Shown here: piece by piece, positions 1 through 64,000 of the stretch
How positions within the stretch are numbered: the first letter of the stretch is position 1
Layout of the letters: every line of letters starts with the position of its first letter
Origin: an uncultured Thermoleophilia bacterium
GTDB taxonomy: Bacteria > Actinomycetota > Thermoleophilia > UBA2241
DNA length: 64,000 nt
NCBI GenBank assembly: GCA_963808735.1
Contig: CAWEHE010000016.1
Coordinates: forward strand, 131,028 to 195,027
Direction of reading: 5' to 3'
Notes under the pieces: generated by a model
The model's database searches: none
Seen by the model: only the letters and a program-made list of their open reading frames with translations
Told to the model about the DNA's origin: nothing
Program-made: the position numbers and the translations under genes

Positions 1-219
1 GCAGGGCACGGCGTGGCCGTAGCGGGTGACGACGAGGCCCTCGAGTGGGCCGTCCCACTCGCGTTCGACGGCCCGCGCCATCGCCGCCGCGGCCTTGCCG
101 GCGCCGACCACGAGCGTCCGGCCGGCCGGAGGCTGCGGCAGCCGGCCGGGCAGCAGCAGCGCGGGGTCGGCCGCCGCGACGGCTGCGCCGAAGAGATCGA
201 GCAGCAGGTCGCGGCTCAT
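1..219 (-). CDS. Glycerate kinase (MOFRL/TtuD family), N-terminal part; gene continues past the window start
   Basis: The minus-strand translation from the ATG at 219 reads MSRDLLLDLFGAAVAAADP...LVVGAGKAAAAMARAVEREW, which is the typical glycerate-kinase N-terminus. The ATG overlaps the stop of the upstream gene (ATGA). Confidence 0.6.
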   Translation of the reverse strand, partial: MSRDLLLDLFGAAVAAADPALLLPGRLPQPPAGRTLVVGAGKAAAAMARAVEREWDGPLEGLVVTRYGHAVPC

Positions 220-1376
220 CCGCTCCACGGCGCGAGCCCCAGCGCGGCCGCGTTCACGATGCTGGGCGCCGCGTGCGGCGGCTCCGCGTCGCCGAGGAAG
301 GGGGCGACGTCGCTCGCGTCGGTCGCCGCCGGCCACACCGGCCAGCCGCTCAGGATGGCCGCGGCGTTGGCGGCGGCGAGGGTCGCCATGCCTTCGCGCG
401 TCCAGGTCGTGGCCGAGCCGAGGTGCGGCACCACGACCACGTTGTCGAGCTCGGCAAGGCCGGCCTGCATGGCCGGCTCGCGCTCGAAGACGTCCAGACC
501 GGCCCGGAAGCGAGGGTGCGCGCGGCAGTGCTCCACGAGGGCCGCCTCGTCGACGAGCGGGCCGCGGCTGGCGTTGACCAGGATCGCGTCGTCCTTCATC
601 GCCGCCAGTTCCGGCGCGCCGATCAGATGGCGCGTCTCCGCGGTGAGCGCCGCGTGGACGCTGACCACGTCGGCGAGGCCGAGCAGTTCGTGCAGGCTCG
701 CCGCGCGCCGGCAGCTCACCGCGGCCTCGCCGTTCGTCTCGAGGAACGCGGCGTAGTCGGCCACGTAGCGCTCCAGCTCGTCGTTGGCGCGCACGTCGTA
801 GTAGACGAGGTCCATCTTGTGGCCCTCGACCATCATCCTGGCGTAGGCGGTCCCGATGCGGCCGGCGCCGACGATGCCGACCGTGCCGCGGAAGAGCAGG
901 GAGCCGAGCAGCATATCGGGCAACCAGCCGTGGTAGTCGCCGGCGCGCATCATGCGGTCGCCCTCGGCGACGCGGCGGGCGGCGGCGAACGTGAGCGCCA
1001 CCGTCATCTCGGCGGTGGTCTCGGTCAGCACGCCGGGCGTGTTGCCGACCGGCAGGCCGAGGCGCGTCGCCGCCTCGACGTCGACGTTGTCGTGGCCCAC
1101 GGCGAACTGGCTGTAGATCCGCCCGCCGGCCCGGGAGAGGCGCTCGAGCAGCGACGCCGTCCACGGCTCGGTGAGCTGCCCGATGACGGCGTCCGCATGG
1201 TCGCCGATCGCGGCGAGGATCTCCGCCTCGCCGAGCGCGTGCGTGCCCTGCACGATCTCGACGCGGCAGTCGGCGGCGGTGAGCCGCCGCAGCCAGCGGT
1301 CGCCCGGCAGCTCTTTGGTCACGACCACGCGCAGCGTCCCGTCGGGGTTGACGACTCTGGCGTCAGGCTGGCTCAC
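216..1376 (-). CDS. D-isomer-specific 2-hydroxyacid dehydrogenase (glyoxylate/hydroxypyruvate reductase-like)
   Basis: Lies within ORF 216..1544. It has the NAD-binding motif GIVGAGRIGTAYARM and a catalytic-domain pattern conserved in D-2-hydroxyacid dehydrogenases. A GTG start at 1376 is proposed. It is paired with glycerate kinase. Confidence 0.75.
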   Translation of the reverse strand: MSQPDARVVNPDGTLRVVVTKELPGDRWLRRLTAADCRVEIVQGTHALGEAEILAAIGDHADAVIGQLTEPWTASLLERLSRAGGRIYSQFAVGHDNVDVEAATRLGLPVGNTPGVLTETTAEMTVALTFAAARRVAEGDRMMRAGDYHGWLPDMLLGSLLFRGTVGIVGAGRIGTAYARMMVEGHKMDLVYYDVRANDELERYVADYAAFLETNGEAAVSCRRAASLHELLGLADVVSVHAALTAETRHLIGAPELAAMKDDAILVNASRGPLVDEAALVEHCRAHPRFRAGLDVFEREPAMQAGLAELDNVVVVPHLGSATTWTREGMATLAAANAAAILSGWPVWPAATDASDVAPFLGDAEPPHAAPSIVNAAALGLAPWSG

Positions 1377-1642
1377 GGCACGACCTCCTCGATGAGCAAG
1401 GACAGGGTGATGGCTCCCATCACCCTGTCCGCGTCGAGCAGTCCGCTCTCGTCGCTCCAGGGGGCCCGTCGGACCGCGTTCCGGGTGCCTGAGAGTTTCG
1501 GCGGCGCATCCGGCGCCTTCCTTGCCCCTTCGGCGCCCGCTCACACTCCGTGCGGCGGGCTCTCACGCGATCGTCTGCCGGGCATCCTCGGCACTGCCCG
1601 AAGGCTAGCATCCGGCGGCGAGACCGGCAACGCCGCGCCGCC

Positions 1643-1999
1643 TTACGCCCGAAGGCTGAGCACCCAGAGCACCTGATACGCGACCACGGCGGCGAAGACG
1701 CCGGCGACCAGCGCCGCCGCCACGGTGGAGATCCGGTAGACGCGCAGCCGCCAGAGGAACAGCGCGCCGACGGTCACGATGCCGACCTTGAACGCGAGCG
1801 CGGGCACCGTGCCGGCGCGCAGGAAGAAGTCCATGATGCCGTTGGACTCCGTCGCGAAGCCCAGCCACATCCCGTACCGGGTCAGGGCCAGGTCGGCGAC
1901 GTTGAGCAGCCAGAGCTCCACCAGCAGCAGGAGGAGCACCTGGTCCCGCGCCTCGCTGGGATGAGGCAGCGTCTTGTGCGTGCGGATCCGCAGGCTCAT
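1643..1999 (-). CDS. Small hydrophobic membrane protein (118 aa)
   Basis: This is the C-terminal 118 codons of ORF 1643..2752, starting at MSLRIRTHK. It is strongly hydrophobic with high GC3. Its start overlaps the upstream gene's stop (ATGA). Confidence 0.45.
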   Translation of the reverse strand: MSLRIRTHKTLPHPSEARDQVLLLLLVELWLLNVADLALTRYGMWLGFATESNGIMDFFLRAGTVPALAFKVGIVTVGALFLWRLRVYRISTVAAALVAGVFAAVVAYQVLWVLSLRA

Positions 2000-3057
2000 C
2001 GGGGGAGCTCCCTGGTCACGATGGACTGACTGCCGCCGGCGGAGACGATCCAGGCGGCGGTGCTCCCGCTCACGGCGACCTCGGTGACGCTGCCCTCGAC
2101 CTCGGCCACCACGAACGCCGGGCCGCCGTCGAGCCGGCGGCCCATCACGCGGTATCTCTTCGCGCTCGGCGAAGCGCCGGCGGCCGCCGCGGCCTCCTCC
2201 GCCCAGACGACGGTCGTGCCGTCGAACGAGGGGCCCGCGAGGCCGGTGACCCCGGCGGCGAGCGTGCGCGTGTCGCCGCCGTCCACGCCGGCGGCGGCGA
2301 CCACGCCCGAAGCCTCCTGGTCGGAGGCCTGGCCCCAGACGAGCGTGCGGCCGGCGAGGGCGATGGCGGTGAGCGGGTCGCGGGAGAGCCTCGCCGACAC
2401 CGGCCACGAGCCTCCGCCGCTCAGCTCGCGCGCGGAGAACGGGCCCCTCTCGCTCGTCGCCCACACCACCAGGCCGCCGGAGACGACGGGCGCGCCGTAC
2501 CCGTCGGCGACCGGGAAGGTCTCCCCGCCGCCGATGCGCACCCCGCTGACGGCGGGGGAGGCGAGCGCCTCCGCCGAGCACCACACGGCGACGTCGCCGG
2601 AGATCGCGGGATACGAGTAGACCGAGCCGACCTCGGCGACCGTCCACCGGCGGCCGGACACGGTGTCGTAGGCCACGGCTTGGGCAGCCAGGCTCTGCGG
2701 CCGCTCGGCCTCGAACCAGAGCGCGTAGCGCTCGCCGATCGCCGGGTCCCACGTGGCGGTCATGCCGGCGCCCGGACCGAGCAGGCGGACCCAGCCTTGG
2801 TCCAGGTCGGCGTACTCGATGGACGGCCCGTCCTGCCAGAGCAGCCGCGGGCCGCTCAGACCCAGCCCGCTGACCTCGCGGCCTTGACGACCGACGATGC
2901 GCCAGCCGTCGGCGGTGGGCACCATCTCGGGCGCCCGCACGATGTAGGTCTGCTCGTAGTGGTAGCCGGCCGCCCCGAGCGCCGACCCGGCGGCGACGAC
3001 GATCAGCGAGACGAGCACGGCGCGCAGCCAGGAAGGGCGGCGAGGCGCGCGGTCCAT
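1996..3057 (-). CDS. Membrane-anchored repeat protein (predicted beta-propeller, repeated xxVVWxxxE/S blades)
   Basis: Lies in the frame of ORF 1996..4350. An N-terminal TM segment (LRAVLVSLIVVAAGSALGAAGY) is followed by 5-6 repeats ending in VVW/LVW/AAW motifs. There is no identifiable catalytic motif. Confidence 0.5.
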   Translation of the reverse strand: MDRAPRRPSWLRAVLVSLIVVAAGSALGAAGYHYEQTYIVRAPEMVPTADGWRIVGRQGREVSGLGLSGPRLLWQDGPSIEYADLDQGWVRLLGPGAGMTATWDPAIGERYALWFEAERPQSLAAQAVAYDTVSGRRWTVAEVGSVYSYPAISGDVAVWCSAEALASPAVSGVRIGGGETFPVADGYGAPVVSGGLVVWATSERGPFSARELSGGGSWPVSARLSRDPLTAIALAGRTLVWGQASDQEASGVVAAAGVDGGDTRTLAAGVTGLAGPSFDGTTVVWAEEAAAAAGASPSAKRYRVMGRRLDGGPAFVVAEVEGSVTEVAVSGSTAAWIVSAGGSQSIVTRELPR

Positions 3058-3164
3058 CTGGGCCGGCGCCGCGGTGCCGAAGACCGGCGGCGGCGCCGGC
3101 GGCGGGCCCGAGAGGGCGCCGTCCGCCGCGGCCGGCTGCTCCGGCTGCCCGCCCGCGGTTGGGC

Positions 3165-4350
3165 TCAGCTCGTCCGGCACAGGTGGAGCAGGTCCGCGTA
3201 GACGCCGTAGGCGGTCTGCGGCACCAGCCCGTGCCGCTCGCTCACGAGGACGTCGGCCATCAGGTCGGTGTGCAGCACGGCGCCGAGGGACTCGCCGGTG
3301 AGGGCCGCGAGCGGGTGCTCGATGTCGAGGTCCTCGGCGCGCAGCCGGGCGCGGACGGGGCCGGCGGGCGCAGCCGCCCCGGCCTCCGGGTGCCACGTCA
3401 TCGAGCGGCTCGCGCCACACGCTCGTCACCAGCCGCAGGCGCCGGCCGCCGGCGCGGGCGCGCGCGATGCGCTCGAGCGGGACGTCCGTCAGGCGCTCGC
3501 GCTCCACGTCCGCCGGCGTGATGCCGGCATCCATGGCGACGTTGGCGAGCGCGGCCGCCTTGCTCGCCGCGTCCCAGCCGTCCACGTCGTTGGACGGATC
3601 CGCCTCCGCGTAGCCCTCCGCCTGGACCTGCGCCAGGGCGTCGTCGAAGCTGCGGCCGGCGCCCATCGCGTCGATGATGAAGTTGGTCGTGGCGTTGAAG
3701 ACGGCATCGAAGCCGAGGAGCGTGCAGTCCGGGAGCGCGTACTCGAGAAGGCTGAAGACCGGGAGCCCGTCCATCACGGTGCTCTCGAAGCGGATGCGGC
3801 GGCCGCTCGCGGCGGCTGCCGCCGCCACCTCCGGCCAGCTCCAGGCGATCGGCCCCTTGTTGGCGGTGACCACGTCCATGCCGAGGCGGAACGCCTCGAG
3901 GACGTGGCCGGTGGCCGCCGGCGTGTACGCCGTCGCGCCGGCGGCGACGCCCGAGAGGTCGCCCATCACGGTGAGCTCGACGAGCACGTCCGCGCCGGAG
4001 GCGGCGAGGAGCTCGGGGGCCGGCCGGGCCGCCTGCGGCGGGGCCGGCGCGTCAACCACCGCGGCGAGGACCTGGGCCGGGGTCATGCCCGCCGGCTCGA
4101 GCAGGCTGCCGTGACGCGTGCCCGCCGCAGTGATCAGGACGCGCAGGCCGTGACGCTCCGCGAGTACGCCCTCCTGAGCCGCCAGCAGCTCGCAGAGCGA
4201 GCGCGCGACGCTGCCAAAGCCGAGCAGGCAGAGGCGCACCTCGCGCAGCCCCGCCGAAGGCTCCTCGGAGCCGAAGAGGGAGAGCCGGACGTCGCGGGGG
4301 GCGCCGGCCGGCGTTGCCGCGCCGGCGGGCCTGGCGGATCCGGCGCTCAC
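3165..4350 (-). pseudogene. hom: Homoserine dehydrogenase with an apparent frameshift near 3360-3380 (may be a sequencing indel)
   Basis: The N-terminal 310 residues (LCLLGFGSVARSL..ANKGPIA..DVDGWDAASKAAALANVA) are in the frame of ORF 1996..4350. The conserved C-terminal catalytic region (EHPLAALTGESLGAVLHTDLMADVLVSERHGLVPQTAYGVYADLL) is in the frame of ORF 3165..3401. Confidence 0.7.
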
Positions 4351-5618
4351 CGCACCGACCGCGAGAGGTCGCCGACGGCGGCCACGAGACGATCGAGCTC
4401 GCCCTCCGTGGTGTACGGGGCGAGCCCCACGCGCACCAGACCGCCGCGACCCTGCAGCCCGAGCAGCTCCACGAGGCGCTGGGCGTAGAAGTCGCCGTCC
4501 CAGGTGAAGAGGCCGCGCGCGCCGAGGGAGCGGCAGACCTCGCCGGCCTGGAAGCCGTCGATGGTGAACGACACCGTGGAGGTGCGCGGGCTGCCCTCCG
4601 GTGGCCCGTAGAGCCTGACGCCGGCGATGCCGGCGAGCCGCTCGCGCAGCCGCTTCGCGAGCGGCTGCTCGTAGGCCTCGCCGGCCAGCATGCCGGCGAC
4701 GACCGCCCGGCGCCGGCCCTGCAGGCCGGCGGGGAGGCGGTCCTCCACCATCGCCAGGTGCCGGTCGCCGAGGTCGGCGATGAAGTCGATCGCGGCGGTC
4801 GTGCCCGCCATGCCTTCATGATTGAGCGTGCCGGTCTCCCACACGAAGGGCGGATCGGGCTCCTGCGTGCTCAGCCGGACCGGGTCGAGCAGCTCGGTGG
4901 CCTCACGGCGGGCGTACATGAGCCCGACATGCGGGCCGAAGAACTTGTACGCGGAGCAGAGCAGGAAGTCGCAGCCGATGGCCCTGACGTCGATCGGCCC
5001 GTGCAGCGCGTAGTGCACGGCGTCGACGACGCTGAGCGCGCCCGCCTCGCGGGCCAGCGCGGCCGCGCGCGCGACGTCGTTGACCGTGCCGACGGCGTTC
5101 GAGGCGTAGCCGACGGCGACCACCCTGGTCTTGCCGGGCTCGACGAGCTTCTCGAAGGCGTCCCAGTCGAGGGTGCACGTCTCGAGGTCGACGGGCACCT
5201 CGCGGATGACGGCGCCGCGCTCGGCGAGCCGCAGCCACGGGCCCCGGTTGGCCTCGTGATCGAGCTGGGTGACCACCACTTCGTCGCCCGGCCGGATGTC
5301 GCGGGCGATCGCATCGCTCAGCAGGAAGCCGAGCGTGGTCATGTTGGCGCCGAAGCTGACCTCCTCCCAGTGGCAGCCGAGCAGGTCGGCGCCCGCCTCG
5401 TGCGCTCCCTGCACGACGGCGTCGGTCTCTTCGGAGGTCACGAAGGCGCCGTGGATGTTGCAGTTGTGGTTCACCAGGTAGTCGAGCACGGCGTCGAGCA
5501 CGCGCTGCGGCGTCTGCGTGCCGCCGGGACCGTCGAGGTAGGCGGCGGGATGCCCGTCGACCGTCCGCCTGAGGGCGGGGAACTGGCTGCGGACGTACGC
5601 GACGTCGAACTGGGGCAT
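4347..5618 (-). CDS. Class-V aminotransferase-fold PLP enzyme, cysteine desulfurase/selenocysteine lyase-like
   Basis: ORF 4347..5618 carries the SufS/CsdA-like motifs TTLGFLL, DHEANRGPW, DFLLCSAYKFFGPHVG (PLP lysine region) and a C-terminal GARG. Confidence 0.75.
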   Translation of the reverse strand: MPQFDVAYVRSQFPALRRTVDGHPAAYLDGPGGTQTPQRVLDAVLDYLVNHNCNIHGAFVTSEETDAVVQGAHEAGADLLGCHWEEVSFGANMTTLGFLLSDAIARDIRPGDEVVVTQLDHEANRGPWLRLAERGAVIREVPVDLETCTLDWDAFEKLVEPGKTRVVAVGYASNAVGTVNDVARAAALAREAGALSVVDAVHYALHGPIDVRAIGCDFLLCSAYKFFGPHVGLMYARREATELLDPVRLSTQEPDPPFVWETGTLNHEGMAGTTAAIDFIADLGDRHLAMVEDRLPAGLQGRRRAVVAGMLAGEAYEQPLAKRLRERLAGIAGVRLYGPPEGSPRTSTVSFTIDGFQAGEVCRSLGARGLFTWDGDFYAQRLVELLGLQGRGGLVRVGLAPYTTEGELDRLVAAVGDLSRSVR

Positions 5619-5704
5619 GGCTCACCTCGGGCCGGCTCGTGGCAGGGAGACCAGTGTACCGTCCCCGTGCAGGAAAGGCGCGCGTAGGGCAGGATGGTAG
5701 GACG

Positions 5705-8700
5705 ATGCGGACCAGCGGCGACAGAGCGACGGCGAAACCGGAGGCGGACGCGCACGGGCAGAAGCGCGAAGACTCGCTGCAGCGCGCGCTCGAACGCGAG
5801 TTCCCGGTCATCTGCTTCGCCTGGGACGGCACCGCCGTGGCGCGTCGCGACGCCGACGCGACGGCGGTCCGCGGCCGCGTGGAGCGGCTCACGGCGCTGG
5901 GCGTCGATATCGCCGTCGTGAGCAGCGCGCCCGTGGCCGAGGTCGACGCCCAGCTCGGCGCCCGCCCGGGCGTCGAGGGCCGGTTGTTCCTCTTTCTCTC
6001 GCGCGGCTCCGAGGTCTACGTCGTCGGCCCGTCCGGCCCGCGCCTGCTCGAGCGACGCCAGGCGACGCCGCTGGAGCAGGAGCAGCTGATCGCGACCGCG
6101 GCGGCGCTGCACGACCGGCTGGCCGCGGCCGGGCTCGATGTGGCGACCGTTCACGACCGCCTCAACCGGCGGTCGGTCGACCTCATCCCGGAGTGGCGCG
6201 AGCCGCCGGGCGCTGACGTCACGGAGCTCCGGAGCCGGGTCGACGAGCGCCTGCGAGGGGCCGGCCTCGGCGGACTGCGCGACTGCATCGAGCTGGCTCG
6301 CGAGCTCGCTCTGGACGCCGGCCTCGCGCACGTGGTCGTCACCAGCGACATCCGGCACATCGACATCGGCCTCACCGGCAAGAGCGACACGATGCGCGCG
6401 ATGATGCGGGCGCTCATCACGGGGCGCCGACGCCGGCCGCAGGACCTCCTGGTGCTTGGGGACACGTTCGGCGCCGTCAGTGACGGTGAGGGCACCGACG
6501 CCCCGATGCTGATCCCCGAGCTGCGCCGCGCGGTGTACGTCAGCGTCGGCGCCGAACCCAACGGGGTGCCGCCGGGAGTGCTTCTGGCCGGCGGCGGCCC
6601 GGTCGGGTTCCTCGACATCCTGCACGACCAGCTGGCGGCGCGGGAGATCGTGGCGCAGCGCAGCTTCCCCGAGCCCACCCTCGAAGCCGCCTGGCGCTTC
6701 GAGGTCAAGGGGTTCGACCCGTTCCGCGAGCGCGAGGTCGAGACCTGGCTCACGGTCGCGAACGGCGAGACGGGGACGCGCGGCGCCCTCGAGGAGGGCT
6801 CGGCGGTCTCCACGCCGGCCACCTTCGTCGCCGGCGTCTACGGCGACGGGACCGACGACCCGCCCTTCCGTCAACCCGTCCCCGCGCCCGACTGGACCGG
6901 GCTCCGGCTGATGGTCGGCGGCAGCGCGCTGAACCTGGCCAACGGCGAGATCATCGAGCACGACCGCGTGCTCGACATGCGCCACGGCGTCGTCTTCCGC
7001 ACCTGGCGGCAGCGCCTGCGCGGCGGCCGCACCGTGCGCGTGCGCACGGCCCGCTTCGCCTCGCTGGCCGACCGTCAGATCATGGCGGCCCGGGCCGAGG
7101 CGACGCCCGAGGACTTCTCGGGCTCCCTGGTGTGGCAGAGCGCCATCGGGGTGACGCACGCCGGAGGACCGACGAAGGAGACGGAGTTCGAGGCGCTCGA
7201 GGACCCGCCCGGGCTGATCGCGCGCACGCGCGGCCGCAACGGCGGCGGGCACGTGCTCGCGGTGACGACCAACCCGGCGCCCGGGTCGCCCGTGGCGCGC
7301 ACGCCGCAGCAGGCGCGCGACGTGATCGGCGGGCGCCTCGAGGCGGGCGACCCGGCCACCGTGGACCGGCTGGCGGCGATCGTCTCGGCGCGTACGCGGG
7401 CGCCCTCGTCGGAGACCGCGCGCCGCGCCCTCGCGCGGGCGGTGGAGACCGGGTACGACGAACTGCTGCGGCGGCACCGGGCGGCGTGGGACGCCGCCTG
7501 GCAGGCCGCCGACGTGCGCATCGACGGCGACGCCGACGATCAGCATGCGCTGCGCTTCGCCATCTACCACATGATCAGCACGGCGCACCCCGACAAGGAC
7601 ACCGTCTCGGTCGGCGCTCGCGGCCTCGGCGGCATGTCCTACTTCCTGCACGTCTTCTGGGACACCGAGATCTTCGTCCTGCCGTTCTACATCTACACGC
7701 AGCCGGAGACGGCGCGCACGCTGCTCACCTACCGCTACCGCAACCTCCCGGGGGCCCTGCAGAAGGCCGAGCACATGGGCCACCGCGGCGCGCTGTACCC
7801 GTGGGAGTCCGCCGATAGGGGCGTCGAGACCACCCCGCCGTACGGCTACGGACCCGCCGGCGAGAAGATCCCCATCCTCTCCGGCCTGATGGAGCACCAC
7901 ATCTCCGCCGACGTCGCCTGGGGCGCCTGGGAGTACTGGAAGGCGACCGGCGACGACGAGTTCATGGCGAGCATGGGCGTCGAGATGCTGCTCGAGACGG
8001 CGCGCTTCTGGGTCTCTCGCGCCAGCGTCGACGTCGAGGGCCGGTACCACGTGCGCCTGGTCGTCGGACCGGACGAGTATCACGAGGGCGTCGACGACAA
8101 CGCCTTCACCAACGTGCTCGCGCGCTGGAACATCAAGCGCGCGCTCGACGCGCTGGCGTGGCTCGAGGAGACCGATGGAGCCGGTGCCGGGGAGCTGACG
8201 GAGCGCCTCGGCATGACCGCCGAGGAGCTCGCCGGCTGGCCCGGCGTGATCGCCGGCTACGTGGACGGGTTCGACCCGGAGACGCTGCTCTACGAGCAGT
8301 TCGCCGGGTTCTACGACCTGGACGACGTGCCCATCGAGAAGATCCGTCCGCGTCCGATGCCCGCCGACCTGCTGCTCGGCCGCGACGTGACGCTCGTCAG
8401 CAAGGTGGTCAAGCAGGCCGACGTGGTCATGCTCTGCCACGTCCTCGCCGACGAGATCGACGAGACGACGACGCGGGCCAACTACGACTACTACGAGCCG
8501 ATCACCTGCCACGGCAGCTCGCTGAGTCCCGGCATCCACGCCGCCGTGGCGGCGCGGCTGCACGACGTGCCGGAGGCCACCGAGTACTTCAAGATGGCCG
8601 CGGCCATCGACCTCGCCGACAACATGGGCAACGCGGCCGCCGGCCTGCACATGGCCACCATGGGTGGCCTCTGGCAGGCGGCCGTCATGGGCTTCTGCGG

Positions 8701-8959
8701 CGTCATGCGCCGCGGCGAGGCGCTGCGCCTCGACCCGCAGCTGCCGAAGGCCTGGAAGCGGGTGCGCCTGCCGCTCCGCTTCCGCGGCGCGCACCTGAGC
8801 CTCGACCTCCGTCGCCGGAGGGCCGGCGTGGAGGTGGGTATAACCGTGGAGAAGGCGCCGGTCACCTTGCTGCTGGACGGAGAGGAGCGCGCGTTCCGTC
8901 CCGGCACGTATCGTCTGCGGCGCCCCGACGGGGAGGCCTGGCAGGTGAGCGCCGAATGA
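5705..8959 (+). CDS. Fusion protein: N-terminal HAD-like (trehalose-phosphatase-like) domain plus glycoside hydrolase family 65 phosphorylase (OtsB1-like architecture)
   Basis: Lies within ORF 5639..8959. The HAD motif is ICFAWDGTAV. The GH65 core reads YHMISTAHPDKDTVSVGARGLGGMSYFLHVFWDTEIFVLPFY...ALYPWESA. The start is taken at M23 (5705) because 5639 would leave only 20 bp to the divergent gene. Confidence 0.75.
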   Translation: MRTSGDRATAKPEADAHGQKREDSLQRALEREFPVICFAWDGTAVARRDADATAVRGRVERLTALGVDIAVVSSAPVAEVDAQLGARPGVEGRLFLFLSRGSEVYVVGPSGPRLLERRQATPLEQEQLIATAAALHDRLAAAGLDVATVHDRLNRRSVDLIPEWREPPGADVTELRSRVDERLRGAGLGGLRDCIELARELALDAGLAHVVVTSDIRHIDIGLTGKSDTMRAMMRALITGRRRRPQDLLVLGDTFGAVSDGEGTDAPMLIPELRRAVYVSVGAEPNGVPPGVLLAGGGPVGFLDILHDQLAAREIVAQRSFPEPTLEAAWRFEVKGFDPFREREVETWLTVANGETGTRGALEEGSAVSTPATFVAGVYGDGTDDPPFRQPVPAPDWTGLRLMVGGSALNLANGEIIEHDRVLDMRHGVVFRTWRQRLRGGRTVRVRTARFASLADRQIMAARAEATPEDFSGSLVWQSAIGVTHAGGPTKETEFEALEDPPGLIARTRGRNGGGHVLAVTTNPAPGSPVARTPQQARDVIGGRLEAGDPATVDRLAAIVSARTRAPSSETARRALARAVETGYDELLRRHRAAWDAAWQAADVRIDGDADDQHALRFAIYHMISTAHPDKDTVSVGARGLGGMSYFLHVFWDTEIFVLPFYIYTQPETARTLLTYRYRNLPGALQKAEHMGHRGALYPWESADRGVETTPPYGYGPAGEKIPILSGLMEHHISADVAWGAWEYWKATGDDEFMASMGVEMLLETARFWVSRASVDVEGRYHVRLVVGPDEYHEGVDDNAFTNVLARWNIKRALDALAWLEETDGAGAGELTERLGMTAEELAGWPGVIAGYVDGFDPETLLYEQFAGFYDLDDVPIEKIRPRPMPADLLLGRDVTLVSKVVKQADVVMLCHVLADEIDETTTRANYDYYEPITCHGSSLSPGIHAAVAARLHDVPEATEYFKMAAAIDLADNMGNAAAGLHMATMGGLWQAAVMGFCGVMRRGEALRLDPQLPKAWKRVRLPLRFRGAHLSLDLRRRRAGVEVGITVEKAPVTLLLDGEERAFRPGTYRLRRPDGEAWQVSAE

Positions 8960-9753
8960 CTCTTCTCATCGCCGTCGCCGACGCGGCCGCCGACAGAGAG
9001 CTCGTCAGCTCGGCGCGCGCGCTCGCGGCCGCCGCGCGCTGGGACGTGCGCGCCGTGCACGTCCGCGAGCCGGGCCTGCCGGAGCCGGCCAGCGCCGAGC
9101 TCGAGGACCTCGACCTGACGGCCGTCGACGGCGATCCCGTCGAGGCGCTCGCCCGGCTCGTCCAGGGGGCGGGCGTGGACGCCGTCGCTTTCGGCCACCG
9201 CTGTTCGGACGGCCCGGCCTGCGAGCCGGGCCTGGGCCACGTCGCCGAGGCGCTCCTCAACGGCCACGTGGCCCCCGTGCTGCTCGTCCGCCCGGGCATG
9301 CGCCCGGTCGCGGGCCTCAAGCGCCTCTACGTCCCGCTCGAGGGCAGCCCGTCCACATCCTCCGCGATGCGGGCCGCGGACGACGCCCTGTGCGCCCGCG
9401 GCCGTGAGATCGTCATGCTCCACGTCGTCACCGGCGACACGCCGCAGGAGACCGGCAGCCTGCCGGTGCCGCGCATCATGGACCAGGAGCACTACGAGTG
9501 GGGGGCCTGGCAGGACGAGTTCACGATGCGCTTCTCGCAGTGCCCGCGGGGCGGCCGGCACCGCGTCGCCGTGCGCGTCGGCGACCCGGCCGGCATCATC
9601 GCCGAGGAGGCCGGCGCAAGCGCCGCCGAGCTGATCGTGCTCTCGTGGAACGGGAGCTTCGAGAGCGGTCACGGCGCCGTGATCAAGGAGCTTCTGGACA
9701 CGGCGCCTTGCCCGCTCTTCCTCGTCCCCAGCGGCGTACCCGACGCCGTCTGA
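8956..9753 (+). CDS. Universal stress protein, tandem UspA domains
   Basis: The ATG overlaps the GH65 stop (ATGA). The sequence shows two USP-like halves (MTLLIAVADAAAD...; VMLHVVTGD...LIVLSWNGS). Confidence 0.7.
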   Translation: MTLLIAVADAAADRELVSSARALAAAARWDVRAVHVREPGLPEPASAELEDLDLTAVDGDPVEALARLVQGAGVDAVAFGHRCSDGPACEPGLGHVAEALLNGHVAPVLLVRPGMRPVAGLKRLYVPLEGSPSTSSAMRAADDALCARGREIVMLHVVTGDTPQETGSLPVPRIMDQEHYEWGAWQDEFTMRFSQCPRGGRHRVAVRVGDPAGIIAEEAGASAAELIVLSWNGSFESGHGAVIKELLDTAPCPLFLVPSGVPDAV

Positions 9754-9835
9754 GGCCGACGCGGCCGCCCTGCTTCTCCCGGCCGCCGTCTGAGAGGCCG
9801 CCCGCCCGGAGCCGGCCCCGGGGGCATCAAGTGCG

Positions 9836-9916
9836 CATACAGAGGCGCCGGCGTCCCGTAGAGATTCCGTCAGGACTCCCGACGCATCCCTTCGGGCCGG
9901 CTACGCTCGAGGCATG
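9836..9916 (+). promoter_or_regulatory. Leader/promoter element copy 1 (internal direct repeats tacaga...tagaga about 21 nt apart, then ttccgtcaggac, ending at ctcgaggcATGgtcgac)
   Basis: An approximately 75-nt block is highly similar to the block immediately upstream of the kdp leader ORF at 10410-10492. Confidence 0.35.
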
Positions 9917-10000
9917 GTCGACCCACTGCTCATCCCGCCGGGTGCCGGCTCCTGCCCCACAGGGCTCACTCGTCGACCGTCCGCGAGGGCGCCGAAATGA
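9914..10000 (+). CDS. Putative 28-aa upstream ORF, translationally coupled (ATGA) to the 119-aa ORF
   Basis: It starts at the ATG embedded in the conserved leader element. Its stop overlaps the ATG at 9997. Confidence 0.2.
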   Translation: MVDPLLIPPGAGSCPTGLTRRPSARAPK

Positions 10001-10356
10001 CGACCGCCTTCGCGATCCTCGCCCTCTTCGGGGTATCCGCCTCGACCGCGTGGCTGTGTCGGCTGAGCCTGCGGTCCATCACCTCCGCGGCGGCTCCGCC
10101 GATCAGCAGTGTGCTCAGGGAACACGCTCCAGCCCTCCTCGCCCTTCATGGCGTCCGTCACGTCGGGCTGGGCGAGTCCGGGGGGCTGCCGTACATCGTC
10201 GTCGTCACAGACGCGCTCACCGAGGACGAGGCGTCGCGCATACCGACCAGACTGGGTTGCTGGAGGGTACGCCGACGGACCATATGCGATCCGCGCGCAG
10301 CGGCAGGGCGGCCGATCCCGTCGCCGACCGATGAGGCTCGCTGCCTGCAGCGATGA
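9997..10356 (+). CDS. Hypothetical protein (119 aa)
   Basis: It is a track ORF with strong GC3 bias over the first two thirds and no recognisable family. Confidence 0.3.
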   Translation: MTTAFAILALFGVSASTAWLCRLSLRSITSAAAPPISSVLREHAPALLALHGVRHVGLGESGGLPYIVVVTDALTEDEASRIPTRLGCWRVRRRTICDPRAAAGRPIPSPTDEARCLQR

Positions 10357-10409
10357 ACTGGCGGGCGGGTAGCTGTCGAGAGCCGGCCGCGCCGGACTCT
10401 CGTCAAGCG

Positions 10410-10492
10410 CCCGTAGAAAGCAGCGGGATCGGCGTACAGATTCCGTAAGGACCCCCGCCGGGGCCGTCGGGGAGCGGTACCGTCGAGGCATG
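10410..10492 (+). promoter_or_regulatory. Leader/promoter element copy 2 upstream of kdp (direct repeats cgtagaa...cgtacaga, then ttccgtaaggac, ending at gtcgaggcATGctcgac); candidate response-regulator (KdpE-type) binding site
   Basis: It is a paralog of the 9836-9916 element and precedes the kdpF-kdpA leader ORF. Confidence 0.35.
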
Positions 10493-10612
10493 CTCGACGT
10501 GCTCTTCATAGCGCTCGCCATCGGCTTCTTCGTGGTCGCCGACCTCTTCGTGCGCGGTTGCGCACGGATCCTCGAGCGGGGCCACGACGACCTTCGGGGG
10601 GACCGGTCGTGA
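10490..10612 (+). CDS. Small hydrophobic leader peptide (40 aa, MLDVLFIALAIGFFVVADLF...) upstream of kdpF
   Basis: It has a single predicted TM helix. Its stop overlaps the kdpF GTG (GTGA). Confidence 0.35.
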   Translation: MLDVLFIALAIGFFVVADLFVRGCARILERGHDDLRGDRS

Positions 10613-10701
10613 CCGCCGCCGACGTCGTCTTCTTCGTCATCATCGCGGCGCTGCTCGCGTACCTCGCCTGGGCGCTCATCGCGCCCGAGGACCTGCAGTG
10701 A
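10609..10701 (+). CDS. kdpF: Potassium-transporting ATPase subunit KdpF
   Basis: The 30-aa peptide VTAADVVFFVIIAALLAYLAWALIAPEDLQ matches the KdpF length and pattern and lies directly upstream of kdpA. Confidence 0.6.
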   Translation: MTAADVVFFVIIAALLAYLAWALIAPEDLQ

Positions 10702-10723
10702 CCGCGCCGGCCGGAGACGCACG

Positions 10724-12398
10724 ATGACCGCCGCCGCATGGCTCCAGATCGCCGCCCTGGTCGGGCTGCTGCTGCTCGGGACGCGGCTGCTCGGCCCGTA
10801 CCTCGCCAAAGTCTACGGCGGTGGCGCCGCGCCCGGCGACCGCGTGTTCCTGCCGCTCGAGCGGCTGATCTACCGTGTCGGCCGCATAGCTCCCGACCAG
10901 GAGCAGTCCTGGGTCGTGTACGCGCGCTCGGTCATCGCCTTGAGCCTGGTGTCGGTGCTTGGTTTGTACGCCCTGGAGCGCCTCCAGGGCTGGCTGCCGC
11001 TCAACCCATCGGCGGTGGAGTCGGTCCCGCCGTTCCTCGCCTTCAACACCGCCGTGAGCTTCGTCACCAACACGAACTGGCAGAACTACGGCGGCGAATC
11101 GACGATGAGCAACCTGACGCAGATGACCGGGCTCACCGTGCAGAACTTCGCCTCGGCCGCGGTCGGCATGGCGGTCGCCGTCGCCCTGATCCGCGGCTTC
11201 ACGCGCCATCGGGCGGAGACGATCGGCAACTTCTGGGTCGACCTCACAAGGGGCGTGACCCGCGTTCTGCTCCCGCTGGCGCTGGTCCTGGCCGTCGTGC
11301 TCGCCGGCCTCGGTGTCGTGCAGACGCTGCGGGGCCCCGTGGACGCGACCACGGTGGAGGGCGCGACCCAGACGATCTACCGCGGGCCCGATCGCGAGCC
11401 AGGAGTCGATCAAGGAGCTGGGGACGAACGGCGGCGGCGTCGTCAACGCCAACTCGGCGCATCCGTTCGAGAACCCGACCGGCCTCACCAACTTCCTCGA
11501 GATCCTGGCCCTGCTCGTCATCCCCTTCGCGCTCACCTACGCCTTCGGACGCCTGGTCCGCGACCAGCGCCAGGGCTGGGCGATCTTCTTCGCCATGTTC
11601 GCGCTGTGGGCCGGGTCCGCGGCGACGGCGACGTACTTCGAGGTGCGCGGCAACCCGCGCGTCGAGGTCGCCGCCGTCAACATGGAGGGCAAGGAGGTGC
11701 GCTTCGGGGCCGCGACGTCGGCGCTCTTCGCGGCCTCGACCACGGGGACCTCGTCCGGCGCCGTGGACGCCTCGCACGACAGCTTCACGCCCGGCGGCGG
11801 GGCCGTGCCGCTCGTCAACATGCTGCTCGGCGAGGTCTCGCCGGGCGGCGTGGGGGCCGGCCTGTACGGCATGCTGATCTTCGTTCTGCTCGCCGTGTTC
11901 ATCTCCGGCCTCATGGTCGGGCGCACGCCCGAGTACCTCGGCAAGAAGATCCAGGCGGCGGAGATGAAGCTCGTCGTCCTGTACCTGCTGGTCGTCCCGA
12001 TCCTGGTCCTCGTGCTCGCCGGCGTGTCCGTGGTGTTCGGGCCGGCGAAGGAGTCGATCCTCAACCCCGGCCCGCACGGGCTGAGCGAGGTCGTCTACGC
12101 CTTCGCCTCCCAGGCCAACAACAACGGGTCGGCCTTCGCCGGTCTCGACCGGCAACACCGACTGGTACAACACGACCGGCGCGCTCGCCATGCTCGCCGG
12201 CAGGTTCTTCCTGATCGTCCCGGTGCTGGCCATCGCCGGCTCGCTGGCGCGCAAGCAGACGGTGCCCCCCAGCGCCGGGACCCTGCCCACCCACAGCCCA
12301 CTCTTCGTGGTCATGCTGCTCGCGGTGATCGTGATCGTCGTCGGGCTGACCTACTTCCCCGTGCTCGCGCTCGGGCCGATCGTGGAGCAGCTGGCGCT

Positions 12399-12402
<4 letters not shown>
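10724..12402 (+). pseudogene. kdpA: Potassium-transporting ATPase subunit A KdpA, two apparent frameshifts (about 11390 and about 12144)
   Basis: The KdpA sequence is split over three track ORFs and frames: 10724.. (MTAAAWLQIAALVG...TIYRGP), 11313.. ([30 protein letters not shown]...NNNGSAFAG) and 12190..12402 ([23 protein letters not shown]...). Confidence 0.85.
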
Positions 12403-14408
<2,006 letters not shown>

Positions 14409-14412
<4 letters not shown>

Positions 14413-14984
14413 TGCGCCGCCAGCTGCCCACCGCCATCGCGGTGTTCGTCTTCTTCTCCGTCCTGGTGGGGCTCGTCTACCCCGTCGTGGTCACGGGGAT
14501 CGCCCAGGTCGCCTTCGGCACCAAGGCGGACGGCTCGCTGGTCGTGCGCGACGGCGACGTGGTGGGCTCCGCGCTCATCGGCCAGTCGTTCGACGGCCCC
14601 GCCTACTTCCACCCGCGTCCGTCTGCGGCGGGCGACGGGTACGACGCGATGGCGAGCGGGGCGTCCAACCTCGGCCCGAGCAACGCGGAGCTTCTCGACG
14701 CCGTGGCGCAACGCAAGGCGGAGTACCGGCGCGCCAACGGCCTCGCCACCGGCGAGCGTGTCCCCGTGGACGCGATCACCGGCTCCGGGTCCGGCCTGGA
14801 CCCCGACATCTCGCCGGCCAACGCCCGTCTGCAGGCGCGGCGGGTCGCGGAGGCGCGCGGTGTGCCGCTGGAACGCGTGCTACGCTTGGTCGACGAGGCG
14901 GCCAAGGGCCGGTCACTCGGGTTCCTCGGCGACCCCGGCGTCAACGTACTCGAGCTCAACCTGGCGCTCGACGAGCGCCTCTAG
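14409..14984 (+). CDS. kdpC: Potassium-transporting ATPase subunit C KdpC
   Basis: ORF 14409..14984 has a typical KdpC N-terminal TM segment and the [13 protein letters not shown] region. Confidence 0.85.
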
Positions 14985-14995
14985 CGGAGGGCGGC

Positions 14996-17482
14996 ATGAG
15001 CCGCGGCACGCTGCGCATCTACCTCGGCGCCGCTCCCGGCGTCGGCAAGACGTACTCGATGCTGGGCGAGGGTCGCCGCCGCCAGGCGCGCGGCGAGGAC
15101 GTCGTGGTGGGCTTCGTCGAGGCGCACGGTCGGCAGCCCACGGCCGAGCAGGTCGGCGGCCTCGAGGTCGTGCCCCGCGCGTCCATCGCCTACCGGGACA
15201 CCGTCTTCGAGGAGATGGACCTCGACGCACTCCTCGCACGGCGGCCGCAGCTGGCGCTCGTGGATGAACTCGCGCACACCAACGTCCCGGGCCGCCGCAA
15301 CGCCAAGCGCTGGCAGGACGTCGAGGAGCTGCTCGACGCCGGCATCGACGTCATCTCCAACCTCAACATCCAGCACCTCGAGTCGCTCAACGACGTGGTG
15401 GAGCAGATCACCGGGGTGGTGCAGCGGGAGACGATCCCGGACGAGGTCGTGCGGCGCGCCGATCAGCTGCAACTCGTCGACCTCGCCGTCGAGACGATCC
15501 GCGCGCGGCTCGCGCGCGGCGACATCTACCCGGCCGAGCGCATCGACGCGGCGCTGGGCAACTTCTTCCGCGCCGGCAATCTGGCGGCGCTGCGCGAGCT
15601 CGCGCTCCTCTGGATCGCCGACCGGGTCGAGGAAGGCCTCGCGGAGTACCGGGCCCGCCACGGCATCTCCGACACGTGGGAGACGCGCGAGCGGGTCCTG
15701 GTCGCACTCACGGGGTCGGCGGACGGCGAGCGGCTCGTGCGCCGCGCGGCGCGCATGGCCCAGCGTCTCAATGCCGACCTGATCGCGGTGCACGTGCGCC
15801 CTCAGACCGGCCTGGCGACGCAGTCGGCCGGTCTGCTCGAGCAGCAGGGCAGGCTGGTGGAGCGGCTGGGCGGGAGCTACCGCGAGGTCGCCGGCGCCGA
15901 CGTCGGCGAGGCGCTGGTCGAGACGGCTCGCGCCCTCAACGCCACGCAGATCGTCCTCGGCGCCAAGGAGCGCTCGGGCTTGAGCGAGTTCGTCTACGGC
16001 TCGGTCGTCAGCACGGTGATCAGGCTGTCGGGGGTGGGTCTCGACGTGCACGTCATCGGCCGCGAGGCCGGCGGCGAGACGGACGCCGCGCCCGAGCCGA
16101 AGCTGCGCCGGCCGCGCGCGCTGCCCCGAAGGCGCGTGGCGCTGGGCTTCGCCGTCGGCGTGCTCGGTGCGCCGCTCCTCACGTGGGTGCTCGCACAAGC
16201 CCGAGACCACGTGTCACCGTCGAGCGCACTTCTGTTGTTCCTCCTGCTCGTCGTCAGCGTGTCGGCCATCGGGGGGCTGTGGCCGGCGCTGGTCGTCGCC
16301 GTCGAGGGCTTTCTCCTCGTCAACTGGTATCTGACGCCGCCGCTCCACACCTTCACCGTCGGTCGGCCTGAGAACCTCCTCGCCTTGCTCGTGTTCCTCG
16401 CGGTGGCGGTCGCGATGAGCAGCTTCGTCGCTCTCGCGGCGCGAAGAGCGGCGCAGGCGACACGCGCCCGTGCCAAGGCCGAGACCCTCATGCGACTCGC
16501 GGGCGCCTCGAGCGCCGTCGCGATCCTCGACGGGCTGCGCCGCGCGTTCGGTCTCGACGGCGCGGCGCTGCTCCACCGCACCGACGACGAGTGGCGGGTG
16601 GAGGCGGAGAGCGGACGCGCGCCGGCGTCTCTTGACGCCGCCGACATCGTCGTCGACGTCGACGCCGAACACGTCCTCGTCGCATCCTCGCCGGCGCCGC
16701 GCTCGAGCGAGGATGTGCGCATGCTCGACGCCTTCGCCAAGGAGCTGGCAGCGTCTGTCGAGCACGAGGAGCTGGAGGCGGAAGCCGCCACCGCCGAGGG
16801 TCTCGCCGCGGTGAACGAGCTCCGCGCGAGCATCCTCTCGAGCGTCTCGCACGACCTGCGCACCCCCCTCTCTGCCATCAAGGCCTCGGCGACCAGCCTG
16901 CTCCAGGAAGACGTGGACTGGACGCGGGAGGCAGAGCGGGAGCTGCTGACCACGATCGACGAGGAGACGGACCGCCTCAACCGCCTGGTCGGCAGTCTCC
17001 TGGACATGAGCCGCCTGCAGGCGGGGGCGCTCGAGGTCCACCAGGAGGTGATCGTCCTGGACGAAGTGTTCGCAGAGGCAGTCACCAGCATCGGCGCAGG
17101 GTCGTCCGGCGTCATTCTCGAGCTATCGGAGGACCTGCCGCCGGTCCTGGGCGACGAGGTGCTGCTCGAGCGGGCATTCGCCAACATCATCGCCAACGCG
17201 GTCACGTATTCTTCGGGTACCGACGTCCACGTCGTTGCCGGGCGGGTGCAGGGCGGCGTCGATGTCCGCGTCGCCGATCGCGGTCCCGGCGTCCCGCCGG
17301 AGGAGCGGGAACAGATCTTCCTTCCGTTCCGCCGGCTGGGTGATACCAGGCGGCGCGAGGGCGCCGGCCTCGGGCTCGCCATCGCGAAGGGGTTCCTCGA
17401 GGCGATGGGCGGTACGATCGAGGCGGACGACACGCCCGGAGGAGGCTTGACCATCGTGGTGCGGCTAAAGGCGGAGTCATGA
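14996..17482 (+). CDS. kdpD: Sensor histidine kinase KdpD
   Basis: The ORF is 828 aa. It has an N-terminal KdpD domain (GAAPGVGKTYSML), a USP domain, four TM segments and a HisKA/HATPase domain (SHDLRTPL...). Confidence 0.9.
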   Translation: MSRGTLRIYLGAAPGVGKTYSMLGEGRRRQARGEDVVVGFVEAHGRQPTAEQVGGLEVVPRASIAYRDTVFEEMDLDALLARRPQLALVDELAHTNVPGRRNAKRWQDVEELLDAGIDVISNLNIQHLESLNDVVEQITGVVQRETIPDEVVRRADQLQLVDLAVETIRARLARGDIYPAERIDAALGNFFRAGNLAALRELALLWIADRVEEGLAEYRARHGISDTWETRERVLVALTGSADGERLVRRAARMAQRLNADLIAVHVRPQTGLATQSAGLLEQQGRLVERLGGSYREVAGADVGEALVETARALNATQIVLGAKERSGLSEFVYGSVVSTVIRLSGVGLDVHVIGREAGGETDAAPEPKLRRPRALPRRRVALGFAVGVLGAPLLTWVLAQARDHVSPSSALLLFLLLVVSVSAIGGLWPALVVAVEGFLLVNWYLTPPLHTFTVGRPENLLALLVFLAVAVAMSSFVALAARRAAQATRARAKAETLMRLAGASSAVAILDGLRRAFGLDGAALLHRTDDEWRVEAESGRAPASLDAADIVVDVDAEHVLVASSPAPRSSEDVRMLDAFAKELAASVEHEELEAEAATAEGLAAVNELRASILSSVSHDLRTPLSAIKASATSLLQEDVDWTREAERELLTTIDEETDRLNRLVGSLLDMSRLQAGALEVHQEVIVLDEVFAEAVTSIGAGSSGVILELSEDLPPVLGDEVLLERAFANIIANAVTYSSGTDVHVVAGRVQGGVDVRVADRGPGVPPEEREQIFLPFRRLGDTRRREGAGLGLAIAKGFLEAMGGTIEADDTPGGGLTIVVRLKAES

Positions 17483-18165
17483 CGCGGGTCCTGGTCGTCG
17501 ACGACGAGCCCCAGATCCTGCGTGCGCTGAGCATCAACCTGCGCGCTCGTGGGTACGAGGTCGATCTGGCGACGAGCGGCGAGCAGGCGCTTCAGCTTGC
17601 GGCTCACGACCACCCGGACCTGGTCGTGCTCGATCTCGGCCTGCCCGGCATCGACGGCGTCGAGGTGATCGAGGGACTGCGCGGCTGGAGCTCAGTCCCG
17701 ATCGTCGTGCTCTCTGTGCGCGACCGCGAGGCGGACAAGGTCGCGGCGCTCGACGCCGGCGCGGACGACTACGTGACCAAGCCGTTCGGCATGGACGAGC
17801 TGCTCGCGCGGATGCGCGCGGCCCTTCGCCGCGTGACGCCGGTGGACGAGCCGGCGGTCGTCGAGACAGACGACTTCATGATCGACCTCGCGGCGAAGCT
17901 CGCGACACGTGACGGCGCGGACGTTCGCCTGACTGCGACAGAGTGGCAGATCGTCGAGATCCTGGTGCGCAACGCCGGGAGGCTCGTCACTCAGCGCCAG
18001 CTGCTGCAGCAGGTGTGGGGGCCCAAGTACGAGACCGAGACCCACTACCTGCGCGTGTACATGGGTCAGATCCGCCGCAAGCTCGAGCCCGTGCCGAGCG
18101 ACCCGCGCTACTTCCTGACGGCGGCGCGCATGGGGTACCGGTTCGAGCCGGAGCCTCGGCCCTGA
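17479..18165 (+). CDS. kdpE: Response regulator KdpE (OmpR family)
   Basis: It has a REC domain (VLVVDDEP...DLVVLDLGLP) plus a winged-helix domain (YLRVYMGQIRRKLE). It overlaps the kdpD stop. Confidence 0.9.
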   Translation: MTRVLVVDDEPQILRALSINLRARGYEVDLATSGEQALQLAAHDHPDLVVLDLGLPGIDGVEVIEGLRGWSSVPIVVLSVRDREADKVAALDAGADDYVTKPFGMDELLARMRAALRRVTPVDEPAVVETDDFMIDLAAKLATRDGADVRLTATEWQIVEILVRNAGRLVTQRQLLQQVWGPKYETETHYLRVYMGQIRRKLEPVPSDPRYFLTAARMGYRFEPEPRP

Positions 18166-18207
18166 TGGCCGGACCTGAGGAGCGTCGCCGCGGGCCCGAC
18201 AAGGCGG

Positions 18208-18978
18208 CTACGCCAGCCGCACCGCCGGCCTCTTGCCGAAGAGCGCGACCAGCGTCAGCCCGATCGCGACGCTCGCGATGCTCACCCACTGCGGCTGCGT
18301 GAGTCCCCCGAACCACACGGGGTTGATGCGCACGAACTCCACCAGGAAGCGCTCGATGCCGGAGAGGATGAGGAACCAGCCGAAGGTCCACCAGCCGGAC
18401 TTGTCGTAGCGCGTGGCCAGCCGCCAGAGGATCCAGACGACGAAGGCCATGGCGAGGATCTCGTAGATGGGCGTGGGGTGGACGGTCACGCCGGGCGGGG
18501 TGGGCACGGTGCCGTTGGGATAGCCCATCGCCCACGGCAGGTCGCTCGGCTTGCCGTAGTCGCCGTCGCCGGCGAGCTGGCAGCCGATGCGCCCGATGAG
18601 GTAGCCGAGGGCGGTGGCCGGCGCCGTCGCGTTGGCGATGATGTCGAGCGGGATGCGCCGCACCATCGTCCAGGCGACGACACCGAGGAACCCGCCGATG
18701 AGGCCGCCGTACCAGGTGAACCCGGCGCTGCCGAAGGCCGCTCCCCAGAAGTCGGCCTGGACCGACGCGTAGTTCTCGACCAGGTAGTAGACGCGCGCGC
18801 CGACGAAGCCGCCGATGCCGGCGGCGATGATGAGCTCGTAGGCGAACTCGCCGGGGACGCCGCGGCGACGGATCAGCGGTCGGACGATGGCCAGCCCCGG
18901 GATGATGAGCGCCAGCGCGGCCATGAGGCCGAAGCTGTAGAAGCGGTAGTCGCCGATCTCGAAGAGGATAGGTCGCAT
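18208..18978 (-). CDS. lgt: Prolipoprotein diacylglyceryl transferase
   Basis: The Lgt signature reads GLMAALALII...FVGARVYY...WYGGLIGGFLG...G.IGC.L.GDGDYG. Confidence 0.85.
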   Translation of the reverse strand: MRPILFEIGDYRFYSFGLMAALALIIPGLAIVRPLIRRRGVPGEFAYELIIAAGIGGFVGARVYYLVENYASVQADFWGAAFGSAGFTWYGGLIGGFLGVVAWTMVRRIPLDIIANATAPATALGYLIGRIGCQLAGDGDYGKPSDLPWAMGYPNGTVPTPPGVTVHPTPIYEILAMAFVVWILWRLATRYDKSGWWTFGWFLILSGIERFLVEFVRINPVWFGGLTQPQWVSIASVAIGLTLVALFGKRPAVRLA

Positions 18979-19032
18979 GGCTGTCCAGTGTAGGGGCTCG
19001 TGTCGCCGGCGGCCAGCGGCGAGCCCCTGCGG

Positions 19033-20004
19033 TCACCCGGCCGGTGGGCCGGCGTAGGCTCCGCCGGCGAGCTCACGGGCGAGCGCCGGCTCGACGTGGC
19101 CGTTGTACGGCGAGGTGGCGTTGGCGGCGGCGGCGCCGGCGGCGAGGCGGAGCGCCGCCGCCGTGCCCTCGCCGCGGCCGAGCGCCAGGATGAGGCCGGC
19201 GGCGAAGCAGTCGCCGGAGCCGACGGGGCTCACGGCGGCGACCGGGCGGGTGCGCACCCGCCAGACGGCGCCGCCGAGCACGCCGACCGCTCCGGCGGCG
19301 CCGAGCGTGACGACGGCGCCCATGGCCCCGGCGTCGACGAGGCGCCGGCTCAGCTCGGCGCCTTCGGCGACGAGGTCCTCCGGCGCCGCGGCCTTCTCGT
19401 CGCGGCAACGCGCGGATGGCTCGCCGACGGCAGAGCATGCCTCGGCGAGGTTCACCTTGACGAGCTCCGGCCCCTCCCGGAGGGCGCCCGCGAGCTGCTC
19501 CTCGGTGGCGTCGACGAGCACCCGATAGCCGGCGTCGTGAGCGCCGCGGACGAGGGCGGCGTAGAAGCCTGGTGACGCCTCCGGCGGCGCCGCCCCGGTG
19601 ACCACGGCCCACTCGCCCGCGCCGGCCGCGTGCCGGCCGGCGAGCTCCAGCAGGGCGCGCTCGTCGTCCGGACCGATCTCCGGTCCGAGCTCGTACAGGC
19701 GCGTGACGGACGCGTCGTCCGCCAGGATGACGGTCGAGACGCGCGACTCGCCGGCGATGGCGACGAGGTCGAGGCCGAGCCCCTCGTCGCCGGCGAGCTC
19801 GGCGATGATGCGGCCGCCGCGGCCGGCGGCGTAGCCGGCGAGCACGCCGCCGCCCCCCAGCGCCCGCAGGGCGCGCAGGACGTTCGCCCCCTTGCCGCCG
19901 GCCTGGGTGCGCAGCGCCCGGCAGCGCATCAGGCCGCCGGGCCGCACCGCCGGGGCGGCGAGGATGCGGTCGATGGCGAGGCTGGGGCAGATGACGAGGG
20001 TCAT
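19033..20004 (-). CDS. PfkB-family carbohydrate kinase (1-phosphofructokinase/tagatose-6-P kinase-like)
   Basis: It has the N-terminal GGKGANV motif and the C-terminal SPVGSGDCFAAGLI anion-hole motif. Confidence 0.75.
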   Translation of the reverse strand: MTLVICPSLAIDRILAAPAVRPGGLMRCRALRTQAGGKGANVLRALRALGGGGVLAGYAAGRGGRIIAELAGDEGLGLDLVAIAGESRVSTVILADDASVTRLYELGPEIGPDDERALLELAGRHAAGAGEWAVVTGAAPPEASPGFYAALVRGAHDAGYRVLVDATEEQLAGALREGPELVKVNLAEACSAVGEPSARCRDEKAAAPEDLVAEGAELSRRLVDAGAMGAVVTLGAAGAVGVLGGAVWRVRTRPVAAVSPVGSGDCFAAGLILALGRGEGTAAALRLAAGAAAANATSPYNGHVEPALARELAGGAYAGPPAG

Positions 20005-20052
20005 GAGGGTCCGGGTCGGGGGGAGGGGCCGGCGGGCGGAGCCGCTCCGGCC

Positions 20053-21396
20053 TCAGCGCCTGATGTGGATGTACCCCTTGCCGTCGGCGATCTTCACGTT
20101 CGTGTCCAGCGCCGCCGAGAAGCCCTGGACGCGCTGCAGGATGCTGTCCGCTTGCGAGCCCTTGGCGAGGGACGGCACGCCGGAGCCGCCGCCGACCACG
20201 GGGATGAGCTGCGCGTCGATGCCGTCCTGGGAGACCTTGGCGCGGACCAGGACGGTCTCGGCCGTCTCGCCGCTGAAGCCGCTGAAGACCAGGTTGCCGA
20301 GGCTGTAGGCGATGAGCCCGCCGTGGTACGCCTCCATGCCGTCGAGCAAGTGCGGATGGTGGGCGAAGACGATGTCCGCGCCGGCGTCGATCGCGGCCTT
20401 ACCCTCGCTCTCCTCCAGGTAGCTCGGCGCCCGCTTGTACTCGAAGTTCCAGTGCCAGCCGACGATGACGAAGTCCGCCTTCTTGCGCGCCGCCTTGATC
20501 GCCTGCTTCACGGCGCCGAGGTCCGCGCGGCCGGGAGCGACGCCGGGGCTCGAGGTGGTCGCCGGGTACCCCACCGGCAGCACGTCGGTGAAGCCGAGAA
20601 AGGCGACCTTGACGCCGTCCTCGGTCTCGAGCACCGTGCCGGCCATGGCCCGCTTCAGGTCCTTGCCGGCGCCGACCACGGCGATGTCCTCCTTCTCGCA
20701 GTACTCGATGCTGTCCAGGAGGCCGCTGTCGCCCATGTCGCCGGCGTGGTTGTTGGCCATCGTGACGACGTTGATGCCGCTCGCGGCCATCGCCGGGGCC
20801 AGATCGGGGTTGCCCTTGATGACGACGTCCTTCCAGCCCTGCGGGTCGCCACCGGTGGTGAGCGGGCTCTCCAGGTTCACGAAGCCGAAGTCGCTCTTCT
20901 CGAACGACGGCGCGATGCTCTTGAAGAGGTCGCTGCCCATGGTGGCGACCACACCGTCGACACCGAAGCCGCCGATGACGTCGCCGCCGGCGGTCACCGA
21001 GATGGTCGGCGCGACGGTCGGGGTAGGGCTGGGCGATGGGCTTGCGGAGGCCTGCCCGGCGGAAGGCGAGACGGACGCCCCCGGCGCGACGGCCACCGCG
21101 GCCGGGTCCGGCTGATCGGCGGCGGCTTCGCCGCCGCCGAACGGACCCCATCCGGCTGCCGCGGCTACGCCGGCCGCCGCGGCCACGAGGATGCCGGCGA
21201 TGATGAGCAGCGTGAGAACACCGCCGCCCCGGCGCCTGCGCCGGCGGTCGCCGTCTCGCGGGCCGCGCGGCGGGCCGCTTCCGGCCGGGCCGTCGGGCGG
21301 AGCCGCGGCCTCCGGCCCCGGGGCATCCCCGGCGCGGTACACGGTGTACGGTCTGTGGTCCCTGGGCGGCGTGCTCATCAGCTCACGATAGTACAT
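20053..21396 (-). CDS. CapA/PgsA-family metallophosphatase-fold protein (poly-gamma-glutamate synthesis-like), N-terminal TM anchor and low-complexity linker
   Basis: The CapA motifs are ANNHAGDMG and IVGWHWNFEY...VFAHHPH. The start is taken at MYYREL (21396). Confidence 0.7.
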   Translation of the reverse strand: MYYRELMSTPPRDHRPYTVYRAGDAPGPEAAAPPDGPAGSGPPRGPRDGDRRRRRRGGGVLTLLIIAGILVAAAAGVAAAAGWGPFGGGEAAADQPDPAAVAVAPGASVSPSAGQASASPSPSPTPTVAPTISVTAGGDVIGGFGVDGVVATMGSDLFKSIAPSFEKSDFGFVNLESPLTTGGDPQGWKDVVIKGNPDLAPAMAASGINVVTMANNHAGDMGDSGLLDSIEYCEKEDIAVVGAGKDLKRAMAGTVLETEDGVKVAFLGFTDVLPVGYPATTSSPGVAPGRADLGAVKQAIKAARKKADFVIVGWHWNFEYKRAPSYLEESEGKAAIDAGADIVFAHHPHLLDGMEAYHGGLIAYSLGNLVFSGFSGETAETVLVRAKVSQDGIDAQLIPVVGGGSGVPSLAKGSQADSILQRVQGFSAALDTNVKIADGKGYIHIRR

Positions 21397-21462
21397 GGGG
21401 GTCCGCGACGCGGCCAGACGGCCACCGGTGCCGCGCTTCAGGAGGCGGCCGGACGTGGCGAT

Positions 21463-22762
21463 ATGATGGCCGAGGGTCCATCGTCTCGCATCGGGGGTCA
21501 CGTGCGCTCAGCGCGCCGCTTCTCCACCTTTCCACGTGCCGTCCTGGTCGCCGCCGCGGTCGCGGCGCTCTGCCTCGCGGCCGCCGCCTGCGGCCTCCGC
21601 CTGGGCTCCTCGGACGAGGATCCGCGGGCCGATCAGGCGAGGACCCTGGAGCTCGCCCGCGACGGCTTCGCCCGCGCCGCCGACGCGCTGCGCGCCGGAG
21701 ACCGCGAGGGCTTCATCCAGGGGTTCGCGGCCGGAGGGGACGGGCCGGCGGCGGAGCAGGCACGCGACGGTCTCGCCCAGGTGTTCGACACGCTGGCGCC
21801 GCTGCCGTGGCGGACGTTCTCCTTCGCGGTCACGCCGGTCGACCCGGGGGCCGACGTCTACCGGGTCCGGGGCATCGGGCAGCTCGGCGCTGCGGGTCCG
21901 GAGGACAGGATCGCCGTGGTGCGGTATCTCCGGCTGCGGGGCGCGCCCGACGGCGTCGTCGTGCTGGCGGACGAGACGCCGGAGGATCTCCGGCGCCGGT
22001 ACCTGATGGCGCTGCACGATCCCATCGTGCTGCAGCGCCCCGGGCTCCTCGTCCTCGCCGATCGCCGGTCGCGCAGCCGCGCGGCGATCGTGCTGGCCGC
22101 GGCCGAGAAGGCGCGCCCGCGGCTCGCCGCCCTGGGCGTGAGCACCCGCCCCACCGTCGTCATCACCGTGTTCGGCTCCGCGGAGGATGTGCGCGCCGCC
22201 CTGGCTACGAAGGCCGAAACCGCGCGCCTTGCCTTCTTCTCCTATCCCGCGCTCCGTGTCGACGAGGATTCCTGGCCGACCTACGACGTCGGCGTCATGG
22301 GCCCCTGGTTGCGCGACGCGGGCGTGTCCATGGAGGACGTGCTCACGCACGAGCTCGCCCACGCCTACACCATCCGCTGGTTCTCCGGCGACGACGAGCC
22401 CCCGTCGTTGCTCGTGGAGGGGATCGCCCAGGCCGCGGAGGGCTCCGCCTCCGGCTCCGCACTGCGGCAGGAGGTGGCGACCGGCGACCAACTCTGGCCG
22501 CTGCCCGAGTCGTTCGGGGTGGGCGACGTGTGGGACGGCGGCGACGGCGCGGCCGTGAGCTTGGGCTACGACATCGGCGGCTCGCTCGTGAGCGTACGTC
22601 GCCGCGCGCTGGGGAGCGGACGAGGTGCGGCCCTTCGCCCAGGCCGTGGCGGCCGCCGAGCCGACCGTCGCCGGCATGGATGAGGCGCTCGACGAGGCGC
22701 TCGGCGTCACCTGGCTCGACTTCTTCGCCGGCTGGCGGCGGTACGTGCTCGCCGGCAGCTAA
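21463..22762 (+). pseudogene. Membrane/lipid-anchored HExxH-motif protein, paralog 1 (putative zinc metallopeptidase-like); apparent +1 frameshift near 22591
   Basis: It has a signal-like N-terminus (RAVLVAAAVAALCLAAAACG) and the motif THELAHAYTIRWF. The C-terminal 57 residues (YVAARWGADEV...FFAGWRRYVLAGS) sit in another frame and align to the C-terminus of the downstream paralog. Confidence 0.6.
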
Positions 22763-22844
22763 GCGCGGCGCGTCTCTGTCCCGCGAGCTGACGACGTCTC
22801 GTCCGTCCGCGCCTCGCTCCCGGGCCGCGCCGTACAATGGTCCC

Positions 22845-24098
22845 ATGGCAGCCGCATCCCGTAGAACCGTACGGATCCTCCTGATCGCAGGAGCCGGCCT
22901 CGCCCTCGCGGTCGCGGCGCTGGCGGTGTTCGGGGCGCTGCTGCCCGCCCTCATCGAGGAGCCGGCGGCGCCCGGACCGGTGACGAGGCCGGCGAGGGTG
23001 GACGAGGTGCAGGCGGCCCTTGACGGCGCCACGGATGCGCTGCGGGACCGTGACCGCGCGGCCTGGGACGCCGCCCTGCCGGCCTCCGGCCCGGGCGCCC
23101 GGCGCGGCGTCGCCGGCCTGTACCGCCATGTGGTGCGGCTGCCCTGGACGAGCCTGCGGATGATCGCCGAGCCGGTGCGCGGCCATCCGGGCCGCTTCTA
23201 CGTCGGTGCGGTCGGTGAGGTCGGTGGCGCCGACCCCGCCGACCGCATCATGGCGCGTCGCGTCTTCGATGTGGTCGTGAAGGGGGACCGGCTGGTCCTG
23301 CGCCACGACGTGACACCGCGAGACGTCGCCACGCAGCACGTGATGGCGTTCGCGCGGCCCATCGCCGTCCGCCGCAACGGCCTCGTCGTCATCGCCGACA
23401 AGAGCGAGCAGGCCGCCGCGGAGGCCCTGGCCCGGGCCGGCGGCCCCGCGCGGGAGCGGCTCGCTCTGCTCGGCATCAAGCCGCGGGAGCCGGTGGTCGT
23501 CTACTACTACTCCTCGCGCCGCCAGATGCTGCGGGCGCTCGGGGACGATCCGGACGAGTCACGCATCCGTTTCTTCTCCCGCGCGCCGGATCGCGTCTCC
23601 GACTCCCCGACGTGGACGCGCGACATCGGCGTGCTCGGACCTGCGCTGGACGGCAAGGAGCAGTGGATACCGCTGATGCTGGCGCACGAGTTGACGCACG
23701 CCTACACCTCCCGCTGGTTCGCGCGTACCAGGCACGCGCCGACGCTGCTCGCGGAAGGACTCGCCACCGCGGTCGAGGGCGGGCGCACATACCAGCCGCT
23801 GCGCGATGACCTCGCCTCCGGCGACTCCGCCTACCCGCTCGAGAAGGCGCTCACGGCCAGGAGCCTCTGGCGCGGTAACCCCATCGCCAAGGTCCGTCTT
23901 GCCTACCTCGAGGGCAGCTCGCTCGTCCTCTACGTGCTGGACCGCTGGGGCCTGGACGGCGTGCGCGACTTCGTCACCGCCGTCAGCGATTCGGACCTCA
24001 GCAGGAAGGGGCTCGACGCAGCGGCGCTGGAGAGCGTGGGCGTCGGCTGGCGCGAGCTTCGCCGCGGGTGGACGGAGTTCGTGCAGACGCTGCCCTGA
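22845..24098 (+). CDS. Membrane-anchored HExxH-motif protein, paralog 2 (putative zinc metallopeptidase-like, uncharacterised family)
   Basis: It has an N-terminal TM segment and the motif MLAHELTHAYTSRWF. It is collinear and similar to the protein at 21463..22762. Confidence 0.6.
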   Translation: MAAASRRTVRILLIAGAGLALAVAALAVFGALLPALIEEPAAPGPVTRPARVDEVQAALDGATDALRDRDRAAWDAALPASGPGARRGVAGLYRHVVRLPWTSLRMIAEPVRGHPGRFYVGAVGEVGGADPADRIMARRVFDVVVKGDRLVLRHDVTPRDVATQHVMAFARPIAVRRNGLVVIADKSEQAAAEALARAGGPARERLALLGIKPREPVVVYYYSSRRQMLRALGDDPDESRIRFFSRAPDRVSDSPTWTRDIGVLGPALDGKEQWIPLMLAHELTHAYTSRWFARTRHAPTLLAEGLATAVEGGRTYQPLRDDLASGDSAYPLEKALTARSLWRGNPIAKVRLAYLEGSSLVLYVLDRWGLDGVRDFVTAVSDSDLSRKGLDAAALESVGVGWRELRRGWTEFVQTLP

Positions 24099-24205
24099 GG
24101 CGCGCGCGCCGACCTCCGGCGCCGTGCTTACCTTCGTAAGGTTGCGGCGCCGCCCGCCTCGGGGTACACCCTAGGAAGCAGCGGCATCGCGGAAGGAGAT
24201 CCACC

Positions 24206-25588
24206 ATGCGCTCCAGAGCGTTCATCATCACTTCACTCGTCGTCCTCACGGCCGTGATCCTCGTGGTCGGCGTCACGGTGGCGGGCGCGGGCCAGTCCAG
24301 CCCCCTCCCCGACACCTCGGCCCCTGACCTGCTCTCGAAGATGGCGCAGACCGACGGCGTCACGGCGGTGAGCGGCGAAGTCTCGTGGCAGAACGACCTG
24401 TTCGGCGACCTCGGCGCGGCGAGCGGCATGGCGCAGCTCCCGGCGCAGTCGCCGCTCACGAGCAGCGGTTCGGGACGGATCTGGGCGAGTGAAGCCGGCG
24501 CCAAGGTCGAGTCGCAAGGCGGCGGCGGCGACCAGGTCGTCGTCGTGAACAAGGCGGAGCGCACCGCGTGGGTCTACGACGCCGCACAGAATACGGTCAA
24601 GAAGGTCGTGGTGGCGGGCGAGGCGCCGGCGGAGACTGCGTCTCCGGCGCCCTCCGGCGCGTTCGTCACTCCCGAGGCGATCACGCTCTACCTGCTGCAG
24701 GTCGCCCGCTTCGCCACCGTCGACGTGGCCGGCCAGGCCAAGGTCGCCGGCCAGGACGCCTACCTGCTGCGGATGACCCCGGTCGCCACCGACACCGCCC
24801 TCGGCTACGTCCAGGCGGCGATCGACGGCAAGACCATGGTCCCGCTCCAGCTCACCGTGTACGCAAAGGGCGGCACCGCGCCGGTGCTGCGCTTCGGCTT
24901 CGACAGCATCAGCTACGACCCCATCGACCCCGCCATGTTCGCCTTCACGCCGCCCGAGGGCGCCACGGTGACCACGAAGACCGTCGACGGCGACGCCATG
25001 AAGGCCAAGGCCGACGAGATGCATCAGGCCAAGTCCGCCAAGGCCGAGCCCACCAAGGCCCAGAAGGAAGCGGCTCAGCAGGCGGTCCAGGGCGCGCTGC
25101 TCACGCGCGAGCAAGTCGCCAAGCTGGTCCCCTTCGAGCTCGCTTGGGCGCGCGACTACGCCGCCCGACCGCTCCAGTGGGGCTACGTGCTCAGCCCGGC
25201 CGGCCCGCTCACCGGGTCCGGCGCGCCGCTGATGCAGACGCTCGGTGCGGTCACCGGCATGGACCTCACGGCGGTGACGAACGGCTCGGACGCGCCGCGC
25301 AGTGGCGCCGCCACGGACGACCCCAGCAGCGTCCTGCTCTACGGCCAGGGCTTCGGCACGATCGTCCTGGCGCAGACGACGACCACGCCCGACCTCGAGA
25401 AGCAGCTGGAGCAGCTGCAGCAGACCTCTCAGATCCTCGGCACGGCGACCGTCGACGGCGCCACGGCGCTCAAGATCGGCACGCCGCTCGGCGGCGTGAT
25501 CGTGTGGCAGAAGGGCGGCACCACGCTCGTCGCCGGAGGCATGGTGCCGATGAGCGATCTGGAGACCTTCGCGAGTTCCGTCCGCTGA
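24206..25588 (+). CDS. Membrane-anchored LolA-fold / DUF4367-like protein
   Basis: It has a strong RBS (aaggagatccacc ATG) and an N-terminal TM segment. The long soluble domain is followed immediately by an ABC ATPase/permease pair, the typical arrangement for this family. Confidence 0.55.
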   Translation: MRSRAFIITSLVVLTAVILVVGVTVAGAGQSSPLPDTSAPDLLSKMAQTDGVTAVSGEVSWQNDLFGDLGAASGMAQLPAQSPLTSSGSGRIWASEAGAKVESQGGGGDQVVVVNKAERTAWVYDAAQNTVKKVVVAGEAPAETASPAPSGAFVTPEAITLYLLQVARFATVDVAGQAKVAGQDAYLLRMTPVATDTALGYVQAAIDGKTMVPLQLTVYAKGGTAPVLRFGFDSISYDPIDPAMFAFTPPEGATVTTKTVDGDAMKAKADEMHQAKSAKAEPTKAQKEAAQQAVQGALLTREQVAKLVPFELAWARDYAARPLQWGYVLSPAGPLTGSGAPLMQTLGAVTGMDLTAVTNGSDAPRSGAATDDPSSVLLYGQGFGTIVLAQTTTTPDLEKQLEQLQQTSQILGTATVDGATALKIGTPLGGVIVWQKGGTTLVAGGMVPMSDLETFASSVR

Positions 25589-25589
25589 T

Positions 25590-26654
25590 GTGGACGGCAG
25601 CGTGACGCCGGACGACGCGGAAGCGCAGGATCTGAGTGGACCGGAGGGGGCGCGGCCCGGGCAGCAGAGCTGCGGCGGCCGCGCCCCCATCCTGACCACG
25701 CACGCCCTCACCAAGCAGTTCGGCAGCCTCCGCGCCGTGGACGGCCTCGACATGGAGGTCTGCAAGGGTGACGTCTTCGGGTTCCTCGGGCCGAACGGAG
25801 CCGGCAAGACCACGGTCATCCGCCTGGTCCTCGGCCTGATCCACCCCACGAGCGGGTACGCGGAGGTGTGCGGGCACCGCGTGCCCGGCGAGCTGCAGGG
25901 GGCGCTGCGCCACGTCGGCGGCTTCGTCGACGACCCGACGTTCTACCCCCTCATGAGCGCCCGCCGGAACCTGCGCATGCTCGGCAGCATGACCGGCCCG
26001 GTGAGTGAGGAGCGCATCGACGAGGTCCTCGAGATCGTCGCGCTCAGCGACCGGGCCGGCGACCGCGTCGGCGGCTTCAGCCACGGGATGAAGCAGCGGC
26101 TGGGCATCGCCCAGGCGCTGCTGCACAGCCCCGAGCTCATCGTCCTCGACGAGCCGACCAGCGGTCTCGACCCGCGCGGCATGAAGGACGTGCGCGAGCT
26201 CATCCGCGAACTGGGTGCGGCCGGCACGACCGTGTTCCTGAGCTCGCACCTGCTGCACGAGGTGGAGCAGGTGTGCACGCGGGCCGTGATCCTCACCAAG
26301 GGCCGCGTCGTGGTGCAGGGGCCGGTCAGCGAACTGCGGCCGCAGAACGACGCGATCAAGGTGCTCACCGGCGACCAGGGCCGCGCCGCCGGCGTGCTGC
26401 GCGGCCAGTTCGGCGCCGCCGGCGTCGTCGAGGACGAGGGCTTCCTGGTCGTCAAGGCCGACGAGGAAGCCGTGCCCGAGATGGTCCGCCGGCTGGTGGC
26501 CGACGGCGTCGAAGTGCGCGCCGTGGTGCCGGCGTCGGAGCAGGGGCTCGAGGACTTCTTCCTCGAGCTCACCGGCACCGACGCGGCCGGCGAGCCGGCG
26601 CGCGGCAAGAAGCGGGCCGGCCTTGCCCGGTTGCTGCCGGGAGGCCGGCGATGA
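25590..26654 (+). CDS. ABC transporter ATP-binding protein
   Basis: It has Walker A (GPNGAGKTT), the ABC signature and Walker B ([32 protein letters not shown]). Confidence 0.9.
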   Translation: [354 protein letters not shown]

Positions 26655-27508
26655 GCGCCGCCCACGGCAGCACGGCCGGCGACATGCGCGGCCGTCGGTG
26701 GGGAGCCCTCCGCCGCGAGTGGATCAAGCTGCTCTACCAGCGCCGCAGCTACCTCATCTGGGGCGGCGCCTTCGTCATCCCGTTCCTGATCGCGCTGGCG
26801 CTCTACCTGGCCGGCAGCGACCCTCACGGCGGCGAGGGCCCACTCTTCTTCGAGCGCATCACTTCCAACGGGATGTTCGTGACGCTCGCCTCGCTCTCGG
26901 CGCTGATCCCGTTCCTCCTGCCGATGGCGGCGGCGATGGTGGCCGGCTACATGATCGCCGGTGAGGCGGAGCTGGGGACCCTGCGCATCGTCCTGCTCCG
27001 CCCGACCCGGCGCGGCGCGTTCGTCCTCGCCAAGTGGACCATGGCCATGGTCTACCTCGCCGTGGGCTTCGCCGTCATGATCGCCGGCGGCCTGCTGTTC
27101 GGCGGCATCTTCTTCGGCCTGCACCCCATGATCACGCTCTCCGGCAGCACCGTCGGCGTCTGGCACGGCCTCGGCCTCATCCTGCTCAGCTGCCTCTACG
27201 CGCTCGCGGCGATGTCGTGCATCGTCTCCATGGCCCTGCTCTTCAGCACGCTCACCGACTCGAGCCTCACGGCGCTGATCGCCACCATCGTCATCTACAT
27301 CGTGATCACCGTGCTCATCCAGTTCAGCTACTTCGACTGGCTCAGGCCGTGGGTGTTCCCGCAGTACCTGCTCGAGTTCACCAACTTCTTCCGCGACCCG
27401 ATCTACTGGCGGCCGATCCTCAAAGGGCTGGGCGTGTTCGCGCTCTGGAGCGGCGCGCTCACGTTCGCCGCCTACCTGGTCTTCCGGCGCAAGGACGTGC
27501 TGTCGTAG
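26651..27508 (+). CDS. ABC-2 family transporter permease
   Basis: It has six predicted TM helices. Its start overlaps the ATPase stop (ATGA). Confidence 0.75.
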   Translation: MSAAHGSTAGDMRGRRWGALRREWIKLLYQRRSYLIWGGAFVIPFLIALALYLAGSDPHGGEGPLFFERITSNGMFVTLASLSALIPFLLPMAAAMVAGYMIAGEAELGTLRIVLLRPTRRGAFVLAKWTMAMVYLAVGFAVMIAGGLLFGGIFFGLHPMITLSGSTVGVWHGLGLILLSCLYALAAMSCIVSMALLFSTLTDSSLTALIATIVIYIVITVLIQFSYFDWLRPWVFPQYLLEFTNFFRDPIYWRPILKGLGVFALWSGALTFAAYLVFRRKDVLS

Positions 27509-27518
27509 GGTAGGAGCG

Positions 27519-28665
27519 ATGCCGCGGCCGACCCCCAAGACGATGCGCGCGATGCAGCTGGCGGCGCCCGCTCCCGCGGCGGAGGCGCCGCTCCGGCTCG
27601 TTCGGCTCCCGGTGCCCGAGCCGGGTCCGGGCCAGGTCCTGCTGCGGGTGCTGGCCTGCGGCGTCTGCCGCACCGACCTGCACATCCTCGAGGGCGAGCT
27701 GCCGCCGCACCGCTCGCCCGTCGTCCCCGGCCACCAGATCGTCGGCGAGGTCGTGGCGCTCGGGCCCGGCGCCGAGTCCGTCGCGCCGGGCGGCGAGCCG
27801 GGCGCGTCGCCGCTCTCCACGGGCGACCGCGTCGGCGTGCCGTGGCTGCACAGGGCCGACGAGACCTGCCGGTTCTGCGCGCGCGGGCAGGAGAACCTCT
27901 GCGAGCACGCGCTCTTCACCGGCTGGGACGTCGACGGCGGCTTCGCCGAGTTCGCGGTGGCGCCGGCCGGGTTCGTCTACCGTCTCCCCGCCGGCATGAC
28001 GGCGATGGCGGCGGCTCCGCTGCTCTGCGCCGGCATCATCGGCTACCGCTGCCTGCGGCTGGTGGGCATCGTCGGCGACGACGCCGGACTGCCGGGAGTC
28101 GCGGCCGGCCGGACGGCCGGGCAGCCTGCGGCCGCCGGCCCGACGGCCGGCGCACGCCGAGCCGAAGCGCCTCGGCATCTACGGCTTCGGCTCGGCCGCC
28201 TCGCTCTGCACGCAGGTCGCCATCTGGCGCGGCTGGGAGGTCTACGGCATCGCCCGCGACGAAGAGCACCGGGCGATGGCGCGCGAGCTCGGCGCGGTGT
28301 GGGCCGGCGAGGCGAGCGACGATCCCGGCGTGCTCTACGACGCGGCGATCGTCTTCGCGCCGGCCGGCGAGCTCGCCGTCGATGCCTTGCGCCGGCTGGA
28401 CAAGGGCGGCGTCGTGGCGCTGGGCGGCATCTACTCCTCGCCCATCCCGCCCATCGAGTACCCGTGGATCTACCACGAGCGCGTCGTGCGCAGCGTCGCC
28501 AATTCGACGCGACAGGACGCCCGCGAGCTGCTGCGCGACGCGGCCGCCATCCCGATCGTCAGTCGCGTCCAGGAGTACGGGCTCGAGCAGGCCAACGAGG
28601 CGCTGCTCGACCTCAAGGAGGACCGGGTGCGCGGCTCGGCGGTGCTGCGCGTCGCGGAGGACTAG
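27519..28665 (+). pseudogene. Zinc-binding (MDR-family) alcohol dehydrogenase, disrupted by a frameshift or an approximately 75-nt GC-rich insertion around 28074-28150
   Basis: The N-terminal 185 aa (GHQIVGEVVALGPG, C..C zinc ligands) are in frame 1. The Rossmann fold and C-terminus (LGIYGFGSAASLCTQVA...GSAVLRVAED) are in the +1 frame (ORF 28276..28665). Confidence 0.7.
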
Positions 28666-28751
28666 AGCTCAGGCTCGGCCGAGGCTCGCCAGGCGACGGA
28701 CGTCCCATCCGGTCAGGGTTCGCGCGGGTCACGCCCGCGCCGTCAGTAGCC

Positions 28752-30611
28752 TCATATGCAGTCGAAGAGGGAGTAGTCCTCGGAGCCGGCGGCGGATTGG
28801 CCGCCGCAGGCGCCGGCGGCGACGCAGTCGTCGCCGGCGGGAGCGGCGGCTCCGGCCTCCGCCGTGAGTTCCTCGAGCAGCGGCCGGACGAGATCGCAGT
28901 ACGGGAACGGCGCGGCGTACCCGGCGGCCTCGCCGCGCGCCCGGGCCGCGTAGTGCGCCTGCACCCAGCACTCGCCGCCGCAGGCGTCGGCGACCGGGCA
29001 GGCGAGGCACTCGGCCCGGTCGCGGGCGCGCGCGGCGCGCAGCAGCCGCAGGCTGCTGGACGTGCGCCAGATCTGCTCGAGCGGCTGCTCGCGTAGCGAG
29101 CCGGCCACGAACGCCGGGTCGCCGGCCGTGATCACGCAGGCGTGGACACGGCCGGACGGGTCGATGGAGAGGTCGCGGCAGCCGGCCGCGCACAGGTCGT
29201 TGCGCTTGCCGACGCGGCGCCGCCAGCTGGGGACGTTGTCGACGGTGAGGTCGATCTCCTCCGCGACGACGAGGAGCTCACGGACGGCTGCCAGCAGCTC
29301 CGCGCCGGTCGGGACGAGATCGGGCCCGGCGCCGCCGGAGGTCTCGTCGCAGGTCATCCCCCGCTGGTGTGGCAGGATGAGGTGGAGCCGGCTGAGCCCG
29401 GCGGCGCGCAGCTCGCGCGCGAGCTGCGCCAGGCCGGGCAGCGCCGGCCGCACGAGCACCGTGTTCGCGACCGGCTCGAGGCCGACGGCGAGCAGGTTGC
29501 CGATCGACGTCATCACGTCGTCGTAGCTGCCGGCACCGCGCAATGCGTCGTTGGCGTCGCGCGGCCCGTCGATGCTCACGAGCGGCTTGAGCAGACCGCG
29601 GCCCGCACGACTCAGTTCGTCCGCCAGCTTCTCGTCCACCAGACTGTTGAAGAAGAACCGCGCCCTGGCATCGTGCGTGCCGGTGATGTGATCGAGGAGC
29701 TCGAGGAAGTCGTCGCGGACCAGCGGGTCGCCACCGATGAAGACGAAGCTGCCGGCGCCGAGCGCGACGCACTGGTCGATGGCGTCGCGCCACTGGGCGG
29801 TCGTCAGCTCGTCGCCCGTCGCCGCCGAGTCGTAGCAGTGCCTGCAGGCGCGGCCGCAGCGGTGCGTGACGTGAAGGTAGACCTCGCGCAGGCCGCCGAG
29901 CGACTCGGCGCGCAGCGGCGCGCGGTTCTCGAGCCGGTCGAGCACGCCGAGGTCGGCCGGCTCGTCGACGTCGATCCAGAGCGGGAGCTGCGCGACCTGC
30001 AGGCCTGCGGCCTGCGCCGCGCGCAGCGTGTGCTCGAGCAGGCCGGGGCTGCTCATCGGGGACGCTGCGAGCATCGCGGTGAGGGCGCCGGCCGCGGCGG
30101 CCCACGTCTCCCGGCCGGCGCCGATCAGGTAGTAGCCGCCGTCCGCCGCCGGGCCGAGGACGAGGCGCCCGGGCGAGAGGTCGTCGAAGGCTCTGGCGAG
30201 GTACTCCGCCGGGAGCGCCGGGCTGTCGCTGCCGACGACGACGACCGCCTCTGCGCCGGCGCCGAACAGATCGGTGAAGACGTTGGCGAGCCGTTCGCCG
30301 AGGCCGTCGCCGCGCTGCGGCAGCCGCGACCAGCGGCCGTCGCGACCGGCGAGCGGGTCACCGGCCACCGGAGGCGAGGCTGCCGGCGCGCCTGCGGCTG
30401 CCGGCGCCTCCGCCAGCACGAGCGCCGCGTCGGGGACGAGCTCGGCGCACTCAAGCGTCCCCCGCAGCAGCCGCTCGTAGACGGCGAGGGCGCCGTCGTC
30501 GCCGAGCGCTCGCGCGAGGCGCGTCTTCACGGCGCCGCGGACAAGCGGCCGGGCCATCACTGCGATGACCCTCGCGCCCGGTCCGGGGCGGGCGGGGCGG
30601 AGGTGCGTCAT
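28752..30611 (-). CDS. Fusion: DUF2064 (TIGR04282-type) glycosyltransferase-like domain plus radical SAM domain with C-terminal SPASM-like cysteine clusters
   Basis: ORF 28752..30611 (619 aa). The N-terminus reads IAVMARPLVRGAVKTRLARALG...VVVVGSDSPALP...GPAADGGYYLIG. The central region carries CGRACRHCY (CxxxCxxC). The C-terminus carries CAAGCRDLSIDPSGRVHAC and CLACPVADACGGEC. Confidence 0.7.
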   Translation of the reverse strand: MTHLRPARPGPGARVIAVMARPLVRGAVKTRLARALGDDGALAVYERLLRGTLECAELVPDAALVLAEAPAAAGAPAASPPVAGDPLAGRDGRWSRLPQRGDGLGERLANVFTDLFGAGAEAVVVVGSDSPALPAEYLARAFDDLSPGRLVLGPAADGGYYLIGAGRETWAAAAGALTAMLAASPMSSPGLLEHTLRAAQAAGLQVAQLPLWIDVDEPADLGVLDRLENRAPLRAESLGGLREVYLHVTHRCGRACRHCYDSAATGDELTTAQWRDAIDQCVALGAGSFVFIGGDPLVRDDFLELLDHITGTHDARARFFFNSLVDEKLADELSRAGRGLLKPLVSIDGPRDANDALRGAGSYDDVMTSIGNLLAVGLEPVANTVLVRPALPGLAQLARELRAAGLSRLHLILPHQRGMTCDETSGGAGPDLVPTGAELLAAVRELLVVAEEIDLTVDNVPSWRRRVGKRNDLCAAGCRDLSIDPSGRVHACVITAGDPAFVAGSLREQPLEQIWRTSSSLRLLRAARARDRAECLACPVADACGGECWVQAHYAARARGEAAGYAAPFPYCDLVRPLLEELTAEAGAAAPAGDDCVAAGACGGQSAAGSEDYSLFDCI

Positions 30612-30630
30612 CGCTCGGTCGCGTGCGTCG

Positions 30631-31923
30631 TCATCGCTTCAGTATGGCGACGACTCTGTGGATGGACAACACGACGCCCGCCCGCGCGCCGTCGCCGGCC
30701 TGGCCCCACTGCCGGGCGCGGGCGAGCCAGGCCCAGAGCGGCAGCGACTCCGTCAGCGGCGTCACCATCCCGACGACGAGCGGCAGCCACAGCCCGGCGG
30801 CGAGGCCAAGCGCCAGCGGGGTGAGCCAGTACCAGGCGTGCACGATCGGCAGGCAGAGGATGAGCAGGGTCATCGTCCAGGCGAAGGCCTCGGCGGTCCT
30901 CTCGCGACCGCGGAGGCTGCGCGCGATCCAGATCGCACCCACGATGAACACCGCGAGCACCAGCCAGCTGGCGACGTGGGGGGAGAAGAGACGCGCGAAG
31001 ACCAGGAAGAGCAGGGAGGCGCCGGTCCAGCTGAACCCTCCCTGGAAGAGCGACCCGAACGAGCCTCCCGTGACGAGATAGGGGAGGTACGGGATCACGA
31101 AGGCCGGCGCGAAGCCGGCGATGAAGCGGGCGGGCGAGGCCCGCCCGCCCAGCAGCGCCGGCACGAGGAGGCCGAGCGGCATCACCTTGAACGCCGCCGC
31201 GAGGCCGAGCGCGATCCCGGCCCATCCGTCGCGGCGGCGCACGAGCAGGGCCGCGGCGAGCACGCAGAAGAAGACCGCCGCCGCCTCCGCGTGCGCCGAC
31301 TCCCACGTCTGCACGATCACCGCGGGGCAGAGAAGGTAGAGCACCGTGGCGCGCTGGCGCAGCTTCCGCGCCGCCAGGAACCAGACGGCCGCGGCCGTCG
31401 CGAGGTCGAAGGCGCCGAAGACCAGCTTGAAGAGGACCACTTCGGCGCGCGGCGTGAGCGCTTCCTCCAGTCCCATCGCTTTCGTCGCCTGCGCCACGCC
31501 GAAGAAGACGGCCTGCGTCAGGGGCGGGTAGACCGTCTTGAGCTCGTCGTGGTTGATGAGGTCGCGCCCGGCATACTTGACGCGATCGAGAGGGTGCTCG
31601 TAGGGCCGGTACTTGTAGGGATTGATGCCGGCCAGCTGCACGCGCCCGTCCCACACGTAGCGATGGTAGTCGTCGCTCAGGCTGGGCATCACCGGCAGGA
31701 AGATGAGGCGCAGGAGGACGGCGGCGACGATGACGCCGCGCAGCGGCAGGCTCGCCGCCGCCGTCGCCAGGACGGCGAACCCGGCGCCGGCGAGTACGTA
31801 GAATGAGGCGAACCGCGCCGCGTGCGCGACCAGGTCGCCGGAGGCGGCAAGGCCGATCAGCCCGGCGGCCAGCAGGGCCAGCCCGAGAAAGGCACGAAAG
31901 CGTGGCGTCTTCAGCAGCTTCAT
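30631..31923 (-). CDS. DUF2029 / GT87-like polytopic membrane glycosyltransferase (polyprenyl-phosphate-sugar dependent)
   Basis: The ORF is 430 aa with about 11 TM helices and a conserved periplasmic loop (DDYHRYVWDGRV..GINPY). It lies 20 nt upstream of the rSAM fusion on the same strand. Confidence 0.6.
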   Translation of the reverse strand: MKLLKTPRFRAFLGLALLAAGLIGLAASGDLVAHAARFASFYVLAGAGFAVLATAAASLPLRGVIVAAVLLRLIFLPVMPSLSDDYHRYVWDGRVQLAGINPYKYRPYEHPLDRVKYAGRDLINHDELKTVYPPLTQAVFFGVAQATKAMGLEEALTPRAEVVLFKLVFGAFDLATAAAVWFLAARKLRQRATVLYLLCPAVIVQTWESAHAEAAAVFFCVLAAALLVRRRDGWAGIALGLAAAFKVMPLGLLVPALLGGRASPARFIAGFAPAFVIPYLPYLVTGGSFGSLFQGGFSWTGASLLFLVFARLFSPHVASWLVLAVFIVGAIWIARSLRGRERTAEAFAWTMTLLILCLPIVHAWYWLTPLALGLAAGLWLPLVVGMVTPLTESLPLWAWLARARQWGQAGDGARAGVVLSIHRVVAILKR

Positions 31924-32678
31924 CAGCGCCAGCGTACTTCATCGTCGTGCCCGTGCTCGACGAGGCCGAGGCCCTGCCCGGGCTCCTGGCGGAGCTCCGG
32001 GGCCTCAGCCTGCTCGAGCGCACGCTCTTCGTCGACAACGGCTCCGCCGACGTCGGCCCTTCGCTGATCCGCGCCGCCGGCGGGACCGTCCTGCACGAGC
32101 CGCGGCTCGGCTACGGCTACCCGTGCCTGACGGGCGCCCGCGCGGCTGCGGCCGCGGGCGCCCGCGCCGTCGTCTTCATGGAGGCGGACGGGACCGACGA
32201 CCCCGCGCAGGCGCGCTTCCTCGTCGGTCCCGTCCTGGCCGGCGTCGCCGACCTCGTCATCGGGTCGCGGCGGCGGGCTGTGCGCGGCGCCGCGACCGGG
32301 CGCATGCCGCTGCACCAGCGCCTCGGCAACGACTGGCTCGCCTTCAACCTGTGGCTGTTCTTCGGCCTGCGCCTGAGCGACGACGGGCCGTACCGCGCCG
32401 TCCGCACGGACTTGCTGGAGGAGCTACGGCTGGACGAGCGGGCCTACGCCTTCCCGACCGAAATGGCGGTCAAGGCGCATCTGGCCGGCGCGCGCATCGT
32501 CGTCCGCGACACGCGCTACCGCTCACGCGCCGGCGCTTCGAAGATCGCCGGGACGTGGCGCGGCTCGGCGTTCGCCGTTCGCGACATCTTCTGGTGCCTG
32601 TTGCGCCTGGGAGTGACCGGCTTCCGGCCCACGGGCACCGGCACCCGGTCCGCCGGCGCCCGGCCCTCAGGTCAGTAG
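31902..32678 (+). CDS. GT2-family glycosyltransferase (polyprenyl-phosphate sugar synthase / DPM1-like)
   Basis: The GT2 signatures are FIVVPVLDEAEAL, FVDNGSADV, MEADGTDDP and a QRLGN region. The start is uncertain: the GTG at 31902 overlaps the divergent gene start by about 20 nt. Confidence 0.65.
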   Translation: MASSAASSAPAYFIVVPVLDEAEALPGLLAELRGLSLLERTLFVDNGSADVGPSLIRAAGGTVLHEPRLGYGYPCLTGARAAAAAGARAVVFMEADGTDDPAQARFLVGPVLAGVADLVIGSRRRAVRGAATGRMPLHQRLGNDWLAFNLWLFFGLRLSDDGPYRAVRTDLLEELRLDERAYAFPTEMAVKAHLAGARIVVRDTRYRSRAGASKIAGTWRGSAFAVRDIFWCLLRLGVTGFRPTGTGTRSAGARPSGQ

Positions 32679-33160
32679 ACGGGCAGCCGAGGGTGCGGGT
32701 CGCGCCGCGCCAGGCGTGCGTCCAGTCCGAGGGTGCGTCCGGACTGCGAGAGGGCGATCGCGAGGAGCAGCACGAACATGATGATGTAGGTCCCCGGCCA
32801 CTCGCCGGTCCCCGACGTGGCGATCAGCAGGTTCAGCTGGAAGAGCGCCGCCAGCAGGCCCGACACGGGCGTGAACAGGCCGAGCACCAGGAACAGCCCG
32901 AACACGACCAGCTCGATCCCGAACTGCCCGTAAGCGAAGACCGTCGAGTTGGGGATCATCACCGAGTTCAGGAGCTCGGCGTAGGCGCCCACCTTCGTCG
33001 TGTCCGCATACTGCTGCACGAAGTCCGCCCAGCCGCCGGGCGAGTAGTAGCCCTTGATGAGGTTGTCCGACCAGACGGCGAGGAAGATGGCGCCCATCAT
33101 GACGCGCAGCACCGCCATCAGCAGTTCGGTCCGGCCCTCGCGTGTCGCCCACAGGTGCAT
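32672..33160 (-). CDS. DoxX-family membrane protein
   Basis: The ORF is 162 aa with four TM segments and a DoxX-like pattern. Confidence 0.55.
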   Translation of the reverse strand: MHLWATREGRTELLMAVLRVMMGAIFLAVWSDNLIKGYYSPGGWADFVQQYADTTKVGAYAELLNSVMIPNSTVFAYGQFGIELVVFGLFLVLGLFTPVSGLLAALFQLNLLIATSGTGEWPGTYIIMFVLLLAIALSQSGRTLGLDARLARRDPHPRLPVY

Positions 33161-33252
33161 GAAGCGTCCCTCCTCGGTCGTTGGAGGGACCGTACCCGCC
33201 CGAGCCGGGGACGACGCGCCCGCGGGGCCGGCCGGCCGGGACTTCTGCCGCC

Positions 33253-33525
33253 TCAGCCGCCGGCGACGGGCGGCAGGACGTCGATCCGGTCGCCGGAAGC
33301 CAGGGCCGTCTCCCCGGCCGCCGCGGGCGGCAGATGGCGGCCGTTGAGGCTGACGACCACGAGCAGGCGGTCGCCGTAGAAGAGGCGCTGCTCGTAGCGC
33401 GGCGACCGTGCCGCCACCGCGCGCAGCGCCTCGACGACCGTCGCCGCGTCGCAGGCGACGTCGCAGGAGGGCTCGGGTGCCGTCAGGGCGGCGGGCAGGC
33501 CGACGGTGATGGAGGGCAAGGGCAC
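33253..33525 (-). CDS. ThiS/MoaD/CysO-like sulfur-carrier protein (C-terminal GG)
   Basis: A roughly 90-aa product ends ...GDRIDVLPPVAGG*. The start is a GTG/TTG about 6 nt after GGAG. Confidence 0.55.
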   Translation of the reverse strand: MPLPSITVGLPAALTAPEPSCDVACDAATVVEALRAVAARSPRYEQRLFYGDRLLVVVSLNGRHLPPAAAGETALASGDRIDVLPPVAGG

Positions 33526-33676
33526 GCTCCTGGTCGCTCGTTCTTCGCCGCGATTATCGCACGCTGGGCTCCGGGTGACGCCCGGCGGCGCCACCGGCGG
33601 ATGATTCCCGATAAATCCTATCGGGAATACGATTATGCAACGGGCCGACCGGCCCGCCATCTGCCAAGGGAGTCCG

Positions 33677-34117
33677 GTGAGGATATCGTCGAAGAGCCGC
33701 TACGCGTTGCTGGCGCTGGTCGAGCTGGATCTGCGCACGGGCGGCTCGGGGAATCCCGTGCGTCTCGCCGACCTGGCGAGGGACCGGGAGATCCCCGAGC
33801 AGTTCCTCGAGCAGCTCTTCGCCGGTCTGCGCCGCGCCGGCCTCCTCAGCGGGCGCCGCGGCGCCGGCGGCGGATTCACGTTCGCGCGCCGGCCCGACCA
33901 ACTCACCGTCCTGGACGTCGTCCGGGCACTGGACGGCACCGGTACCATCGCCGCCTGTGCTCCTGCCGAGTGCGGGCCTGAAGAACGCAACGGCTCCCGC
34001 GCCGTCTGGAGCGCCGCCGGTGCGGCCTACGAGGAAGTGCTCGCGCGCACCACCATCAGCGACCTCGCCGAACGGGAGCGGCAGCTCCGCTCCGGCGGGC
34101 CCATGTACGAGATCTGA
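33677..34117 (+). CDS. Rrf2-family transcriptional regulator (CymR/IscR-like)
   Basis: The start reads [18 protein letters not shown], an Rrf2 HTH. It lies immediately upstream of cysK. Confidence 0.8.
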
Positions 34118-34142
34118 CCCTACCGTCACCAAGGAGTACCAA

Positions 34143-35097
34143 GTGAAGATCGCAGGCGACATCACCGAGCTCATCGGCGGGACGCCGCTCGTCAGGCTGC
34201 GCGGCCTCTCTGAGAGGTCAGGCGCGACGATCGTCGGCAAGCTGGAGTCGTTCAACCCGGGGGGCAGCGTCAAGGACCGCATCGGGCTCTCGATGTTCGA
34301 CGCCGCCGAACAGGCCGGCCTCATCTCGCCCGGCGAGACCACGATCGTCGAGCCGACCAGCGGCAACACGGGCATCGCTCTGGCCATGGTGGCCGCTGCC
34401 CGGGGCTACAAGGTGCTCCTGACGATGCCCGAGACCATGAGCATCGAGCGCCGTAACCTGCTGCGCGCGTACGGCGCCGAGCTCGTCCTCACCCCCGGAC
34501 CGCAGGGCATGAAGGGCGCGATCGCCCGGGCGACGGAGCTCGGCGAGGAGATCCCCGGAGCATTCATCCCGCAGCAGTTCGAGAACGCCGCCAACCCGGA
34601 GGCGCACCGGCGCACCACGGCCGAGGAGGTGTGGAACGACACCGACGGCGAGGTCGACATCTTCGTGGCCGGGGTCGGCACCGGCGGCACCGTGACCGGG
34701 GTCGGCGAGGTTCTCAAGCAGCGCAAGCCCAGTGTCTACGTGGTCGCGGGCGAGCCGGCCGACTCGCCGGTGCTGAGCGGCGGCGACCCCGGTCCCCACA
34801 AGCTCCAGGGGATAGGCGCCGGCTTCGTGCCCAGGATCCTCAACACGGAGGTCTACGACGAGGTCGTACAGGTGACCGTCGAGCATGCGCTCGCGTTCGC
34901 TCGCGAGCTGGCTGACCGAGGGCATCCTGGTCGGCATCAGCGCCGGCGCCAACGCCTACGCCGCCTACGCGGTGGGCAGCCGCCCGGAGAACAAGGGCAA
35001 GCTCGTCGTCACGGTGCTGTGCGACACCGGCGAGCGCTACCTCTCCACCGTCCTGTTCGCCGAGCCCGAGGCGTCCGGGGCGTCTTCGAGCATCTGA
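34143..35097 (+). pseudogene. cysK: Cysteine synthase A (O-acetylserine sulfhydrylase), apparent +1 frameshift near 34914
   Basis: The N-terminus, after a strong RBS (aaggagtaccaaGTG), reads TPLVRL, SVKDRIG (PLP lysine), [17 protein letters not shown]. The C-terminal [29 protein letters not shown] is in ORF 34885..35097. Confidence 0.85.
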
Positions 35098-35593
35098 CGC
35101 CCGGGCTCAGACGCGCAGGCCCGCCGCGATCCTGCGGCGGGCCGGCGGGCTCCGTGCCGGCTTCGCCCCCGTCCTGCGTGAGCTGCTTGCGCAGGTACAC
35201 GCGGGACAGGCCGATCTCGCGCCGCCGCGCGTACTCCTCGTAGCCGATCCCCTCGTAGAGCGCGAGGTTCTCGGTCATCGCTTCCTGGGTGTAGAGGTAG
35301 ATGGAGTCGAAGCCCTGCCGGCGCGCCTCCGACTCGGCGTGCTCGAGCAGCCACCGGCCCAGCCCCGTGCCCTGGTGGGCCGGGTCGACCGCGACGTTGT
35401 CGAGCAGAAAGCCCTCCTCGGCCGCCTTCAGCACGAGCACGGCGACGATGTCGCCGCCGTGCTCCACCACGGTGACCCGGGAGTCGCGGAGCACCTCGCC
35501 GTAGTCCTCGCGCATCGGTCCGGGGACGAGGCCGTTGCGGTCGATGTAGTGCGCGTACGCCGCGGCGACGCAGGCGGCCACCCGGTCGCGCAT
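35009..35593 (-). CDS. GNAT-family N-acetyltransferase
   Basis: It carries the acetyl-CoA motif [21 protein letters not shown]. The 60-aa low-complexity C-terminal tail overlaps the cysK 3' end, so the true stop may be earlier (a further indel is possible). Confidence 0.6.
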
Positions 35594-35724
35594 CGTCCGG
35601 GGTGGCCGTCCGCGCCGCGTACTCGCCGAGGTGGGCCGGCAGTTCCAGCCTCATCGGAGAAGGAGCGGGAGGGCGTCGCCGCGGCTCCCGAGGCTGCTCA
35701 TGAGGCTCCTCCTCGCGGCACGCG

Positions 35725-36654
35725 CTACGCCAGCATCCGCTCCACGGCCCGGAGGGCCTTGACGCGAGTCTGTTCTGGCACGGTCACCTCGTGATCGAGG
35801 ACGTCGTCCCACTCCTCGCCGAGGGTGGCGACGCACTGCTCGAGCGTGGTGAGCTTCATGTTGGGGCAGACGGCCCGGTTCGAGGCCGGGATGAACTTCC
35901 TGTCGGGGTAGAGGATGCCCAGCCGGTAGAGGAGCCCGGTCTCGGTGGCGACGACGAAGGTCGTCGCGTCGCTGGTGCCGGGGTAGCGCAGCATCCCGGA
36001 CGTGCTGGTGACGACGTCGGCGATGTCGAGCACCTCGCGCCGGCTCTCCGGGTGGGCCATGAGCACGCTGCCCGGGTTGGCGGCGCGGATCTCGTCGATC
36101 TCGGCGGCGCGGAAGTCGTCGTGCACGTGACACCAGCCCTGCCAGAGGATCATCGTCTCCTCGCGGCCCGTCTGACGGGCGACGTAGTCCCCGAGGTTCC
36201 TGTCGGGCACGAAGATGATCTGCTGGTCCCTGGGGAAGCGGTCCACGATCTGGACGGCGTTGGCGCTCGTGCAGCACACGTCGGTCTCGGCCTTGATGTC
36301 CGCCGACGTGTTGACGTAGGCGACGACGACGGCGTCGGGATGCTCGGCCTTGAGCTTGCGCAGCCCGGCCACCGTGACCATGTCGGCCATGGGGCAGCCG
36401 GCGCGCTTGTCGGGCATGAGCACGGTCTTCTGCGGCGAGAGGATGTACGCGGTCTCGGCCATGAAGTGCACGCCGCAGAAGAGGATCACCTGGTGCGGGT
36501 CCTTCTGCGCGATGCGCGACAGCTCGAGGGAGTCGCCCGTGTGGTCCGCGGCGTCCTGCACCTCGGGGCGCTGGTAGTTGTGGGCGAGGATGACGACATC
36601 ACGCTCGGCGGCGAGGCGACGGAGTTCCCTCTGGAGGTCGTTCAGCTCGGGCAT
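35725..36654 (-). CDS. nadA: Quinolinate synthase
   Basis: It matches NadA over its full length (VILAHNYQ..., CGVHFMAE, three conserved Cys). Confidence 0.9.
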   Translation of the reverse strand: MPELNDLQRELRRLAAERDVVILAHNYQRPEVQDAADHTGDSLELSRIAQKDPHQVILFCGVHFMAETAYILSPQKTVLMPDKRAGCPMADMVTVAGLRKLKAEHPDAVVVAYVNTSADIKAETDVCCTSANAVQIVDRFPRDQQIIFVPDRNLGDYVARQTGREETMILWQGWCHVHDDFRAAEIDEIRAANPGSVLMAHPESRREVLDIADVVTSTSGMLRYPGTSDATTFVVATETGLLYRLGILYPDRKFIPASNRAVCPNMKLTTLEQCVATLGEEWDDVLDHEVTVPEQTRVKALRAVERMLA

Positions 36655-36691
36655 GGGTCACCGGGGGAGGGTCGGTTGGCGTGGCCCCCGA

Positions 36692-37577
36692 TTATACGCT
36701 CTCGGGCTTCTCGGGGCGCGCCGGCTCGCCCGCGTCCGCGATCTCGCCGTCGCTTCCGAGTCGCCGTCGCTCCGCGTCGCGGTTCACCTCCACGCCGAGC
36801 AGCAGCGACAGGTTCACGAGCCACGCCCACACGAGGAACGCCACGAGCGCCCCGAGCGTGCCGTACACGCGGTTGTACGAGGCGAAGTTGTCCAGGTAGA
36901 AGCTGAAACCGGCGGAGGCCGCGAGCCAGAGCCCGGCTCCGGCCACAGCGCCGGGGAGCAGCCACCAGAGCGGCGGCTGCCGCCGGCTGGGCGCGAACTT
37001 GCAGAGGAGCGCGAACAGCAGCAGGGCGAGCGCGATGAGGATGGGCCACTTGACCCACGTCCACAGCTGCAGTGGCCCCGTGCCGATGCCGGTCGCGTCT
37101 CCGACCCAGCGGCCAAAGGGCCCGACCAGGGCGATCACGGCCGCGGTGCCCGCGACCAGCACGAGGAGCACGAGCGCGAGGCCGATGCGCAGCGGAAGGC
37201 ACTTCCAGAACGGTCGTCGCTCCGTCGATCTCGTAGATCCTGTCTGAGGCCACCATGAAGGAGCCGACGTAGGCGGAGGCGGCCCACAGCGCGGCGATGA
37301 GGCTCACGACGAGGACGATCCCGGAGTTCTGCGACGTGAGCACCGAATCGAGCACGCTGGAGACGAAGTCGGCCGCCCACGGCGCACCCAGCTCACCCAC
37401 GGTGTCGAGCAGTTCGTGTGCGGAATCCGCGGACAGCCCGACCAGCCCGAGCAGCGAGACGACCACGATGAGCGCGGGCAGCAGCGAGAGGACCGTGTAG
37501 TAGGTAAGGGCGGCGGCGAGCTGGGTCAGCTCGTGCGAGAACACGGCGCTCGCGACCGCGGTCACTTCACGCCACAC
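36692..37577 (-). pseudogene. YihY/BrkB-family membrane protein, apparent frameshift near 37200
   Basis: The N-terminal half (LAAALTYYTVLSLLPALIV...DRIYEI) is in ORF 36642..37748. The C-terminal half (LLVLVAGTAAVIALV...NRDAERRRL) is in ORF 36692..37171. Confidence 0.7.
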
Positions 37578-37774
37578 CCGCGCCCCTGCCCCGTCGTTCG
37601 ACTCCACCAGGCCTCCCGGATCGTGGACCGCGGCAAGCCTACCGCATGCCGGCGCCGGCAGGGCCTGCGCGGGCGCCCGCGAGTACGCCGCCGCGCGAGT
37701 CCTGGCAGGAGTACGCCAGGTCGCGCCCGGGGTAGAGTCCGGCCGCAAGAAGAGGACCTACAAGAGGAGTACCG

Positions 37775-38308
37775 ATGCAGAGCAGAGGCGCCTACATGGC
37801 GTTGTCCATCATCACCGGCCTGCTGATGATCGTGCTGGGCGGCATCTTCCTGGCAGAACCGGGGCTGAGCTTGGCCACCATCATCCTGCTGGTCGGGATC
37901 TTCGTCATCGTCTACGGGGTCTTCCTGGTCATCGCCGGGATCGCCGGCCGTCACGACGGCGGCGGCTGGGTCATCGCCGGCGGCGTACTCGCCGTCGTCA
38001 CGGGCATCGTGACGCTCGCGTGGCCGGCCGCGACGAGCCTCGCCGTCCTCTACATCATCGCGGCGTGGGCGATCATCAGCGGCATCGCCGACATCGCCGG
38101 CGCCTTCGCCGGCGGCATCAGCGGCGGCCGGCGGGTCTGGCTCGTCATCCTCGGCCTGATCGGCATCGCCGTCGGCATCTACTTCTTCGTCCACCCGGTC
38201 ACCGGCGTCCTGGCGCTGCTCTGGGTGGTCGGCGTCTACCTGGTGGCGCTCGGCGTGTTCCGCATCATCGCGGGGTTCCTGCAGCCGCCGCGGGCGCAGG
38301 CGGCGTAG
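37775..38308 (+). CDS. HdeD/DUF308-family membrane protein
   Basis: It has a good RBS and six TM helices with a repeated GxxxIxxG pattern. Confidence 0.65.
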   Translation: MQSRGAYMALSIITGLLMIVLGGIFLAEPGLSLATIILLVGIFVIVYGVFLVIAGIAGRHDGGGWVIAGGVLAVVTGIVTLAWPAATSLAVLYIIAAWAIISGIADIAGAFAGGISGGRRVWLVILGLIGIAVGIYFFVHPVTGVLALLWVVGVYLVALGVFRIIAGFLQPPRAQAA

Positions 38309-38346
38309 CCGCTCCTGCGCCGGCCTCGTGGGCCGGCCGCCGAAGA

Positions 38347-38387
38347 GACGAGGGCCGGGTGGAGCATCGCTCCACCCGGCCCTCGTC
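38347..38387. terminator. Perfect 18-bp stem / 5-nt loop hairpin between convergent genes (bidirectional terminator candidate)
   Basis: The sequence is gacgagggccgggtggag-catcg-ctccacccggccctcgtc. Confidence 0.5.
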
Positions 38388-38428
38388 GTTCGGCGTGACC
38401 CCCCGCGCGCGCGGCGCCGGCTCCGGGC

Positions 38429-39085
38429 TCAGTCCTCGTCGCCTCCGGGCGCAGCCGTTTCGCCGCGCACCGCGGCGAGGCGCTCCTTGAAGCCCGTCTC
38501 CTCGAAGATGGTCTGCACTTCCTTCACCACGTCCTCAGGCGGGAAGAGGTCGCCGAGCCCGAGCTCCTCGCGGATCTCGAGCAGGTGCTCCATGTAGTCG
38601 GTCCACTTCTCGCCCCAGGCCTCGCCGATGGCCGGGAACATGAGGTGCGGGTCGCCGCCCATGCCCTTCTCGTAGAAGTTGCCGCACCACTCGGCGAACA
38701 TCTCCACGTGCCGGCGGCCGCGTCCGTTCTCGACCTGGATGCCGCGCACCACCTGGTTGATGACGGCGACGCTGTTGTGGCGCGGGCAGCGGCTCTGGCA
38801 GGTGTAGCAGTAGTAGCAGTACCAGAGCGTGTCGTCCTCGAGCAGCGTGACGTCGCCGTCCAGGGCGCGGCGCGCCGTCTCTCGCGGCGAGTACTCGGTG
38901 AAGCGCGCCGCGGGGCAGCCGGAGGTGCAGACGCCGCACTGGATGCAGCTCTGGAAGCCGTCCTTGTGGTCGTGCATGCGCGGGTCGTCCAGGATGCGCT
39001 TGACCAGCTCGGGGTCGCGCCGCGGGGCGGCCGCGAACGTATCGTCCGCGAGGTGCGCGTACGGGTTGTCCTTGGCGTCAGTCAT
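38429..39085 (-). CDS. Heterodisulfide reductase subunit C-like (2x[4Fe-4S] ferredoxin-type)
   Basis: The motifs are CIQCGVCTSGCP and CYYCYTCQSRCPR. Confidence 0.75.
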   Translation of the reverse strand: MTDAKDNPYAHLADDTFAAAPRRDPELVKRILDDPRMHDHKDGFQSCIQCGVCTSGCPAARFTEYSPRETARRALDGDVTLLEDDTLWYCYYCYTCQSRCPRHNSVAVINQVVRGIQVENGRGRRHVEMFAEWCGNFYEKGMGGDPHLMFPAIGEAWGEKWTDYMEHLLEIREELGLGDLFPPEDVVKEVQTIFEETGFKERLAAVRGETAAPGGDED

Positions 39086-40256
39086 CGGTGCGCTCCTCGG
39101 GGGCGTTGGGCACGGCCTTGAAGTACTCGGGCCAGAAGTGGACGGGGACGTCGAGCTTGAGCTCGCGCGCGGCGGAGCGGAGGTTGTCGCGGCAGAGCAC
39201 GCAGGTGGTGACCACCGGCGCGCGCTGCTCGGCGGCGAACTCCAGGAGCCACGCGCTGGACTTGGTGGCGCCCCGGTACATGCCGCCGAGGGCACCACAG
39301 CAGCCGCTGTGCAGCGTCGGGTAGTCGACCACCATGGCGGCGCCCGACTGCTCGGCGGCGTCGCCGAGCGCGGCCAGGGCTGCGTCCCGGTCGGCGAGGC
39401 AGCCGACGTAGGGGACGAAGCGCTCGGAGGCGGCCGTGAGCGAGATCGACGAGTTGCGGCCGGCGCGCTCCGTGAGCGCGTCCCAGAGCGGGACCGCTTC
39501 GACGCCGCTCTCGGCGAGGCTCGCGTCGCAGGCCGGGCACGCGGTGTAGACGCGCTCCCGGCTCGCGAACAGGCTGTCGACCGTGCCGCGGCTCGGGTGG
39601 CCGCAGCAGCCGGCGCCCGCCGACTCGTCGAGGCGGACGCCGAAGCCGGCGGCCACCTCATGCACCACGGCGTGCAGCTCGTGGTCCTGCGGGATCGCGC
39701 AGCCGGCGTAGAAGGGCAGCGTGACGGCGTCTGCCGGAAGGGCTGCGCCCGCCGGCGCCTTCTTGCCGCCCGGCAGCATCTGCTTCGCCAGCTTCACGCC
39801 CATCTCGGCGGCGCCCACCTTGTCCCTGGGAACGTAGCCCTTGGAGACCATGGCCGCGCCGAAGCGCAGGTTGTCGATGCGCGACCGCTTCTGCAGGTGG
39901 TCCGTGGCCACGTCCGCGGCCGTGCGCTCGGCGCAGCGGATCGCGCCGCCGTGCTCGCGCTCGAGCCGGCGCAGACTGTGCAGGACGCCCGCGACGTCGA
40001 TGTCCATGCGGCAGACCGAGGTGCAGGTGCCGCACTCGGTGCAGCGCCAGAGGTCGTCGCTCTTGAGGACGGCCTCGATCTCACCCGCGAGGATGAGCCG
40101 GACGAGCCGGCGCGGCCCGCGGTACAGCTCGCGTCCGCTCGGACAGCTGGAGGTGCAGGTGCCGCACTGGTAGCAGGCCGAGCACTCGGCGGCGAGCTCC
40201 TTGAACGCGGCGGTGACGGCGTCCGGATACGCGATGACGTCAGGCGACGTGGCCAC
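39078..40256 (-). CDS. HdrD/GlpC-like Fe-S oxidoreductase (N-terminal 2x[4Fe-4S] plus two CCG domains)
   Basis: The motifs are CYQCGTCTSSCP, CTECGTCTSVC, CCGHPSRG and CCGALGG. The start is taken at the GTG 8 nt after GGGAGG. Confidence 0.7.
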   Translation of the reverse strand: MATSPDVIAYPDAVTAAFKELAAECSACYQCGTCTSSCPSGRELYRGPRRLVRLILAGEIEAVLKSDDLWRCTECGTCTSVCRMDIDVAGVLHSLRRLEREHGGAIRCAERTAADVATDHLQKRSRIDNLRFGAAMVSKGYVPRDKVGAAEMGVKLAKQMLPGGKKAPAGAALPADAVTLPFYAGCAIPQDHELHAVVHEVAAGFGVRLDESAGAGCCGHPSRGTVDSLFASRERVYTACPACDASLAESGVEAVPLWDALTERAGRNSSISLTAASERFVPYVGCLADRDAALAALGDAAEQSGAAMVVDYPTLHSGCCGALGGMYRGATKSSAWLLEFAAEQRAPVVTTCVLCRDNLRSAARELKLDVPVHFWPEYFKAVPNAPEERTDD

Positions 40257-42687
40257 AGCGCTCACCTCCCGCGCAGGCGGCGCCGGTGGCCGCGCCTGCA
40301 AGGGCGCCGGGTCCGGCGCCGATCAGCTCCATCTCGCGCTCGAGTGTCTCCAGCGAGAGTTCGTCGCCGGCGGCCAGGGACGCGAACAGGCGGATGCGCC
40401 GCCCGACGCTCAGGCGGTCGACTGCGCAGAGGTGCCAGAGCTCGAGCGGCAGGGGCGTGCCGCTCCCCGCCAGCACCTCTTCGGCGATGCGCAACTGCTC
40501 CAGCGCGCTGGTGTCCCCAGTACGGTACTGGCAACGGCCTTCCGCGCAGCCGGCGAGAAAGACGCCGGCGGCACCCAGGCGGGCCGCCTCCACGATGTGC
40601 AGAGCGCTGACGCGGCCCAGGCACGGCAACTCGATGAGTCGCACGTTCTCGGGGTAGTGGTCGCGGTGCTGGCCGCTCAGGCTGATGGCGGCGCCGGCGC
40701 ACTCCTTGCAGTAGAAGCCGATGACCGGCGCGTCCACGCCTTCGGTCATGAGCGCGATGCGGCCGAACAGCGCGTCGTCGGCGAGGTTGTGGGCGACGGC
40801 GACCTCGGGGCAGTTCGCCGCGCAGATGCCGCAGGCCCGGCAGATCTCGGGGTCGATCACCGCCAGCTTGCCGTCGTCCTTGACCTCGGCCGGACGCGCC
40901 GCGTCCGCCGGACGGTCCTCCAGGGTGATCGCGCCGAAGGGACACATGGTCATGCAGGTGTCACAGCCCACGCACTGGGCGGCGTCCACCCGGGACGGCG
41001 CCGTGCCGAGGCGGCCGGGCGAGGTGAGGAACGTGTGGATCTGGCCGGCGACCGCGGCCGCCTCCGTGTTGACCTCGATGAGCGCCTTGGGGCCCGCGGC
41101 CGAGCCGCACACGAAGATGCCCTCGGTGCTCGTCTCGGTGGCGCGGTTCTTGCGGTCGAGGATGTCGATGAAGCCGTCGTCGTCGCGGTCCACCCCGAGC
41201 GACTGGGCGAGGCGCTCGGTCTCCGTGGCCGGCACCATGCCCGTGCTGAGGACGACCAGGTCGGGCCGCAGCACGCGCTTGCGCGCGGCGGTGACGTCCT
41301 CGACCTCGATCACCGGCCGGCCGGCGGCGTCGAACTGCACCTCGGGCGGCGTGCCGCGCAGGAATTCCACGCCGGCCTCGCGAGCTCCGAGGAACCAGTG
41401 CTCGTAGCCCACGCCGGCCGTCCTCATCTCGAGATAGCAGACCGTGATCTTCATCTCGGGAAAGAGGGTCTTGAGCCGAATCGCGTGCTTGAGCGCGATC
41501 ATGCAGCAGAGGCGCGAGCAGTGCGGCAGGTGGCGCTTGTCGCGCGACCCGGCGCACTGGATCATGACGAGCTCCTTGACCGGAATGCGGCCGAGCGAGG
41601 CCTGGCCCTCCCAGTCGTCGAGCATCGACGCGAGCTCCACCTGCGTCACGACGCTCTCGTGGTCGGGGTGGAACTCGGAGTAGTACTTGCGGGGCGCCGG
41701 CTCGCAGCCGACGGCGGTGAGGATGGCGCCGGCGTGGATCTTGAAGCTCTCGGGCGACTGCGCGAAGTCGATCGCCTCGACCGGGCACTCCTCGGCGCAC
41801 TTGCCGCAGAAGGTGCAGGTGTCGAGGTCGATGGTACGCACGACTCTGCCGTCGTAGAACTCGCTGAAGATGGCCTTCTTGCCGGGCTCCGACGCCTCGA
41901 CCTCGCACACCGTCTCGCAGGTCCCGCAGTTGATGCAGGCGTCGGTCACCATATTGGGCAGGCGACGGACGCTGACCTCGAAGTCCCCGGGGTGCCCGCT
42001 GACGCCCTCGACGGTGGCGCGCCGGCGGATGGTGAGGTTGGGGTGGTCGATGGAGACGTTGCGGTGGAAGCACTTGCGCGTGCCCGCCTGGGCGTCGCCG
42101 GCGGGAAGGCACTGGCCGCAGTCGTTGGTGGGGAACACGGTGCCGATGCGCGCGGCGCGGCCGCCCAGGAAGGGCCGCCGCTCGATGAGCTCGACCGGAT
42201 GTCCCATCTTGGCGAGCTCCGCGGCGGCCTGCGTGCCGGCCACGCCGCCGCCGATGACCACGACGGTGTCGTGGCGCTCGGCGTAGGCCATGGTGTCGGC
42301 CGGGGCGTCTGGATACAGCACGGACGAGTCGACGATCCGCATGGCCTTGTCGGTCACGGCGGCGACGTCGTCACCGTGGACCCAGCTGCAGCCCTCGCGG
42401 ATGTCGGCGATCTCGAGCTGCAGGCCACGCGCGAAGAGCTTGTGCAGCCGGCGCGCGGCGAAGTCCTGTGAGCAGCCGGCGAAGACGAGTTGCCGGTCGC
42501 CGGTCTCCATCAGCTCGAGGAGCTGCGCCTGGCCCCCGCGGCTGCACCAGTGGGTGCCGCGAAGCACATCGGCGTGCAGGCCCGCGTGCTGCTCCAGCTG
42601 GTCGAAGTCGATGTTGGTGAGCGTGCCGGCGCACTCGCAGAGGAGCACGAGCGGGCGCGCCGGTCCGGTCCCGTTGGAGGCGGTCAT
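40240..42687 (-). CDS. HdrA-like FAD-dependent oxidoreductase with C-terminal MvhD (methyl-viologen-reducing hydrogenase delta)-like domain
   Basis: It has the FAD motif VVVIGGGVAGTQAA, four ferredoxin-type Cys clusters, CCMIALKHA and a C-terminal FYCKECAGAA...LPCLGRVS domain. Confidence 0.75.
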   Translation of the reverse strand: MTASNGTGPARPLVLLCECAGTLTNIDFDQLEQHAGLHADVLRGTHWCSRGGQAQLLELMETGDRQLVFAGCSQDFAARRLHKLFARGLQLEIADIREGCSWVHGDDVAAVTDKAMRIVDSSVLYPDAPADTMAYAERHDTVVVIGGGVAGTQAAAELAKMGHPVELIERRPFLGGRAARIGTVFPTNDCGQCLPAGDAQAGTRKCFHRNVSIDHPNLTIRRRATVEGVSGHPGDFEVSVRRLPNMVTDACINCGTCETVCEVEASEPGKKAIFSEFYDGRVVRTIDLDTCTFCGKCAEECPVEAIDFAQSPESFKIHAGAILTAVGCEPAPRKYYSEFHPDHESVVTQVELASMLDDWEGQASLGRIPVKELVMIQCAGSRDKRHLPHCSRLCCMIALKHAIRLKTLFPEMKITVCYLEMRTAGVGYEHWFLGAREAGVEFLRGTPPEVQFDAAGRPVIEVEDVTAARKRVLRPDLVVLSTGMVPATETERLAQSLGVDRDDDGFIDILDRKNRATETSTEGIFVCGSAAGPKALIEVNTEAAAVAGQIHTFLTSPGRLGTAPSRVDAAQCVGCDTCMTMCPFGAITLEDRPADAARPAEVKDDGKLAVIDPEICRACGICAANCPEVAVAHNLADDALFGRIALMTEGVDAPVIGFYCKECAGAAISLSGQHRDHYPENVRLIELPCLGRVSALHIVEAARLGAAGVFLAGCAEGRCQYRTGDTSALEQLRIAEEVLAGSGTPLPLELWHLCAVDRLSVGRRIRLFASLAAGDELSLETLEREMELIGAGPGALAGAATGAACAGGERCGHVA

Positions 42688-43124
42688 GCGCTCACCACTC
42701 CGGCAGCGGCCGGCTGGGACGGCGCGGTATCCGCTTTCGGCGGCTGCGCCTCGATGGCGTCGGCCGGGCAGCCGCGGGCGCAGGTACCGCATCCCAGGCA
42801 CTTCTCGTCGTCGTAGACGATGCTGCGGTAGACGGTGACGCGCTCCGGCACCTCGACCGGGCCGTCGGGCTCGTGCTGCATGAGCCGGCGCAGCGCAGCC
42901 CCGAGCTCGCCGCGGCGGCTGCCCTCCGGCGCGTCCAGGAGCTGGTTCACGTCGAAGAAGTCGCCGCGCTCGGAGGCGCCGCTGGGGCAGTTCTTGGCGC
43001 AGGTGCCGCAGCCGACGCAGAGCTCTTCGTGACGGACGATCTCGCAGCCGACGCCGACGGTGCTCTGCAGCGAGCCGCCGGGCACGCGGTCGAGGATCTC
43101 GCGTCCGCGGTGGGTGAGCGGCAT
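42684..43124 (-). CDS. 4Fe-4S dicluster ferredoxin-like protein
   Basis: It carries two CxxCxxCxxxCP motifs. Confidence 0.65.
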   Translation of the reverse strand: MPLTHRGREILDRVPGGSLQSTVGVGCEIVRHEELCVGCGTCAKNCPSGASERGDFFDVNQLLDAPEGSRRGELGAALRRLMQHEPDGPVEVPERVTVYRSIVYDDEKCLGCGTCARGCPADAIEAQPPKADTAPSQPAAAGVVSA

Positions 43125-43633
43125 CAGGCGGCCCCCCTCTCCGCGGGGGAGGCGGCGCGGCCGGCCGCGCCGGCCTCGGATCGCGGCAGCGGCGGCAGGC
43201 CGCCGATCACGCGATCCATCTCGCGCACAGCGGCCACGAACTTGGGCGGCTCGCCGGCGCTCATCGTGAACATGCGGCAGCGCTCGGGCTCCACGCCCAC
43301 GCTCTCGAGCATCCGCTGCACGAACGTCACCCGGTCGACGGCCCTGAAGTTGCCCTCGCGGTAATGGCACTGGCCGAGCAGGCAGCCGGCGACCATGACG
43401 CCGTCGGCGCCCTCTGCCAGGGCGCTGAGGAGGTGCAGCGGACTGACGCGGCCGGTGCACGGCATCAGCACGAGACGGACAGTCGGCGGCAGCGGCGTGC
43501 GCGCGTTGGCGCTCGCGTCGGCCGCCGCATAGGCGCACTCCCGGCAGCAGAACGCGACGATGGTGCGGTCGCCGCTCGTCGCGCCGGCGCCTGCCGCGGC
43601 TCCGGTCGCCGTGGCTGTCGTGGATGCCGTCAT
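43124..43633 (-). CDS. MvhD/FlpD-like domain protein
   Basis: The sequence reads IVAFCCRECAYAAAD...LVLMPCTGRVSPLHLLSALAEGADGVMVAGC. Confidence 0.65.
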   Translation of the reverse strand: MTASTTATATGAAAGAGATSGDRTIVAFCCRECAYAAADASANARTPLPPTVRLVLMPCTGRVSPLHLLSALAEGADGVMVAGCLLGQCHYREGNFRAVDRVTFVQRMLESVGVEPERCRMFTMSAGEPPKFVAAVREMDRVIGGLPPLPRSEAGAAGRAASPAERGAA

Positions 43634-46600
43634 CAGACGGTCGCCTCCGCCAGCACCTCGGCGTCGCTGAAGCCGCCGAGCTGCATCGCCCCTGTGGGGC
43701 ACTCGGCGGCGCAGATGCCGCAGCCGCGGCAGATGTTGGGGTCGACGAACGAGTGCGCTTCGGGTCCGACCGTGATGGTGATCGCCGTCTGCGGGCAGGC
43801 CGTCTCGCAGACGCCGCAGGCGACGCAGACCAAGGCGTCGCTGGAGGCGACCTGCGCAGGCGTCATCGCGAAGCCCGTGCTCAGCATGCTGATGGCACGG
43901 GCCGCCGCCGCCTTGGCCTGTGCGATCGACTCGGGGATCGTCTTGGGTCCTTGCGCGGTGCCGCACAGGTACATCCCGGTGCGCTGCGTGTCGACGGGGG
44001 CGAGCTTGGGGTGGAACTCGCGGATGAAGCCGGCGGCCGCCGTCTGCACGCCGGCGACGCGGGCGATGTCCTGCGTACCCGCGGAGCCCTCGAGGCCGGC
44101 GGAGAGCACCACGAGGTCGTACTGATCCTCGCTCTTGGCGCCGGTCATGGTGTTCTCCATGCGCACCGTGAGCGAGCCGTCCTGCTCCTCGAGGATCTCG
44201 CCGACGCGGCCGCGCACGTAGCGCACGCCGCGCTCCTGCACCAGCCGGTAGTACTCCTCGTGCGCCTTGCCCGGCGTGCGCATGTCGGTGTAGCCGATGG
44301 TGATCTCGGCTTCCGGGTAGTGCTGCTTGATCAGCGAACTGTGCAGTGTGGCGAACAGGCAGCAGATGGCCGAGCAGTGCTCGTTGCCGCTGCTGGTGCA
44401 GTCGCGCGAGCCGACGCACTGGAGCATGAAGATGCGCTTGGGCGTCTCGCCGTCGGAGGGACGCTCGAGCTCGCCCGCGGTCGGCCCGGAGGCCGACAGC
44501 AGCCGGGCGAGCTGGCTCTGCGTGAGCACGTTCTTGAAGCGGCCGTAGCCGAGCGGCAGCTTGCGCGCCGCGTCGAACTCCTGATGGCCGGTCGCCAGGA
44601 TGACGGCGCCGACGGTGATCTCCTCGTCCCAGGCCTTCTGGTCGAAGTCGATGGCGTCGGCGGGGCACGCCGTGACGCACGACTTGCAGTCGGAGCACAC
44701 GGCGCAGTCGAGGCAGCGCTCGGCCTCGGCGCGGACGTCCTCCTCGCTGAAGCCGAGGCGGACCTCCTCCCACGTGGTGCGGCGCGCGACGCCGTCCAGG
44801 GTCTTCATGATGCGGCGCGCCTGCGGCTCGAGCGGGTCGAGCTCCGTGTGCGGGATCTTGACCTTGTCGGCCTCGGAGTCCCACACGGGGATCAGCTGCT
44901 CGCCGCGCAGGAAGTTGTGCACGGCGCGGGCGCCGCGACGGCCGGCGGCGATCGCCTCGATCGCCGTCCAGGGGCCCATCGCGGCGGCGTCCCCGCCGGC
45001 GAACACGCCGGTGCGGCCGGTCATCATCGTGTCGGGGTCGACGGTGATCTGGCCGCGGGCGACGGCGACGCCGTCGGCGCCGGTCGCCACGAAGTCGTCG
45101 ACGATCGCCTGGCCGACCGCGAAGATGACGGTGTCGGCCTCGAGCTCGACGAACTCGCCCTCCACGGGCACCGGCGGGCGCCAGCCGCGCTCGTTGGGCT
45201 CGCCCAAGGTACAGCGCTGGAACTTCACGCCGGTGGCGACGCCGCCCTTGCCGAGGATCTCGACGGGCACGAGTGAGTACTCGACGTGGACCTGCTCCTC
45301 CTTGCCTTCTTCGATCTCCTCGGACGAGGCCGGCGCCGTGCGCTCGTCCTCGATGCAGGCGAGGGTGACCTCGCCGGCGCCGCAGCGGTACGCCGTGCGG
45401 CCGGCGTCGTAGGCCACGTCGCCGCCGCCGACCACGACCACGCGCTTCCCGGTGGTCACCGTCTCGCCGAGCGCCTGCGCGCGCAGGAACTCGACGGCGC
45501 GCAGCGACGCCCTGCTGGTCGAGGCCGTCGATCGGCAGGTCCTTGCTCTGGTGCAGGCCGGTCGCCAGGAAGACGGCCTTGTAGCCGTCGGCGAACAGCG
45601 AGTCGACGGTGAAGTCGGAGCCGCAGCGCATGCCCGGTCTTGAGCTCGACGCCGAGGGCGGTGATGCGGTCCACCTCGCCCTGCAGCGCGGTGCGCGGCA
45701 GGCGGTACTCGGGGATGCCCACGCGCAGCATGCCGCCGGCGACCGGGAGAGCCTCGAACACGGTCGCCTTGTAGCCGAACTGCGCGAGCTCGCGAGCGGC
45801 GGTGAGGCCGGCGGGGCCGCCGCCGACGATCGCCACGGGCTCGTCGTAGAACACCGGCAGCGCCTCGGGCATCTCGCCCGGGACGCCGTGGTCGGCGACG
45901 AAGCGCTTGATGCCGGCGATGGCGATCGGGTCCTCCACCTTGCCGCGCGTGCACTCGGTCTCGCAGACGTGCGTGCAGATGCGGCCGCAGACGCTGGGGA
46001 AGGGGTTCGGCTCGCTGGCGACCCGGTACGCCTCCTCGTAGCGGCCCTTGGCGACCAGCGCCACGTAGCCGTGGGCGGACGTGTGCACGGGGCACGCGGT
46101 CTTGCAGGGGCTCCAGCCCTTGCGGTCGACGGCGAAGGTCGCCGGGACGGCGTTGGCGAACGGCCGCGAGATCGCGGTCCGCTCGCTGACGCCGAAGTCG
46201 AACTCGTTCGGGTAGGTCACGGGACACACCGCGGAGCACTCGCCGCAGCCGACGCACTTCTCGTCCACGTAGCGGGGCCGGTGGCGGAGCGTCACGTTGA
46301 ACTCGCCGGGGGGGCCGGTGACGGAGGTGACGTCGGAGAGCGTGTGGATGTGGACGCGGCTGTTGGTCGCGGCGCCGGTCAGGCGAGGCGCCAGCGAGCA
46401 CATGGCGCAGTCCTCGGTCGGGAAGGTCTTGCTGAGGCGGGACATGTAGCCGCCGATGCTCTGCTGGCGCTCGACGAGGTGGACCTCGATGCCCGCGGCG
46501 GCCAGCTCCTCCGCGGCGGACATGCCGGCGATGCCGCCGCCGACCACCATGACGGAGCGGTTGAGGAACGTGCGCTGGCGCGGCAGGTCGCTCATGTGCT

Positions 46601-46979
46601 GCAGACGGGCGACGGCGCCCTCGACGATCTTGCTCGCCTTGACCTGCGCGCGCTCGGGCTCGTGCGCGTGCACGTAGGAGCAACCCTCGCGGATGTTGCC
46701 GAAGGCCACGGAGTTCTCGCCCAGCTTGAGCTCGCGCGCGATGCGCTCGAAGGTCGGGCCCTGGAAGCGCGGCGAGCACGAGGCGATGACGAAGTGGTCG
46801 AGGCCGCGCTCTTCCACGGCCTTCTCGATCATCGCGCGGCCCTCGGTGCCGCACATGAACTGGTTGACGTTCACCTCGACGACGCCGTCCAGCGCGCGCA
46901 CGTGCTCGGCGAGCGGCTCGAGGTCGATCACGCCGCTGATGTTGCCGCCGCACTGGCAGAGGAAGACTCCGGCCCTCAT
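43633..46979 (-). pseudogene. Giant HdrA-like flavoprotein with inserted GltD/NfnB-like NAD(P)H-binding module; two apparent +1 frameshifts near 45623 and 45505
   Basis: The sequence is split over three frames. Frame 1: MRAGVFLCQCGGNISG..., FAD motif, GltD-like CGRICTHVCE, FAD-2 site VAIVGGGPAGL...KTGHAL. Frame 2: GSDFTVDSLFADGYKAVFLATG. Frame 3: LRAVEFL...VVVVGGGDVAYD, the HdrA core, CCLFATLHS and two terminal ferredoxin clusters. Confidence 0.75.
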
Positions 46980-47941
46980 CCCACGACCTCCATGCTGCGG
47001 GCGCCGATGCGCTCGAGGAAGGGCTCGACATCCTGGGAGTGCGTCTGGACGCCGACGATCTTCTCGGGGTCGGCGCCCATCGCCAGCGCCAGGAGCTGCT
47101 GCACGTGCAGGTGCACGAACGGGTACTCCTCGCCGAATCCCGCGGAGATGATGTCGCTGAAGCGGTCGAACTGGATGTGGCAGTTGGGGCACATGTGCAC
47201 GAGCACGTCGACCTTCTCCTCGGCCAGCCGGTGCAGCTTCTTCTGCGTCACCCCGACCGAGATCGACGGGTTGACGAAGCGGTTGCGGAAGCCGGCCCCG
47301 CAGTGGGTCTGCTTCTCGTTGTAGGCGCCGGTGCAGGTGACGCCGGCGGGGATGAGCATCTCCTCCGGCACCATGAAGTTCTCGTTGTTGCCCAGGGTCT
47401 CGTCGGGGAAGACCTTGCAGTAGTGGCAGGCGGGGTGGGTGGCCACCTTGATGCCGTCGAGGCGACGGCGGATGAGCTCCGGCACGCTGTCGTGGGCGCC
47501 CCACAGGATCTCGAGGGTGTGCTTGTGCTGGACGGTGCCGGCGATGCGGTCGTCGTACTCGCGGCCGATCTTGCCGAGCACGTCGTTGGTCTCCGCGCGG
47601 TAGCCGGGGACGTCGAGGATGTTGCGCGCCTTCTTGTTGATCGCGTAGCAGGTGGAGCAGAGGTAGCTCATCACGGGGTGCTCGTCGTCGACGACGACGC
47701 AGGCGTTGCGCGCGGCGATGCCGACGGTGGTCTGGATCGGCATGAGGTCGGAGTAGTAGCCGAGGCCGGTGCAGCACGTCTGGTCCTCGTTGACGGTGTA
47801 CTCGATGCCGAAGCGCTCGAAGAGCCACTTGGTCGACGACTCGACGCCCGGGTACTCGGCCGAGACCAGGCAGCTGCGGAACAGCGTGACGCCCTTCTCG
47901 ATGCGCGGCACGTCGGGAGTTGAAGTGTAGCGTTTGCCCAT
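46976..47941 (-). CDS. Heterodisulfide reductase subunit B-like (two CCG domains)
   Basis: The motifs are CCTGLG and CPNCH. An AT-richer promoter region lies upstream at 47990-48330. The start is M1 or M14. Confidence 0.7.
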   Translation of the reverse strand: MGKRYTSTPDVPRIEKGVTLFRSCLVSAEYPGVESSTKWLFERFGIEYTVNEDQTCCTGLGYYSDLMPIQTTVGIAARNACVVVDDEHPVMSYLCSTCYAINKKARNILDVPGYRAETNDVLGKIGREYDDRIAGTVQHKHTLEILWGAHDSVPELIRRRLDGIKVATHPACHYCKVFPDETLGNNENFMVPEEMLIPAGVTCTGAYNEKQTHCGAGFRNRFVNPSISVGVTQKKLHRLAEEKVDVLVHMCPNCHIQFDRFSDIISAGFGEEYPFVHLHVQQLLALAMGADPEKIVGVQTHSQDVEPFLERIGARSMEVVG

Positions 47942-48329
47942 GGTCCCCTCGCGGTAGCTGACGACTCGGCTATTGTCCATAAGAAATGCTGTTCCTGCAA
48001 ATCAGCTTGGCTTATAGATGGCGTGAGGGTGATAAGCGGGCGTCCAGCCGGACGATTCAGGCGCCTTCAGTCTGATGCGCGAGCGCGCGAGGCGGCCGGT
48101 CGCCGGCGCCACGCCGCAGGCCGGGAGTCTCTCACATGCCCTGTCACCGTCCTGCGTCGAGGAGGTACGGAGCGCCGCGGGCCGAGACCAACAGGCGTCG
48201 CTTCACGTGGCGACACCAGGTGCATGCGGGCGCGTTACAGGGGACCCGATTCAGGGGAGGAATCTAGTACCAGCACCGGTGTCGTGGCCCCCGCTCCGGA
48301 GGCCGCAGCCGCCTCGAGGGGAGGGCTCA

Positions 48330-48566
48330 ATGCGCCAGGTCCACCCGATGCCGACCCAGACGCATTCCGGTCACGCGCCCGTGCCTGCACCTCCGTCGAC
48401 CGTCCGCTCCCTCGACAGCGCCCACTGTGGCCTGTGCGGCGCCAAGCTGTCCACCAGGACCCTCCGCTATCACGTCGTCTCGCCACAATGCTGCGACGCG
48501 CCCATCACGGTGTGCCACACCTGCCGCAACGCGGCGCTGGGCGAAGGGTACCGGCCGGCCGAGTAG
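48330..48566 (+). CDS. Hypothetical small Cys-rich protein (CxxC...CC...CxxC, zinc-ribbon-like)
   Basis: It has a strong RBS (ggggaggg 5 nt before ATG) and high GC3. It lies in the divergent promoter region between the hdr cluster and hemE. Confidence 0.35.
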   Translation: MRQVHPMPTQTHSGHAPVPAPPSTVRSLDSAHCGLCGAKLSTRTLRYHVVSPQCCDAPITVCHTCRNAALGEGYRPAE

Positions 48567-48712
48567 CCGGTGGACCTGCGGTGCACCGCCAGTTGGCTGG
48601 TCCGCGCAGAAGCGGGGCGGCCCGGGTCTTCGCCTCCGACGGGAGCCCGAGGGCTCCCGTTTGCTACAATCACCATCCCGACGCTTCTGTCCCGCCACAC
48701 CAGGTGATGCCC

Positions 48713-49738
48713 ATGCGCCTTCTCGATGCCTGTGCCCGCAAGCCCGTCGACGCGACGCCGATCTGGCTCATGCGCCAGGCCGGCCGCTACCTGCCCGAGT
48801 ACCGCGCCATCCGCGAGAAGATGAGCTTCGTGGAGATGTGCCGGCGGCCGGACATCGCGGCGGAGGTCACATTGCAGCCGCTCCGCCGCTTCGACCTCGA
48901 CGCCGCCATCGTCTTCGCCGACATCCTCCTGCCGCTCGAGCCCATGGGGATCGGCTTCCACTTCACGCCCGAGGATGGCCCCGTCATCGAGCGGCCCATC
49001 CGCGGCGCTCGCGACCTCGAGGGCGTGCACACCATCGACGCGGCGTCGGACCTCGAGTACGTCATGGACACCATCCGTCTCGTGCGTCACGAGATGGACG
49101 ACGACATCCCCCTCATCGGCTTCTCCGGCGCGCCGTTCACCCTGGCCAGCTACATCGTCGAGGGCGGCCACTCGCGCAACTACGCGCACGTCAAGAAGCT
49201 CATGTACCAGGACCCGGTGACGTTCAACCGGCTGATGGGGCTCATCTCCGAGGTCGTCGTGGACTACCTCAAGGCGCAGATCGCCGCCGGCGCCCAGGTC
49301 GTGCAGCTGTTCGACTCCTGGGTCGGCTGGCTGAGCCCTTACGACTACGAGCTCCTCGTGCTGCCGCACGTTCGGTACGTGGTCGACCACGTCAAGGGCC
49401 TGGGGGCGCCGGTCATCTACTTCGGCAACGGCGCCTCGGCGATGCTCCACCTCGTCGGCAAGGCGGGGAGCGACGTGTACGGCGTCGACTGGCGCATCGA
49501 ACTCGACCGCGCCTGGGACCAGCTCGGTGACGTCGCCGTGCAGGGCAACCTCGACCCGATCACGCTCCTCGGACCTGTCAAGGCCATCGAGGAGCGCGCC
49601 GCGGACGTGATCCGTCGCGCCGGCGGCCGGCCGGGGCACATCTTCAACCTCGGGCACGGCCTGATCCCGCAGGTGCCGCCGGACAACGTCAAGTACCTCG
49701 TCGACGCCGTGCACCGGCTCTCGGCCGCCACCGCCTGA
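48713..49738 (+). CDS. hemE: Uroporphyrinogen decarboxylase
   Basis: The HemE signatures are PIWLMRQAGRYLPEY and GFSGAPFTLASY. An AGGTGA RBS sits before the second ATG. Confidence 0.9.
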   Translation: MRLLDACARKPVDATPIWLMRQAGRYLPEYRAIREKMSFVEMCRRPDIAAEVTLQPLRRFDLDAAIVFADILLPLEPMGIGFHFTPEDGPVIERPIRGARDLEGVHTIDAASDLEYVMDTIRLVRHEMDDDIPLIGFSGAPFTLASYIVEGGHSRNYAHVKKLMYQDPVTFNRLMGLISEVVVDYLKAQIAAGAQVVQLFDSWVGWLSPYDYELLVLPHVRYVVDHVKGLGAPVIYFGNGASAMLHLVGKAGSDVYGVDWRIELDRAWDQLGDVAVQGNLDPITLLGPVKAIEERAADVIRRAGGRPGHIFNLGHGLIPQVPPDNVKYLVDAVHRLSAATA

Positions 49739-49760
49739 GCCTGCCGGGGAGATCCACGCC

Positions 49761-50726
49761 ATGACCGACAGCCTCGTCGACGTCGCTCTTCTCGCCTACG
49801 GCGGTCCGGAGAGCCCCGAGCAGATCGTGCCCTTCCTCGAGCGGCTGATGGGGCGCACGCCCGACCCGGGGACGGTCGCCGCCGTGCAGGAGCGCTACGC
49901 GCTCATCGGCGGCGCCTCGCCGCTGCCCGGCATCACCGCTCTCCAGGCGGCTGCGCTCGAGGCCAAGCTCGTCAAGGAGCTCGCGTTCCCGGTGCGCGTG
50001 CGCCACGGCTTCCTGTACACCGAGCCGGGCGTCACCGACTGCGTGCGATCTCTCGATGGGCACCGGGTGATCGCCCTGCCGATGAGTCCCTTCTCGTCGC
50101 GGCTCACGAGCGGCCGGTACCGGACGCAGCTCGCGGCCGCGGAGGACCCGGCCACCGGCGGCCGCGGCCGTGACATCCCGCTGCTCGAGGGCTGGTACGC
50201 GAGCCGCGGCTTCGTGCAGACCATCAGCCGCCGCGTCGCGGCGGCGCTCGACGGCTGCGACGTCAACGAGTGGGCCGTGCTCTTCACCGCGCACAGCGTG
50301 CCGTCCGAGACGATCGCCGAGGGCGACCCCTACGTGGACCAGCTGCAGATGACGATCTCCCAGCTGGTCCCGCAGATCATGCCGGGCGACTGGCGCTTCG
50401 GCTTCCAGAGCAAGGGCCGCGGCGGGGGCGAGTGGATGGGCCCGGAGGCCGACGACGTGGTGCGCCTCCTGGCGGAGGAGGGCTGGAAGAAGATCCTCGT
50501 CGTGCCGGTCGGCTTCGTCAGCGACAACGTGGAGACCCTCTACGACCTCGACATCGTGCTGCGCGCCCAGATCGAGGGCCTCGGCATCGAGTACCGCCGT
50601 TCGCACGCGCCCAACGACTCGCCCTACTTCATCGACGCGCTCGCCGACGTCGTCACCGACTACCTCGCCCTGCGGCCGGTCGCGCATGCTCCCCACCGGC
50701 CCGACGGCCCGCACGAGCACGGCTGA
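49761..50726 (+). CDS. hemH: Ferrochelatase (coproporphyrin ferrochelatase-type)
   Basis: It matches HemH/CpfC over its full length (VALLAYGGPES, HSVP region). Confidence 0.85.
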   Translation: MTDSLVDVALLAYGGPESPEQIVPFLERLMGRTPDPGTVAAVQERYALIGGASPLPGITALQAAALEAKLVKELAFPVRVRHGFLYTEPGVTDCVRSLDGHRVIALPMSPFSSRLTSGRYRTQLAAAEDPATGGRGRDIPLLEGWYASRGFVQTISRRVAAALDGCDVNEWAVLFTAHSVPSETIAEGDPYVDQLQMTISQLVPQIMPGDWRFGFQSKGRGGGEWMGPEADDVVRLLAEEGWKKILVVPVGFVSDNVETLYDLDIVLRAQIEGLGIEYRRSHAPNDSPYFIDALADVVTDYLALRPVAHAPHRPDGPHEHG

Positions 50727-52348
50727 TGCCCGAGCCCTTCCGCATCGTCGTGGTCGGCGGCGGCATGGCCGGCCTCGGGGCGGCGCGCGTGCTCGAGGCG
50801 GCGCGCGCCCAGGACACCTCCGTCGACTGGCAGCTCTACGAGGAGGAGCCGCGCTTCGGCGGCAAGGTCCACACCGTGCGCCGCGACGGGTTCGTCGTCG
50901 AGGGCGGGCCCGACTCGGCGATCATCGAGAAGCACTGGCCGATCACGGCCGCACGCGAGCTGGGCATCGGTGACCGCTTCCTCGACTGCAACGAGGACAT
51001 CCGGAAGAGCTTCGTCTACACCCGCGGGCAGCTGCACGAGCTGCCCGAGGGCATCATCCTCATGGTGCCGACGCGCATGGTGCCGTTCGCGATGAGCGGC
51101 CTGATGAGCTGGCCGGGCAAGGTCCGCATGGGCCTCGACCTGGTGCTGCCGCGAGGCGGCGGGGCGACGGGAGGGCCGGCGGGCGCCATCGGGCCGGCCC
51201 TCGACGAGAGCCTCGGCGACTTCGTCCGCCGCCGGCTCGGCAAGGAGGCGCTGCAGCGCATCGCCGAGCCGATCGTGGCCGGCATCCACGCCGGCGACCC
51301 CGAGCAGATGAGCGTGCGCGCGACCTTCCCCATGTTCCTCGACATGGAGCGCGAGCACCGCAGCCTGATCCTCGCGATGCTCAAGCGGCGCAAGGCGCGC
51401 CAGAAGGCCGCCGCCGCCCGCGGCGGCGGGCAGGGTGCGCCGGCCGGCGGGGCGACGGGGTCCGCCGCGGCCGGGACCGGCGGGACCGGCGGTGCCAGCC
51501 CCCAAGGCCCGCGCTCGTATTTCTACTCATTCAAGGGCGGGCTGCAGGACCTCAGCGACGCGGCCGTCGCGTCGCTGCCGGCCGAGCGCCTGCACGGTGG
51601 GGTCGGCGTCAAGACGATGGCCGCCTGCGGTGCCGGGTGCGGCGCCAGCGCCAGGACCGGCGCCTACGCGCTGCAGCTCGGCGACGGCTCGCGCGTGGTG
51701 GCCGACGCCGTCGTCCTCGCGACTCCGGCGTGGGCGAGCGGCGACCTGCTGCGGGCCATCGCGCCGCTCGCCGCCGCCGACCTCTCGTCCATCGACTACG
51801 TCACGACTGCGACCGCTTCGGTCGCCTTCCGGGCGGACCAGGTGGGGCACGACCTCAAGGGCTTCGGCTTCGTCGTGCCTCGCGCCGAGAACCGCCCCGT
51901 CATGGCGACTACGTGGAGCTCGAGCAAGTTCGACGGGCGCGCTCCCGACGGCCACGTGCTGCTGCGCAGCTTCCTCGGCCGAGCCGGGCGTGAGGCCGCG
52001 GCCCAGCTGGACGACGACGAGATGGCCGCGGTCGTGCGCGCCGAGCTGCGCGAGATCATGGGCATCTCGTCCGAGCCGGAGTTCGTGCAGATCTTCCGCT
52101 GGCCGCGCGGCATGCCCCAGTATCGCGTCGGCCACGTCGAGCTGGTCGGGCACATCGAGGCCGCCGTCGCCCGCGTGCCGGGCGTCGAGATCGCCGGCGG
52201 CGCCTACCACGGCATCGGCATCGGCGACTGCCTGCGCGAGGGCGCGGCCGCCGCGGAGCGCGCCCTCGAGCACGTCCGCGGCCTGCCCGAGGACGACGTC
52301 CCGCCGCAGCCGCCGGACCTCCCCGCCGCCGACGGCCTCGAGGATTAG
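50726..52348 (+). CDS. hemY: Protoporphyrinogen/coproporphyrinogen III oxidase (HemY/CgoX family)
   Basis: It has the N-terminal FAD motif IVVVGGGMAGLGAA and a HemY C-terminus (GVEIAGGAYHGIGIGDC). A low-complexity insertion is present. Confidence 0.85.
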   Translation: MPEPFRIVVVGGGMAGLGAARVLEAARAQDTSVDWQLYEEEPRFGGKVHTVRRDGFVVEGGPDSAIIEKHWPITAARELGIGDRFLDCNEDIRKSFVYTRGQLHELPEGIILMVPTRMVPFAMSGLMSWPGKVRMGLDLVLPRGGGATGGPAGAIGPALDESLGDFVRRRLGKEALQRIAEPIVAGIHAGDPEQMSVRATFPMFLDMEREHRSLILAMLKRRKARQKAAAARGGGQGAPAGGATGSAAAGTGGTGGASPQGPRSYFYSFKGGLQDLSDAAVASLPAERLHGGVGVKTMAACGAGCGASARTGAYALQLGDGSRVVADAVVLATPAWASGDLLRAIAPLAAADLSSIDYVTTATASVAFRADQVGHDLKGFGFVVPRAENRPVMATTWSSSKFDGRAPDGHVLLRSFLGRAGREAAAQLDDDEMAAVVRAELREIMGISSEPEFVQIFRWPRGMPQYRVGHVELVGHIEAAVARVPGVEIAGGAYHGIGIGDCLREGAAAAERALEHVRGLPEDDVPPQPPDLPAADGLED

Positions 52349-52677
52349 CTCCGCGCCGTCGCGCCGCGACCTCGCGTCCTCGCGCTGCGACCTCGCGACC
52401 CCGCGCTGCTTGAGCTGCCCTGCTGCGCCGCCACCCCCGGGCGGACGAACCGTCGGCATGTCGTCGCTCCGGACGCGTACCGCCAGGCGTACACCCAGAT
52501 GTACGCAAGTGCCTTTGCGCGTACGCTCGGGCGTGCGTGTTCGCACCGTGCACGGTTCCGGAGCCCGGCCTTCCGCAAGAACCAGCGGCGCAAAGGGTTC
52601 CGCCCCCCCGCGCGGTACACCCATCCGTGAGTCGTCACGCCGTCCGGCCGGCGGCGCCCGCTCGTCAAGGAGGCGTC

Positions 52678-52881
52678 ATGAATTCGTGGGTTCTCTACGG
52701 GACGATCTGGTTCATCGTCTGGGTCGTCTGTCTGTGGCTCGTCTGGAGGATGGTCGACCGCAAGGACCTCAACCGGGCGCTGTGGATCATCCTCTGCATC
52801 TTCTTCCCGGTGGTCATCCTGATCATCGTGGCGCTGCTGCCGCACAAGCACCGGGCGGAGCCGCCGGAGACCCTCGGCTAG
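52678..52881 (+). CDS. Small two-TM membrane protein (PLD-nuclease N-terminal domain-like)
   Basis: An aaggagg RBS precedes MNSWVLYGTIWFIVWVVCLWLVWRM... Confidence 0.5.
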   Translation: MNSWVLYGTIWFIVWVVCLWLVWRMVDRKDLNRALWIILCIFFPVVILIIVALLPHKHRAEPPETLG

Positions 52882-52981
52882 TCAGTCCGTGCGCGAGAAG
52901 GGGCGGGCGGCGCGAATCGCGCCGCCCGCCCCTTCTGCGTTCGCCCTGCGGCCCGTGCGGCAGAGCGCCGCGCGCCGCGTC

Positions 52982-53422
52982 TCAGTACTTGCCGAGCGCC
53001 TTCCAGATCCAGCGGTGCGGGGCGTGCATGCTCATGCCGGGCTTGTTGTACATCACGGCGCAGTGCCCGGTGATGACCTTGAGCCCGCGCTTCTCGGCCT
53101 CGGCGAGCGCCTCGGGCGTGTCGGTCATCTGGTGGAGCCAGATCTGCTCGACCCCGGCGTCGGCCGCCTTGGCCACCCAGCCGGCGGTCTCCTCTTTAGG
53201 GAGCTCCATCACGGCGGCCTTGACCGGCGCCGGCAGGGAGGCGAAGTCGGCGTAGGCGGTGTCGCCCTCGACCGTCCCTCCGTCGGGATCCATCGCGTAC
53301 ACGGTCTTGCCGCGCTCCTTGAGCGCGCCGTAGGTGATCTTGGGGTAGGCCTTCTTGCTGGCCTGGTGGCCGATCACGGCGTAGCTGTCGGCATCCCAGA
53401 ATCCTTCGCACTCAGACGGCAT
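52982..53422 (-). CDS. CoA-binding domain protein (YccU-like)
   Basis: The CoA-binding fold reads VIGHQASKKAYPKI...GKTVYAMDPDGG...KVITGHCAVM. Confidence 0.7.
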   Translation of the reverse strand: MPSECEGFWDADSYAVIGHQASKKAYPKITYGALKERGKTVYAMDPDGGTVEGDTAYADFASLPAPVKAAVMELPKEETAGWVAKAADAGVEQIWLHQMTDTPEALAEAEKRGLKVITGHCAVMYNKPGMSMHAPHRWIWKALGKY

Positions 53423-54389
53423 CGTTTCCCTCCTGTGGTTCGTTCTCGGCGTAGCACTGGCCCGGAGCGACCACGTCAGGGTGGCGTCCGGCGGCGCGGA
53501 GCGCGGCGCGCACCTCGTAGCACAGATGGCACTCGTCTGCGTACAGGTCGCGCTGCGGGGTGTGGCCGGCGGCCTGGGCGAGAGCCCACGGGCCGCCGGC
53601 GAGGATCTCGCGGATGACGGGGCGGACGAGCGGGTCGTAGGAGTCGAGGACGGCGCGCAGGCCGCCGGGTCGTGGCGCGGCCAGGTCGTCGGGCGCCGGC
53701 GGACCGCCGCCTCCGACGAACACGTTGCCGGCGCTGATGCCCTGGCACACCTGGAGCTCGCCGTCCGGGCCGACGTGAGCGCGGCCCGGATCGGTGAAGT
53801 CCTCGAAGGGGCAGGTGGTGAGCGTCTCGGGCGGCCGGGACGCCCGCGCGGGCGCGAGCGCGACGGCCGCCCGTCCCTTGTGCATCACCTCGCCGACGTC
53901 GCCGGAGCAGGCGCCGGGCACGCCGATATCGGCCGGCGCCCCGACCTCGAGCACGCTGACGGGGATGCCGAGGGCCTGCGCCGCAAGCACGGCGTTGCGC
54001 AACTGCTCCTCGTTCGCGTCCTCGACGAAGTACGCATAGGACGAGAGCGAGAGATCGGCCACGCCGAGGTCGGCGAACGGCGCGAGCCACACCTTGGCGT
54101 CGTCTGCCGACGTCGCCCAGAAGCAGTTGCTGACGATGCCGACGTCGAGGCCGCGCTCGCGGGCATGCTTCGCCGCCGCGAGCACGATGGGATACGCGAG
54201 CGTGGGCTCGCCGCCCTCGAAGTACACGTCGGTGAGCCCGAGCTCCGCGCCCTGGTCGATGACGCTCGTGAGCTGCGCCAGCGTCATCGCGCCATCCGCG
54301 TCCGGCGACCCCCACACGAAGCAGTGGTCGCACGCGTAGGTGCAGCGGTAGGTGACCAGGAAGTGGATACCTTCGAGCCGGATGGCCAT
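53412..54389 (-). CDS. Radical SAM domain protein (uncharacterised subfamily, Cys-rich C-terminal region)
   Basis: It has the motif LVTYRCTYACDHCF (CxxxCxxC) and further Cys in CPFEDF, VCQG and ECHLCYEV. Its stop overlaps the downstream CoA-binding gene by 11 nt. Confidence 0.7.
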   Translation of the reverse strand: MAIRLEGIHFLVTYRCTYACDHCFVWGSPDADGAMTLAQLTSVIDQGAELGLTDVYFEGGEPTLAYPIVLAAAKHARERGLDVGIVSNCFWATSADDAKVWLAPFADLGVADLSLSSYAYFVEDANEEQLRNAVLAAQALGIPVSVLEVGAPADIGVPGACSGDVGEVMHKGRAAVALAPARASRPPETLTTCPFEDFTDPGRAHVGPDGELQVCQGISAGNVFVGGGGPPAPDDLAAPRPGGLRAVLDSYDPLVRPVIREILAGGPWALAQAAGHTPQRDLYADECHLCYEVRAALRAAGRHPDVVAPGQCYAENEPQEGNDAV

Positions 54390-54479
54390 AGCGTCAGTGT
54401 ACGCCGGACGCGGGCGGCTGCGAAGCCATTGTCGATCATCGGCAGACCCGGGCGGCTGGTCGGAGGGAGCCGCCGGCCG

Positions 54480-55154
54480 TCAGATCCGCGAGCGGAAGAC
54501 CTTGACCTCGGCGGAGTACCAGTCGCCGGCGGCGTTCTTGATGCCCGTGTAGTCCTTGAAGAAGCGCGACGTGTTGGCCGTCGCGTGGCCGACGATGTCG
54601 CTGTTCCTGATGCCGAAGCGCGCCTTGAGGTAGCGCACCAGGCGCAGACCGGCCGTGATCTGCTTGTCGCGGTTCAGGATCTGCCGGTCCATCCAGTGGC
54701 CGTCCCTGCCGGCCTGGGCCTCCTGGACGAACTCGATGCCGATCGACTTCCAGTTCATGCCGATGCAGTGGCGGGCGCGGTAGCCGAGTGGCATCAGCTG
54801 ATAGATGGTGCCGTCCTTGTGGATGATGAACTGCGCCGAGACGCCCGGCTTCTCGCCGTTGTAGGCGGTGTTGGCGTTGAAGGTGTTCCAGGCGCTCTGC
54901 CAGGTGGAACCGGCGGTGTGGTGGAGGACGATGGCCTTGGGGTTGGTGAGCACGTAGGTGTGCTGCCTGTAGTGGCGCTTGCTGTAGTCGGCCATCTGCG
55001 CTTTGCGGCCACCGCCGTAGGCGATGTACTTCTTGACGATCGGGGGTTTGGGGGCGGTCGCCGCAGCGGCGAAGGCGGGCGCGGCGATGATGGCGATGGC
55101 CGCGATCACCCCTGCGACGCCGAGCGCGACGAGGCTGATGGTGCGAATGCGCAT
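54480..55154 (-). CDS. N-acetylmuramoyl-L-alanine amidase (amidase_2 / PGRP-like) with TM/signal anchor
   Basis: The amidase_2 motifs are IVLHHTAGSTWQS and DIVGHATAN. Confidence 0.75.
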   Translation of the reverse strand: MRIRTISLVALGVAGVIAAIAIIAAPAFAAAATAPKPPIVKKYIAYGGGRKAQMADYSKRHYRQHTYVLTNPKAIVLHHTAGSTWQSAWNTFNANTAYNGEKPGVSAQFIIHKDGTIYQLMPLGYRARHCIGMNWKSIGIEFVQEAQAGRDGHWMDRQILNRDKQITAGLRLVRYLKARFGIRNSDIVGHATANTSRFFKDYTGIKNAAGDWYSAEVKVFRSRI

Positions 55155-55224
55155 GGCGTCCGAGTATACGACGCAGGGGGCGGGCTCACCTCCGGCGGCC
55201 CGCCCCGAGAGGGCTCGTCCCACC

Positions 55225-56325
55225 TCAGCCGCCGGCGCGCTCCGGCGTCACCGCGAACTCGCGCAGGCTGGTCAGCCGCACGACGCGGAGCGTCAGCGGG
55301 CGGCCGATGGTGGCCTCGGTCAGCGTCCGGTGCAGGGTGTCGACGTCGGGCAGGGGCTCGCCGTCGATGGCGACGATGAGGTCGCCGGGCAGGAGCCCGG
55401 CCCGCTGGGCCGGGCTGCCGGGCTCGACCCCGGCGACCAGCACGCCGGTCTCGAGCTGCAGGTCGAAGAAGCGGACGACGCGACGGCGGATCGGCGTCGT
55501 CTGGCCGGCCACGCCGATCCGCCCTCGCGTGATGTGCCCGTCGCGGATGAGCTTGCCGGCCACATAGATCGCCGTGCTGATGGCGATGGCGAAGCAGATG
55601 CCTTGCGCCGGCGCGATGATCGCCGTGTTCACGCCGATGACATCACCGTGGGAGGTGACGAGCGGCCCGCCGGAGTTGCCCGGGTTCAGCGCCGCGTCCG
55701 TCTGGACGAGGTTGTCGATGAGGTGCCCGTTGTCGGAGCGCAACGACCGTCCGAGGGCGCTGACGACGCCGGCGGTGACCGTCGCCTGGAAACCGAACGG
55801 ATTGCCGATGGCGACGACCAGCTGACCGACGCGCAGAATGCGTGAGTCGCCGAGCCGGGCCGGGACGAGGTCGGGCGCGTCGACGCGTACCACGGCCAGA
55901 TCGGTCTCGGGGTCGTCGCCGACGAGCTGTGCCGAGAGGTCGCGGCCGTCGTTCAGCGTGACGCGCAGGCCATCGGCGCCGTGGGCGACATGGCTGTTGG
56001 TCAGGACGAAGCCGTCACTGGTGATGAGGAAGCCGGAGCCCGAGCCTGCGTAGCCGGGCTCGGGCGGGACCTCGGGAGCGCGTCGCGGGCCCGGGGCGCC
56101 GGGGCGGCTGCGCCGCCGGCGCCCGGTCTGCGGCGCCGGCGGCCGGCTCACGTCGATGTTCACCACCGACGGTCCGACAAGTTCCGCCGCGCGGATCACC
56201 GCATTCGAGTAGGCATCGAGCGGGGCGCCGTCGTCCGGCGCCGCCGCCTGCAGCTGGTCTCCCAGCGGCGCATCGGCCCCTCCGATCACGAGGTCGTCGG
56301 CGATGAATCGTGTGCGTCCTGTCAT
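55225..56325 (-). CDS. Trypsin-like serine protease with C-terminal PDZ domain (HtrA/DegP family)
   Basis: The catalytic motifs are TNSHVAHGAD and GNSGGPLV. A PDZ domain follows (GVLVAGVEPGSPAQRAGLLPGDLIVAIDG). Confidence 0.8.
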   Translation of the reverse strand: MTGRTRFIADDLVIGGADAPLGDQLQAAAPDDGAPLDAYSNAVIRAAELVGPSVVNIDVSRPPAPQTGRRRRSRPGAPGPRRAPEVPPEPGYAGSGSGFLITSDGFVLTNSHVAHGADGLRVTLNDGRDLSAQLVGDDPETDLAVVRVDAPDLVPARLGDSRILRVGQLVVAIGNPFGFQATVTAGVVSALGRSLRSDNGHLIDNLVQTDAALNPGNSGGPLVTSHGDVIGVNTAIIAPAQGICFAIAISTAIYVAGKLIRDGHITRGRIGVAGQTTPIRRRVVRFFDLQLETGVLVAGVEPGSPAQRAGLLPGDLIVAIDGEPLPDVDTLHRTLTEATIGRPLTLRVVRLTSLREFAVTPERAGG

Positions 56326-56500
56326 GTTCGTCGCTCCAGAAGTCGATCCATCGGCTTGTTCCCGCTACGAAACACCGCCCGTGCCCGTCGAGTCGGACGC
56401 GGGCCGGCGGGAACCGAGGTCGGCGGTCCAGGGCGGTGCGCGGAGACGGACGGGGCATGGGTTCGAACCCGTGGGGGAGCCTGCCGTCGAGCCCGTCAGG

Positions 56501-58603
56501 TCAGTCGAGGTTCTCGATCTCGACCGGCTCGATCTCGTCGGCCGGCGCGAACCCCCAGACGCGTCCGTAGAAGTACAGCTCCGCCTCCTCGGCGCGGATG
56601 ATGCTCTCCGCCTTGCGGAAGCCGTGCTGCTCGCCCTCGAAGGCGAGGTAGGCGAAGGGCAGCCCCTTGCGCCGCAGCGCCTCGACGATGATCTCCGCCT
56701 GCGCGGGCGGGACGATGACGTCCTCCAGGCCCTGCAGCAGGATCACCGGGCAGCTCAGGTCGTCCACGTGATGGATGGGGGAGCGCTCGCGATAGACGTC
56801 GCGCCGCTCGGGATAGGGACCCAGGAGGCTGTCCAGGTAGCGCGACTCGAACTTGTGCGTGCCGCCGGTGGCGAACGTTTCGAGGTCGGCGAGGCCGAAG
56901 AGGCTGGCGCCGGCGCTGAAGAAGTCGTACCGCGTGAGCGCGTTGAGCGTCGTGTACCCGCCGGCGCTGCCTCCGCGCACGCCGACGCGCGCCGGGTCGG
57001 CGTCGCCGCGATTGACGAGATAGCGCGCGGCGTTGATGGCGTCGACGGTGTCGACGACGCCCCACTCGCCGCGCAGCCGCTCGCGGTACTCGCGGCCGTA
57101 GCCGGTCGACCCGCCGTAGTTGACGTCGACCACGGCGATGCCCCGCGACGTCCAATACTGGACGTCCAGGTCGAGCATCGCCTCGTGTGCAGACGTGGGG
57201 CCGCCGTGAACGGTGACCAGCAGCGGTGGCAGCTCGCCCTCCGGCGCGGTGAAGCCGGGGTTGGCCGGCGGGTAGTAGTTGGCGTGCGCGCTGAGGCCGC
57301 CCTCCGTCGGGAAGACGATCGGCTCCGGGCGGCTGATGAACGCGGGGTCGATCACGATCGGCCGGCCGCGGCGGATGACCTCGCAGTCGCCGGTTCGGGG
57401 GTCGACGACGGCGACCTGCAGGCCCTCGGTGTGCGTGCCGGCGATCAGCCCGATGCGGTCGCCGAGGGGCGCGAGCGAGTAGGTGACGGTGTAGGGCGAG
57501 TCGAGCTCGCGCAGCGCCACCTCCTCATGCGCCGTGTCGCTTTCGGGCGCCGGCGCGCTGAGGACGGCGAGGTGGTCGCGGCCGTCTTCCGTGGAGCTGA
57601 CGGCCAGCGTCCCGTCGGCGAGGAACACGTAGTGCTGCAGGCCGAAGACCCACGGGACCTTGGCCAACTCGGCGTCGCGTGTGACCAGCGGGCACGGTTC
57701 CGGCAGGCCGTCGGCGGCGTCGCCCGCGATACCGTCCGGCGCGACCGCGTACAGGTTCCACCAGCCCGTGCGGTCGCTCGCGAACCACAGATCGCCGGCG
57801 GGGCTCCAGAGCGGCTGGAGGATGGACTCCTGCGGGCCGCCGGCGACGAGGCGCTCGCCGGCGATCGTGCCGTCTCCGGCGAGGTCAGCCGTCCACAGCT
57901 CCGTGCCGTCCCAGGGCATGCGCGGATGGTCCCAGACGATCCAGGCGAGCCGCCGCCCGTCGGGGCTGAGCCTGGGGGCGGCGTAGAAGTCGTGGCCCGA
58001 GGCGATGACGCGCGGTGGGGCCGACCCGTCGGTGGGCAGGGTGACGAGCTCGTTGACCACCGATCCGTCGGCCTCGTGCCGCTCGCGCACGGTCACCAGC
58101 AGGCGGCCGTCCGGCGTGACCCGCCCGTCGGCGTAGCGGTGGGCGCGCTCGGCCGGCGGCGCCGGCGTGATGGGGCGCGGCGCGCTCCAGCGCGGCTCCC
58201 CGCCGGCTTCTCCGTCGCGCCCGTCCGTCATCGCCGTCAGGTCCTGCCGGTACAGGCGCTGGTCTTTCTGCTCGCTGAAGACGACGCTCTCGTCGCCGTC
58301 CTCGGACCGGAAGGCGACGTACATCCCGCCGCCGTACTCGTGCACCAGGGTGCGGGCGCTCGCGCCGGGCGGCGTCACGTCGGCGATCTCGCCGCCGGGC
58401 GAGCGCCGCACGACGACGTAACGGCCGTCCTCGAGCGGGCGCATCTCCGTCCAGTAGAGGCTCTCGCCCGTGCTCTGCGGCCACATGGTGCTGACGCCGC
58501 CCTCGGCCATCAGCTTCGCCGTCACCGGCGACCGCCAAGAGCCGAAGGGGGCGACCTCGCGTGCGCGGCGTGTCGTCTGCGGTTCGTCCGATCGACCTGT
58601 CAT
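56501..58603 (-). CDS. S9-family serine peptidase (prolyl oligopeptidase/acylaminoacyl-peptidase type) with N-terminal beta-propeller
   Basis: The nucleophile motif is GGSAGGY. The hydrolase domain is C-terminal and propeller repeats lie upstream. Confidence 0.8.
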   Translation of the reverse strand: MTGRSDEPQTTRRAREVAPFGSWRSPVTAKLMAEGGVSTMWPQSTGESLYWTEMRPLEDGRYVVVRRSPGGEIADVTPPGASARTLVHEYGGGMYVAFRSEDGDESVVFSEQKDQRLYRQDLTAMTDGRDGEAGGEPRWSAPRPITPAPPAERAHRYADGRVTPDGRLLVTVRERHEADGSVVNELVTLPTDGSAPPRVIASGHDFYAAPRLSPDGRRLAWIVWDHPRMPWDGTELWTADLAGDGTIAGERLVAGGPQESILQPLWSPAGDLWFASDRTGWWNLYAVAPDGIAGDAADGLPEPCPLVTRDAELAKVPWVFGLQHYVFLADGTLAVSSTEDGRDHLAVLSAPAPESDTAHEEVALRELDSPYTVTYSLAPLGDRIGLIAGTHTEGLQVAVVDPRTGDCEVIRRGRPIVIDPAFISRPEPIVFPTEGGLSAHANYYPPANPGFTAPEGELPPLLVTVHGGPTSAHEAMLDLDVQYWTSRGIAVVDVNYGGSTGYGREYRERLRGEWGVVDTVDAINAARYLVNRGDADPARVGVRGGSAGGYTTLNALTRYDFFSAGASLFGLADLETFATGGTHKFESRYLDSLLGPYPERRDVYRERSPIHHVDDLSCPVILLQGLEDVIVPPAQAEIIVEALRRKGLPFAYLAFEGEQHGFRKAESIIRAEEAELYFYGRVWGFAPADEIEPVEIENLD

Positions 58604-58886
58604 CGCGTTCCTCGCTCGTCTCGTACGGTAGGAGGCGCGGCGGGATCCTGCGTCTCGCCGCGCCTCCGGGTGCTGCCCGGTCTCGGGGGGTCTCGAGTCG
58701 CCGGGCGCACGGCTTCAGGAACTGCCGGCCCCGCGCCGGCGGACGTCACGTCCCGCCGCTTCCATTGCGCTAGCTACCCCACCGGGGGTCGCGGCAATCG
58801 TCGCTGGGGGGCCGCGGGAGCGGCGGGCGACGAAGGAAGGGGTCGGCCGCCGGTGGCCGGAAGAGCCGCCGGCGGCCGACCCGGAC

Positions 58887-61274
58887 TCACTTGACGGTGA
58901 TCGTGAACGACCGAGAGGTCGTGGCGGCGCAGAGATCGCTGCCCGAGAACTTGACGCGCAGCGTGTGCGTGCCCTTGGGCAGGCTCGTGGCTCCCTCGCC
59001 ATCCTTGATCTTCACGGTCTTGTAGCTCACCCAGCGGCCGCTCTTGTTGAGCTGCAGCTTGGCCGTGCCGCTGGCGTCGCCCGGCCTCACGTGGACGGTG
59101 AGCTTGGACGCCCCGGACAGCCAGATCTGGGCGCTGACCTTGACGTCAGCCGAGGCGCTGCCCGGCAGCTCGTTCGCGGTCGCCTCGGTACGGGCGATGA
59201 GCTCGGCGTTCTTCGTGAGCCCCGGCACGACCTTCCTGAAGTACGCGTAGCCCCGCTTGGCCGTGGCCTTCACCTTGCCGACGAGCACCGGCGCCGCCGC
59301 GTCGACGTTCTGGCGGTAGATGCTCACCTGGAGGTCCTTGGAGCTGCGCACCATGCCGATGAGCTGCGTGGCGCCGCCGTAGGCGACCTTGGCCGGACGA
59401 GCCTGGACCATGACCTGTGCGGTCCTCTTGGAGAAGTAGCTGTCGAAGACGTAGCTCGTCGGTACCGTGACCTCGACGCCGGTCGGCTCCCCTTCATCCC
59501 CACTGTCGGAGCTGCCACCGTTGGGTTCGAAGGAGACCAGCAGATCGCTGTTCTTCGGTTGGGCGTTGAGGCTCTCCACCACGTCGGCGAGCGTCCGCGG
59601 CGCGCCGCCGCCGCCATCGCCGTCGCCGCAGCCGCAGCAACTGCACCAGCCGCCTCCCCACTGGTCCCAGCTGGCGGGCGTGACGGTGAGGCGTCCGTAC
59701 AGCGACATGCCCTTGGGGATCGTCAGCGTGCCCTCGACGGTCTGAGGGGTCGCGGACCCGTACCGGTAGTAGACGATGCGCACGAGGTTGTCGCCCACCT
59801 TGATGCCGTCGGGCAGCGTGACGTCCTCGATGCGCGCCGACAGCTGCGTCGCGGACACGTCGGCGACGACGTCGACGGACTCGATGCGCGGCTGGAGGAC
59901 CCCGTCGGGGTTGGCCGCGAGCTGCATCAGGGCCTGGGCCGCGTCCCTGCCGGCCTGGTAGGACACATCCCATGAGCTGGTCCAGAGGTTCTCGCGCTGC
60001 ACGGTGTAGGTCCCCGTGGCGTCGGAGACGACCACGGTGGTCTTCGTCGTCGCGCTGCCGGGGATGCTCGACTGATCCGCGGCACGGTAGACGAGCTCGC
60101 CGACGATGTCGCCGGGCAGAGTCGGGTAGGCGCCGGAGGAGACCAGCCACTCGCTGGCGCCCGACTCGTCCTGCATCGAGACGGCGCGGTCGACGAGGTT
60201 GACCGTGGTGGTCACCGGGAAGACGTCGGGGGTCTGGCCGAGATGAGCCTCGACACCCCAGTTGCGGTCCTGCACGCAGGTGCCCTTGACGTCGCGTGGG
60301 GCGATGAGCTTGTACGGCGTGTTGCTGCTGGCCCAGACGCCCTCCACGTAGCCGCCGGTGAGCGCCGCGTCGATCGCGCCGAACTGCTCGAACGGGTGGC
60401 CGAAGAGCATCGCCGCGTCGTCGTCGACGTAGGTGACGGTGCCGGCGGCGCCGACCCACACGGCGCCCTGCGAGAAGAGGATGGCGCAGGGCGACCCGGC
60501 CTCGAGGGTCGGGACAGGCGCGCCGGCCCACTCACCGCTGCCGCTCGCCGCCTTGACCAGCAGACCGCTCTTGGCGAACTTGGCGGCGATCCGGTCGAAC
60601 GCCTTGCTGCCCGGCCGGGCGCCGCCGATCTCGAGGATGCCGAGCGGCGCCATCACCGTCTGGCCGCTCGCGGCCTCGACCTTGGCGGCGGCCTTGGCGC
60701 TGCGGGCGACGACGACGCTGCGGACCACGCCGCCGCCGGTCTCTACGGGCTCGTCGAGCGCGTAGGTGCCGGCCGAAGGCGGCCGCGGGGCCTCGATGGA
60801 CGCCAGCGCGCCGACGGGGTAGTTCTCCTCGATCGCCGCCATGTACTCGATCGGTGTGGCGAGGCCCATGCCGTTGAGCGTGAACCAGTCGCCGTAGGAG
60901 AGGGCGCCGATGAGCTTGTCGGTGCCGGCGTCGTCGATGTAGACGGGGCTGCCGCTCATGCCGGCGGCGATGCCGCCGATCCTGTCGATCTGCGGTCCGG
61001 TGGCCTCGAAGAGGATCAGCGTGCCCCAGGAGTAGTCGACGAGGCTCTCCACAGTCACCGGGATCTCCTCCGGCGTGGTGCCTCTCATGGTGGTGAGCAG
61101 GTGGCCGCTGAGCGGCCCGGACTCGAGCGCTGCGGCCAGCTGTTCGAGATCCATCGTCGGCTCCGGTGGCGCCGCCGCGGCCGTCTGGGCGAGCGCCAGC
61201 AGCAGCACGATGGCGAGCAACAACGGGATGAACAGCGCCGTCCGCTTCACGGCTCGGCAAGACAGAAACGCCAT
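58887..61274 (-). CDS. Secreted S55 (SpoIVB-like) peptidase-domain protein with C-terminal Ig-like domains
   Basis: It has a signal peptide (MAFLSCRAVKRTALFIPLLLAIVLLLALAQTAAA), a GMSGSPVYIDD serine motif, a CSCCGCGDGDGG stretch and a beta-rich C-terminus. Confidence 0.6.
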   Translation of the reverse strand: MAFLSCRAVKRTALFIPLLLAIVLLLALAQTAAAAPPEPTMDLEQLAAALESGPLSGHLLTTMRGTTPEEIPVTVESLVDYSWGTLILFEATGPQIDRIGGIAAGMSGSPVYIDDAGTDKLIGALSYGDWFTLNGMGLATPIEYMAAIEENYPVGALASIEAPRPPSAGTYALDEPVETGGGVVRSVVVARSAKAAAKVEAASGQTVMAPLGILEIGGARPGSKAFDRIAAKFAKSGLLVKAASGSGEWAGAPVPTLEAGSPCAILFSQGAVWVGAAGTVTYVDDDAAMLFGHPFEQFGAIDAALTGGYVEGVWASSNTPYKLIAPRDVKGTCVQDRNWGVEAHLGQTPDVFPVTTTVNLVDRAVSMQDESGASEWLVSSGAYPTLPGDIVGELVYRAADQSSIPGSATTKTTVVVSDATGTYTVQRENLWTSSWDVSYQAGRDAAQALMQLAANPDGVLQPRIESVDVVADVSATQLSARIEDVTLPDGIKVGDNLVRIVYYRYGSATPQTVEGTLTIPKGMSLYGRLTVTPASWDQWGGGWCSCCGCGDGDGGGGAPRTLADVVESLNAQPKNSDLLVSFEPNGGSSDSGDEGEPTGVEVTVPTSYVFDSYFSKRTAQVMVQARPAKVAYGGATQLIGMVRSSKDLQVSIYRQNVDAAAPVLVGKVKATAKRGYAYFRKVVPGLTKNAELIARTEATANELPGSASADVKVSAQIWLSGASKLTVHVRPGDASGTAKLQLNKSGRWVSYKTVKIKDGEGATSLPKGTHTLRVKFSGSDLCAATTSRSFTITVK

Positions 61275-61443
61275 GGCCCCTCCAAACGTCCCCGTACGGC
61301 GGCTAGGCACCGCCGTTCCACGCACAAGCGTACACCCTGTGGGAAGAGGGGGCGGGCGCCGGTGGCCGACATGGCCACCGGCGCCCGCCCCGGGCTGCTC
61401 GCGCCGATCTCGTCCCCGGCGGGCGCTGGTCAGGCCGGCTTCG

Positions 61444-63253
61444 TCAGAGCGGCTTCACCTTGCGCGCCTGGCTGGTGGCGTCCCAGGTCGTGCCGCTGCC
61501 GGTGGAGCGCAGCCGGAACGTCGTGGTCTTGTTCAGCGTGTACTTGAACGTCACCGGCGTGGCCGTCGCCGCGGCGACCTTCACCGTCTTCGTGGCGACG
61601 GTCTTCCAGCCACCCGACGAGGTCTGGGTCTGCAGCTTGACGGCGCGGTCGCCGGCGGACCCGGTCGTGATCTTGCCGTTCAGCGTGAGCTTCTTGCCTG
61701 CCTGGACGCGCGTGGGGGCGGCGAGCGAGAGCTTCGCCGGGTCCTTCACGGTCACCTGCAGCGACGTCGTGCGCTTGCCGGAGCACGCGGCCGGGTCGGC
61801 GGGGTTGTTGACGAGGTCGCCGTCGGCGCAGGTCAGCTCGACCGCGTAGGTGCCCGCGGCCGCGTAGACGTAGGAGAGCTGCGCCGCCGCGGCCGGCATC
61901 GCGTGGTTGCCGTCACCGGTCCACCACTCGTACGTGTTGGCCGACGCGTTGCCCCATCCGGTCAGAGCCGAGGCGTCGAAGACGACGGGGGAGCCGGTCG
62001 TGGGGCGCTCGGTGGTCGTCACGAAGCCGGGGTCGTAGGTCGCGGCCGTGCGCCGGAGCTTTGCTTCCTCACCCTTGATGAGGTCGAGGTCCTGGTTGAC
62101 CTCCGACCAGCCGAACCAGTGGCTGTAGTCGGGGTTGATGTGGTAGGCGCCCTTGAACGTGCTCACGTGGTCGTACTTGTAGGTGTAGAAGAAGAGCTGC
62201 TCGATCGCCGAGGTGCCGCCGTAGAGCTGCTGGCCGCCGAGCACGAGGTTCTGCCCGAAGATGGGGTTCGCGGGGCGGTTCGACGGCATGGGATCGAGCA
62301 GCTTGTCCCACCAGAGGCCGCGGATGCGCATGACGGGATCCCAGAGCAGGGAGTCGACGTCGGCCTTGATGGCGTCGGCGCCCTCCAGGTTGTTGCGCGC
62401 GAACCCCCGCGCGTGGCAGTCCCCGCAGAGCGCGACCATCTTGTCGCGCCTCTGGTCGAACTCCCCGGGCGTGATAGTGCGCATCGGCACGGGGAGAGCG
62501 ACGCCCGGCAGGCGGGCGCCCTGGGCCACCGTCCCGATGGTGATGTTGGTCGAGACGTCGTGCGTGAGCGGTTGGCCCGCGCCGTTCTCCATGGTGGGCA
62601 TGTGGCAGGTCACGCACGACGGGGCACGGTTCGGGTCGCCGCCCGCGCGATCCCTCTCGGTGCCGTAGACGACGCCGTGCTTGCTCTTCTCCCACATGTC
62701 GATCTGCTCGTGGTCGGGGCCCATGTGGCAGGTACCGCACGCCGGCGGCTCCATGGCCTCCTCGGCGGAGAAGACGTGGCGCGTGTGGCAGCTGTCGCAC
62801 TTGCCGACAGAGCCGTCGGCGGCGATCTCGCCGATGTTGTGGCAGCGCTCGCACATCTCGTAGCGCTGGGCCTCGGGCATGACCTTGTAGCGCGCCGAGG
62901 CGGTCATGCGCGTCCAGCCCTGGGCGTGCTTGTTGATGTAGGCGCCGGAGGCGTCCTTGGCGGCGAACTCGTGATACTGGTCGGGGTGGCAGCCCGCCTG
63001 GGCGCAGGTGCTGGCGGGCACCTGACCCTGTGCGGCGCTCGATGGCCGCGTGATCGGCGCCGTGGCAGGTGACGCACGTGACCCCGGCGCCCGACATGGC
63101 GCCCTTGTCGTACTGAGAGACCAGGCCGGGCTGAAGCGCCGTGTGACACTGGAGGCACTGGGCCTGCGTGTACACGTCCGCCACGGCGGGCGACGCTCCG
63201 GCCAGGCCGAGCACAACGAGCGCCAAGGCGAGCAACAGGACGGATCTTCTCAT
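61444..63253 (-). pseudogene. Secreted octaheme c-type cytochrome (HAO/ONR-like multihaem family) with two C-terminal PKD/Ig-like domains; apparent +1 frameshift near 63037
   Basis: The signal peptide and first two CxxCH motifs (CLQCH, CVTCH) are in ORF 62069..63253. Six further haem motifs (CAQAGCH, CERCH, CDSCH, CGTCH, CVTCH, CGDCH) and the PKD-like WTGDGN region are in ORF 61444..63216. Confidence 0.7.
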
Positions 63254-63387
63254 CGGTGCACCCCCACCAGAAGACGACAGTTGACGTCAGTATCAACCAT
63301 CCGCGCCGCCGCGGGAATTGACTTTGGTCGGGGCGGGCGCGGCTACGGCGAGCGCCCGCCCGGGACGAGCGCGCGGCCGGCGCCCGC

Positions 63388-64000
63388 TCAGCCGGGGTGC
63401 GGCCGGCGCGCCTCGATGCGGAACACGTGGTGGCGGTTGGCGCCGCGCTCGCAGTCGAAGGCGAGGGTCGCGCGCGAGAGGTCCTTGACCTCGAGCCCGC
63501 CGAGCTCGGCGCGGTCGAGGCGGAAGTTCCGCAGGTTGGTCGCGAACAGGAGGATCCCGCCCGGCGCGAGCAGGCGGCGGGCGGTCAGGCGGATCAGGTC
63601 GGCGTGGTCGCGCTGCACGTCGAACGTGGCGCGACCCATGCGCTTGGAGTTGCTGAACGTCGGCGGGTCCAGCCAGACCAGGTCGTACTGACCGCCGGTC
63701 TGAGCCACCCAGCGCAGGCAGTCGGCCTGCACGAGGGTGTGCGCGGCGGCCGGGCCGGCGGCCTTGGCGCCGCAGGCGGACGCGTCCGTCGCGCCGCCGT
63801 CCGCCGCCGGCCACTGCTGCTTCGCGCTCTCGAAGCCGTTGGCCGCGAGGTTGCTCGCTGCCCAGTCGAGGTAGGTCGCCGAGAGGTCGACGGTCGTGGA
63901 CTCCGGCGAGCCTCCCGCGAGGGCGTTGACGGTCATGGCGCCGGTGTAGGAGAAGAGATTGAGGAACCGGCGTCCGCCGGCCATCTTGCGCACCAGCCGC
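63388..64000 (-). CDS. Class I SAM-dependent (rRNA m2G/m5C-type, RlmI/RlmK-like) methyltransferase, C-terminal part; gene continues beyond the window end
   Basis: The motifs are FSYTGAM and YDLVWLDPPTFSNSK. Confidence 0.6.
   Translation of the reverse strand, partial: RLVRKMAGGRRFLNLFSYTGAMTVNALAGGSPESTTVDLSATYLDWAASNLAANGFESAKQQWPAADGGATDASACGAKAAGPAAAHTLVQADCLRWVAQTGGQYDLVWLDPPTFSNSKRMGRATFDVQRDHADLIRLTARRLLAPGGILLFATNLRNFRLDRAELGGLEVKDLSRATLAFDCERGANRHHVFRIEARRPHPG

Follow-up and report, generated by a model that had tools for sequence, protein, structure and literature searches.

An uncultured Thermoleophilia bacterium is the source of a 64,000-nucleotide stretch of DNA (72% GC; the whole stretch is referred to below as the window). 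The window contains nine genes, among them hom, kdpA and kdpB, in which the reading frame changes within an otherwise conserved protein. The question raised by this locus is whether the organism has lost these genes or whether the interruptions arose while its sequence was being assembled.

Relatives and Methods of Comparison

The window is closest to Microflora Danica (MFD) metagenome-assembled genomes (MAGs) and to ENA contigs whose names follow the Flye pattern. The best match among genome representatives is at 90% amino acid identity, and the same species is absent there. The MFD MAGs are Nanopore-only, were assembled with Flye followed by a single Medaka round, and were screened by their authors for Nanopore-associated errors (PMC12313526). 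Three near-identical contigs were used, namely L153 (96.7% DNA identity, covering positions 1–14244 of the window), L149 (JGI, 95.1%), and L154 (JGI, 93.9%), as well as a JGI 66-kb contig, L155, with about 73–88% DNA identity. Six of the sites were compared only with more distant relatives (~73–88% identity for L155, 87–89% for the closest hdrA loci, and ~82–84% for the HExxH gene).

Changes of frame were first detected in a plot of GC content at the third codon position along the window. The continuity of each protein across the shift was then followed with Pfam profiles and with intact homologues from other contigs aligned to the window, whereas frameshifts in the kdp region of the relatives were located by tblastn junction detection. 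Most entries in raw blastn gap lists are compensating gap pairs or intergenic length changes; gaps were counted only if uncompensated and common to several relatives.

Frame Switches in the Window

All eleven frame switches listed in the original prediction exist at or near the positions given there, as seen in the GC frame plot, the Pfam matches, and the homologue alignments (Table 1). The prediction that the conserved protein continues in another frame also holds, with intact homologues aligning as adjoining pieces in different frames. The positions could be refined to a few nucleotides in most cases, and the shift in hom, placed earlier at about 3370, is actually found near 3390.

Table 1. 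Interrupted genes of the window, with the phase changes seen in the GC frame plot (approximate) and the refined positions of the extra bases.
Gene	Coordinates	Strand	Phase change	Extra base
hom (homoserine dehydrogenase)	3165–4350	-	3400	one, ~3386–3393
kdpA	10724–12402	+	11390; 12144	one each, 11383–11390 and 12146–12147
kdpB	12400–14412 (start approximate)	+	13355	one, 13357–13363
First HExxH (Peptidase_MA-like) paralog	21508–22762 (stop TAA 22760)	+	22590	one, 22590–22595
Zinc-type alcohol dehydrogenase (ADH)	27543–28665	+	28100	net +1, 28095–28146 (Pro/Ala/Gly-rich variable linker)
cysK-like PLP enzyme	34143–35097	+	34900	one, 34915–34922
yihY/BrkB-family membrane protein	36692–37586	-	37200	one, 37225–37227
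HdrA-like flavoprotein/ferredoxin fusion, ~1,119 aa (predicted start)	43633–46991	-	45500; 45620	one each, 45504–45506 and 45631–45640
Multihaem cytochrome with PKD domain ("octaheme")	61444–63253	-	63040	one, 63026–63038 (~63038)

Each of the eleven shifts corresponds to a net gain of one base, an outcome expected by chance about once in 1000 if there were no directional bias. The extra base had been described as a single G or C. That it is a single base holds for all eleven sites, but in at least three cases the base is apparently neither G nor C and looks like A (13358 and 34915) or T on the plus strand (near 37226). Few of the insertions are in runs of more than three bases. A methylation or other sequence motif was considered, since TCGA and GATC appeared frequent by eye, but no common motif is apparent among the ten placeable contexts of the window together with the insertion events of L153.

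No further frameshifts were found in the parts of the window that can be compared with relatives. Additional candidates at 21427, 47937, 48593, and 49750 are weakly supported; they lie at gene boundaries and result from the use of stop-to-stop reference frames. hemE (Pfam match 5–345 of 346) is complete, as are hemH and the neighbouring genes.

Structure of the Interrupted Genes

In hom, the Pfam profile Homoserine_dh is matched over positions 1–116 in one frame and 116–173 in a second one. The intact JGI protein P0127 aligns over residues 1–320 (95.6% identity, frame -2) and 322–394 (frame -3), the latter piece being 100% identical over the 73 aa downstream of the shift. The extra base is absent from both L154 and L153, and the hom insertion is the single indel between L154 and the window over 3.1 kb.

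The KdpA profile is matched in three segments (3–213, 210–469, and 467–548), and the homologue likewise aligns in three pieces. A one-base gap is present in all of the ~19 relatives and also in the same-species contig L153, with 15 and 17 loci backing the two +1 shifts. In kdpB, the E1-E2_ATPase and Hydrolase domains lie in different frames and all relatives (~19 loci) are one base shorter than the window; the protein of locus L002 aligns in two pieces, with 93.1% identity before the shift and 94.8% after it. L153 carries an extra base of its own in kdpB, located 2 nt from that of the window and differing from it in both base and position.

The first HExxH paralog shows a one-base gap in five relatives (L002, L004, L005, L006, and L012), and the L002 homologue aligns over residues 16–403 in frame +1 and 405–459 in frame +2. 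This gene has one shift only, and the second paralog, starting with an ATG at ~22846, is intact. A second shift considered for the region 22770–22870 is accounted for by the end of the first gene and the beginning of the second, with an intergenic promoter region between them. In the ADH gene, the ADH_N and ADH_zinc_N domains are in different frames, and the intact 379-aa protein of L155 aligns over residues 1–184 (91%, frame +3) and 208–379 (94%, frame +1). A short GC-rich insertion had been considered here; instead, L002, L007, and L008 all differ from the window in length by 1 modulo 3, a net gain of one base within a linker of variable length.

The PALP profile covers cysK as 1–259 followed by 258–295, a one-base gap is seen in L091, and the intact 315-aa protein of L155 aligns over residues 1–260 and 258–314 in frames +3 and +1. 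For yihY, the BrkB profile is split into 2–106 and 105–258, with a one-base gap in L082 and L156, and the 305-aa protein of L155, also intact, aligns over residues 2–120 and 121–296 in frames -3 and -1.

The Pyr_redox_2 and Fer4 domains of the HdrA-like protein are spread over three frames. A 1431-aa stop-to-stop frame of L069 aligns as 1–767, 765–809, and 810–1431 in frames -3, -1, and -2, and both +1 shifts are backed by 29–32 metagenome loci (JGI and ENA records). The cytochrome is represented in JGI by an intact 602-aa protein, P0121, which aligns over residues 1–76 in frame -1 and 73–602 in frame -2. Its extra base is absent from L149, and the cytochrome insertion is the one coding indel found between that contig and the window over 2.6 kb. 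The public gene call for this protein on the window contig, P0001, is truncated to 525 aa and lies on a 201,606-nt contig in NCBI and ENA, and two more truncated or garbled versions (P0122 and P0123) are present on other ENA contigs.

Conservation Downstream of the Shifts

Identity after the shift equals or exceeds that before it in seven of the nine genes. The upstream and downstream values are 95.6% and 100% in hom, 93% and 95% in kdpB, 79% and 85% in the HExxH paralog, 91% and 94% in ADH, and 93% and 96% in the cytochrome; for the upstream, middle, and downstream segments they are 86%, 91%, and 94% in kdpA, and 85%, 87%, and 94% in hdrA. GC at the third codon position stays near 0.9 in the shifted frames as well. 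No nonsense codons, in-frame stops, or deletions were seen in the homologue alignments of the nine genes.

Distribution of the Lesions among Relatives

The comparison with close relatives that the original prediction had proposed gives the same result at all eleven sites: none of the relatives, of which up to 32 loci were compared at a site, has the extra base. An identical insertion is shared by none of these relatives. L153 is without the extra bases at 3390, 11387, and 12146, and yihY, cysK, and ADH are all intact in L155.

Lesions of the same kind are found at other positions in the sibling assemblies. The same kdp genes carry 4 frameshifts in L001, 5 in L019, 9 in L024, 6 in L018, and ~11 in L029, all of them MFD MAG loci. 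Over the ~7.5 kb of the shared kdp region, MFD Nanopore loci contain from 0 to 11 well-supported frameshifts, mostly +1; their positions differ from one assembly to another, and the rate goes from zero up to one per 620 nt. Within 14.2 kb, L153 and the window differ by 22 isolated one-base indels, all of them an extra base in L153. Essentially frameshift-free are L005 (SMAG, on a k141-named contig), L011, L154, L149, and L155, and such lesions are also essentially missing from the hdrA region in ~40 metagenome loci, mostly from JGI.

Origin of the Extra Bases

The frame switches are very probably consensus insertion errors of long-read metagenome assembly rather than traces of pseudogenisation. 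This explanation is favoured because the same-species and JGI relatives are without the extra bases and the sibling Nanopore MAGs are hit elsewhere. Two alternatives were originally offered, with no choice made between them. The systematic indel problem of unpolished long-read or metagenome-assembled data is strongly supported by the relatives; genuine pseudogenisation is not supported. Single extra bases would enter the consensus during assembly and split intact genes into adjacent frames, so that the nine "pseudogenes" would be products of the consensus, the organism's own genes being intact. Judging from the relatives of the window and from the contig on which P0001 is called, Nanopore reads alone most likely went into the assembly, built with Flye and then a single Medaka round. 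Some observations do not fit easily. The events are insertions, mostly outside long homopolymers, and not the homopolymer deletions usually described for Nanopore data, a bias that assembly error leaves unexplained. The insertion 2 nt away in kdpB of L153 can be read as a partial recurrence, although a chance coincidence (about 0.05) is plausible, since the error rate of L153 is high. A possible, though rather doubtful, way in which assembly might create such errors is the collapse of strain heterogeneity, with the consensus keeping both alleles of a substitution side by side. It would account for the insertion-only bias and for the non-homopolymer contexts, and at several sites (GG[G][C] at 11387, CT[C][G] at 12146, GA[A][G] at 13358, AG[C][G] at 22594, and GA[G][C] at 63038) the doubled position fits two third-codon-position alleles of the relatives. 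However, the pattern in the window is not significant, as it would be expected for about two thirds of insertions placed at random, and the rule is not general, because the one-base insertions of L153 occupy all three codon slots, several of them lying unambiguously between positions 1 and 2.

Genuine recent pseudogenisation, in which the population would truly carry eleven inactivating one-base insertions, appears very unlikely. The frameshifts are truly present in the deposited sequence, and three of them fall in the conditionally dispensable kdp operon, which would suit real decay and counts to that extent against assembly error. Nevertheless, the 64 kb would have ~16% of its genes inactivated, including the amino acid biosynthesis genes hom and cysK, and all eleven shifts would run in one direction. 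Pseudogenisation is unsupported because there is no decay (no nonsense codon, no large deletion, no drop in conservation after the shifts) and because the same indel does not recur in any independent assembly; even contigs at 94–97% identity are without the extra bases, and the same class of lesion occurs elsewhere in independent Nanopore assemblies of relatives but not in contigs of non-Nanopore style. We can speculate that the insertions are real and stem from a recent burst of insertion-biased single-base mutagenesis, caused, for example, by a replication or repair defect and inactivating about one gene in six before other kinds of decay had time to build up, in which case the lesions of the sibling MAGs would have this biological cause as well and would not be sequencing errors; this is very improbable. 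Least credible of all, to the point of being nearly negligible, is programmed recoding, by which +1 ribosomal frameshifting or transcriptional slippage would bypass real extra bases, with the proteins still being made. In its favour, the same +1 correction is needed at every event and the downstream frames are perfectly conserved, but the ten placeable sites have no common motif, neither a stop codon nor a slippery run is present at the shifts, and the original frames often continue for hundreds of codons. Moreover, relatives, including same-species contigs, encode these proteins in a single frame, and lesion positions are not conserved among the sibling assemblies.

Consequences for the Use of Such Assemblies

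If the extra bases are assembly errors, as we consider them to be, the hom, kdpFABC, cysK, yihY, ADH, HdrA-like, and multihaem cytochrome genes are almost certainly intact in the organism. The frame switches then carry very little biological weight and serve as a practical warning to users of the data. Public protein collections already hold products of the artefact, among them the 525-aa P0001, the garbled P0123, and the NadA+BrkB "fusions" P0247 and P0249. Such frameshifts would lead to too many pseudogenes being counted and would disrupt the metabolic reconstruction of the lineage, giving rise, for example, to falsely inferred Thr/Met or Cys auxotrophy or to the apparent absence of Kdp. An insertion-only, mostly non-homopolymer error profile in DNA of 72% GC may also be relevant to the polishing and benchmarking of assemblies of this type.

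Comparison with Known Systems

In bacterial prfB, the +1 shift site is conserved across species, together with its in-frame stop and a Shine-Dalgarno-like stimulator. As in prfB, one extra base must be skipped in the genes of the window for the full protein to be made, but, unlike in prfB, the sites have no common motif, no stop at the shift, and no conservation of position. In Mycobacterium leprae and in recently host-restricted symbionts, mass pseudogenisation is accompanied by nonsense mutations, deletions, and relaxed conservation, with lesions shared among isolates. The window resembles such reductive evolution in its high share of interrupted genes, housekeeping genes included, and differs from it in having neither nonsense codons nor deletions, in the mostly conserved downstream regions, and in the near-identical contigs that are without the lesions.

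Homopolymer errors in Nanopore data are described mainly as deletions. Indel errors in Nanopore-only assemblies are usually ascribed to homopolymer regions (PMC9262707). The events in the window differ from these usual errors in being all insertions, mostly outside runs of more than three bases. The window itself probably belongs to the MFD long-read MAG catalogue (PMC12313526), the source of its nearest relatives, which show the same lesions. In other respects the likeness to Nanopore-only metagenome assemblies made with Flye and Medaka is close: there, too, single-base indels split conserved genes at a rate that depends on the contig, and the errors are likewise missing where these genes come from JGI or other assemblies of non-Nanopore style.

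Frame Switches in Conserved Genes of the Window

The DNA of the window (72% GC) is so GC-rich that lists of open reading frames are uninformative, and the frames were therefore mapped by the GC content of the third codon position. In this map the coding phase switches inside a conserved gene at each of the eleven places where a frameshift had been listed from the sequence. The Pfam domains continue across the frame changes, and intact homologues on other contigs match the window piece by piece, each piece adjoining the last but in a different frame from it, establishing that the switches are real. They affect nine of the window's genes, which number about 55 by a rough count, and no further shift in the window was flagged by comparison with relatives, or by frame continuity and Pfam in the ~9 kb that have no relative to compare.

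Positions of the frame switches and of other features of the window, with the identity (%) to the closest intact homologue before / (between) / after the shift
Gene or feature	Position	Pfam across the frame change	Identity
hom	3386–3393	Homoserine_dh, profile 1–116 then 116–173	95.6 / 100
kdpA (two shifts)	11383–11390; 12146–12147	KdpA, profile 3–213, 210–469, then 467–548	86 / 91 / 94
kdpB	13357–13363	E1-E2_ATPase then Hydrolase	93 / 95
First HExxH paralog	22590–22595		79 / 85
ADH linker	28095–28146	ADH_N then ADH_zinc_N	91 / 94
cysK	34915–34922	PALP, profile 1–259 then 258–295	83 / 81
yihY	37225–37227	BrkB, profile 2–106 then 105–258	74 / 68
HdrA-like gene (two shifts)	45504–45506; 45631–45640		85 / 87 / 94
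Multihaem cytochrome	~63038		93 / 96
-10-like box, second HExxH paralog	22825–22850
Hdr-like cluster (− strand)	38429–47980
Big_3_5 gene stretch	58715–61443
Intergenic one-base length differences	61392; 63312

In seven of the nine genes the closest intact homologue is matched as well past each shift as before it; in cysK and yihY the identity is slightly lower after the shift. The third-position GC of the shifted frames is still near 0.9, and no in-frame stops or deletions were seen in the nine genes.

Several of the surrounding regions have features of their own. The second member of the HExxH (Peptidase_MA-like) pair is preceded, 6–8 nt before its ATG (~22846), by a conserved CCGTACAAT box, kept in L002, L004, L005, L006, and L012 with a remaining spacer that varies; judged from sequence, its position suggests a leaderless transcript. 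The heterodisulfide-reductase-like cluster, adjoining hemE, hemH, and hemY (48.6–52.3 kb), encodes a CCG-domain protein, a ~1,119-aa HdrA-like protein, an MvhD/FlpD protein, a small ferredoxin, a second HdrA-like protein (815 aa, with a fused FlpD domain), and two HdrC-like Fe-S proteins. The S9 peptidase and cytochrome genes are separated by a 2.7-kb stretch that codes for a protein of 812 aa whose C terminus carries a Big_3_5 domain; this stretch is missing from the otherwise syntenic loci L150, L151, and L152.

The Surplus Base and Its Absence from Close Relatives

By frame arithmetic all eleven shifts are +1, and DNA alignments show one surplus base in the window relative to every relative. 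The relatives number about 19 loci for the three kdp sites, five for the HExxH site, and 29–32 for the two hdrA sites; those for cysK and yihY are L091, L082, and L156, and that for the cytochrome is L149. In the zinc-type ADH, the shift lies inside a Pro/Ala/Gly-rich linker between the GroES-like and Rossmann domains, of which L002 has a version 40 nt shorter and L007, L008, and L155 have versions of other lengths again; the exact site cannot be placed because linker length varies in the lineage, although the length in the window differs by 1 modulo 3 from each of these four. The original description of a single extra G or C holds as to the single base, and as to its identity at most sites, the exceptions being an apparent A at 13358 and 34915 and an apparent T on the + strand near 37226. 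Most of the insertions do not lie in a homopolymer of more than three bases.

Comparison with close relatives, the check proposed at the outset, yielded near-identical contigs lacking the insertions at hom, both kdpA sites, and the cytochrome. L153 (ENA ERZ25039462, contig_3457), 96.7% identical to window 1–14244, is without the surplus bases at 3390, 11387, and 12146. The only indel that separates the JGI contig L154 (93.9%) from the window in 3.1 kb is the hom insertion, and the only coding indel that separates L149 (JGI, 95.1%) in 2.6 kb is the cytochrome insertion. At six of the eleven sites the relatives compared were all more distant (DNA identity ~73–89%), and none was of the same species; among these, a 66-kb JGI contig (L155) has intact yihY, cysK, and ADH. 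In intergenic DNA the window differs from L149 in length by one base at two points, one downstream of the cytochrome, where a run of C4 stands against C5, and one upstream of it, an extra base; either more consensus errors or natural variation could account for them.

Frameshifts in Sibling Assemblies

A KdpD search places the window among uncultured Thermoleophilia (Actinomycetota), with top matches of 84–90% amino acid identity, nearly all from Microflora Danica (MFD) MAGs. These are Nanopore-only, with Guppy super-accurate basecalling, assembly by Flye --meta --nano-hq, and one round of Medaka polishing, and the catalogue was screened by its authors for Nanopore-associated errors (PMC12313526). 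From these relatives we infer that the source assembly of the window is also long-read.

A frameshift in a relative was scored where adjoining tblastn pieces changed frame, provided that five or more other loci supported it. In the same kdp genes the MFD loci bear frameshifts of their own, mostly +1 and at unshared positions: four in L001, five in L019, nine in L024, six in L018, about 11 in L029, three in L012, and one in each of several others. No well-supported kdp junction was found in L002, L004, or L006, and no well-supported event in L005 (SMAG, k141-named contig) or L011. L153 differs from the window by 22 isolated one-base indels, all of them extra bases in L153, with the window's gene intact at every genic one; a second contig of that ENA sample, L156, shows similar fragmentation.

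Almost no frameshifts occur in ~40 metagenome loci, mostly JGI, covering the hdrA region. Three old JGI contigs depart from this, with +1 shifts (L128:1914–1919, L134:736–738, and L130:956; 18–29 supporting loci). The L134 shift corresponds to about window 47713, within the CCG-domain hdrB-like gene, and the context 'cggcatcg' precedes the shift in both L128 and L134. Either true variation in the lineage or an artefact of the dataset could explain these shifts.

Origin of the Frameshifts

The most economical reading is that the eleven shifts arose as erroneous insertions in the consensus of a long-read metagenome assembly, since they have one direction, have left no evolutionary trace, are missing from same-species and JGI contigs, and recur in sibling Nanopore assemblies as a class of lesion, not at a position. 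Of the two explanations initially offered, assembly indels and pseudogenisation, the former is supported. Genuine pseudogenisation of nine genes is not supported: the genes bear no trace of decay, and it would demand that eleven insertions, all very recent and in one direction, be confined to this assembly, and that the same process have acted separately in relatives, but solely in the Nanopore-sequenced ones. For practical purposes programmed frameshifting can be ruled out, as the sites share no motif, have no stop at the shift, and are not conserved.

Nanopore errors are more often homopolymer deletions, unlike the insertions found here. Such insertions might arise if both alleles of a strain polymorphism were retained in the consensus, with which several sites in the window agree, but this idea fails for L153, where insertions fall in all codon slots. 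At kdpB, L153 also has an extra base, a different one 2 nt from that of the window (CCGA[A]GCAG in the window, CCGAGC[G]AGCAG in L153), and dropping either bracketed base restores the same intact sequence as in L007. With L153 carrying about one insertion per 620 nt, a chance coincidence of these neighbouring insertions has a low but plausible probability; the alternative is that they may mark a local error hot spot.

Consequences for Public Sequence Data

The frame switches are confirmed in the sequence, yet they are no biological feature. From assemblies of this type, truncated and chimeric proteins are already entering public collections. The truncated cytochrome gene call of the window is public as a 525-aa protein (P0001, 100% identical, on an NCBI/ENA contig), and its 90% cluster holds two more truncated or garbled versions from ENA contigs (P0122 and P0123); among these public cytochrome products is a 310-aa version with a garbled C terminus. 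Likewise, the public NadA+BrkB 'fusions' P0247 and P0249, of 389 and 435 aa, come from frameshifted long-read contigs.

Follow-up and report, generated by a model that had tools for sequence, protein, structure and literature searches.

The window analysed, a 64-kb stretch of DNA from an uncultured member of the Thermoleophilia (Actinomycetota), carries seven genes on the minus strand at positions 38429–47941. They were delimited by GC3 frame tracing together with Pfam and NCBIfam matches, which bore out the seven co-directional genes claimed in the earlier note. Their order is hdrB-hdrL-mvhD-fdx-hdrA(MvhD)-hdrD-like-hdrC, and the start and stop codons of all seven overlap or abut. Listed from the 5' end, the features are:

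47942..48040, minus strand: putative promoter/operator, a conserved AT-rich 5' region (upstream-region alignment)
46976..47941, minus strand: hdrB-like gene, 321 aa, two CCG domains (Pfam CCG, 60 bits, two stretches)
43633..46979, minus strand: hdrL, type III HdrA, about 1113 aa once repaired (Pfam, NCBIfam and PDB matches)
43124..43633, minus strand: mvhD, 169 aa, [2Fe-2S] electron-relay subunit (Pfam FlpD, 144 bits, 1–119 of 123)
42684..43124, minus strand: ferredoxin-like protein, 146 aa (Pfam Fer4 and Fer4_7 at 36–123)
40240..42687, minus strand: HdrA-MvhD fusion, 815 aa, 'type Ia' or HdrA2-like (NCBIfam HdrA2, Pfam FlpD)
39078..40256, minus strand: soluble HdrD-like protein, 392 aa, with an HdrC-type 2x[4Fe-4S] N-terminus and two divergent CCG-like repeats
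38429..39085, minus strand: hdrC-like gene, 218 aa, 2x[4Fe-4S] (Pfam Fer4_8, Fer4_17)

The cluster is flanked by nadA (35725–36654) and hemE/hemH/hemY (48707–52348), in agreement with the nadA and heme-biosynthesis neighbours described before, and a BrkB-family gene is also a neighbour. Neither hydrogenase nor thiol-cofactor nor DsrC-like genes were found within the 64-kb window, so the previous remark that no hydrogenase or obvious thiol-cofactor genes lie nearby held. No membrane segment was detected in any cluster subunit (maximal 19-residue hydropathy 1.58). The putative promoter/operator contains the motif TTATC-N~14-ATAAG followed by TGATTTGCAG-N~12-CTTATGGACAATA, seen across more than 40 aligned upstream regions. 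About 21 loci align across this region, there is no conservation at 48040–48280, and a ribosome-binding site, GAGGGG, stands ahead of the hdrB ATG. Of a 1132-aa ORF proposed by an ORF finder at 43633..47031, the N-terminal half is spurious, an open out-of-frame stretch of the kind typical of a 72% G+C genome.

Assignment of the subunits

The description of the largest product as an HdrA of approximately 1100 aa with a GltD/NfnB-like insert was confirmed by Pfam, NCBIfam and PDB matches. The HdrA core of HdrL is complete (N-terminal, FAD, inserted and C-terminal ferredoxin domains), and a 470-aa GltD/NfnB-like module with 2x[4Fe-4S], FAD and an NAD(P)H site splits the inserted ferredoxin domain between its two Cys motifs. 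Pfam located Fer4_20 and Pyr_redox_2 at aa 291–679, whereas the NCBIfam models matched as HdrA2/HdrA in two stretches and as PRK12771 at 284–777. The PDB alignments put the insertion point between HdrA residues ~291 and 293: aa 2–287 of HdrL correspond to HdrA 5–291 and aa 761–1106 to HdrA 293–640, 5odc_A and 9sfi_A are colinear with HdrL over its aa 2–287 and 757–1109, and NfnB/GltD/DPD structures match aa 290–693. More than 100 full-length homologues (clusters at 90% identity) have 1112–1118 aa, and none of the Fe-S cysteines varies among 119 sequences. The mvhD gene lies directly downstream, its start overlapping the hdrL stop.

Among the remaining assignments, HdrA, MvhD, HdrB, HdrC and the ferredoxin were supported by profiles, whereas Pfam CCG did not match the HdrD-like protein. 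All NCBIfam Hdr equivalog cut-offs were missed: HdrA scored 633–707 against 1100–1400, HdrB 344 bits against 450 (NF041780, over 3–303 of 304) and HdrC 205 bits against 270 (hdrC_Methbact, over 11–191 of 192). The HdrA-MvhD fusion reached 467 bits over 4–738 of 777 in HdrA2 NF040770, with a family cut-off of 1100, and 81 bits in Pfam FlpD at aa 655–742; MvhD itself scored 126 bits in NCBIfam VhuD. The ferredoxin-like protein has two CxxCxxCxxxCP motifs ~60 residues apart, and its gene is kept at the same position in all loci compared. Over its entire length the HdrB-like protein can be aligned to HdrB in 5odc/8rvu, and its CCG domains are predicted to bind non-cubane [4Fe-4S] clusters. Of the two CX(n)CCX(n)CXXC motifs that are canonical in methanogen HdrB, the first is intact, but the second reads 'HCG' (H213-C214) with an extra C175, an arrangement invariant in 69 sequences.

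The assignment of the HdrD-like protein relies on its invariant Cys motifs and fold and not on Pfam CCG. NCBIfam HdrC models match aa 25–108. The Pfam CCG model (PF02754) gave no match at E<=1e-3, only 1 of 120 homologues has a precomputed PF02754 match, and comparison with HdrB by hhalign yielded E=0.11. Two sets of cysteines are invariant, C186, CC217-218, C240 and C243, and C286, CC319-320, C352 and C355. The AF2 model (pLDDT 77.5, moderate confidence) was best matched in Foldseek by M. smegmatis EtfD 9ojn over its full length (E 6e-5), HdrC chains matched the N-terminal part, and LutA 9a6l_A gave a TMt of 0.62. The protein is predicted to adopt an HdrC + CCG-CCG fold with two C...CC...CXXC repeats.

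Frame breaks in hdrL

In the window, hdrL reads in three frames. A tblastn search with the intact homologue P0001 (1113 aa, 90% identical) placed aa 1–449, 447–491 and 492–1113 in successive frames, and DNA alignment revealed two single-base insertions ~127 nt apart, which substantiates the two +1 frameshifts reported for the large HdrA. Of the positions given for them, 45505 falls within the downstream site and 45623 is ~8 nt off the actual upstream one.

45629..45635, minus strand: frameshift site 1, one extra base, ACCGG[G]CATGCGC (window GGGCATG; relatives GG-GCAG, GG-CGTG or GG-GATG)
45504..45506, minus strand: frameshift site 2, one extra base, GGCGTC[G]CTGCGC (window GTCGCTG; relatives GTC-GTG or GTC-CTG)

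Both insertions are absent from 32 of 32 aligned relatives and both hit codons that are polymorphic among these. The shifts cannot be taken as a feature of the large HdrA, for 1-nt breaks of the same kind were found in kdpA (two), kdpB, cysK and the BrkB-family gene of the window. By Pfam profile coordinates, kdpA is distributed over three frames (3–213, 212–466 and 467–548) and the BrkB-family gene over two (2–105 and 105–258), the latter break being due to one extra nucleotide, confined to the window, in a codon that varies among relatives. Frame changes in hdr genes numbered 26 in 158 gene copies of 'MFD' MAGs versus 5 in 165 of other MAGs, and in related long-read MAGs these hdr genes were broken by frameshifts scattered over other positions; the window's assembly is probably long-read too. 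Given the absence of the insertions from 32 relatives, the other broken genes of the window and the breaks in long-read MAGs, the two hdrL shifts are best read, on these sequence comparisons, as single-base insertion errors of assembly and not as decay.

A genuine recent pseudogene, with the first insertion inactivating, the second neutral and the complex on its way to being lost, seems improbable to us. Such a reading would be favoured by the same direction of the two shifts (+1, +1), which do not compensate each other, and by the position of both insertions outside long homopolymers. Against it, no other stops, deletions or loss of GC3 were detected across the 9.5-kb cluster, the 43 codons between the insertions are conserved (high GC3, 84% identity to P0001), the equivalent breaks hit unrelated housekeeping genes and recur elsewhere in related long-read MAGs, and every placeable indel falls at a strain-variable codon, as expected of consensus errors. 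Nor is the cluster a decaying horizontal fragment, a concern raised earlier, because it has no further stops, its G+C of 0.712 is close to that of the window (0.721), and at least 14 related MAGs are syntenic with it over the whole 9.5 kb, their nucleotide identity being 80–91%. Programmed +1 ribosomal frameshifting has nothing in its favour beyond the presence of the shifts; it is effectively refuted by the 32 relatives, in all of which the extra bases are missing and the same protein is read in a single frame, and we assign it a negligible probability. In such a high-G+C and probably long-read assembly, gene breaks and long spurious ORFs should not count as biology.

Relatives and comparison with known Hdr systems

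The HdrL type was found in 122 species-representative bacterial genomes. Among 80 species-level MAGs fetched, which belong to Thermoleophilia/Gaiellaceae, Acidimicrobiia, Dormibacterota/'Chloroflexia' and Binatia, the same seven-gene order was retained in every long enough locus, and no conserved extra neighbour genes were found beside the cluster in 52 long loci. In Dormibacterota/'Chloroflexia' the cluster directly follows, on the same strand, PFOR and HoxEFUYH + HypA (all 11–12 loci), HoxEFUYH being a bidirectional [NiFe] hydrogenase. The relatives were recovered from soil and peat, permafrost, lake sediment and anaerobic digesters, and the 'aerobe-like' label attached to the genome before is not established.

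As judged from domain order and gene content, the architecture is that of HdrL in bacteria and of type III HdrA in archaea, a kind already described. D. autotrophicum has HdrL with MvhD (HdrL1-3) (PMC2702500), and in S. fumaroxidans Sfum_0819-0824 comprise hdrABC, an FeS protein, mvhD and hdrL, HdrABC/HdrL being abundant in the proteome of sulfate-grown cells (PMC5947623). Like these Desulfobacterota systems, the window cluster has mvhD after the gene for a large HdrA/glutamate-synthase-small-subunit fusion, and its product is soluble with no hydrogenase catalytic subunit within it (PMC2702500, PMC5947623). Compared with the published description and not with the sequences, the whole S. fumaroxidans-type set of hdrL, mvhD, FeS protein, hdrA, hdrB and hdrC is present, plus one extra CCG-type subunit (PMC5947623); at the same level of description, the cluster differs from Desulfobacterota HdrL in having an extra hdrB and an HdrC-CCG fusion (HdrD-like), the latter missed by the CCG model of Pfam. 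It also lacks selenocysteine and has no dsr genes nearby, and its hosts are Actinomycetota, Dormibacterota and Binatia of soils and peat.

In ANME-1, an HdrA whose ferredoxin domain contains an NfnB insertion has been reported (PMC9012536), and for 'type III HdrA' the GltD domain was proposed to block ferredoxin access and to feed in NADH electrons (PMC12054007). The type III HdrA of ANME-1/Bathyarchaeota (HdrA9-11) is, like HdrL, in other respects a type I HdrA, and its inserted ferredoxin domain harbours a ~470–500-aa NfnB/GltD-like module, with NAD(P)H as the proposed mid-potential donor (PMC9012536, PMC12054007). The methanogen complexes MvhAGD-HdrABC and Fdh-Hdr (5ODC, 7BKB, 8RVU) have the HdrA, HdrB, HdrC and MvhD folds and cofactor ligands in common with the cluster, but their donor module is a hydrogenase or formate dehydrogenase and not an in-chain NAD(P)H domain. 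The HdrA-MvhD fusion recalls the type Ia HdrA2B2C2 of M. acetivorans, although F420-related genes are missing here and the fusion does not stand alone but occurs alongside HdrL.

The cluster had been labelled 'Flox-like'. FlxABCD-HdrABC of Desulfovibrio and Moorella is likewise a proposed NADH-dependent, HdrABC-based bifurcating complex with an MvhD-like subunit, but there NADH enters via separate FlxA/B/C subunits. Pfam and NCBIfam detected no flxABCD-type domains in the seven products or the flanking genes; since FlxA/B/C genes are absent, the label denotes an analogy and not membership, and the architecture matches HdrL/type III HdrA with HdrABC. That the cluster belongs to Flx/Flox-HdrABC, to the sulfur-oxidising sHdr or to QmoABC is highly improbable, even though HdrA, HdrB, HdrC and MvhD homologues are common to all and the sHdrA structure 6tjr appeared among the PDB matches. 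No gene for a FlxA-type NAD(P)H flavoprotein and no lbpA/dsrE/tusA occur in or beside the cluster, where nadA, the BrkB-family gene and hemEHY are found instead, and both HdrA-type proteins are full length, in contrast to the 349-aa sHdrA. QmoC is a membrane-bound HdrC/HdrE fusion and qmo is linked to aprAB; here no apr genes are nearby, and with no membrane segment the membrane-bound QmoC type is not represented. The missing partner genes did not turn up in the 52 long loci either.

Proposed function of the complex

We consider it likely that the cluster is a single operon, functional in nature, for a soluble HdrL/type III-HdrA iron-sulfur flavoprotein complex, with the hdrL shifts as assembly errors. 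From the subunits we infer a flavin-based bifurcation or confurcation that is driven by NAD(P)H and links ferredoxin with a disulfide. NAD(P)H would be oxidised at the GltD-like FAD of HdrL, and the electrons would reach the HdrA flavin by way of the module's two [4Fe-4S] clusters and then the split ferredoxin domain. HdrL may pair with the HdrA-MvhD fusion in the manner of the HdrA homodimer of methanogens, MvhD carrying electrons between the two halves. The high-potential electrons would travel, with HdrC or the N-terminal part of the HdrD-like protein as carrier, to the CCG-type clusters in HdrB and in the HdrD-like protein, and would there reduce a disulfide or another oxidant. The low-potential electrons could exit to the ferredoxin encoded in the cluster by way of the second HdrA, whose ferredoxin domain is unobstructed. 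The reaction may also go in reverse, as confurcation. CoM-S-S-CoB is very unlikely as the substrate because of the NCBIfam Hdr scores below cut-off and the non-canonical second CCG motif of HdrB, and in hosts without methane metabolism the CoM/CoB heterodisulfide is not expected. To our knowledge, no member of the HdrL-type/type III HdrA complexes has been characterised biochemically.

CCG proteins are also present in LutABC, GlpC, EtfD and succinate:quinone enzymes. A real complex that works without bifurcation or without disulfide reduction, perhaps as a module coupling NAD(P)H to ferredoxin or to a hydrogenase, or as a reductase of another CCG-site substrate, is an unlikely alternative. In its favour, the best fold match of the HdrD-like protein is EtfD, with LutA matching too, and not methanogen HdrB; the same direction is indicated by the altered second motif of HdrB, the lack of thiol-cofactor genes nearby and the linkage of the Dormibacterota cluster to Hox hydrogenase and PFOR. 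On the other hand, neither HdrA-type subunit has lost any part of the HdrA core or any cluster ligand, this core is ~50% identical over the aligned stretches to structurally characterised bifurcating HdrA, and for HdrB and HdrC the alignment to their methanogen counterparts covers the full length.

Thermoleophilia, Acidimicrobiia and Dormibacterota dominate many soils and peatlands, and the HdrL family is abundant and strictly conserved in their uncultured members. A more speculative and rather doubtful extension is that the complex is an asymmetric 'double' Hdr, with an HdrL + HdrA-MvhD heterodimer and two different CCG-type reductase modules, widespread in uncultured Actinomycetota, Dormibacterota and Binatia of soil and peat and acting on a non-methanogen thiol or protein disulfide. 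Together with PFOR and a Hox-type hydrogenase it might keep NAD(P)H, ferredoxin and H2 in balance once these lineages, nominally aerobic, experience anoxia. The linkage to PFOR and the bidirectional [NiFe] hydrogenase, observed in one lineage, offers a testable hypothesis on reducing power under anoxia. Nine archaeal type III HdrA sequences have been reported, as against the 122 bacterial genomes found here, and the bacterial clade might have been the donor of this rare archaeal form.

Layout and surroundings of the hdr cluster

The window has a G+C content of 72%, and its ORF lists are rich in long spurious frames; coding frames were therefore traced via third-position G+C (GC3), and the products were assigned in Pfam and NCBIfam searches. 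Seven consecutive minus-strand genes (38429-47941) were delineated in this way.

Genes of the hdr cluster, in 5' to 3' order:
46976-47941, minus strand: HdrB-like protein, 321 aa; two CCG domains, end-to-end alignment with methanogen HdrB structures
43633-46979, minus strand: giant HdrA (hdrL), approximately 1113 aa
43124-43633, minus strand: MvhD/FlpD, 169 aa; 144 bits
42684-43124, minus strand: ferredoxin with 2x[4Fe-4S], 146 aa
40240-42687, minus strand: HdrA with a C-terminal MvhD domain, 815 aa
39078-40256, minus strand: HdrD-like protein, HdrC-type di-cluster N-terminus and Cys-rich C-terminal half, 392 aa
38429-39085, minus strand: HdrC-like protein, 218 aa

The start and stop codons of the seven genes overlap or abut (ATGA, 1-nt, 8-nt, and 17-nt overlaps), each gene is preceded by a Shine-Dalgarno-like sequence, and none of the seven products contains a hydrophobic segment. 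The G+C content of the cluster (0.712) is about that of the window (0.721). Together with the structure alignment, these analyses confirmed the seven-gene Hdr cluster with a GltD-like module in the giant HdrA, as claimed in the earlier note, which had also correctly named HdrA, MvhD, HdrB, HdrC, and the ferredoxin. The reported neighbors were found as well: nadA lies on one side, along with a BrkB-family gene, and hemE-hemH-hemY on the other. In agreement with the same note, no hydrogenase was encoded within the 64 kb.

Upstream of hdrB, an AT-rich stretch (47942-48040) is conserved in more than 40 loci despite the 72% G+C genome and carries repeated TTATC/ATAAG elements and a promoter-like pair, TTGCAG...ACAATA. 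No terminator-like site was found 3' of hdrC, the Rfam scan of the whole window revealed no RNA element inside or adjoining the cluster, and the tRNA search with ARAGORN gave no hits. Between hdrB and hemE lies a conserved plus-strand ORF (48330-48566) of 78 aa; its Cys-rich product (CxLCG...VCHTCRxAALGEGYRP) resembles a zinc ribbon or rubredoxin, and the ORF is present in 39 of 69 loci. Since it is located directly upstream of hemE in 35 of these 39, the ORF belongs with the haem genes and was rejected as an hdr partner.

Elsewhere in the window, Rfam detected a glycine riboswitch aptamer (RF00504, 53.8 bits; 1467-1577, minus strand) upstream of the gene at 216-1376. A 619-aa product (28752-30611, minus strand) has a glycosyltransferase-like N-terminus of the TIGR04282 type joined to a radical SAM/SPASM domain, and a further radical SAM protein is encoded at 53412-54389.

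Frame breaks in hdrL and other genes

A tblastn search with an intact, 90% identical homologue placed residues 1-449, 447-491, and 492-1113 of HdrL in three successive frames. The DNA alignment with 22 relatives and a systematic scan of 32 loci attributed the breaks to two single-base insertions (extra base in brackets), both unique to the window.

Insertions in hdrL:
45629-45635, minus strand: insertion 1, ACCGG[G]CATGCGC; relatives have GCAG, CGTG, or GATG at this codon
45504-45506, minus strand: insertion 2, GGCGTC[G]CTGCGC; relatives have GTC-GTG or GTC-CTG

With the extra base, each site resembles a blend of alleles. Between the two sites, 43 codons retain GC3 values typical of coding sequence and are 84% identical to the intact homologue, and the other six cluster genes are full length. 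Both frameshifts described in the earlier note are present, but they had been over-read, as the same type of break occurs in kdpA, kdpB, cysK, and the BrkB-family gene. The kdpA gene is split over three frames at ~11390 and ~12140 (Pfam profile positions 3-213, 212-466, and 467-548), and the BrkB/YihY-family gene over two at ~37220 (2-105 and 105-258), the latter through one extra nucleotide, again unique to the window, in a variable codon. The frame trace and three-frame translations placed further breaks in kdpB (~13358) and cysK (~34920), with two more possibly at ~3400 and ~28080. Altogether, at least seven well-supported breaks were counted in 64 kb, equivalent to roughly one indel every 7-9 kb.

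Breaks in several unrelated genes indicate an error-prone, probably long-read assembly. Among the relatives, hdr genes of the "MFD...bin" MAGs, presumably Nanopore assemblies of the Microflora Danica project, showed 26 scattered frame changes in 158 gene copies, against five in 165 copies in the other MAGs. Programmed frameshifting was rejected because the extra bases are unique to the window among the 32 loci. The hdrL shifts very probably arose as consensus errors when a strain-mixed metagenome was assembled, probably from long reads, and represent neither gene decay nor programmed frameshifting. The strand also carries an unbroken 1132-aa ORF (43633-47031, minus strand), the N-terminal half of which (~520 residues) is a meaningless out-of-frame translation rich in Arg, Pro, and Ala; automatic gene callers could present this spurious ORF as the HdrA protein.

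Domain architecture and a possible electron path

The repaired HdrL is colinear with the structurally solved bifurcating HdrA, residues 2-287 corresponding to 5-291 of 5odc_A and 761-1106 to 293-640. The 470 intervening residues match NfnB, GltD, and the N-terminal modules of dihydropyrimidine dehydrogenase, with Fer4_20, GGGPAG as the FAD site, and GGGDVA as the NAD(P)H site. The alignment thus places the module precisely between the two cysteine motifs of the inserted ferredoxin domain of HdrA. Across 119 family members, every cysteine that binds a cluster is invariant. The second strand of the NAD(P)H site ends (residues 541-544, encoded within 43633-45504) in Y-R-R-T in 86 of the 119, as it does in the NADPH-using NfnB and GltD, whereas the clade of the window (30 of 119) has C-I-E-D with the GXGXXA fingerprint kept. 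Read by the standard Rossmann-fold rule, the latter motif would point to a nicotinamide-cofactor preference shifted towards NADH.

In the HdrB-like protein, the first CCG motif is canonical, but the second (residues 172-254), CCG in methanogen HdrB, is HCG (H213-C214) accompanied by an extra C175, and this arrangement is invariant in 69 of 69 sequences. The HdrD-like subunit was not matched by the Pfam CCG model, only one of its 120 homologues had a precomputed CCG match, and hhalign gave no significant match between its C-terminal half and HdrB (E=0.11). The CCG assignment thus rests on motifs and fold. The subunit contains two invariant C-X30-32-CC-X21-31-C-X2-C repeats, and its AlphaFold model (pLDDT 77.5) matches, over the whole length, EtfD of M. 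smegmatis, itself HdrD-like; the N-terminal part matches HdrC chains, and the CCG protein LutA is also matched. The C-terminal half is hence predicted to be CCG-type.

The same giant-HdrA architecture was described in Desulfobacterium autotrophicum as HdrL (PMC2702500), and in ANME-1 an NfnB-like insertion sits in the ferredoxin domain of an HdrA (PMC9012536). In a 2025 survey of archaeal HdrA it is "type III HdrA", whose GltD domain was proposed to bar ferredoxin access and to pass NADH electrons to the bifurcating flavin; the second HdrA of our cluster, with fused MvhD, corresponds to "type Ia" there (PMC12054007). Judging from the published description, the gene content is essentially equal to that of Sfum_0819-0824 of Syntrophobacter fumaroxidans (hdrABC, FeS protein, mvhD, and hdrL), the products of which were abundant in sulfate-grown cells (PMC5947623). 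By its architecture, the system belongs to the known HdrL/type III HdrA kind; its second CCG module and altered HdrB motif bring it close to a variant. The label "Flox-like" used in the earlier note was an analogy only, since flxABCD-type genes are absent and the architecture is that of HdrL; sHdr and Qmo systems were also considered and rejected. No specific description of the cluster was found in the literature on Thermoleophilia, Gaiellales, Dormibacterota, or Actinobacteria.

NAD(P)H would reduce the GltD-like FAD of HdrL, and the HdrA flavin would receive the electrons via the two [4Fe-4S] clusters of the module and the split ferredoxin domain. By analogy with the HdrA dimer of methanogens, HdrL may pair with the HdrA-MvhD protein, with MvhD linking the halves. 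In the high-potential branch, HdrC or the N-terminal part of the HdrD-like subunit would carry electrons to the CCG clusters in HdrB and in the HdrD-like subunit itself, where a disulfide would be reduced. The low-potential branch would exit via the second HdrA, whose ferredoxin domain is unobstructed, and end at the co-encoded ferredoxin. The reverse direction, confurcation, would be equally possible. CoM-S-S-CoB is a very unlikely substrate, as the hosts are bacteria, the HdrB motif departs from the canonical form, and all NCBIfam equivalog cut-offs were missed.

Conservation and linkage to PFOR and Hox genes

The search with repaired HdrL returned more than 100 full-length (1112-1118 aa) clusters at 90% identity, the named ones being "Thermoleophilia" or "Gaiellaceae", and a scan with one genome per GTDB species yielded 122 relatives. 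Look-ups of identical proteins gave no record for the second HdrA, the nadA product, the ferredoxin, or the truncated 507-aa fragment of HdrL; HdrC was recorded, on short JGI contigs only. The 80 loci fetched, all from MAGs, were mostly Thermoleophilia/Gaiellaceae, the remainder originating from Acidimicrobiia, Dormibacterota, Chloroflexia-labelled MAGs, and one Binatia. These relatives come from soil, peat fen and bog, permafrost, lake sediment, and anaerobic digesters; the "aerobe-like" context proposed previously is unproven. The identical seven-gene series was found in every locus of sufficient length, which argues for an old, vertically maintained cluster selected as a unit; recent horizontal transfer was rejected. 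No extra partner gene was conserved with the cluster in all lineages.

In all 11-12 Dormibacterota/"Chloroflexia" loci, the cluster immediately follows, in the same orientation, the genes for pyruvate:ferredoxin oxidoreductase (PFOR), a DHO-dehydrogenase-like protein, a complete HoxEFUYH-type [NiFe] hydrogenase, and hypA (loci L045-L049, L052, L054-L057, and L074; about 1-8900 in locus coordinates). The whole looks like one long redox gene string, and the linkage is consistent with a system that, in the absence of oxygen, balances ferredoxin, NAD(P)H, and H2. In L070, a locus closely related to the window, a [NiFe] hydrogenase is encoded ~2 kb past hdrC. The modest interest of the cluster stems from this Hox/PFOR linkage and its abundance in uncultured soil and peat organisms.

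The closest locus, L001, shares 91% DNA identity over 12.4 kb. The identity is uneven along the cluster (99% for the second HdrA, 94% for HdrL, and 75% for the HdrD-like subunit), which could reflect either errors in L001 or recombination among related populations.

Follow-up and report, generated by a model that had tools for sequence, protein, structure and literature searches.

A candidate extracytoplasmic nitrogen-oxide reductase: a Sec-exported, HAO-family octahaem cytochrome with PKD and Ig-like domains in an uncultured Thermoleophilia bacterium

The window, by which we mean the whole stretch of 64,000 nt analysed here, originates from an uncultured Thermoleophilia bacterium, a soil actinobacterium. 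On its minus strand it contains a gene for an octahaem cytochrome c (61444..63253), which encodes a protein of 602 aa without any further stop when one base, at 63037, is skipped. The gene, its promoter region and its direct neighbours comprise the following features, given in the direction of transcription:

63388..64000, minus strand: 3' end of a gene for an RlmKL-type rRNA methyltransferase, upstream of the cytochrome gene and running off the window; a syntenic neighbour only
63318..63331, minus strand: degenerate TTGAC-N4-GTCAA (HcpR/FNR-type) box CCGACCAAAGTCAA with two mismatches, its centre 71 nt upstream of the ATG
63289..63294, minus strand: GATACT, which resembles a -10 hexamer, 23 nt downstream of the box
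61444..63253, minus strand: the whole cytochrome gene, its frame broken by the extra base at 63037; the repaired product aligns to the protein P0305 without gaps at 96% identity
63179..63253, minus strand: Sec-type signal peptide MRRSVLLLALALVVLGLAGASPAVA, with a cleavage site between AVA and D judged by eye; the corresponding N-terminal segment is conserved among orthologues
63143-63157, minus strand: haem 1, CLQCH
63062-63076, minus strand: haem 2, CVTCH
63037..63037, minus strand: extra base, C on the coding strand, in the context gcc atc gag C gcc gca cag; orthologues read ...HAAIEAAQG(K/Q)VPASTC...
62986-63006, minus strand: haem 3, CAQAGCH (Cx4CH), with a subclade-specific insertion of two residues; CAGCH in other members
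62839-62853, minus strand: haem 4, CERCH, at the place of the catalytic (P460-position) haem of HAO according to the order of motifs in HMMER alignments with HAOr, HDH and KsHOX
62785-62799, minus strand: haem 5, CDSCH
62725-62739, minus strand: haem 6, CGTCH, followed by MGPDH
62710..62715, minus strand: Asp180-His181, the distal catalytic pair in CGTCHMGPDH after haem 6, corresponding in the alignments to GIDH (KsHOX) and GPDH (HAOr)
62602-62616, minus strand: haem 7, CVTCH
62413-62427, minus strand: haem 8, CGDCH
62116..62133, minus strand: PDYSHW segment with His378 at the position of the cross-linking tyrosine (Tyr467 of NeHAO aligns to His378 with HMMER, the Tyr of 'QTY' in KsHOX with MAFFT)
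61816..62016, minus strand: PKD domain, aa 413-479, with WWTGDG (Pfam PKD_4, E 1.6e-8, 34.9 bits at a cut-off of 27; model pLDDT >90)
61447..61740, minus strand: second C-terminal beta-sandwich (Ig-like), about aa 505-602, without a Pfam family or PKD match (model pLDDT >90)
58887..61325, minus strand: gene for an 812-aa secreted protein with an Ig-like C-terminus and a weak, partial SpoIVB/S55-like match; downstream neighbour, whose position relative to the cytochrome gene varies among orthologous loci

A frameshift near 63037 had been predicted from the sequence, and the break is located exactly at this base: skipping it joins both pieces into the 602-aa protein. The upstream frame starts at the ATG at 63253, continues after the signal peptide with DV... 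and includes CLQCH and CVTCH; its sense is lost after ...CHGADHAAIE at 63038. The remainder of the cytochrome is encoded by an ORF of 590 aa (61444..63216, minus strand).

The eight haem-binding motifs of the original prediction, seven CxxCH and one CxxxxCH, were all located in the repaired protein, and each of them aligned to its counterpart among haems 1-8 in the order of KsHOX, HAOr, HDH and HAO. They are invariant in 31 orthologues with the sole exception of haem 3, which is a plain CxxCH in one subclade. This invariance and the match to Pfam PF13447 (E 4.6e-21, 75.7 bits, cut-off 21.9) argue strongly against a chance occurrence of the motifs. When solved structures were searched with the family profile, the matches included the HAO-family entries 6h5l, 4n4j, 6t5e, 6hif and 4fas (1e-23 to 1e-42), with E values of 3.7e-42 for HAOr (6h5l), 3.9e-37 for KsHOX, 2.3e-25 for HDH and 1.6e-23 for NeHAO. 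The haem domain belongs to the HAO family, and the searches gave no placement in a non-HAO cytochrome family. The earlier description 'HAO/ONR-like' is thus to be narrowed: its first half holds, and its second half does not, as the 602 aa contain no CxxCK and no match to PF02335 (Cytochrom_C552), the marks of ONR and NrfA. Within the HAO family the protein is distant from all characterised enzymes, to each of which its identity is only ~32%, and with the NCBIfam model hydrazine_HDH it reaches 81.6 bits at a cut-off of 900.

The clade that includes the window protein comprises about 54 PKD-fused sequences, found almost exclusively in Thermoleophilia MAGs, and its sister group consists of haem-only proteins of Methanoperedens and others. 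The Methanoperedens homologues are 43-46% identical in the haem domain, lack the PKD and Ig-like domains and end with a hydrophobic, anchor-like tail, whose assignment as PGF-CTERM was made by inspection and was not confirmed by the NCBIfam scan. In a neighbour-joining tree of 235 sequences, a rough distance tree calculated without the εHao reference sequence, the window protein is located in a clade of 104 members with CxTCH at haem 7, separate from the 20-member clade with CxYCH at this position that harbours the solved anammox proteins KsHOX, HDH and HAOr; the labels of the clusters in the other clades are unspecific throughout ('hydroxylamine dehydrogenase' or 'nitrate reductase'). Octahaem enzymes had been described as unusual in actinobacterium-like, monoderm contexts. 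Within its own lineage, however, this one is not rare, with orthologues in at least 17 species representatives of Thermoleophilia MAGs. Our literature search returned nothing specific on HAO-like cytochromes of Thermoleophilia or other actinobacteria.

The active site bears on the probable direction of catalysis. Among 57 clade members, the position of Asp180 is occupied by D in 56 and that of His181 by H in all. The cross-linking tyrosine of the oxidative enzymes, one of two residues (Tyr or Lys) which the original prediction had named as informative distal ligands, corresponds to His378 in two different alignments, made at ~30% identity, and the Lys motif CxxCK is missing, as mentioned above. 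His is found at position 378 in 55 of the 57 sequences. Two residues upstream, Tyr376 is invariant among the Thermoleophilia members, but in a third of the wider clade it is replaced by H or W (Y in 37, H in 14 and W in 5 of 57), and neither of the flanking aromatic positions is an invariant Tyr across the clade. Tyr406, which directly follows the haem domain, was also considered as a cross-link residue and was rejected, since several orthologues have Gly at this position or lack it. In HAO-family enzymes, absence of the Tyr was linked to reductive catalysis (PMC8042395; PMC9250108). Thus, the replacement of this Tyr by a near-invariant His makes an oxidative role unlikely and lets us expect that the enzyme runs reductively. 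As far as can be judged from the sequence, the most likely activity of the protein is an extracellular reduction of nitrite, nitric oxide or hydroxylamine. Alternatively, His378 could be the sixth ligand of haem 4, which would make this haem non-catalytic. The AlphaFold2 model, calculated with the 31 orthologues (mean pLDDT 59.6), contains no haems and is unreliable in most of the haem domain, where the pLDDT is below 50.

The order of a Sec-type signal peptide and an octahaem domain agrees with the prediction. Of the two PKD-like beta-sandwich domains proposed for the C-terminus, both are beta-sandwiches in the model, and the first is a PKD domain by profile; the second gives no PKD match, and it is missing in a subgroup of the clade with proteins of 505 aa. 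A Foldseek search of the PDB with the model returned only generic tandem Ig/FnIII matches, for the C-terminus. Neither an LPXTG motif, nor a lipobox (there is no lipobox Cys), nor a transmembrane anchor was detected in the window protein. The idea of an anchoring domain shared by the cytochrome C-terminus and the S55-like neighbour was dropped, because the similarity was not significant (best E 0.065). Display of the cytochrome at the cell surface is conceivable on the basis of this domain architecture, and the PKD/Ig fusion suggests one way in which a monoderm cell may keep a soluble multihaem enzyme outside its membrane.

The gene most likely has its own promoter. From the spacing of 23 nt between the box and the -10-like hexamer it follows that the box is centred near -41.5. 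In an alignment of the upstream regions of 13 orthologues, the box is the only conserved island, and its distance is unchanged in 16 of 18 promoters of orthologues; conservation upstream of the gene is limited to the box, the -10 element and the Shine-Dalgarno sequence. Within the window alone its occurrence is not significant (14 matches, 8.3±2.7 expected). The box agrees with the HcpR1 consensus from the literature (PMC1274295). Perfect TTGAC-N4-GTCAA boxes are present with the same spacing upstream of fdx-cooS-V in the loci L009, L016 and L030; in the first two, 22-23 nt separate the box and the -10 element. A gene for an HcpR-like regulator was not found. Two terminator-like matches near the cytochrome gene belong to the opposite strand and do not rise above chance. 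Based on these promoter sequences, the cytochrome gene probably belongs to a nitrogen-oxide or nitrosative-stress regulon together with a cytoplasmic hybrid-cluster enzyme of the CooS-V type.

The genes adjacent to the cytochrome gene in the window are less informative. A secreted SpoIVB-like S55 peptidase, an S9 peptidase and HtrA had been proposed as neighbours; the latter two are solid assignments, like that of a neighbouring Amidase_2 protein, but the S55 assignment is weak. The 812-aa protein matches Pfam S55 with E 0.0079 and 16.7 bits (cut-off 25) over profile positions 125-192 of 210 and NCBIfam SpoIVB with 19.3 bits (cut-off 305), and the similarity to S55 is confined to its C-terminal part around GMSGSP. 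With the S55-like gene in variable position, the peptidase neighbourhood appears to represent conserved synteny only, without a functional tie to the cytochrome. The upstream side of the locus has to be judged from related genomes, as the window ends inside the RlmKL gene. There, in at least eight Thermoleophilia loci, a co-oriented gene of the CooS-V type is located 5-9 kb upstream of the cytochrome gene. Its product carries Glu at the Cys295 position. Pfam annotates it as 'Prismane', but the assignment as Hcp was rejected in favour of the CooS-V type due to its scores of 736 bits with NCBIfam CO_DH_cata and 709 bits with 7b7q. In Methanoperedens a single operon contains cooS-V with the homologous cytochrome gene directly downstream, followed by CBS and HPP genes, of which HPP belongs to a nitrite-transporter family. 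In other relatives the gene lies next to an Rrf2 regulator or near nrfHA; the contexts of the relatives L034 and L035 contain no nitrogen-cycle genes. Neither the window nor the 10 kb around the gene in related loci contains a redox partner or another c-type cytochrome, and the window ORFs that were scanned include no genes for cytochrome c maturation or the nitrogen cycle.

As a whole, these data are explained best by a Sec-exported octahaem cytochrome of the HAO family which acts as an extracytoplasmic nitrogen-oxide reductase, is transcribed from an own HcpR/FNR-type promoter and is interrupted in the assembly by an artefactual frameshift; we hold this combined reading to be somewhat probable. 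According to it, seven haems would form an electron wire, and haem 4 (CERCH), with Asp180-His181 on its distal side, would be the catalytic centre, expected to run reductively due to the conserved His in place of the cross-link Tyr. Electrons from the membrane would reduce nitrite, NO and/or hydroxylamine to NO or ammonium at the outer side of the cytoplasmic membrane, where the PKD and Ig-like domains probably hold the haem core, a likely trimer, in the cell envelope. Expression from the own promoter with its HcpR/FNR-type box would probably be shared with the cytoplasmic CooS-V-type enzyme in one regulon.

It is tempting to go one step further, although we consider this extension doubtful. 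The HAO-like cytochrome and CooS-V, in archaea supplemented by the CBS-HPP pair, may constitute a new two-compartment pathway for nitrite, NO and hydroxylamine, used for detoxification or ammonification under HcpR-like control and shared by soil Thermoleophilia and Methanoperedens, probably as a result of horizontal transfer. The conserved His, contributed by the neighbouring subunit, might then be a new active-site element which replaces the Tyr cross-link and tunes the product, for example by release of hydroxylamine or NO for reduction by CooS-V in the cytoplasm.

Among the alternatives, the most probable is that of an extracellular electron-transfer cytochrome, which would conduct electrons at the surface or be the terminal reductase of acceptors that are insoluble or humic, like Thermincola OcwA, and in which the PKD/Ig domains would bind the wall or a mineral and His378 would perhaps close the sixth site of haem 4. 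Export, eight haems, the C-terminal domains and the conserved His at a haem-4-facing position would be compatible with such a role, the sister proteins of Methanoperedens, an organism rich in multihaem cytochromes, end with a PGF...hydrophobic...basic tail, and the OcwA-type surface cytochromes of monoderms, which belong to the same superfamily, are nitrite reducers in vitro as well (PMC9250108). However, the HAO catalytic Asp-His pair is nearly invariant across the clade, the contexts are of the nitrite/NO type (HPP, CooS-V, Rrf2, nrfHA and the HcpR-type box), the protein has no Pfam match of the MtrC/OmcA type, and there are no cytochromes nearby from which a conduit could be built. We therefore consider this role rather improbable.

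A genuine insertion at 63037, which would make the gene a pseudogene that is inactive in this organism, is still less probable. Indeed, the frameshift stands in the deposited assembly, where the gene caller gave only a downstream product of 525 aa (P0001), and the base lies outside any homopolymer run. Against this, at least six further frame breaks occur in the 64-kb window in housekeeping genes, such as those for homoserine dehydrogenase, kdpA, kdpB and a zinc alcohol dehydrogenase, and the Pfam profile coordinates continue across the frames at these breaks; similar frame breaks are present in long-read MAG loci of relatives. Further, both pieces of the cytochrome gene show the full coding signal (GC3 0.93), and the repaired protein is 96% identical to the intact, 602-aa relative P0305. 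The other breaks in the window, the intact P0305 and another copy from ENA (P0307), which is frameshifted differently, together point to an indel error of the assembly as the most likely cause of the break at 63037.

That the enzyme is a reductase for sulfite, tetrathionate or another oxyanion, like MccA and OTR of the same superfamily, is in our opinion very unlikely. The sequence does not reveal the substrate, and the enzymes of the superfamily catalyse diverse reactions (PMC9250108), but both the place of the catalytic haem and the Asp-His pair conform to the HAO type, the five-coordinate haem of MccA/OTR is located in the N-terminal module (PMC9250108), and genes for sulfur metabolism were present in none of the contexts examined. 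Finally, despite the family membership, the Asp-His pair and Tyr376, an invariant residue in Thermoleophilia which, as part of a segment homologous with the cross-link loop, could serve as alternative cross-linker, an oxidative hydroxylamine (or hydrazine) dehydrogenase that forms NO or nitrite, for instance in heterotrophic nitrification, is hardly credible, given the His at the cross-link position in two independent alignments, the H or W at position 376 in a third of the wider clade, the location outside the clade with KsHOX, HDH and HAOr, the lack of amo/pmo genes and c554-type partners nearby, and the reductive or detoxifying character of the neighbouring regulon.

The proposed nitrogen-oxide reductase is of interest for several reasons. 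HAO-family enzymes without the Tyr cross-link are an under-studied route of nitrite, NO and hydroxylamine turnover; to our knowledge, only three or four of them were characterised, none from Gram-positive soil bacteria. The Thermoleophilia are an abundant and almost uncultured class of soil bacteria in which the clade described here is common, and if active, its members could act in soil as a so far overlooked source of reactive nitrogen species, or as a sink for them. For CooS-V we know of a solved structure but of no physiological role, and the promoter box and the recurrent linkage provide a concrete, testable physiological context for this enzyme. Last, the linkage is a warning that 'cooS' genes beside hao in Methanoperedens may not encode CO dehydrogenases.

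Among the solved proteins, the best match is HAOr of Kuenenia stuttgartiensis (Kustc0458, PDB 6H5L; E 3.7e-42, aa 30-403 aligned), a nitrite-reducing enzyme with reductive catalysis and without the Tyr cross-link (PMC8042395). Both proteins have eight haems in the same order, the Asp-His pair in CHMGPDH and no cross-linking Tyr. They are only ~32% identical and belong to different tree clades: HAOr has CxYCH at haem 7, an N-terminal extension of ~75 residues and the dihaem partner Kustc0457, whereas the window protein has CxTCH, no partner gene nearby, a His at the cross-link position and the PKD and Ig-like domains. The εHao of Epsilonproteobacteria and IhOCC of Ignicoccus hospitalis (PDB 4QO5) are further octahaem members of the family which lack the Tyr and reduce nitrite and hydroxylamine in vitro (PMC8042395; PMC9250108). 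IhOCC shares the CxTCH motif at haem 7 but gives a fragmentary match only and has Val instead of the His of the catalytic pair (DPDV), and unlike the window protein, neither enzyme contains PKD/Ig domains. With the oxidative HAO, HOX and HDH of Nitrosomonas (1FGJ/4FAS) and Kuenenia (4N4J, 6HIF), the window protein has the fold family, the haem order and the Asp-His pair in common; it differs in His378 at the place of the cross-linking Tyr and in the lack of a long N-terminal extension.

In Ca. Methanoperedens BLZ2, a 'hao' gene was drawn in a cooS cluster, the cooS genes being taken as Ni-CODHs and hao given no role (PMC13079737, 2026); our analysis assigns the adjacent gene to the CooS-V type, as its product has a Glu in place of Cys295. 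The surface-exposed OcwA and OmhA of monoderm Firmicutes are multihaem proteins of the same superfamily on Gram-positive cells. With nine or eleven haems, two of them five-coordinate, they were assigned to structural clade 3 (PMC9250108), whereas the window protein is of the clade-1 (HAO) type.

The octahaem cytochrome gene is interrupted by a break in its reading frame. The frame from the start codon reads MRRSVLLLALALVVLGLAGASPAVA, continues with DVYTQAQCLQCH...CVTCHGADHAAIE and loses coding sense after CVTCHGADHAAIE. Where the orthologues read HAAIEAAQG(K/Q)VPASTC across the break, a single extra base stands in the window at 63037, in line with the frameshift originally suspected near this position. 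When this base is skipped, a product of 602 aa without a further stop results. GC3 frame analysis and then Pfam scans revealed more frame breaks elsewhere in the 64-kb window; they are listed below after the two frames of the cytochrome:

63253, minus strand: ATG of the octahaem cytochrome ORF, preceded by GGTGGGGG
61444..63216, minus strand: second frame, with the remainder of the cytochrome
3165-4350, minus strand: further frame break
11259-12402, plus strand: further frame break
12400-14412, plus strand: further frame break
27306-29096, plus strand: further frame break
about 45450-45650, minus strand: further frame break

The additional breaks hit housekeeping genes. One frame holds profile positions 1-116 of homoserine dehydrogenase and another 116-173; kdpA is divided likewise (210-469 and 467-548), and breaks also affect kdpB, an HdrA/GltD-like fusion and a zinc alcohol dehydrogenase. 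The Pfam coordinates run on across the frames, which points to an indel-prone assembly of the long-read type, and similar fragmentation was seen at loci of related long-read MAGs. A JGI protein of the same 90% cluster (P0305) is intact, has 602 aa and aligns gap-free to the repaired cytochrome with 96% identity, and a second ENA copy (P0307) carries a frameshift at a different place. The frameshift at 63037 is probably not biological; that the organism of the window harbours a true pseudogene, a question orthogonal to function, is quite unlikely.

The repaired protein has a Sec-type signal peptide that lacks a lipobox Cys; its haem motifs are seven CxxCH and one Cx4CH (CAQAGCH, haem 3). This confirms the exported eight-haem cytochrome with one longer-spaced motif of the original prediction. 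Of the two PKD-like C-terminal domains that had been proposed, the first is a PKD_4 domain above the Pfam cut-off with WWTGDG inside, but the second, a beta-sandwich with pLDDT >90 (AlphaFold2), has no family match in Pfam. Neither LPXTG, a transmembrane segment nor another recognisable anchor was found in the 602 aa.

Its assignment to the HAO family is near certain. Multi-haem_cyto (PF13447) matches with E 4.6e-21; the sole relevant NCBIfam match, hydrazine_HDH, is far under its cut-off (81.6 bits vs 900). Among solved structures, a profile built from 31 orthologues matched Kuenenia HAOr (Kustc0458, 6H5L; 3.7e-42), KsHOX (3.9e-37), the Ignicoccus protein IhOCC (6e-29, a fragmentary match), HDH (2e-25) and Nitrosomonas HAO (1.6e-23). 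The eight motifs pair one-to-one with HAO haems 1-8, which puts CERCH at the position of catalytic haem 4, and the Asp-His pair behind haem 6 (CHMGPD180H181) is kept. The designation HAO/ONR-like therefore holds for HAO but not for ONR, as the cytochrome has no CxxCK motif and no NrfA/ONR profile match.

In a HMMER alignment, Tyr467 of NeHAO (GGWTY467TEGW, mature-chain numbering) pairs with His378 in the invariant PDYSHWFGW, and in an independent MAFFT alignment of 236 sequences the 'QTY' tyrosine of KsHOX pairs with the same residue. The 57 clade members have the following residues here:

Position 376: Y 37, H 14, W 5
Position 378: His in 55 of 57
Position 380: Y 36, L 11, F 6, E 3, K 1

None of these three positions has a strictly conserved Tyr in the 57 proteins. 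Tyr406, directly after the haem domain, was considered as cross-link residue and rejected, its conservation being absent among orthologues. Absence of the cross-link has been tied to reductive catalysis: nitrite, NO and hydroxylamine are all reduced by εHao and HAOr, neither of which oxidises hydroxylamine (PMC8042395; PMC9250108). The motif PDYxHW[FY]GW (62116-62133, minus strand; family alignments A1 and A2), whose His pairs with the cross-link Tyr of oxidative HAOs, is near-invariant in a clade of about 100 sequences. His378 could be an active-site residue from the neighbouring subunit or a haem ligand.

A single search of 5.8 billion proteins yielded 383 relatives; when 1.84 billion cluster representatives were searched with a profile, 342 clusters passed E≤1e-30 and 6111 passed E≤1e-3. 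In a distance tree (235 sequences), the cytochrome belongs to a monophyletic group whose roughly 54 members have C-terminal extensions of about 195-204 aa (PKD plus Ig-like) or about 101-104 aa (PKD only). The sister of this group comprises haem-only proteins with 35-54% identity and short hydrophobic tails from Methanoperedenaceae, Thermoplasmata, Zixibacteria and others. The two make up a clade of 104 members characterised by D-H, PDYxHW and CxTCH at haem 7; the solved anammox HAOs, each about 32% identical to our cytochrome, form a separate 20-member clade with CxYCH. The Cx4CH of haem 3 is a two-residue insertion limited to one subclade. In the Methanoperedens haem-only proteins P0066, P0070 and P0072, the C-terminus (PGF, a hydrophobic stretch, KRK) resembles a PGF-CTERM archaeosortase signal, which an NCBIfam scan did not confirm; the Thermoleophilia proteins have a conserved PGF at the equivalent place, where the PKD domain joins on.

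Among GTDB species representatives, the PKD-fused form is present in at least 17 MAGs labelled Thermoleophilia, mainly from soil. Two small contigs carry other taxon labels: L008 (JBLMXT010000112.1), labelled Deltaproteobacteria, and L013, labelled Actinomycetes, have close orthologues with 82% and 68% identity, respectively. L008 has the RlmKL-cytochrome synteny and probably represents a piece of Thermoleophilia DNA that was mis-binned; for L013 the comparison covers the RlmKL and S9 neighbours only.

A promoter of its own, with a conserved, putatively FNR/HcpR-type box, precedes the cytochrome gene, and linkage of this gene to CooS-V, HPP, Rrf2 or Nrf genes recurs. In an alignment of about 105 nt upstream of 13 orthologues, only a 14-bp island, a -10-like TAnnnT hexamer 23-26 nt after it and the Shine-Dalgarno sequence are conserved. 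The island, TTGTC-N4-GTCAA or CCGAC-N4-GTCAA, represents two degenerate forms of the palindrome TTGAC-N4-GTCAA, and its centre lies 68-72 nt ahead of the ATG in 16 of 18 promoters, even with a different upstream gene. The spacing to the hexamer places the box centre near -41.5, which would correspond to the class II geometry of CRP/FNR activators. In the window we found:

63331..63318, minus strand: box with 2 mismatches
63294..63289, minus strand: -10-like hexamer GATACT

The window box by itself is not significant (14 matches vs 8.3±2.7 expected); it is the positional conservation that argues for a box at the cytochrome promoters. Perfect palindromes, with the same 22-23 nt to a -10-like hexamer, precede the ferredoxin-cooS-like operon in all three related loci that reach this region (TTGACGCAGGTCAA in L009 and L030, TTGACCCAGGTCAA in L016). 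The published HcpR1 consensus is TTGACnnnnGTCAA, found upstream of hcp and the ferredoxin-like frdX, and cytochrome c-like genes are frequent in predicted HcpR regulons (PMC1274295).

In at least eight Thermoleophilia loci, a co-oriented 'Prismane' gene is located 5-9 kb upstream of the cytochrome; in Methanoperedens it is 93-105 nt upstream of the homologous cytochrome. NCBIfam labels it CO dehydrogenase catalytic subunit (736 bits). By far the closest solved relative of its product is 7b7q (709 bits vs ≤401 for other CODHs), which we take to be the CooS-V entry itself. All copies have Glu (GSIETG) in place of Cys295. This change is diagnostic of CooS-V, in whose description 7b7q is mentioned: the enzyme has an Fe/S/O hybrid cluster in a CODH scaffold, does not oxidise CO, reduces hydroxylamine slowly and has no assigned physiological role (PMC9311411). 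The label, the 7b7q match and the Glu identify the gene as CooS-V-type and rule out Hcp; the linked genes are probably not CO dehydrogenases. The relevant features at loci of relatives are:

L009, 427-4663: CooS-V-type genes; 427-2073: 548-aa fused NapH-like/NapG-like membrane polyferredoxin
L016, 676-3146: CooS-V-type genes
L019, 2990-4531: the same polyferredoxin fusion
L030, 522-4759: CooS-V-type genes; 522-2168: the same fusion
L031, 6031-7908: CooS-V-type genes
L038, 3947-8646: CooS-V-type genes

In Thermoleophilia, a perfect TTGAC-N4-GTCAA box and a gene encoding a ferredoxin of 127 aa come before cooS-V. In L009 and L030 the NapH/NapG-like fusion stands in front of fdx-cooS-V, and in L019 it is found near the cytochrome; it may be a quinol-linked electron donor and thus a point of electron entry. 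In Methanoperedens, cooS-V and the cytochrome gene are direct neighbours, with CBS and HPP genes after them in L038; the operon of one Methanoperedens genome runs cooS-V, octahaem cytochrome, CBS, HPP, ferredoxin, and no gap after the cytochrome exceeds 3 nt. A more distant relative shows cytochrome-CBS-HPP with nrfHA 5.6 kb off, and in another an Rrf2-family regulator gene follows the cytochrome. HPP proteins are a nitrite-transporter family. Two archaeal contexts contain no nitrogen-related genes. For Ca. Methanoperedens BLZ2 a cooS-hao cluster has been drawn, with cooS taken as Ni-CODHs and hao undiscussed (PMC13079737, 2026).

In the window, the cytochrome is flanked as follows:

Upstream of the cytochrome: 3' end of an RlmKL-type methyltransferase gene
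58887-61325, minus strand: 812-aa secreted protein with a weak, partial SpoIVB/S55 match

The latter is followed by S9 peptidase, HtrA, Amidase_2 and radical-SAM genes, and this neighbour order is kept among Thermoleophilia. The peptidase neighbourhood was thus recovered for S9 and HtrA, but the S55 match covers only the C-terminal third of the profile, around GMSGSP. The same 812-aa protein has an odd Cys/Gly-rich stretch, GGGWCSCCGCGDGDGGGG, and Ig-like domains at its end. Depending on the genome, the S55-like gene is downstream, upstream, distant or missing, and we see no argument for a functional tie of the peptidases to the cytochrome. The remaining genes are housekeeping genes (kdp, hemE-hemH-hemY, an Hdr-like cluster, nadA and others). 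The haem biosynthesis genes hemE (URO-D), hemH (ferrochelatase) and hemY-like (amine-oxidase family) lie at 47924-52348 (plus strand), about 10 kb from the cytochrome, and the same trio is near the orthologue in L030. Besides a CCG-domain HdrB-like protein and an HdrA-like protein with FlpD/MvhD, the heterodisulfide-reductase-like cluster (38429-48001, minus strand) encodes a GltD-like fusion and several 4Fe-4S proteins; its presence suggests that this Thermoleophilia MAG stems from an anaerobe or facultative anaerobe. Rfam RF00504 (53.8 bits) matches a glycine riboswitch aptamer at 1467-1577 (minus strand), where a D-2-hydroxyacid dehydrogenase family gene (216-1562) has its 5' end.

In summary, the gene is intact in its lineage and encodes an exported octahaem protein of the HAO family with the Asp-His pair, a PKD/Ig tail and no cross-link Tyr. 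Taking all evidence jointly, we lean towards a cytochrome that would reduce nitrite, NO and/or hydroxylamine outside the membrane in a nitrogen-oxide response, would be kept in the envelope by its tail and may assemble as a trimer. A role in extracellular electron transfer, for which export and eight haems could speak, is unlikely; the window has no second multihaem ORF, and neither do the related loci within 10 kb. A reductase for another substrate we regard as very unlikely. An oxidative hydroxylamine dehydrogenase, compatible with HAO-family membership, would greatly surprise us with the cross-link Tyr missing. The clade is a useful lead and no surprise of principle, and Tyr-less HAO-like octahaem proteins are a kind already known. 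New are the regulatory and positional link to CooS-V, of which we found no description in the literature searched, a clade without a characterised member, the His that appears to occupy the cross-link position in the alignments, and a PKD/Ig fusion limited to one monoderm soil class.
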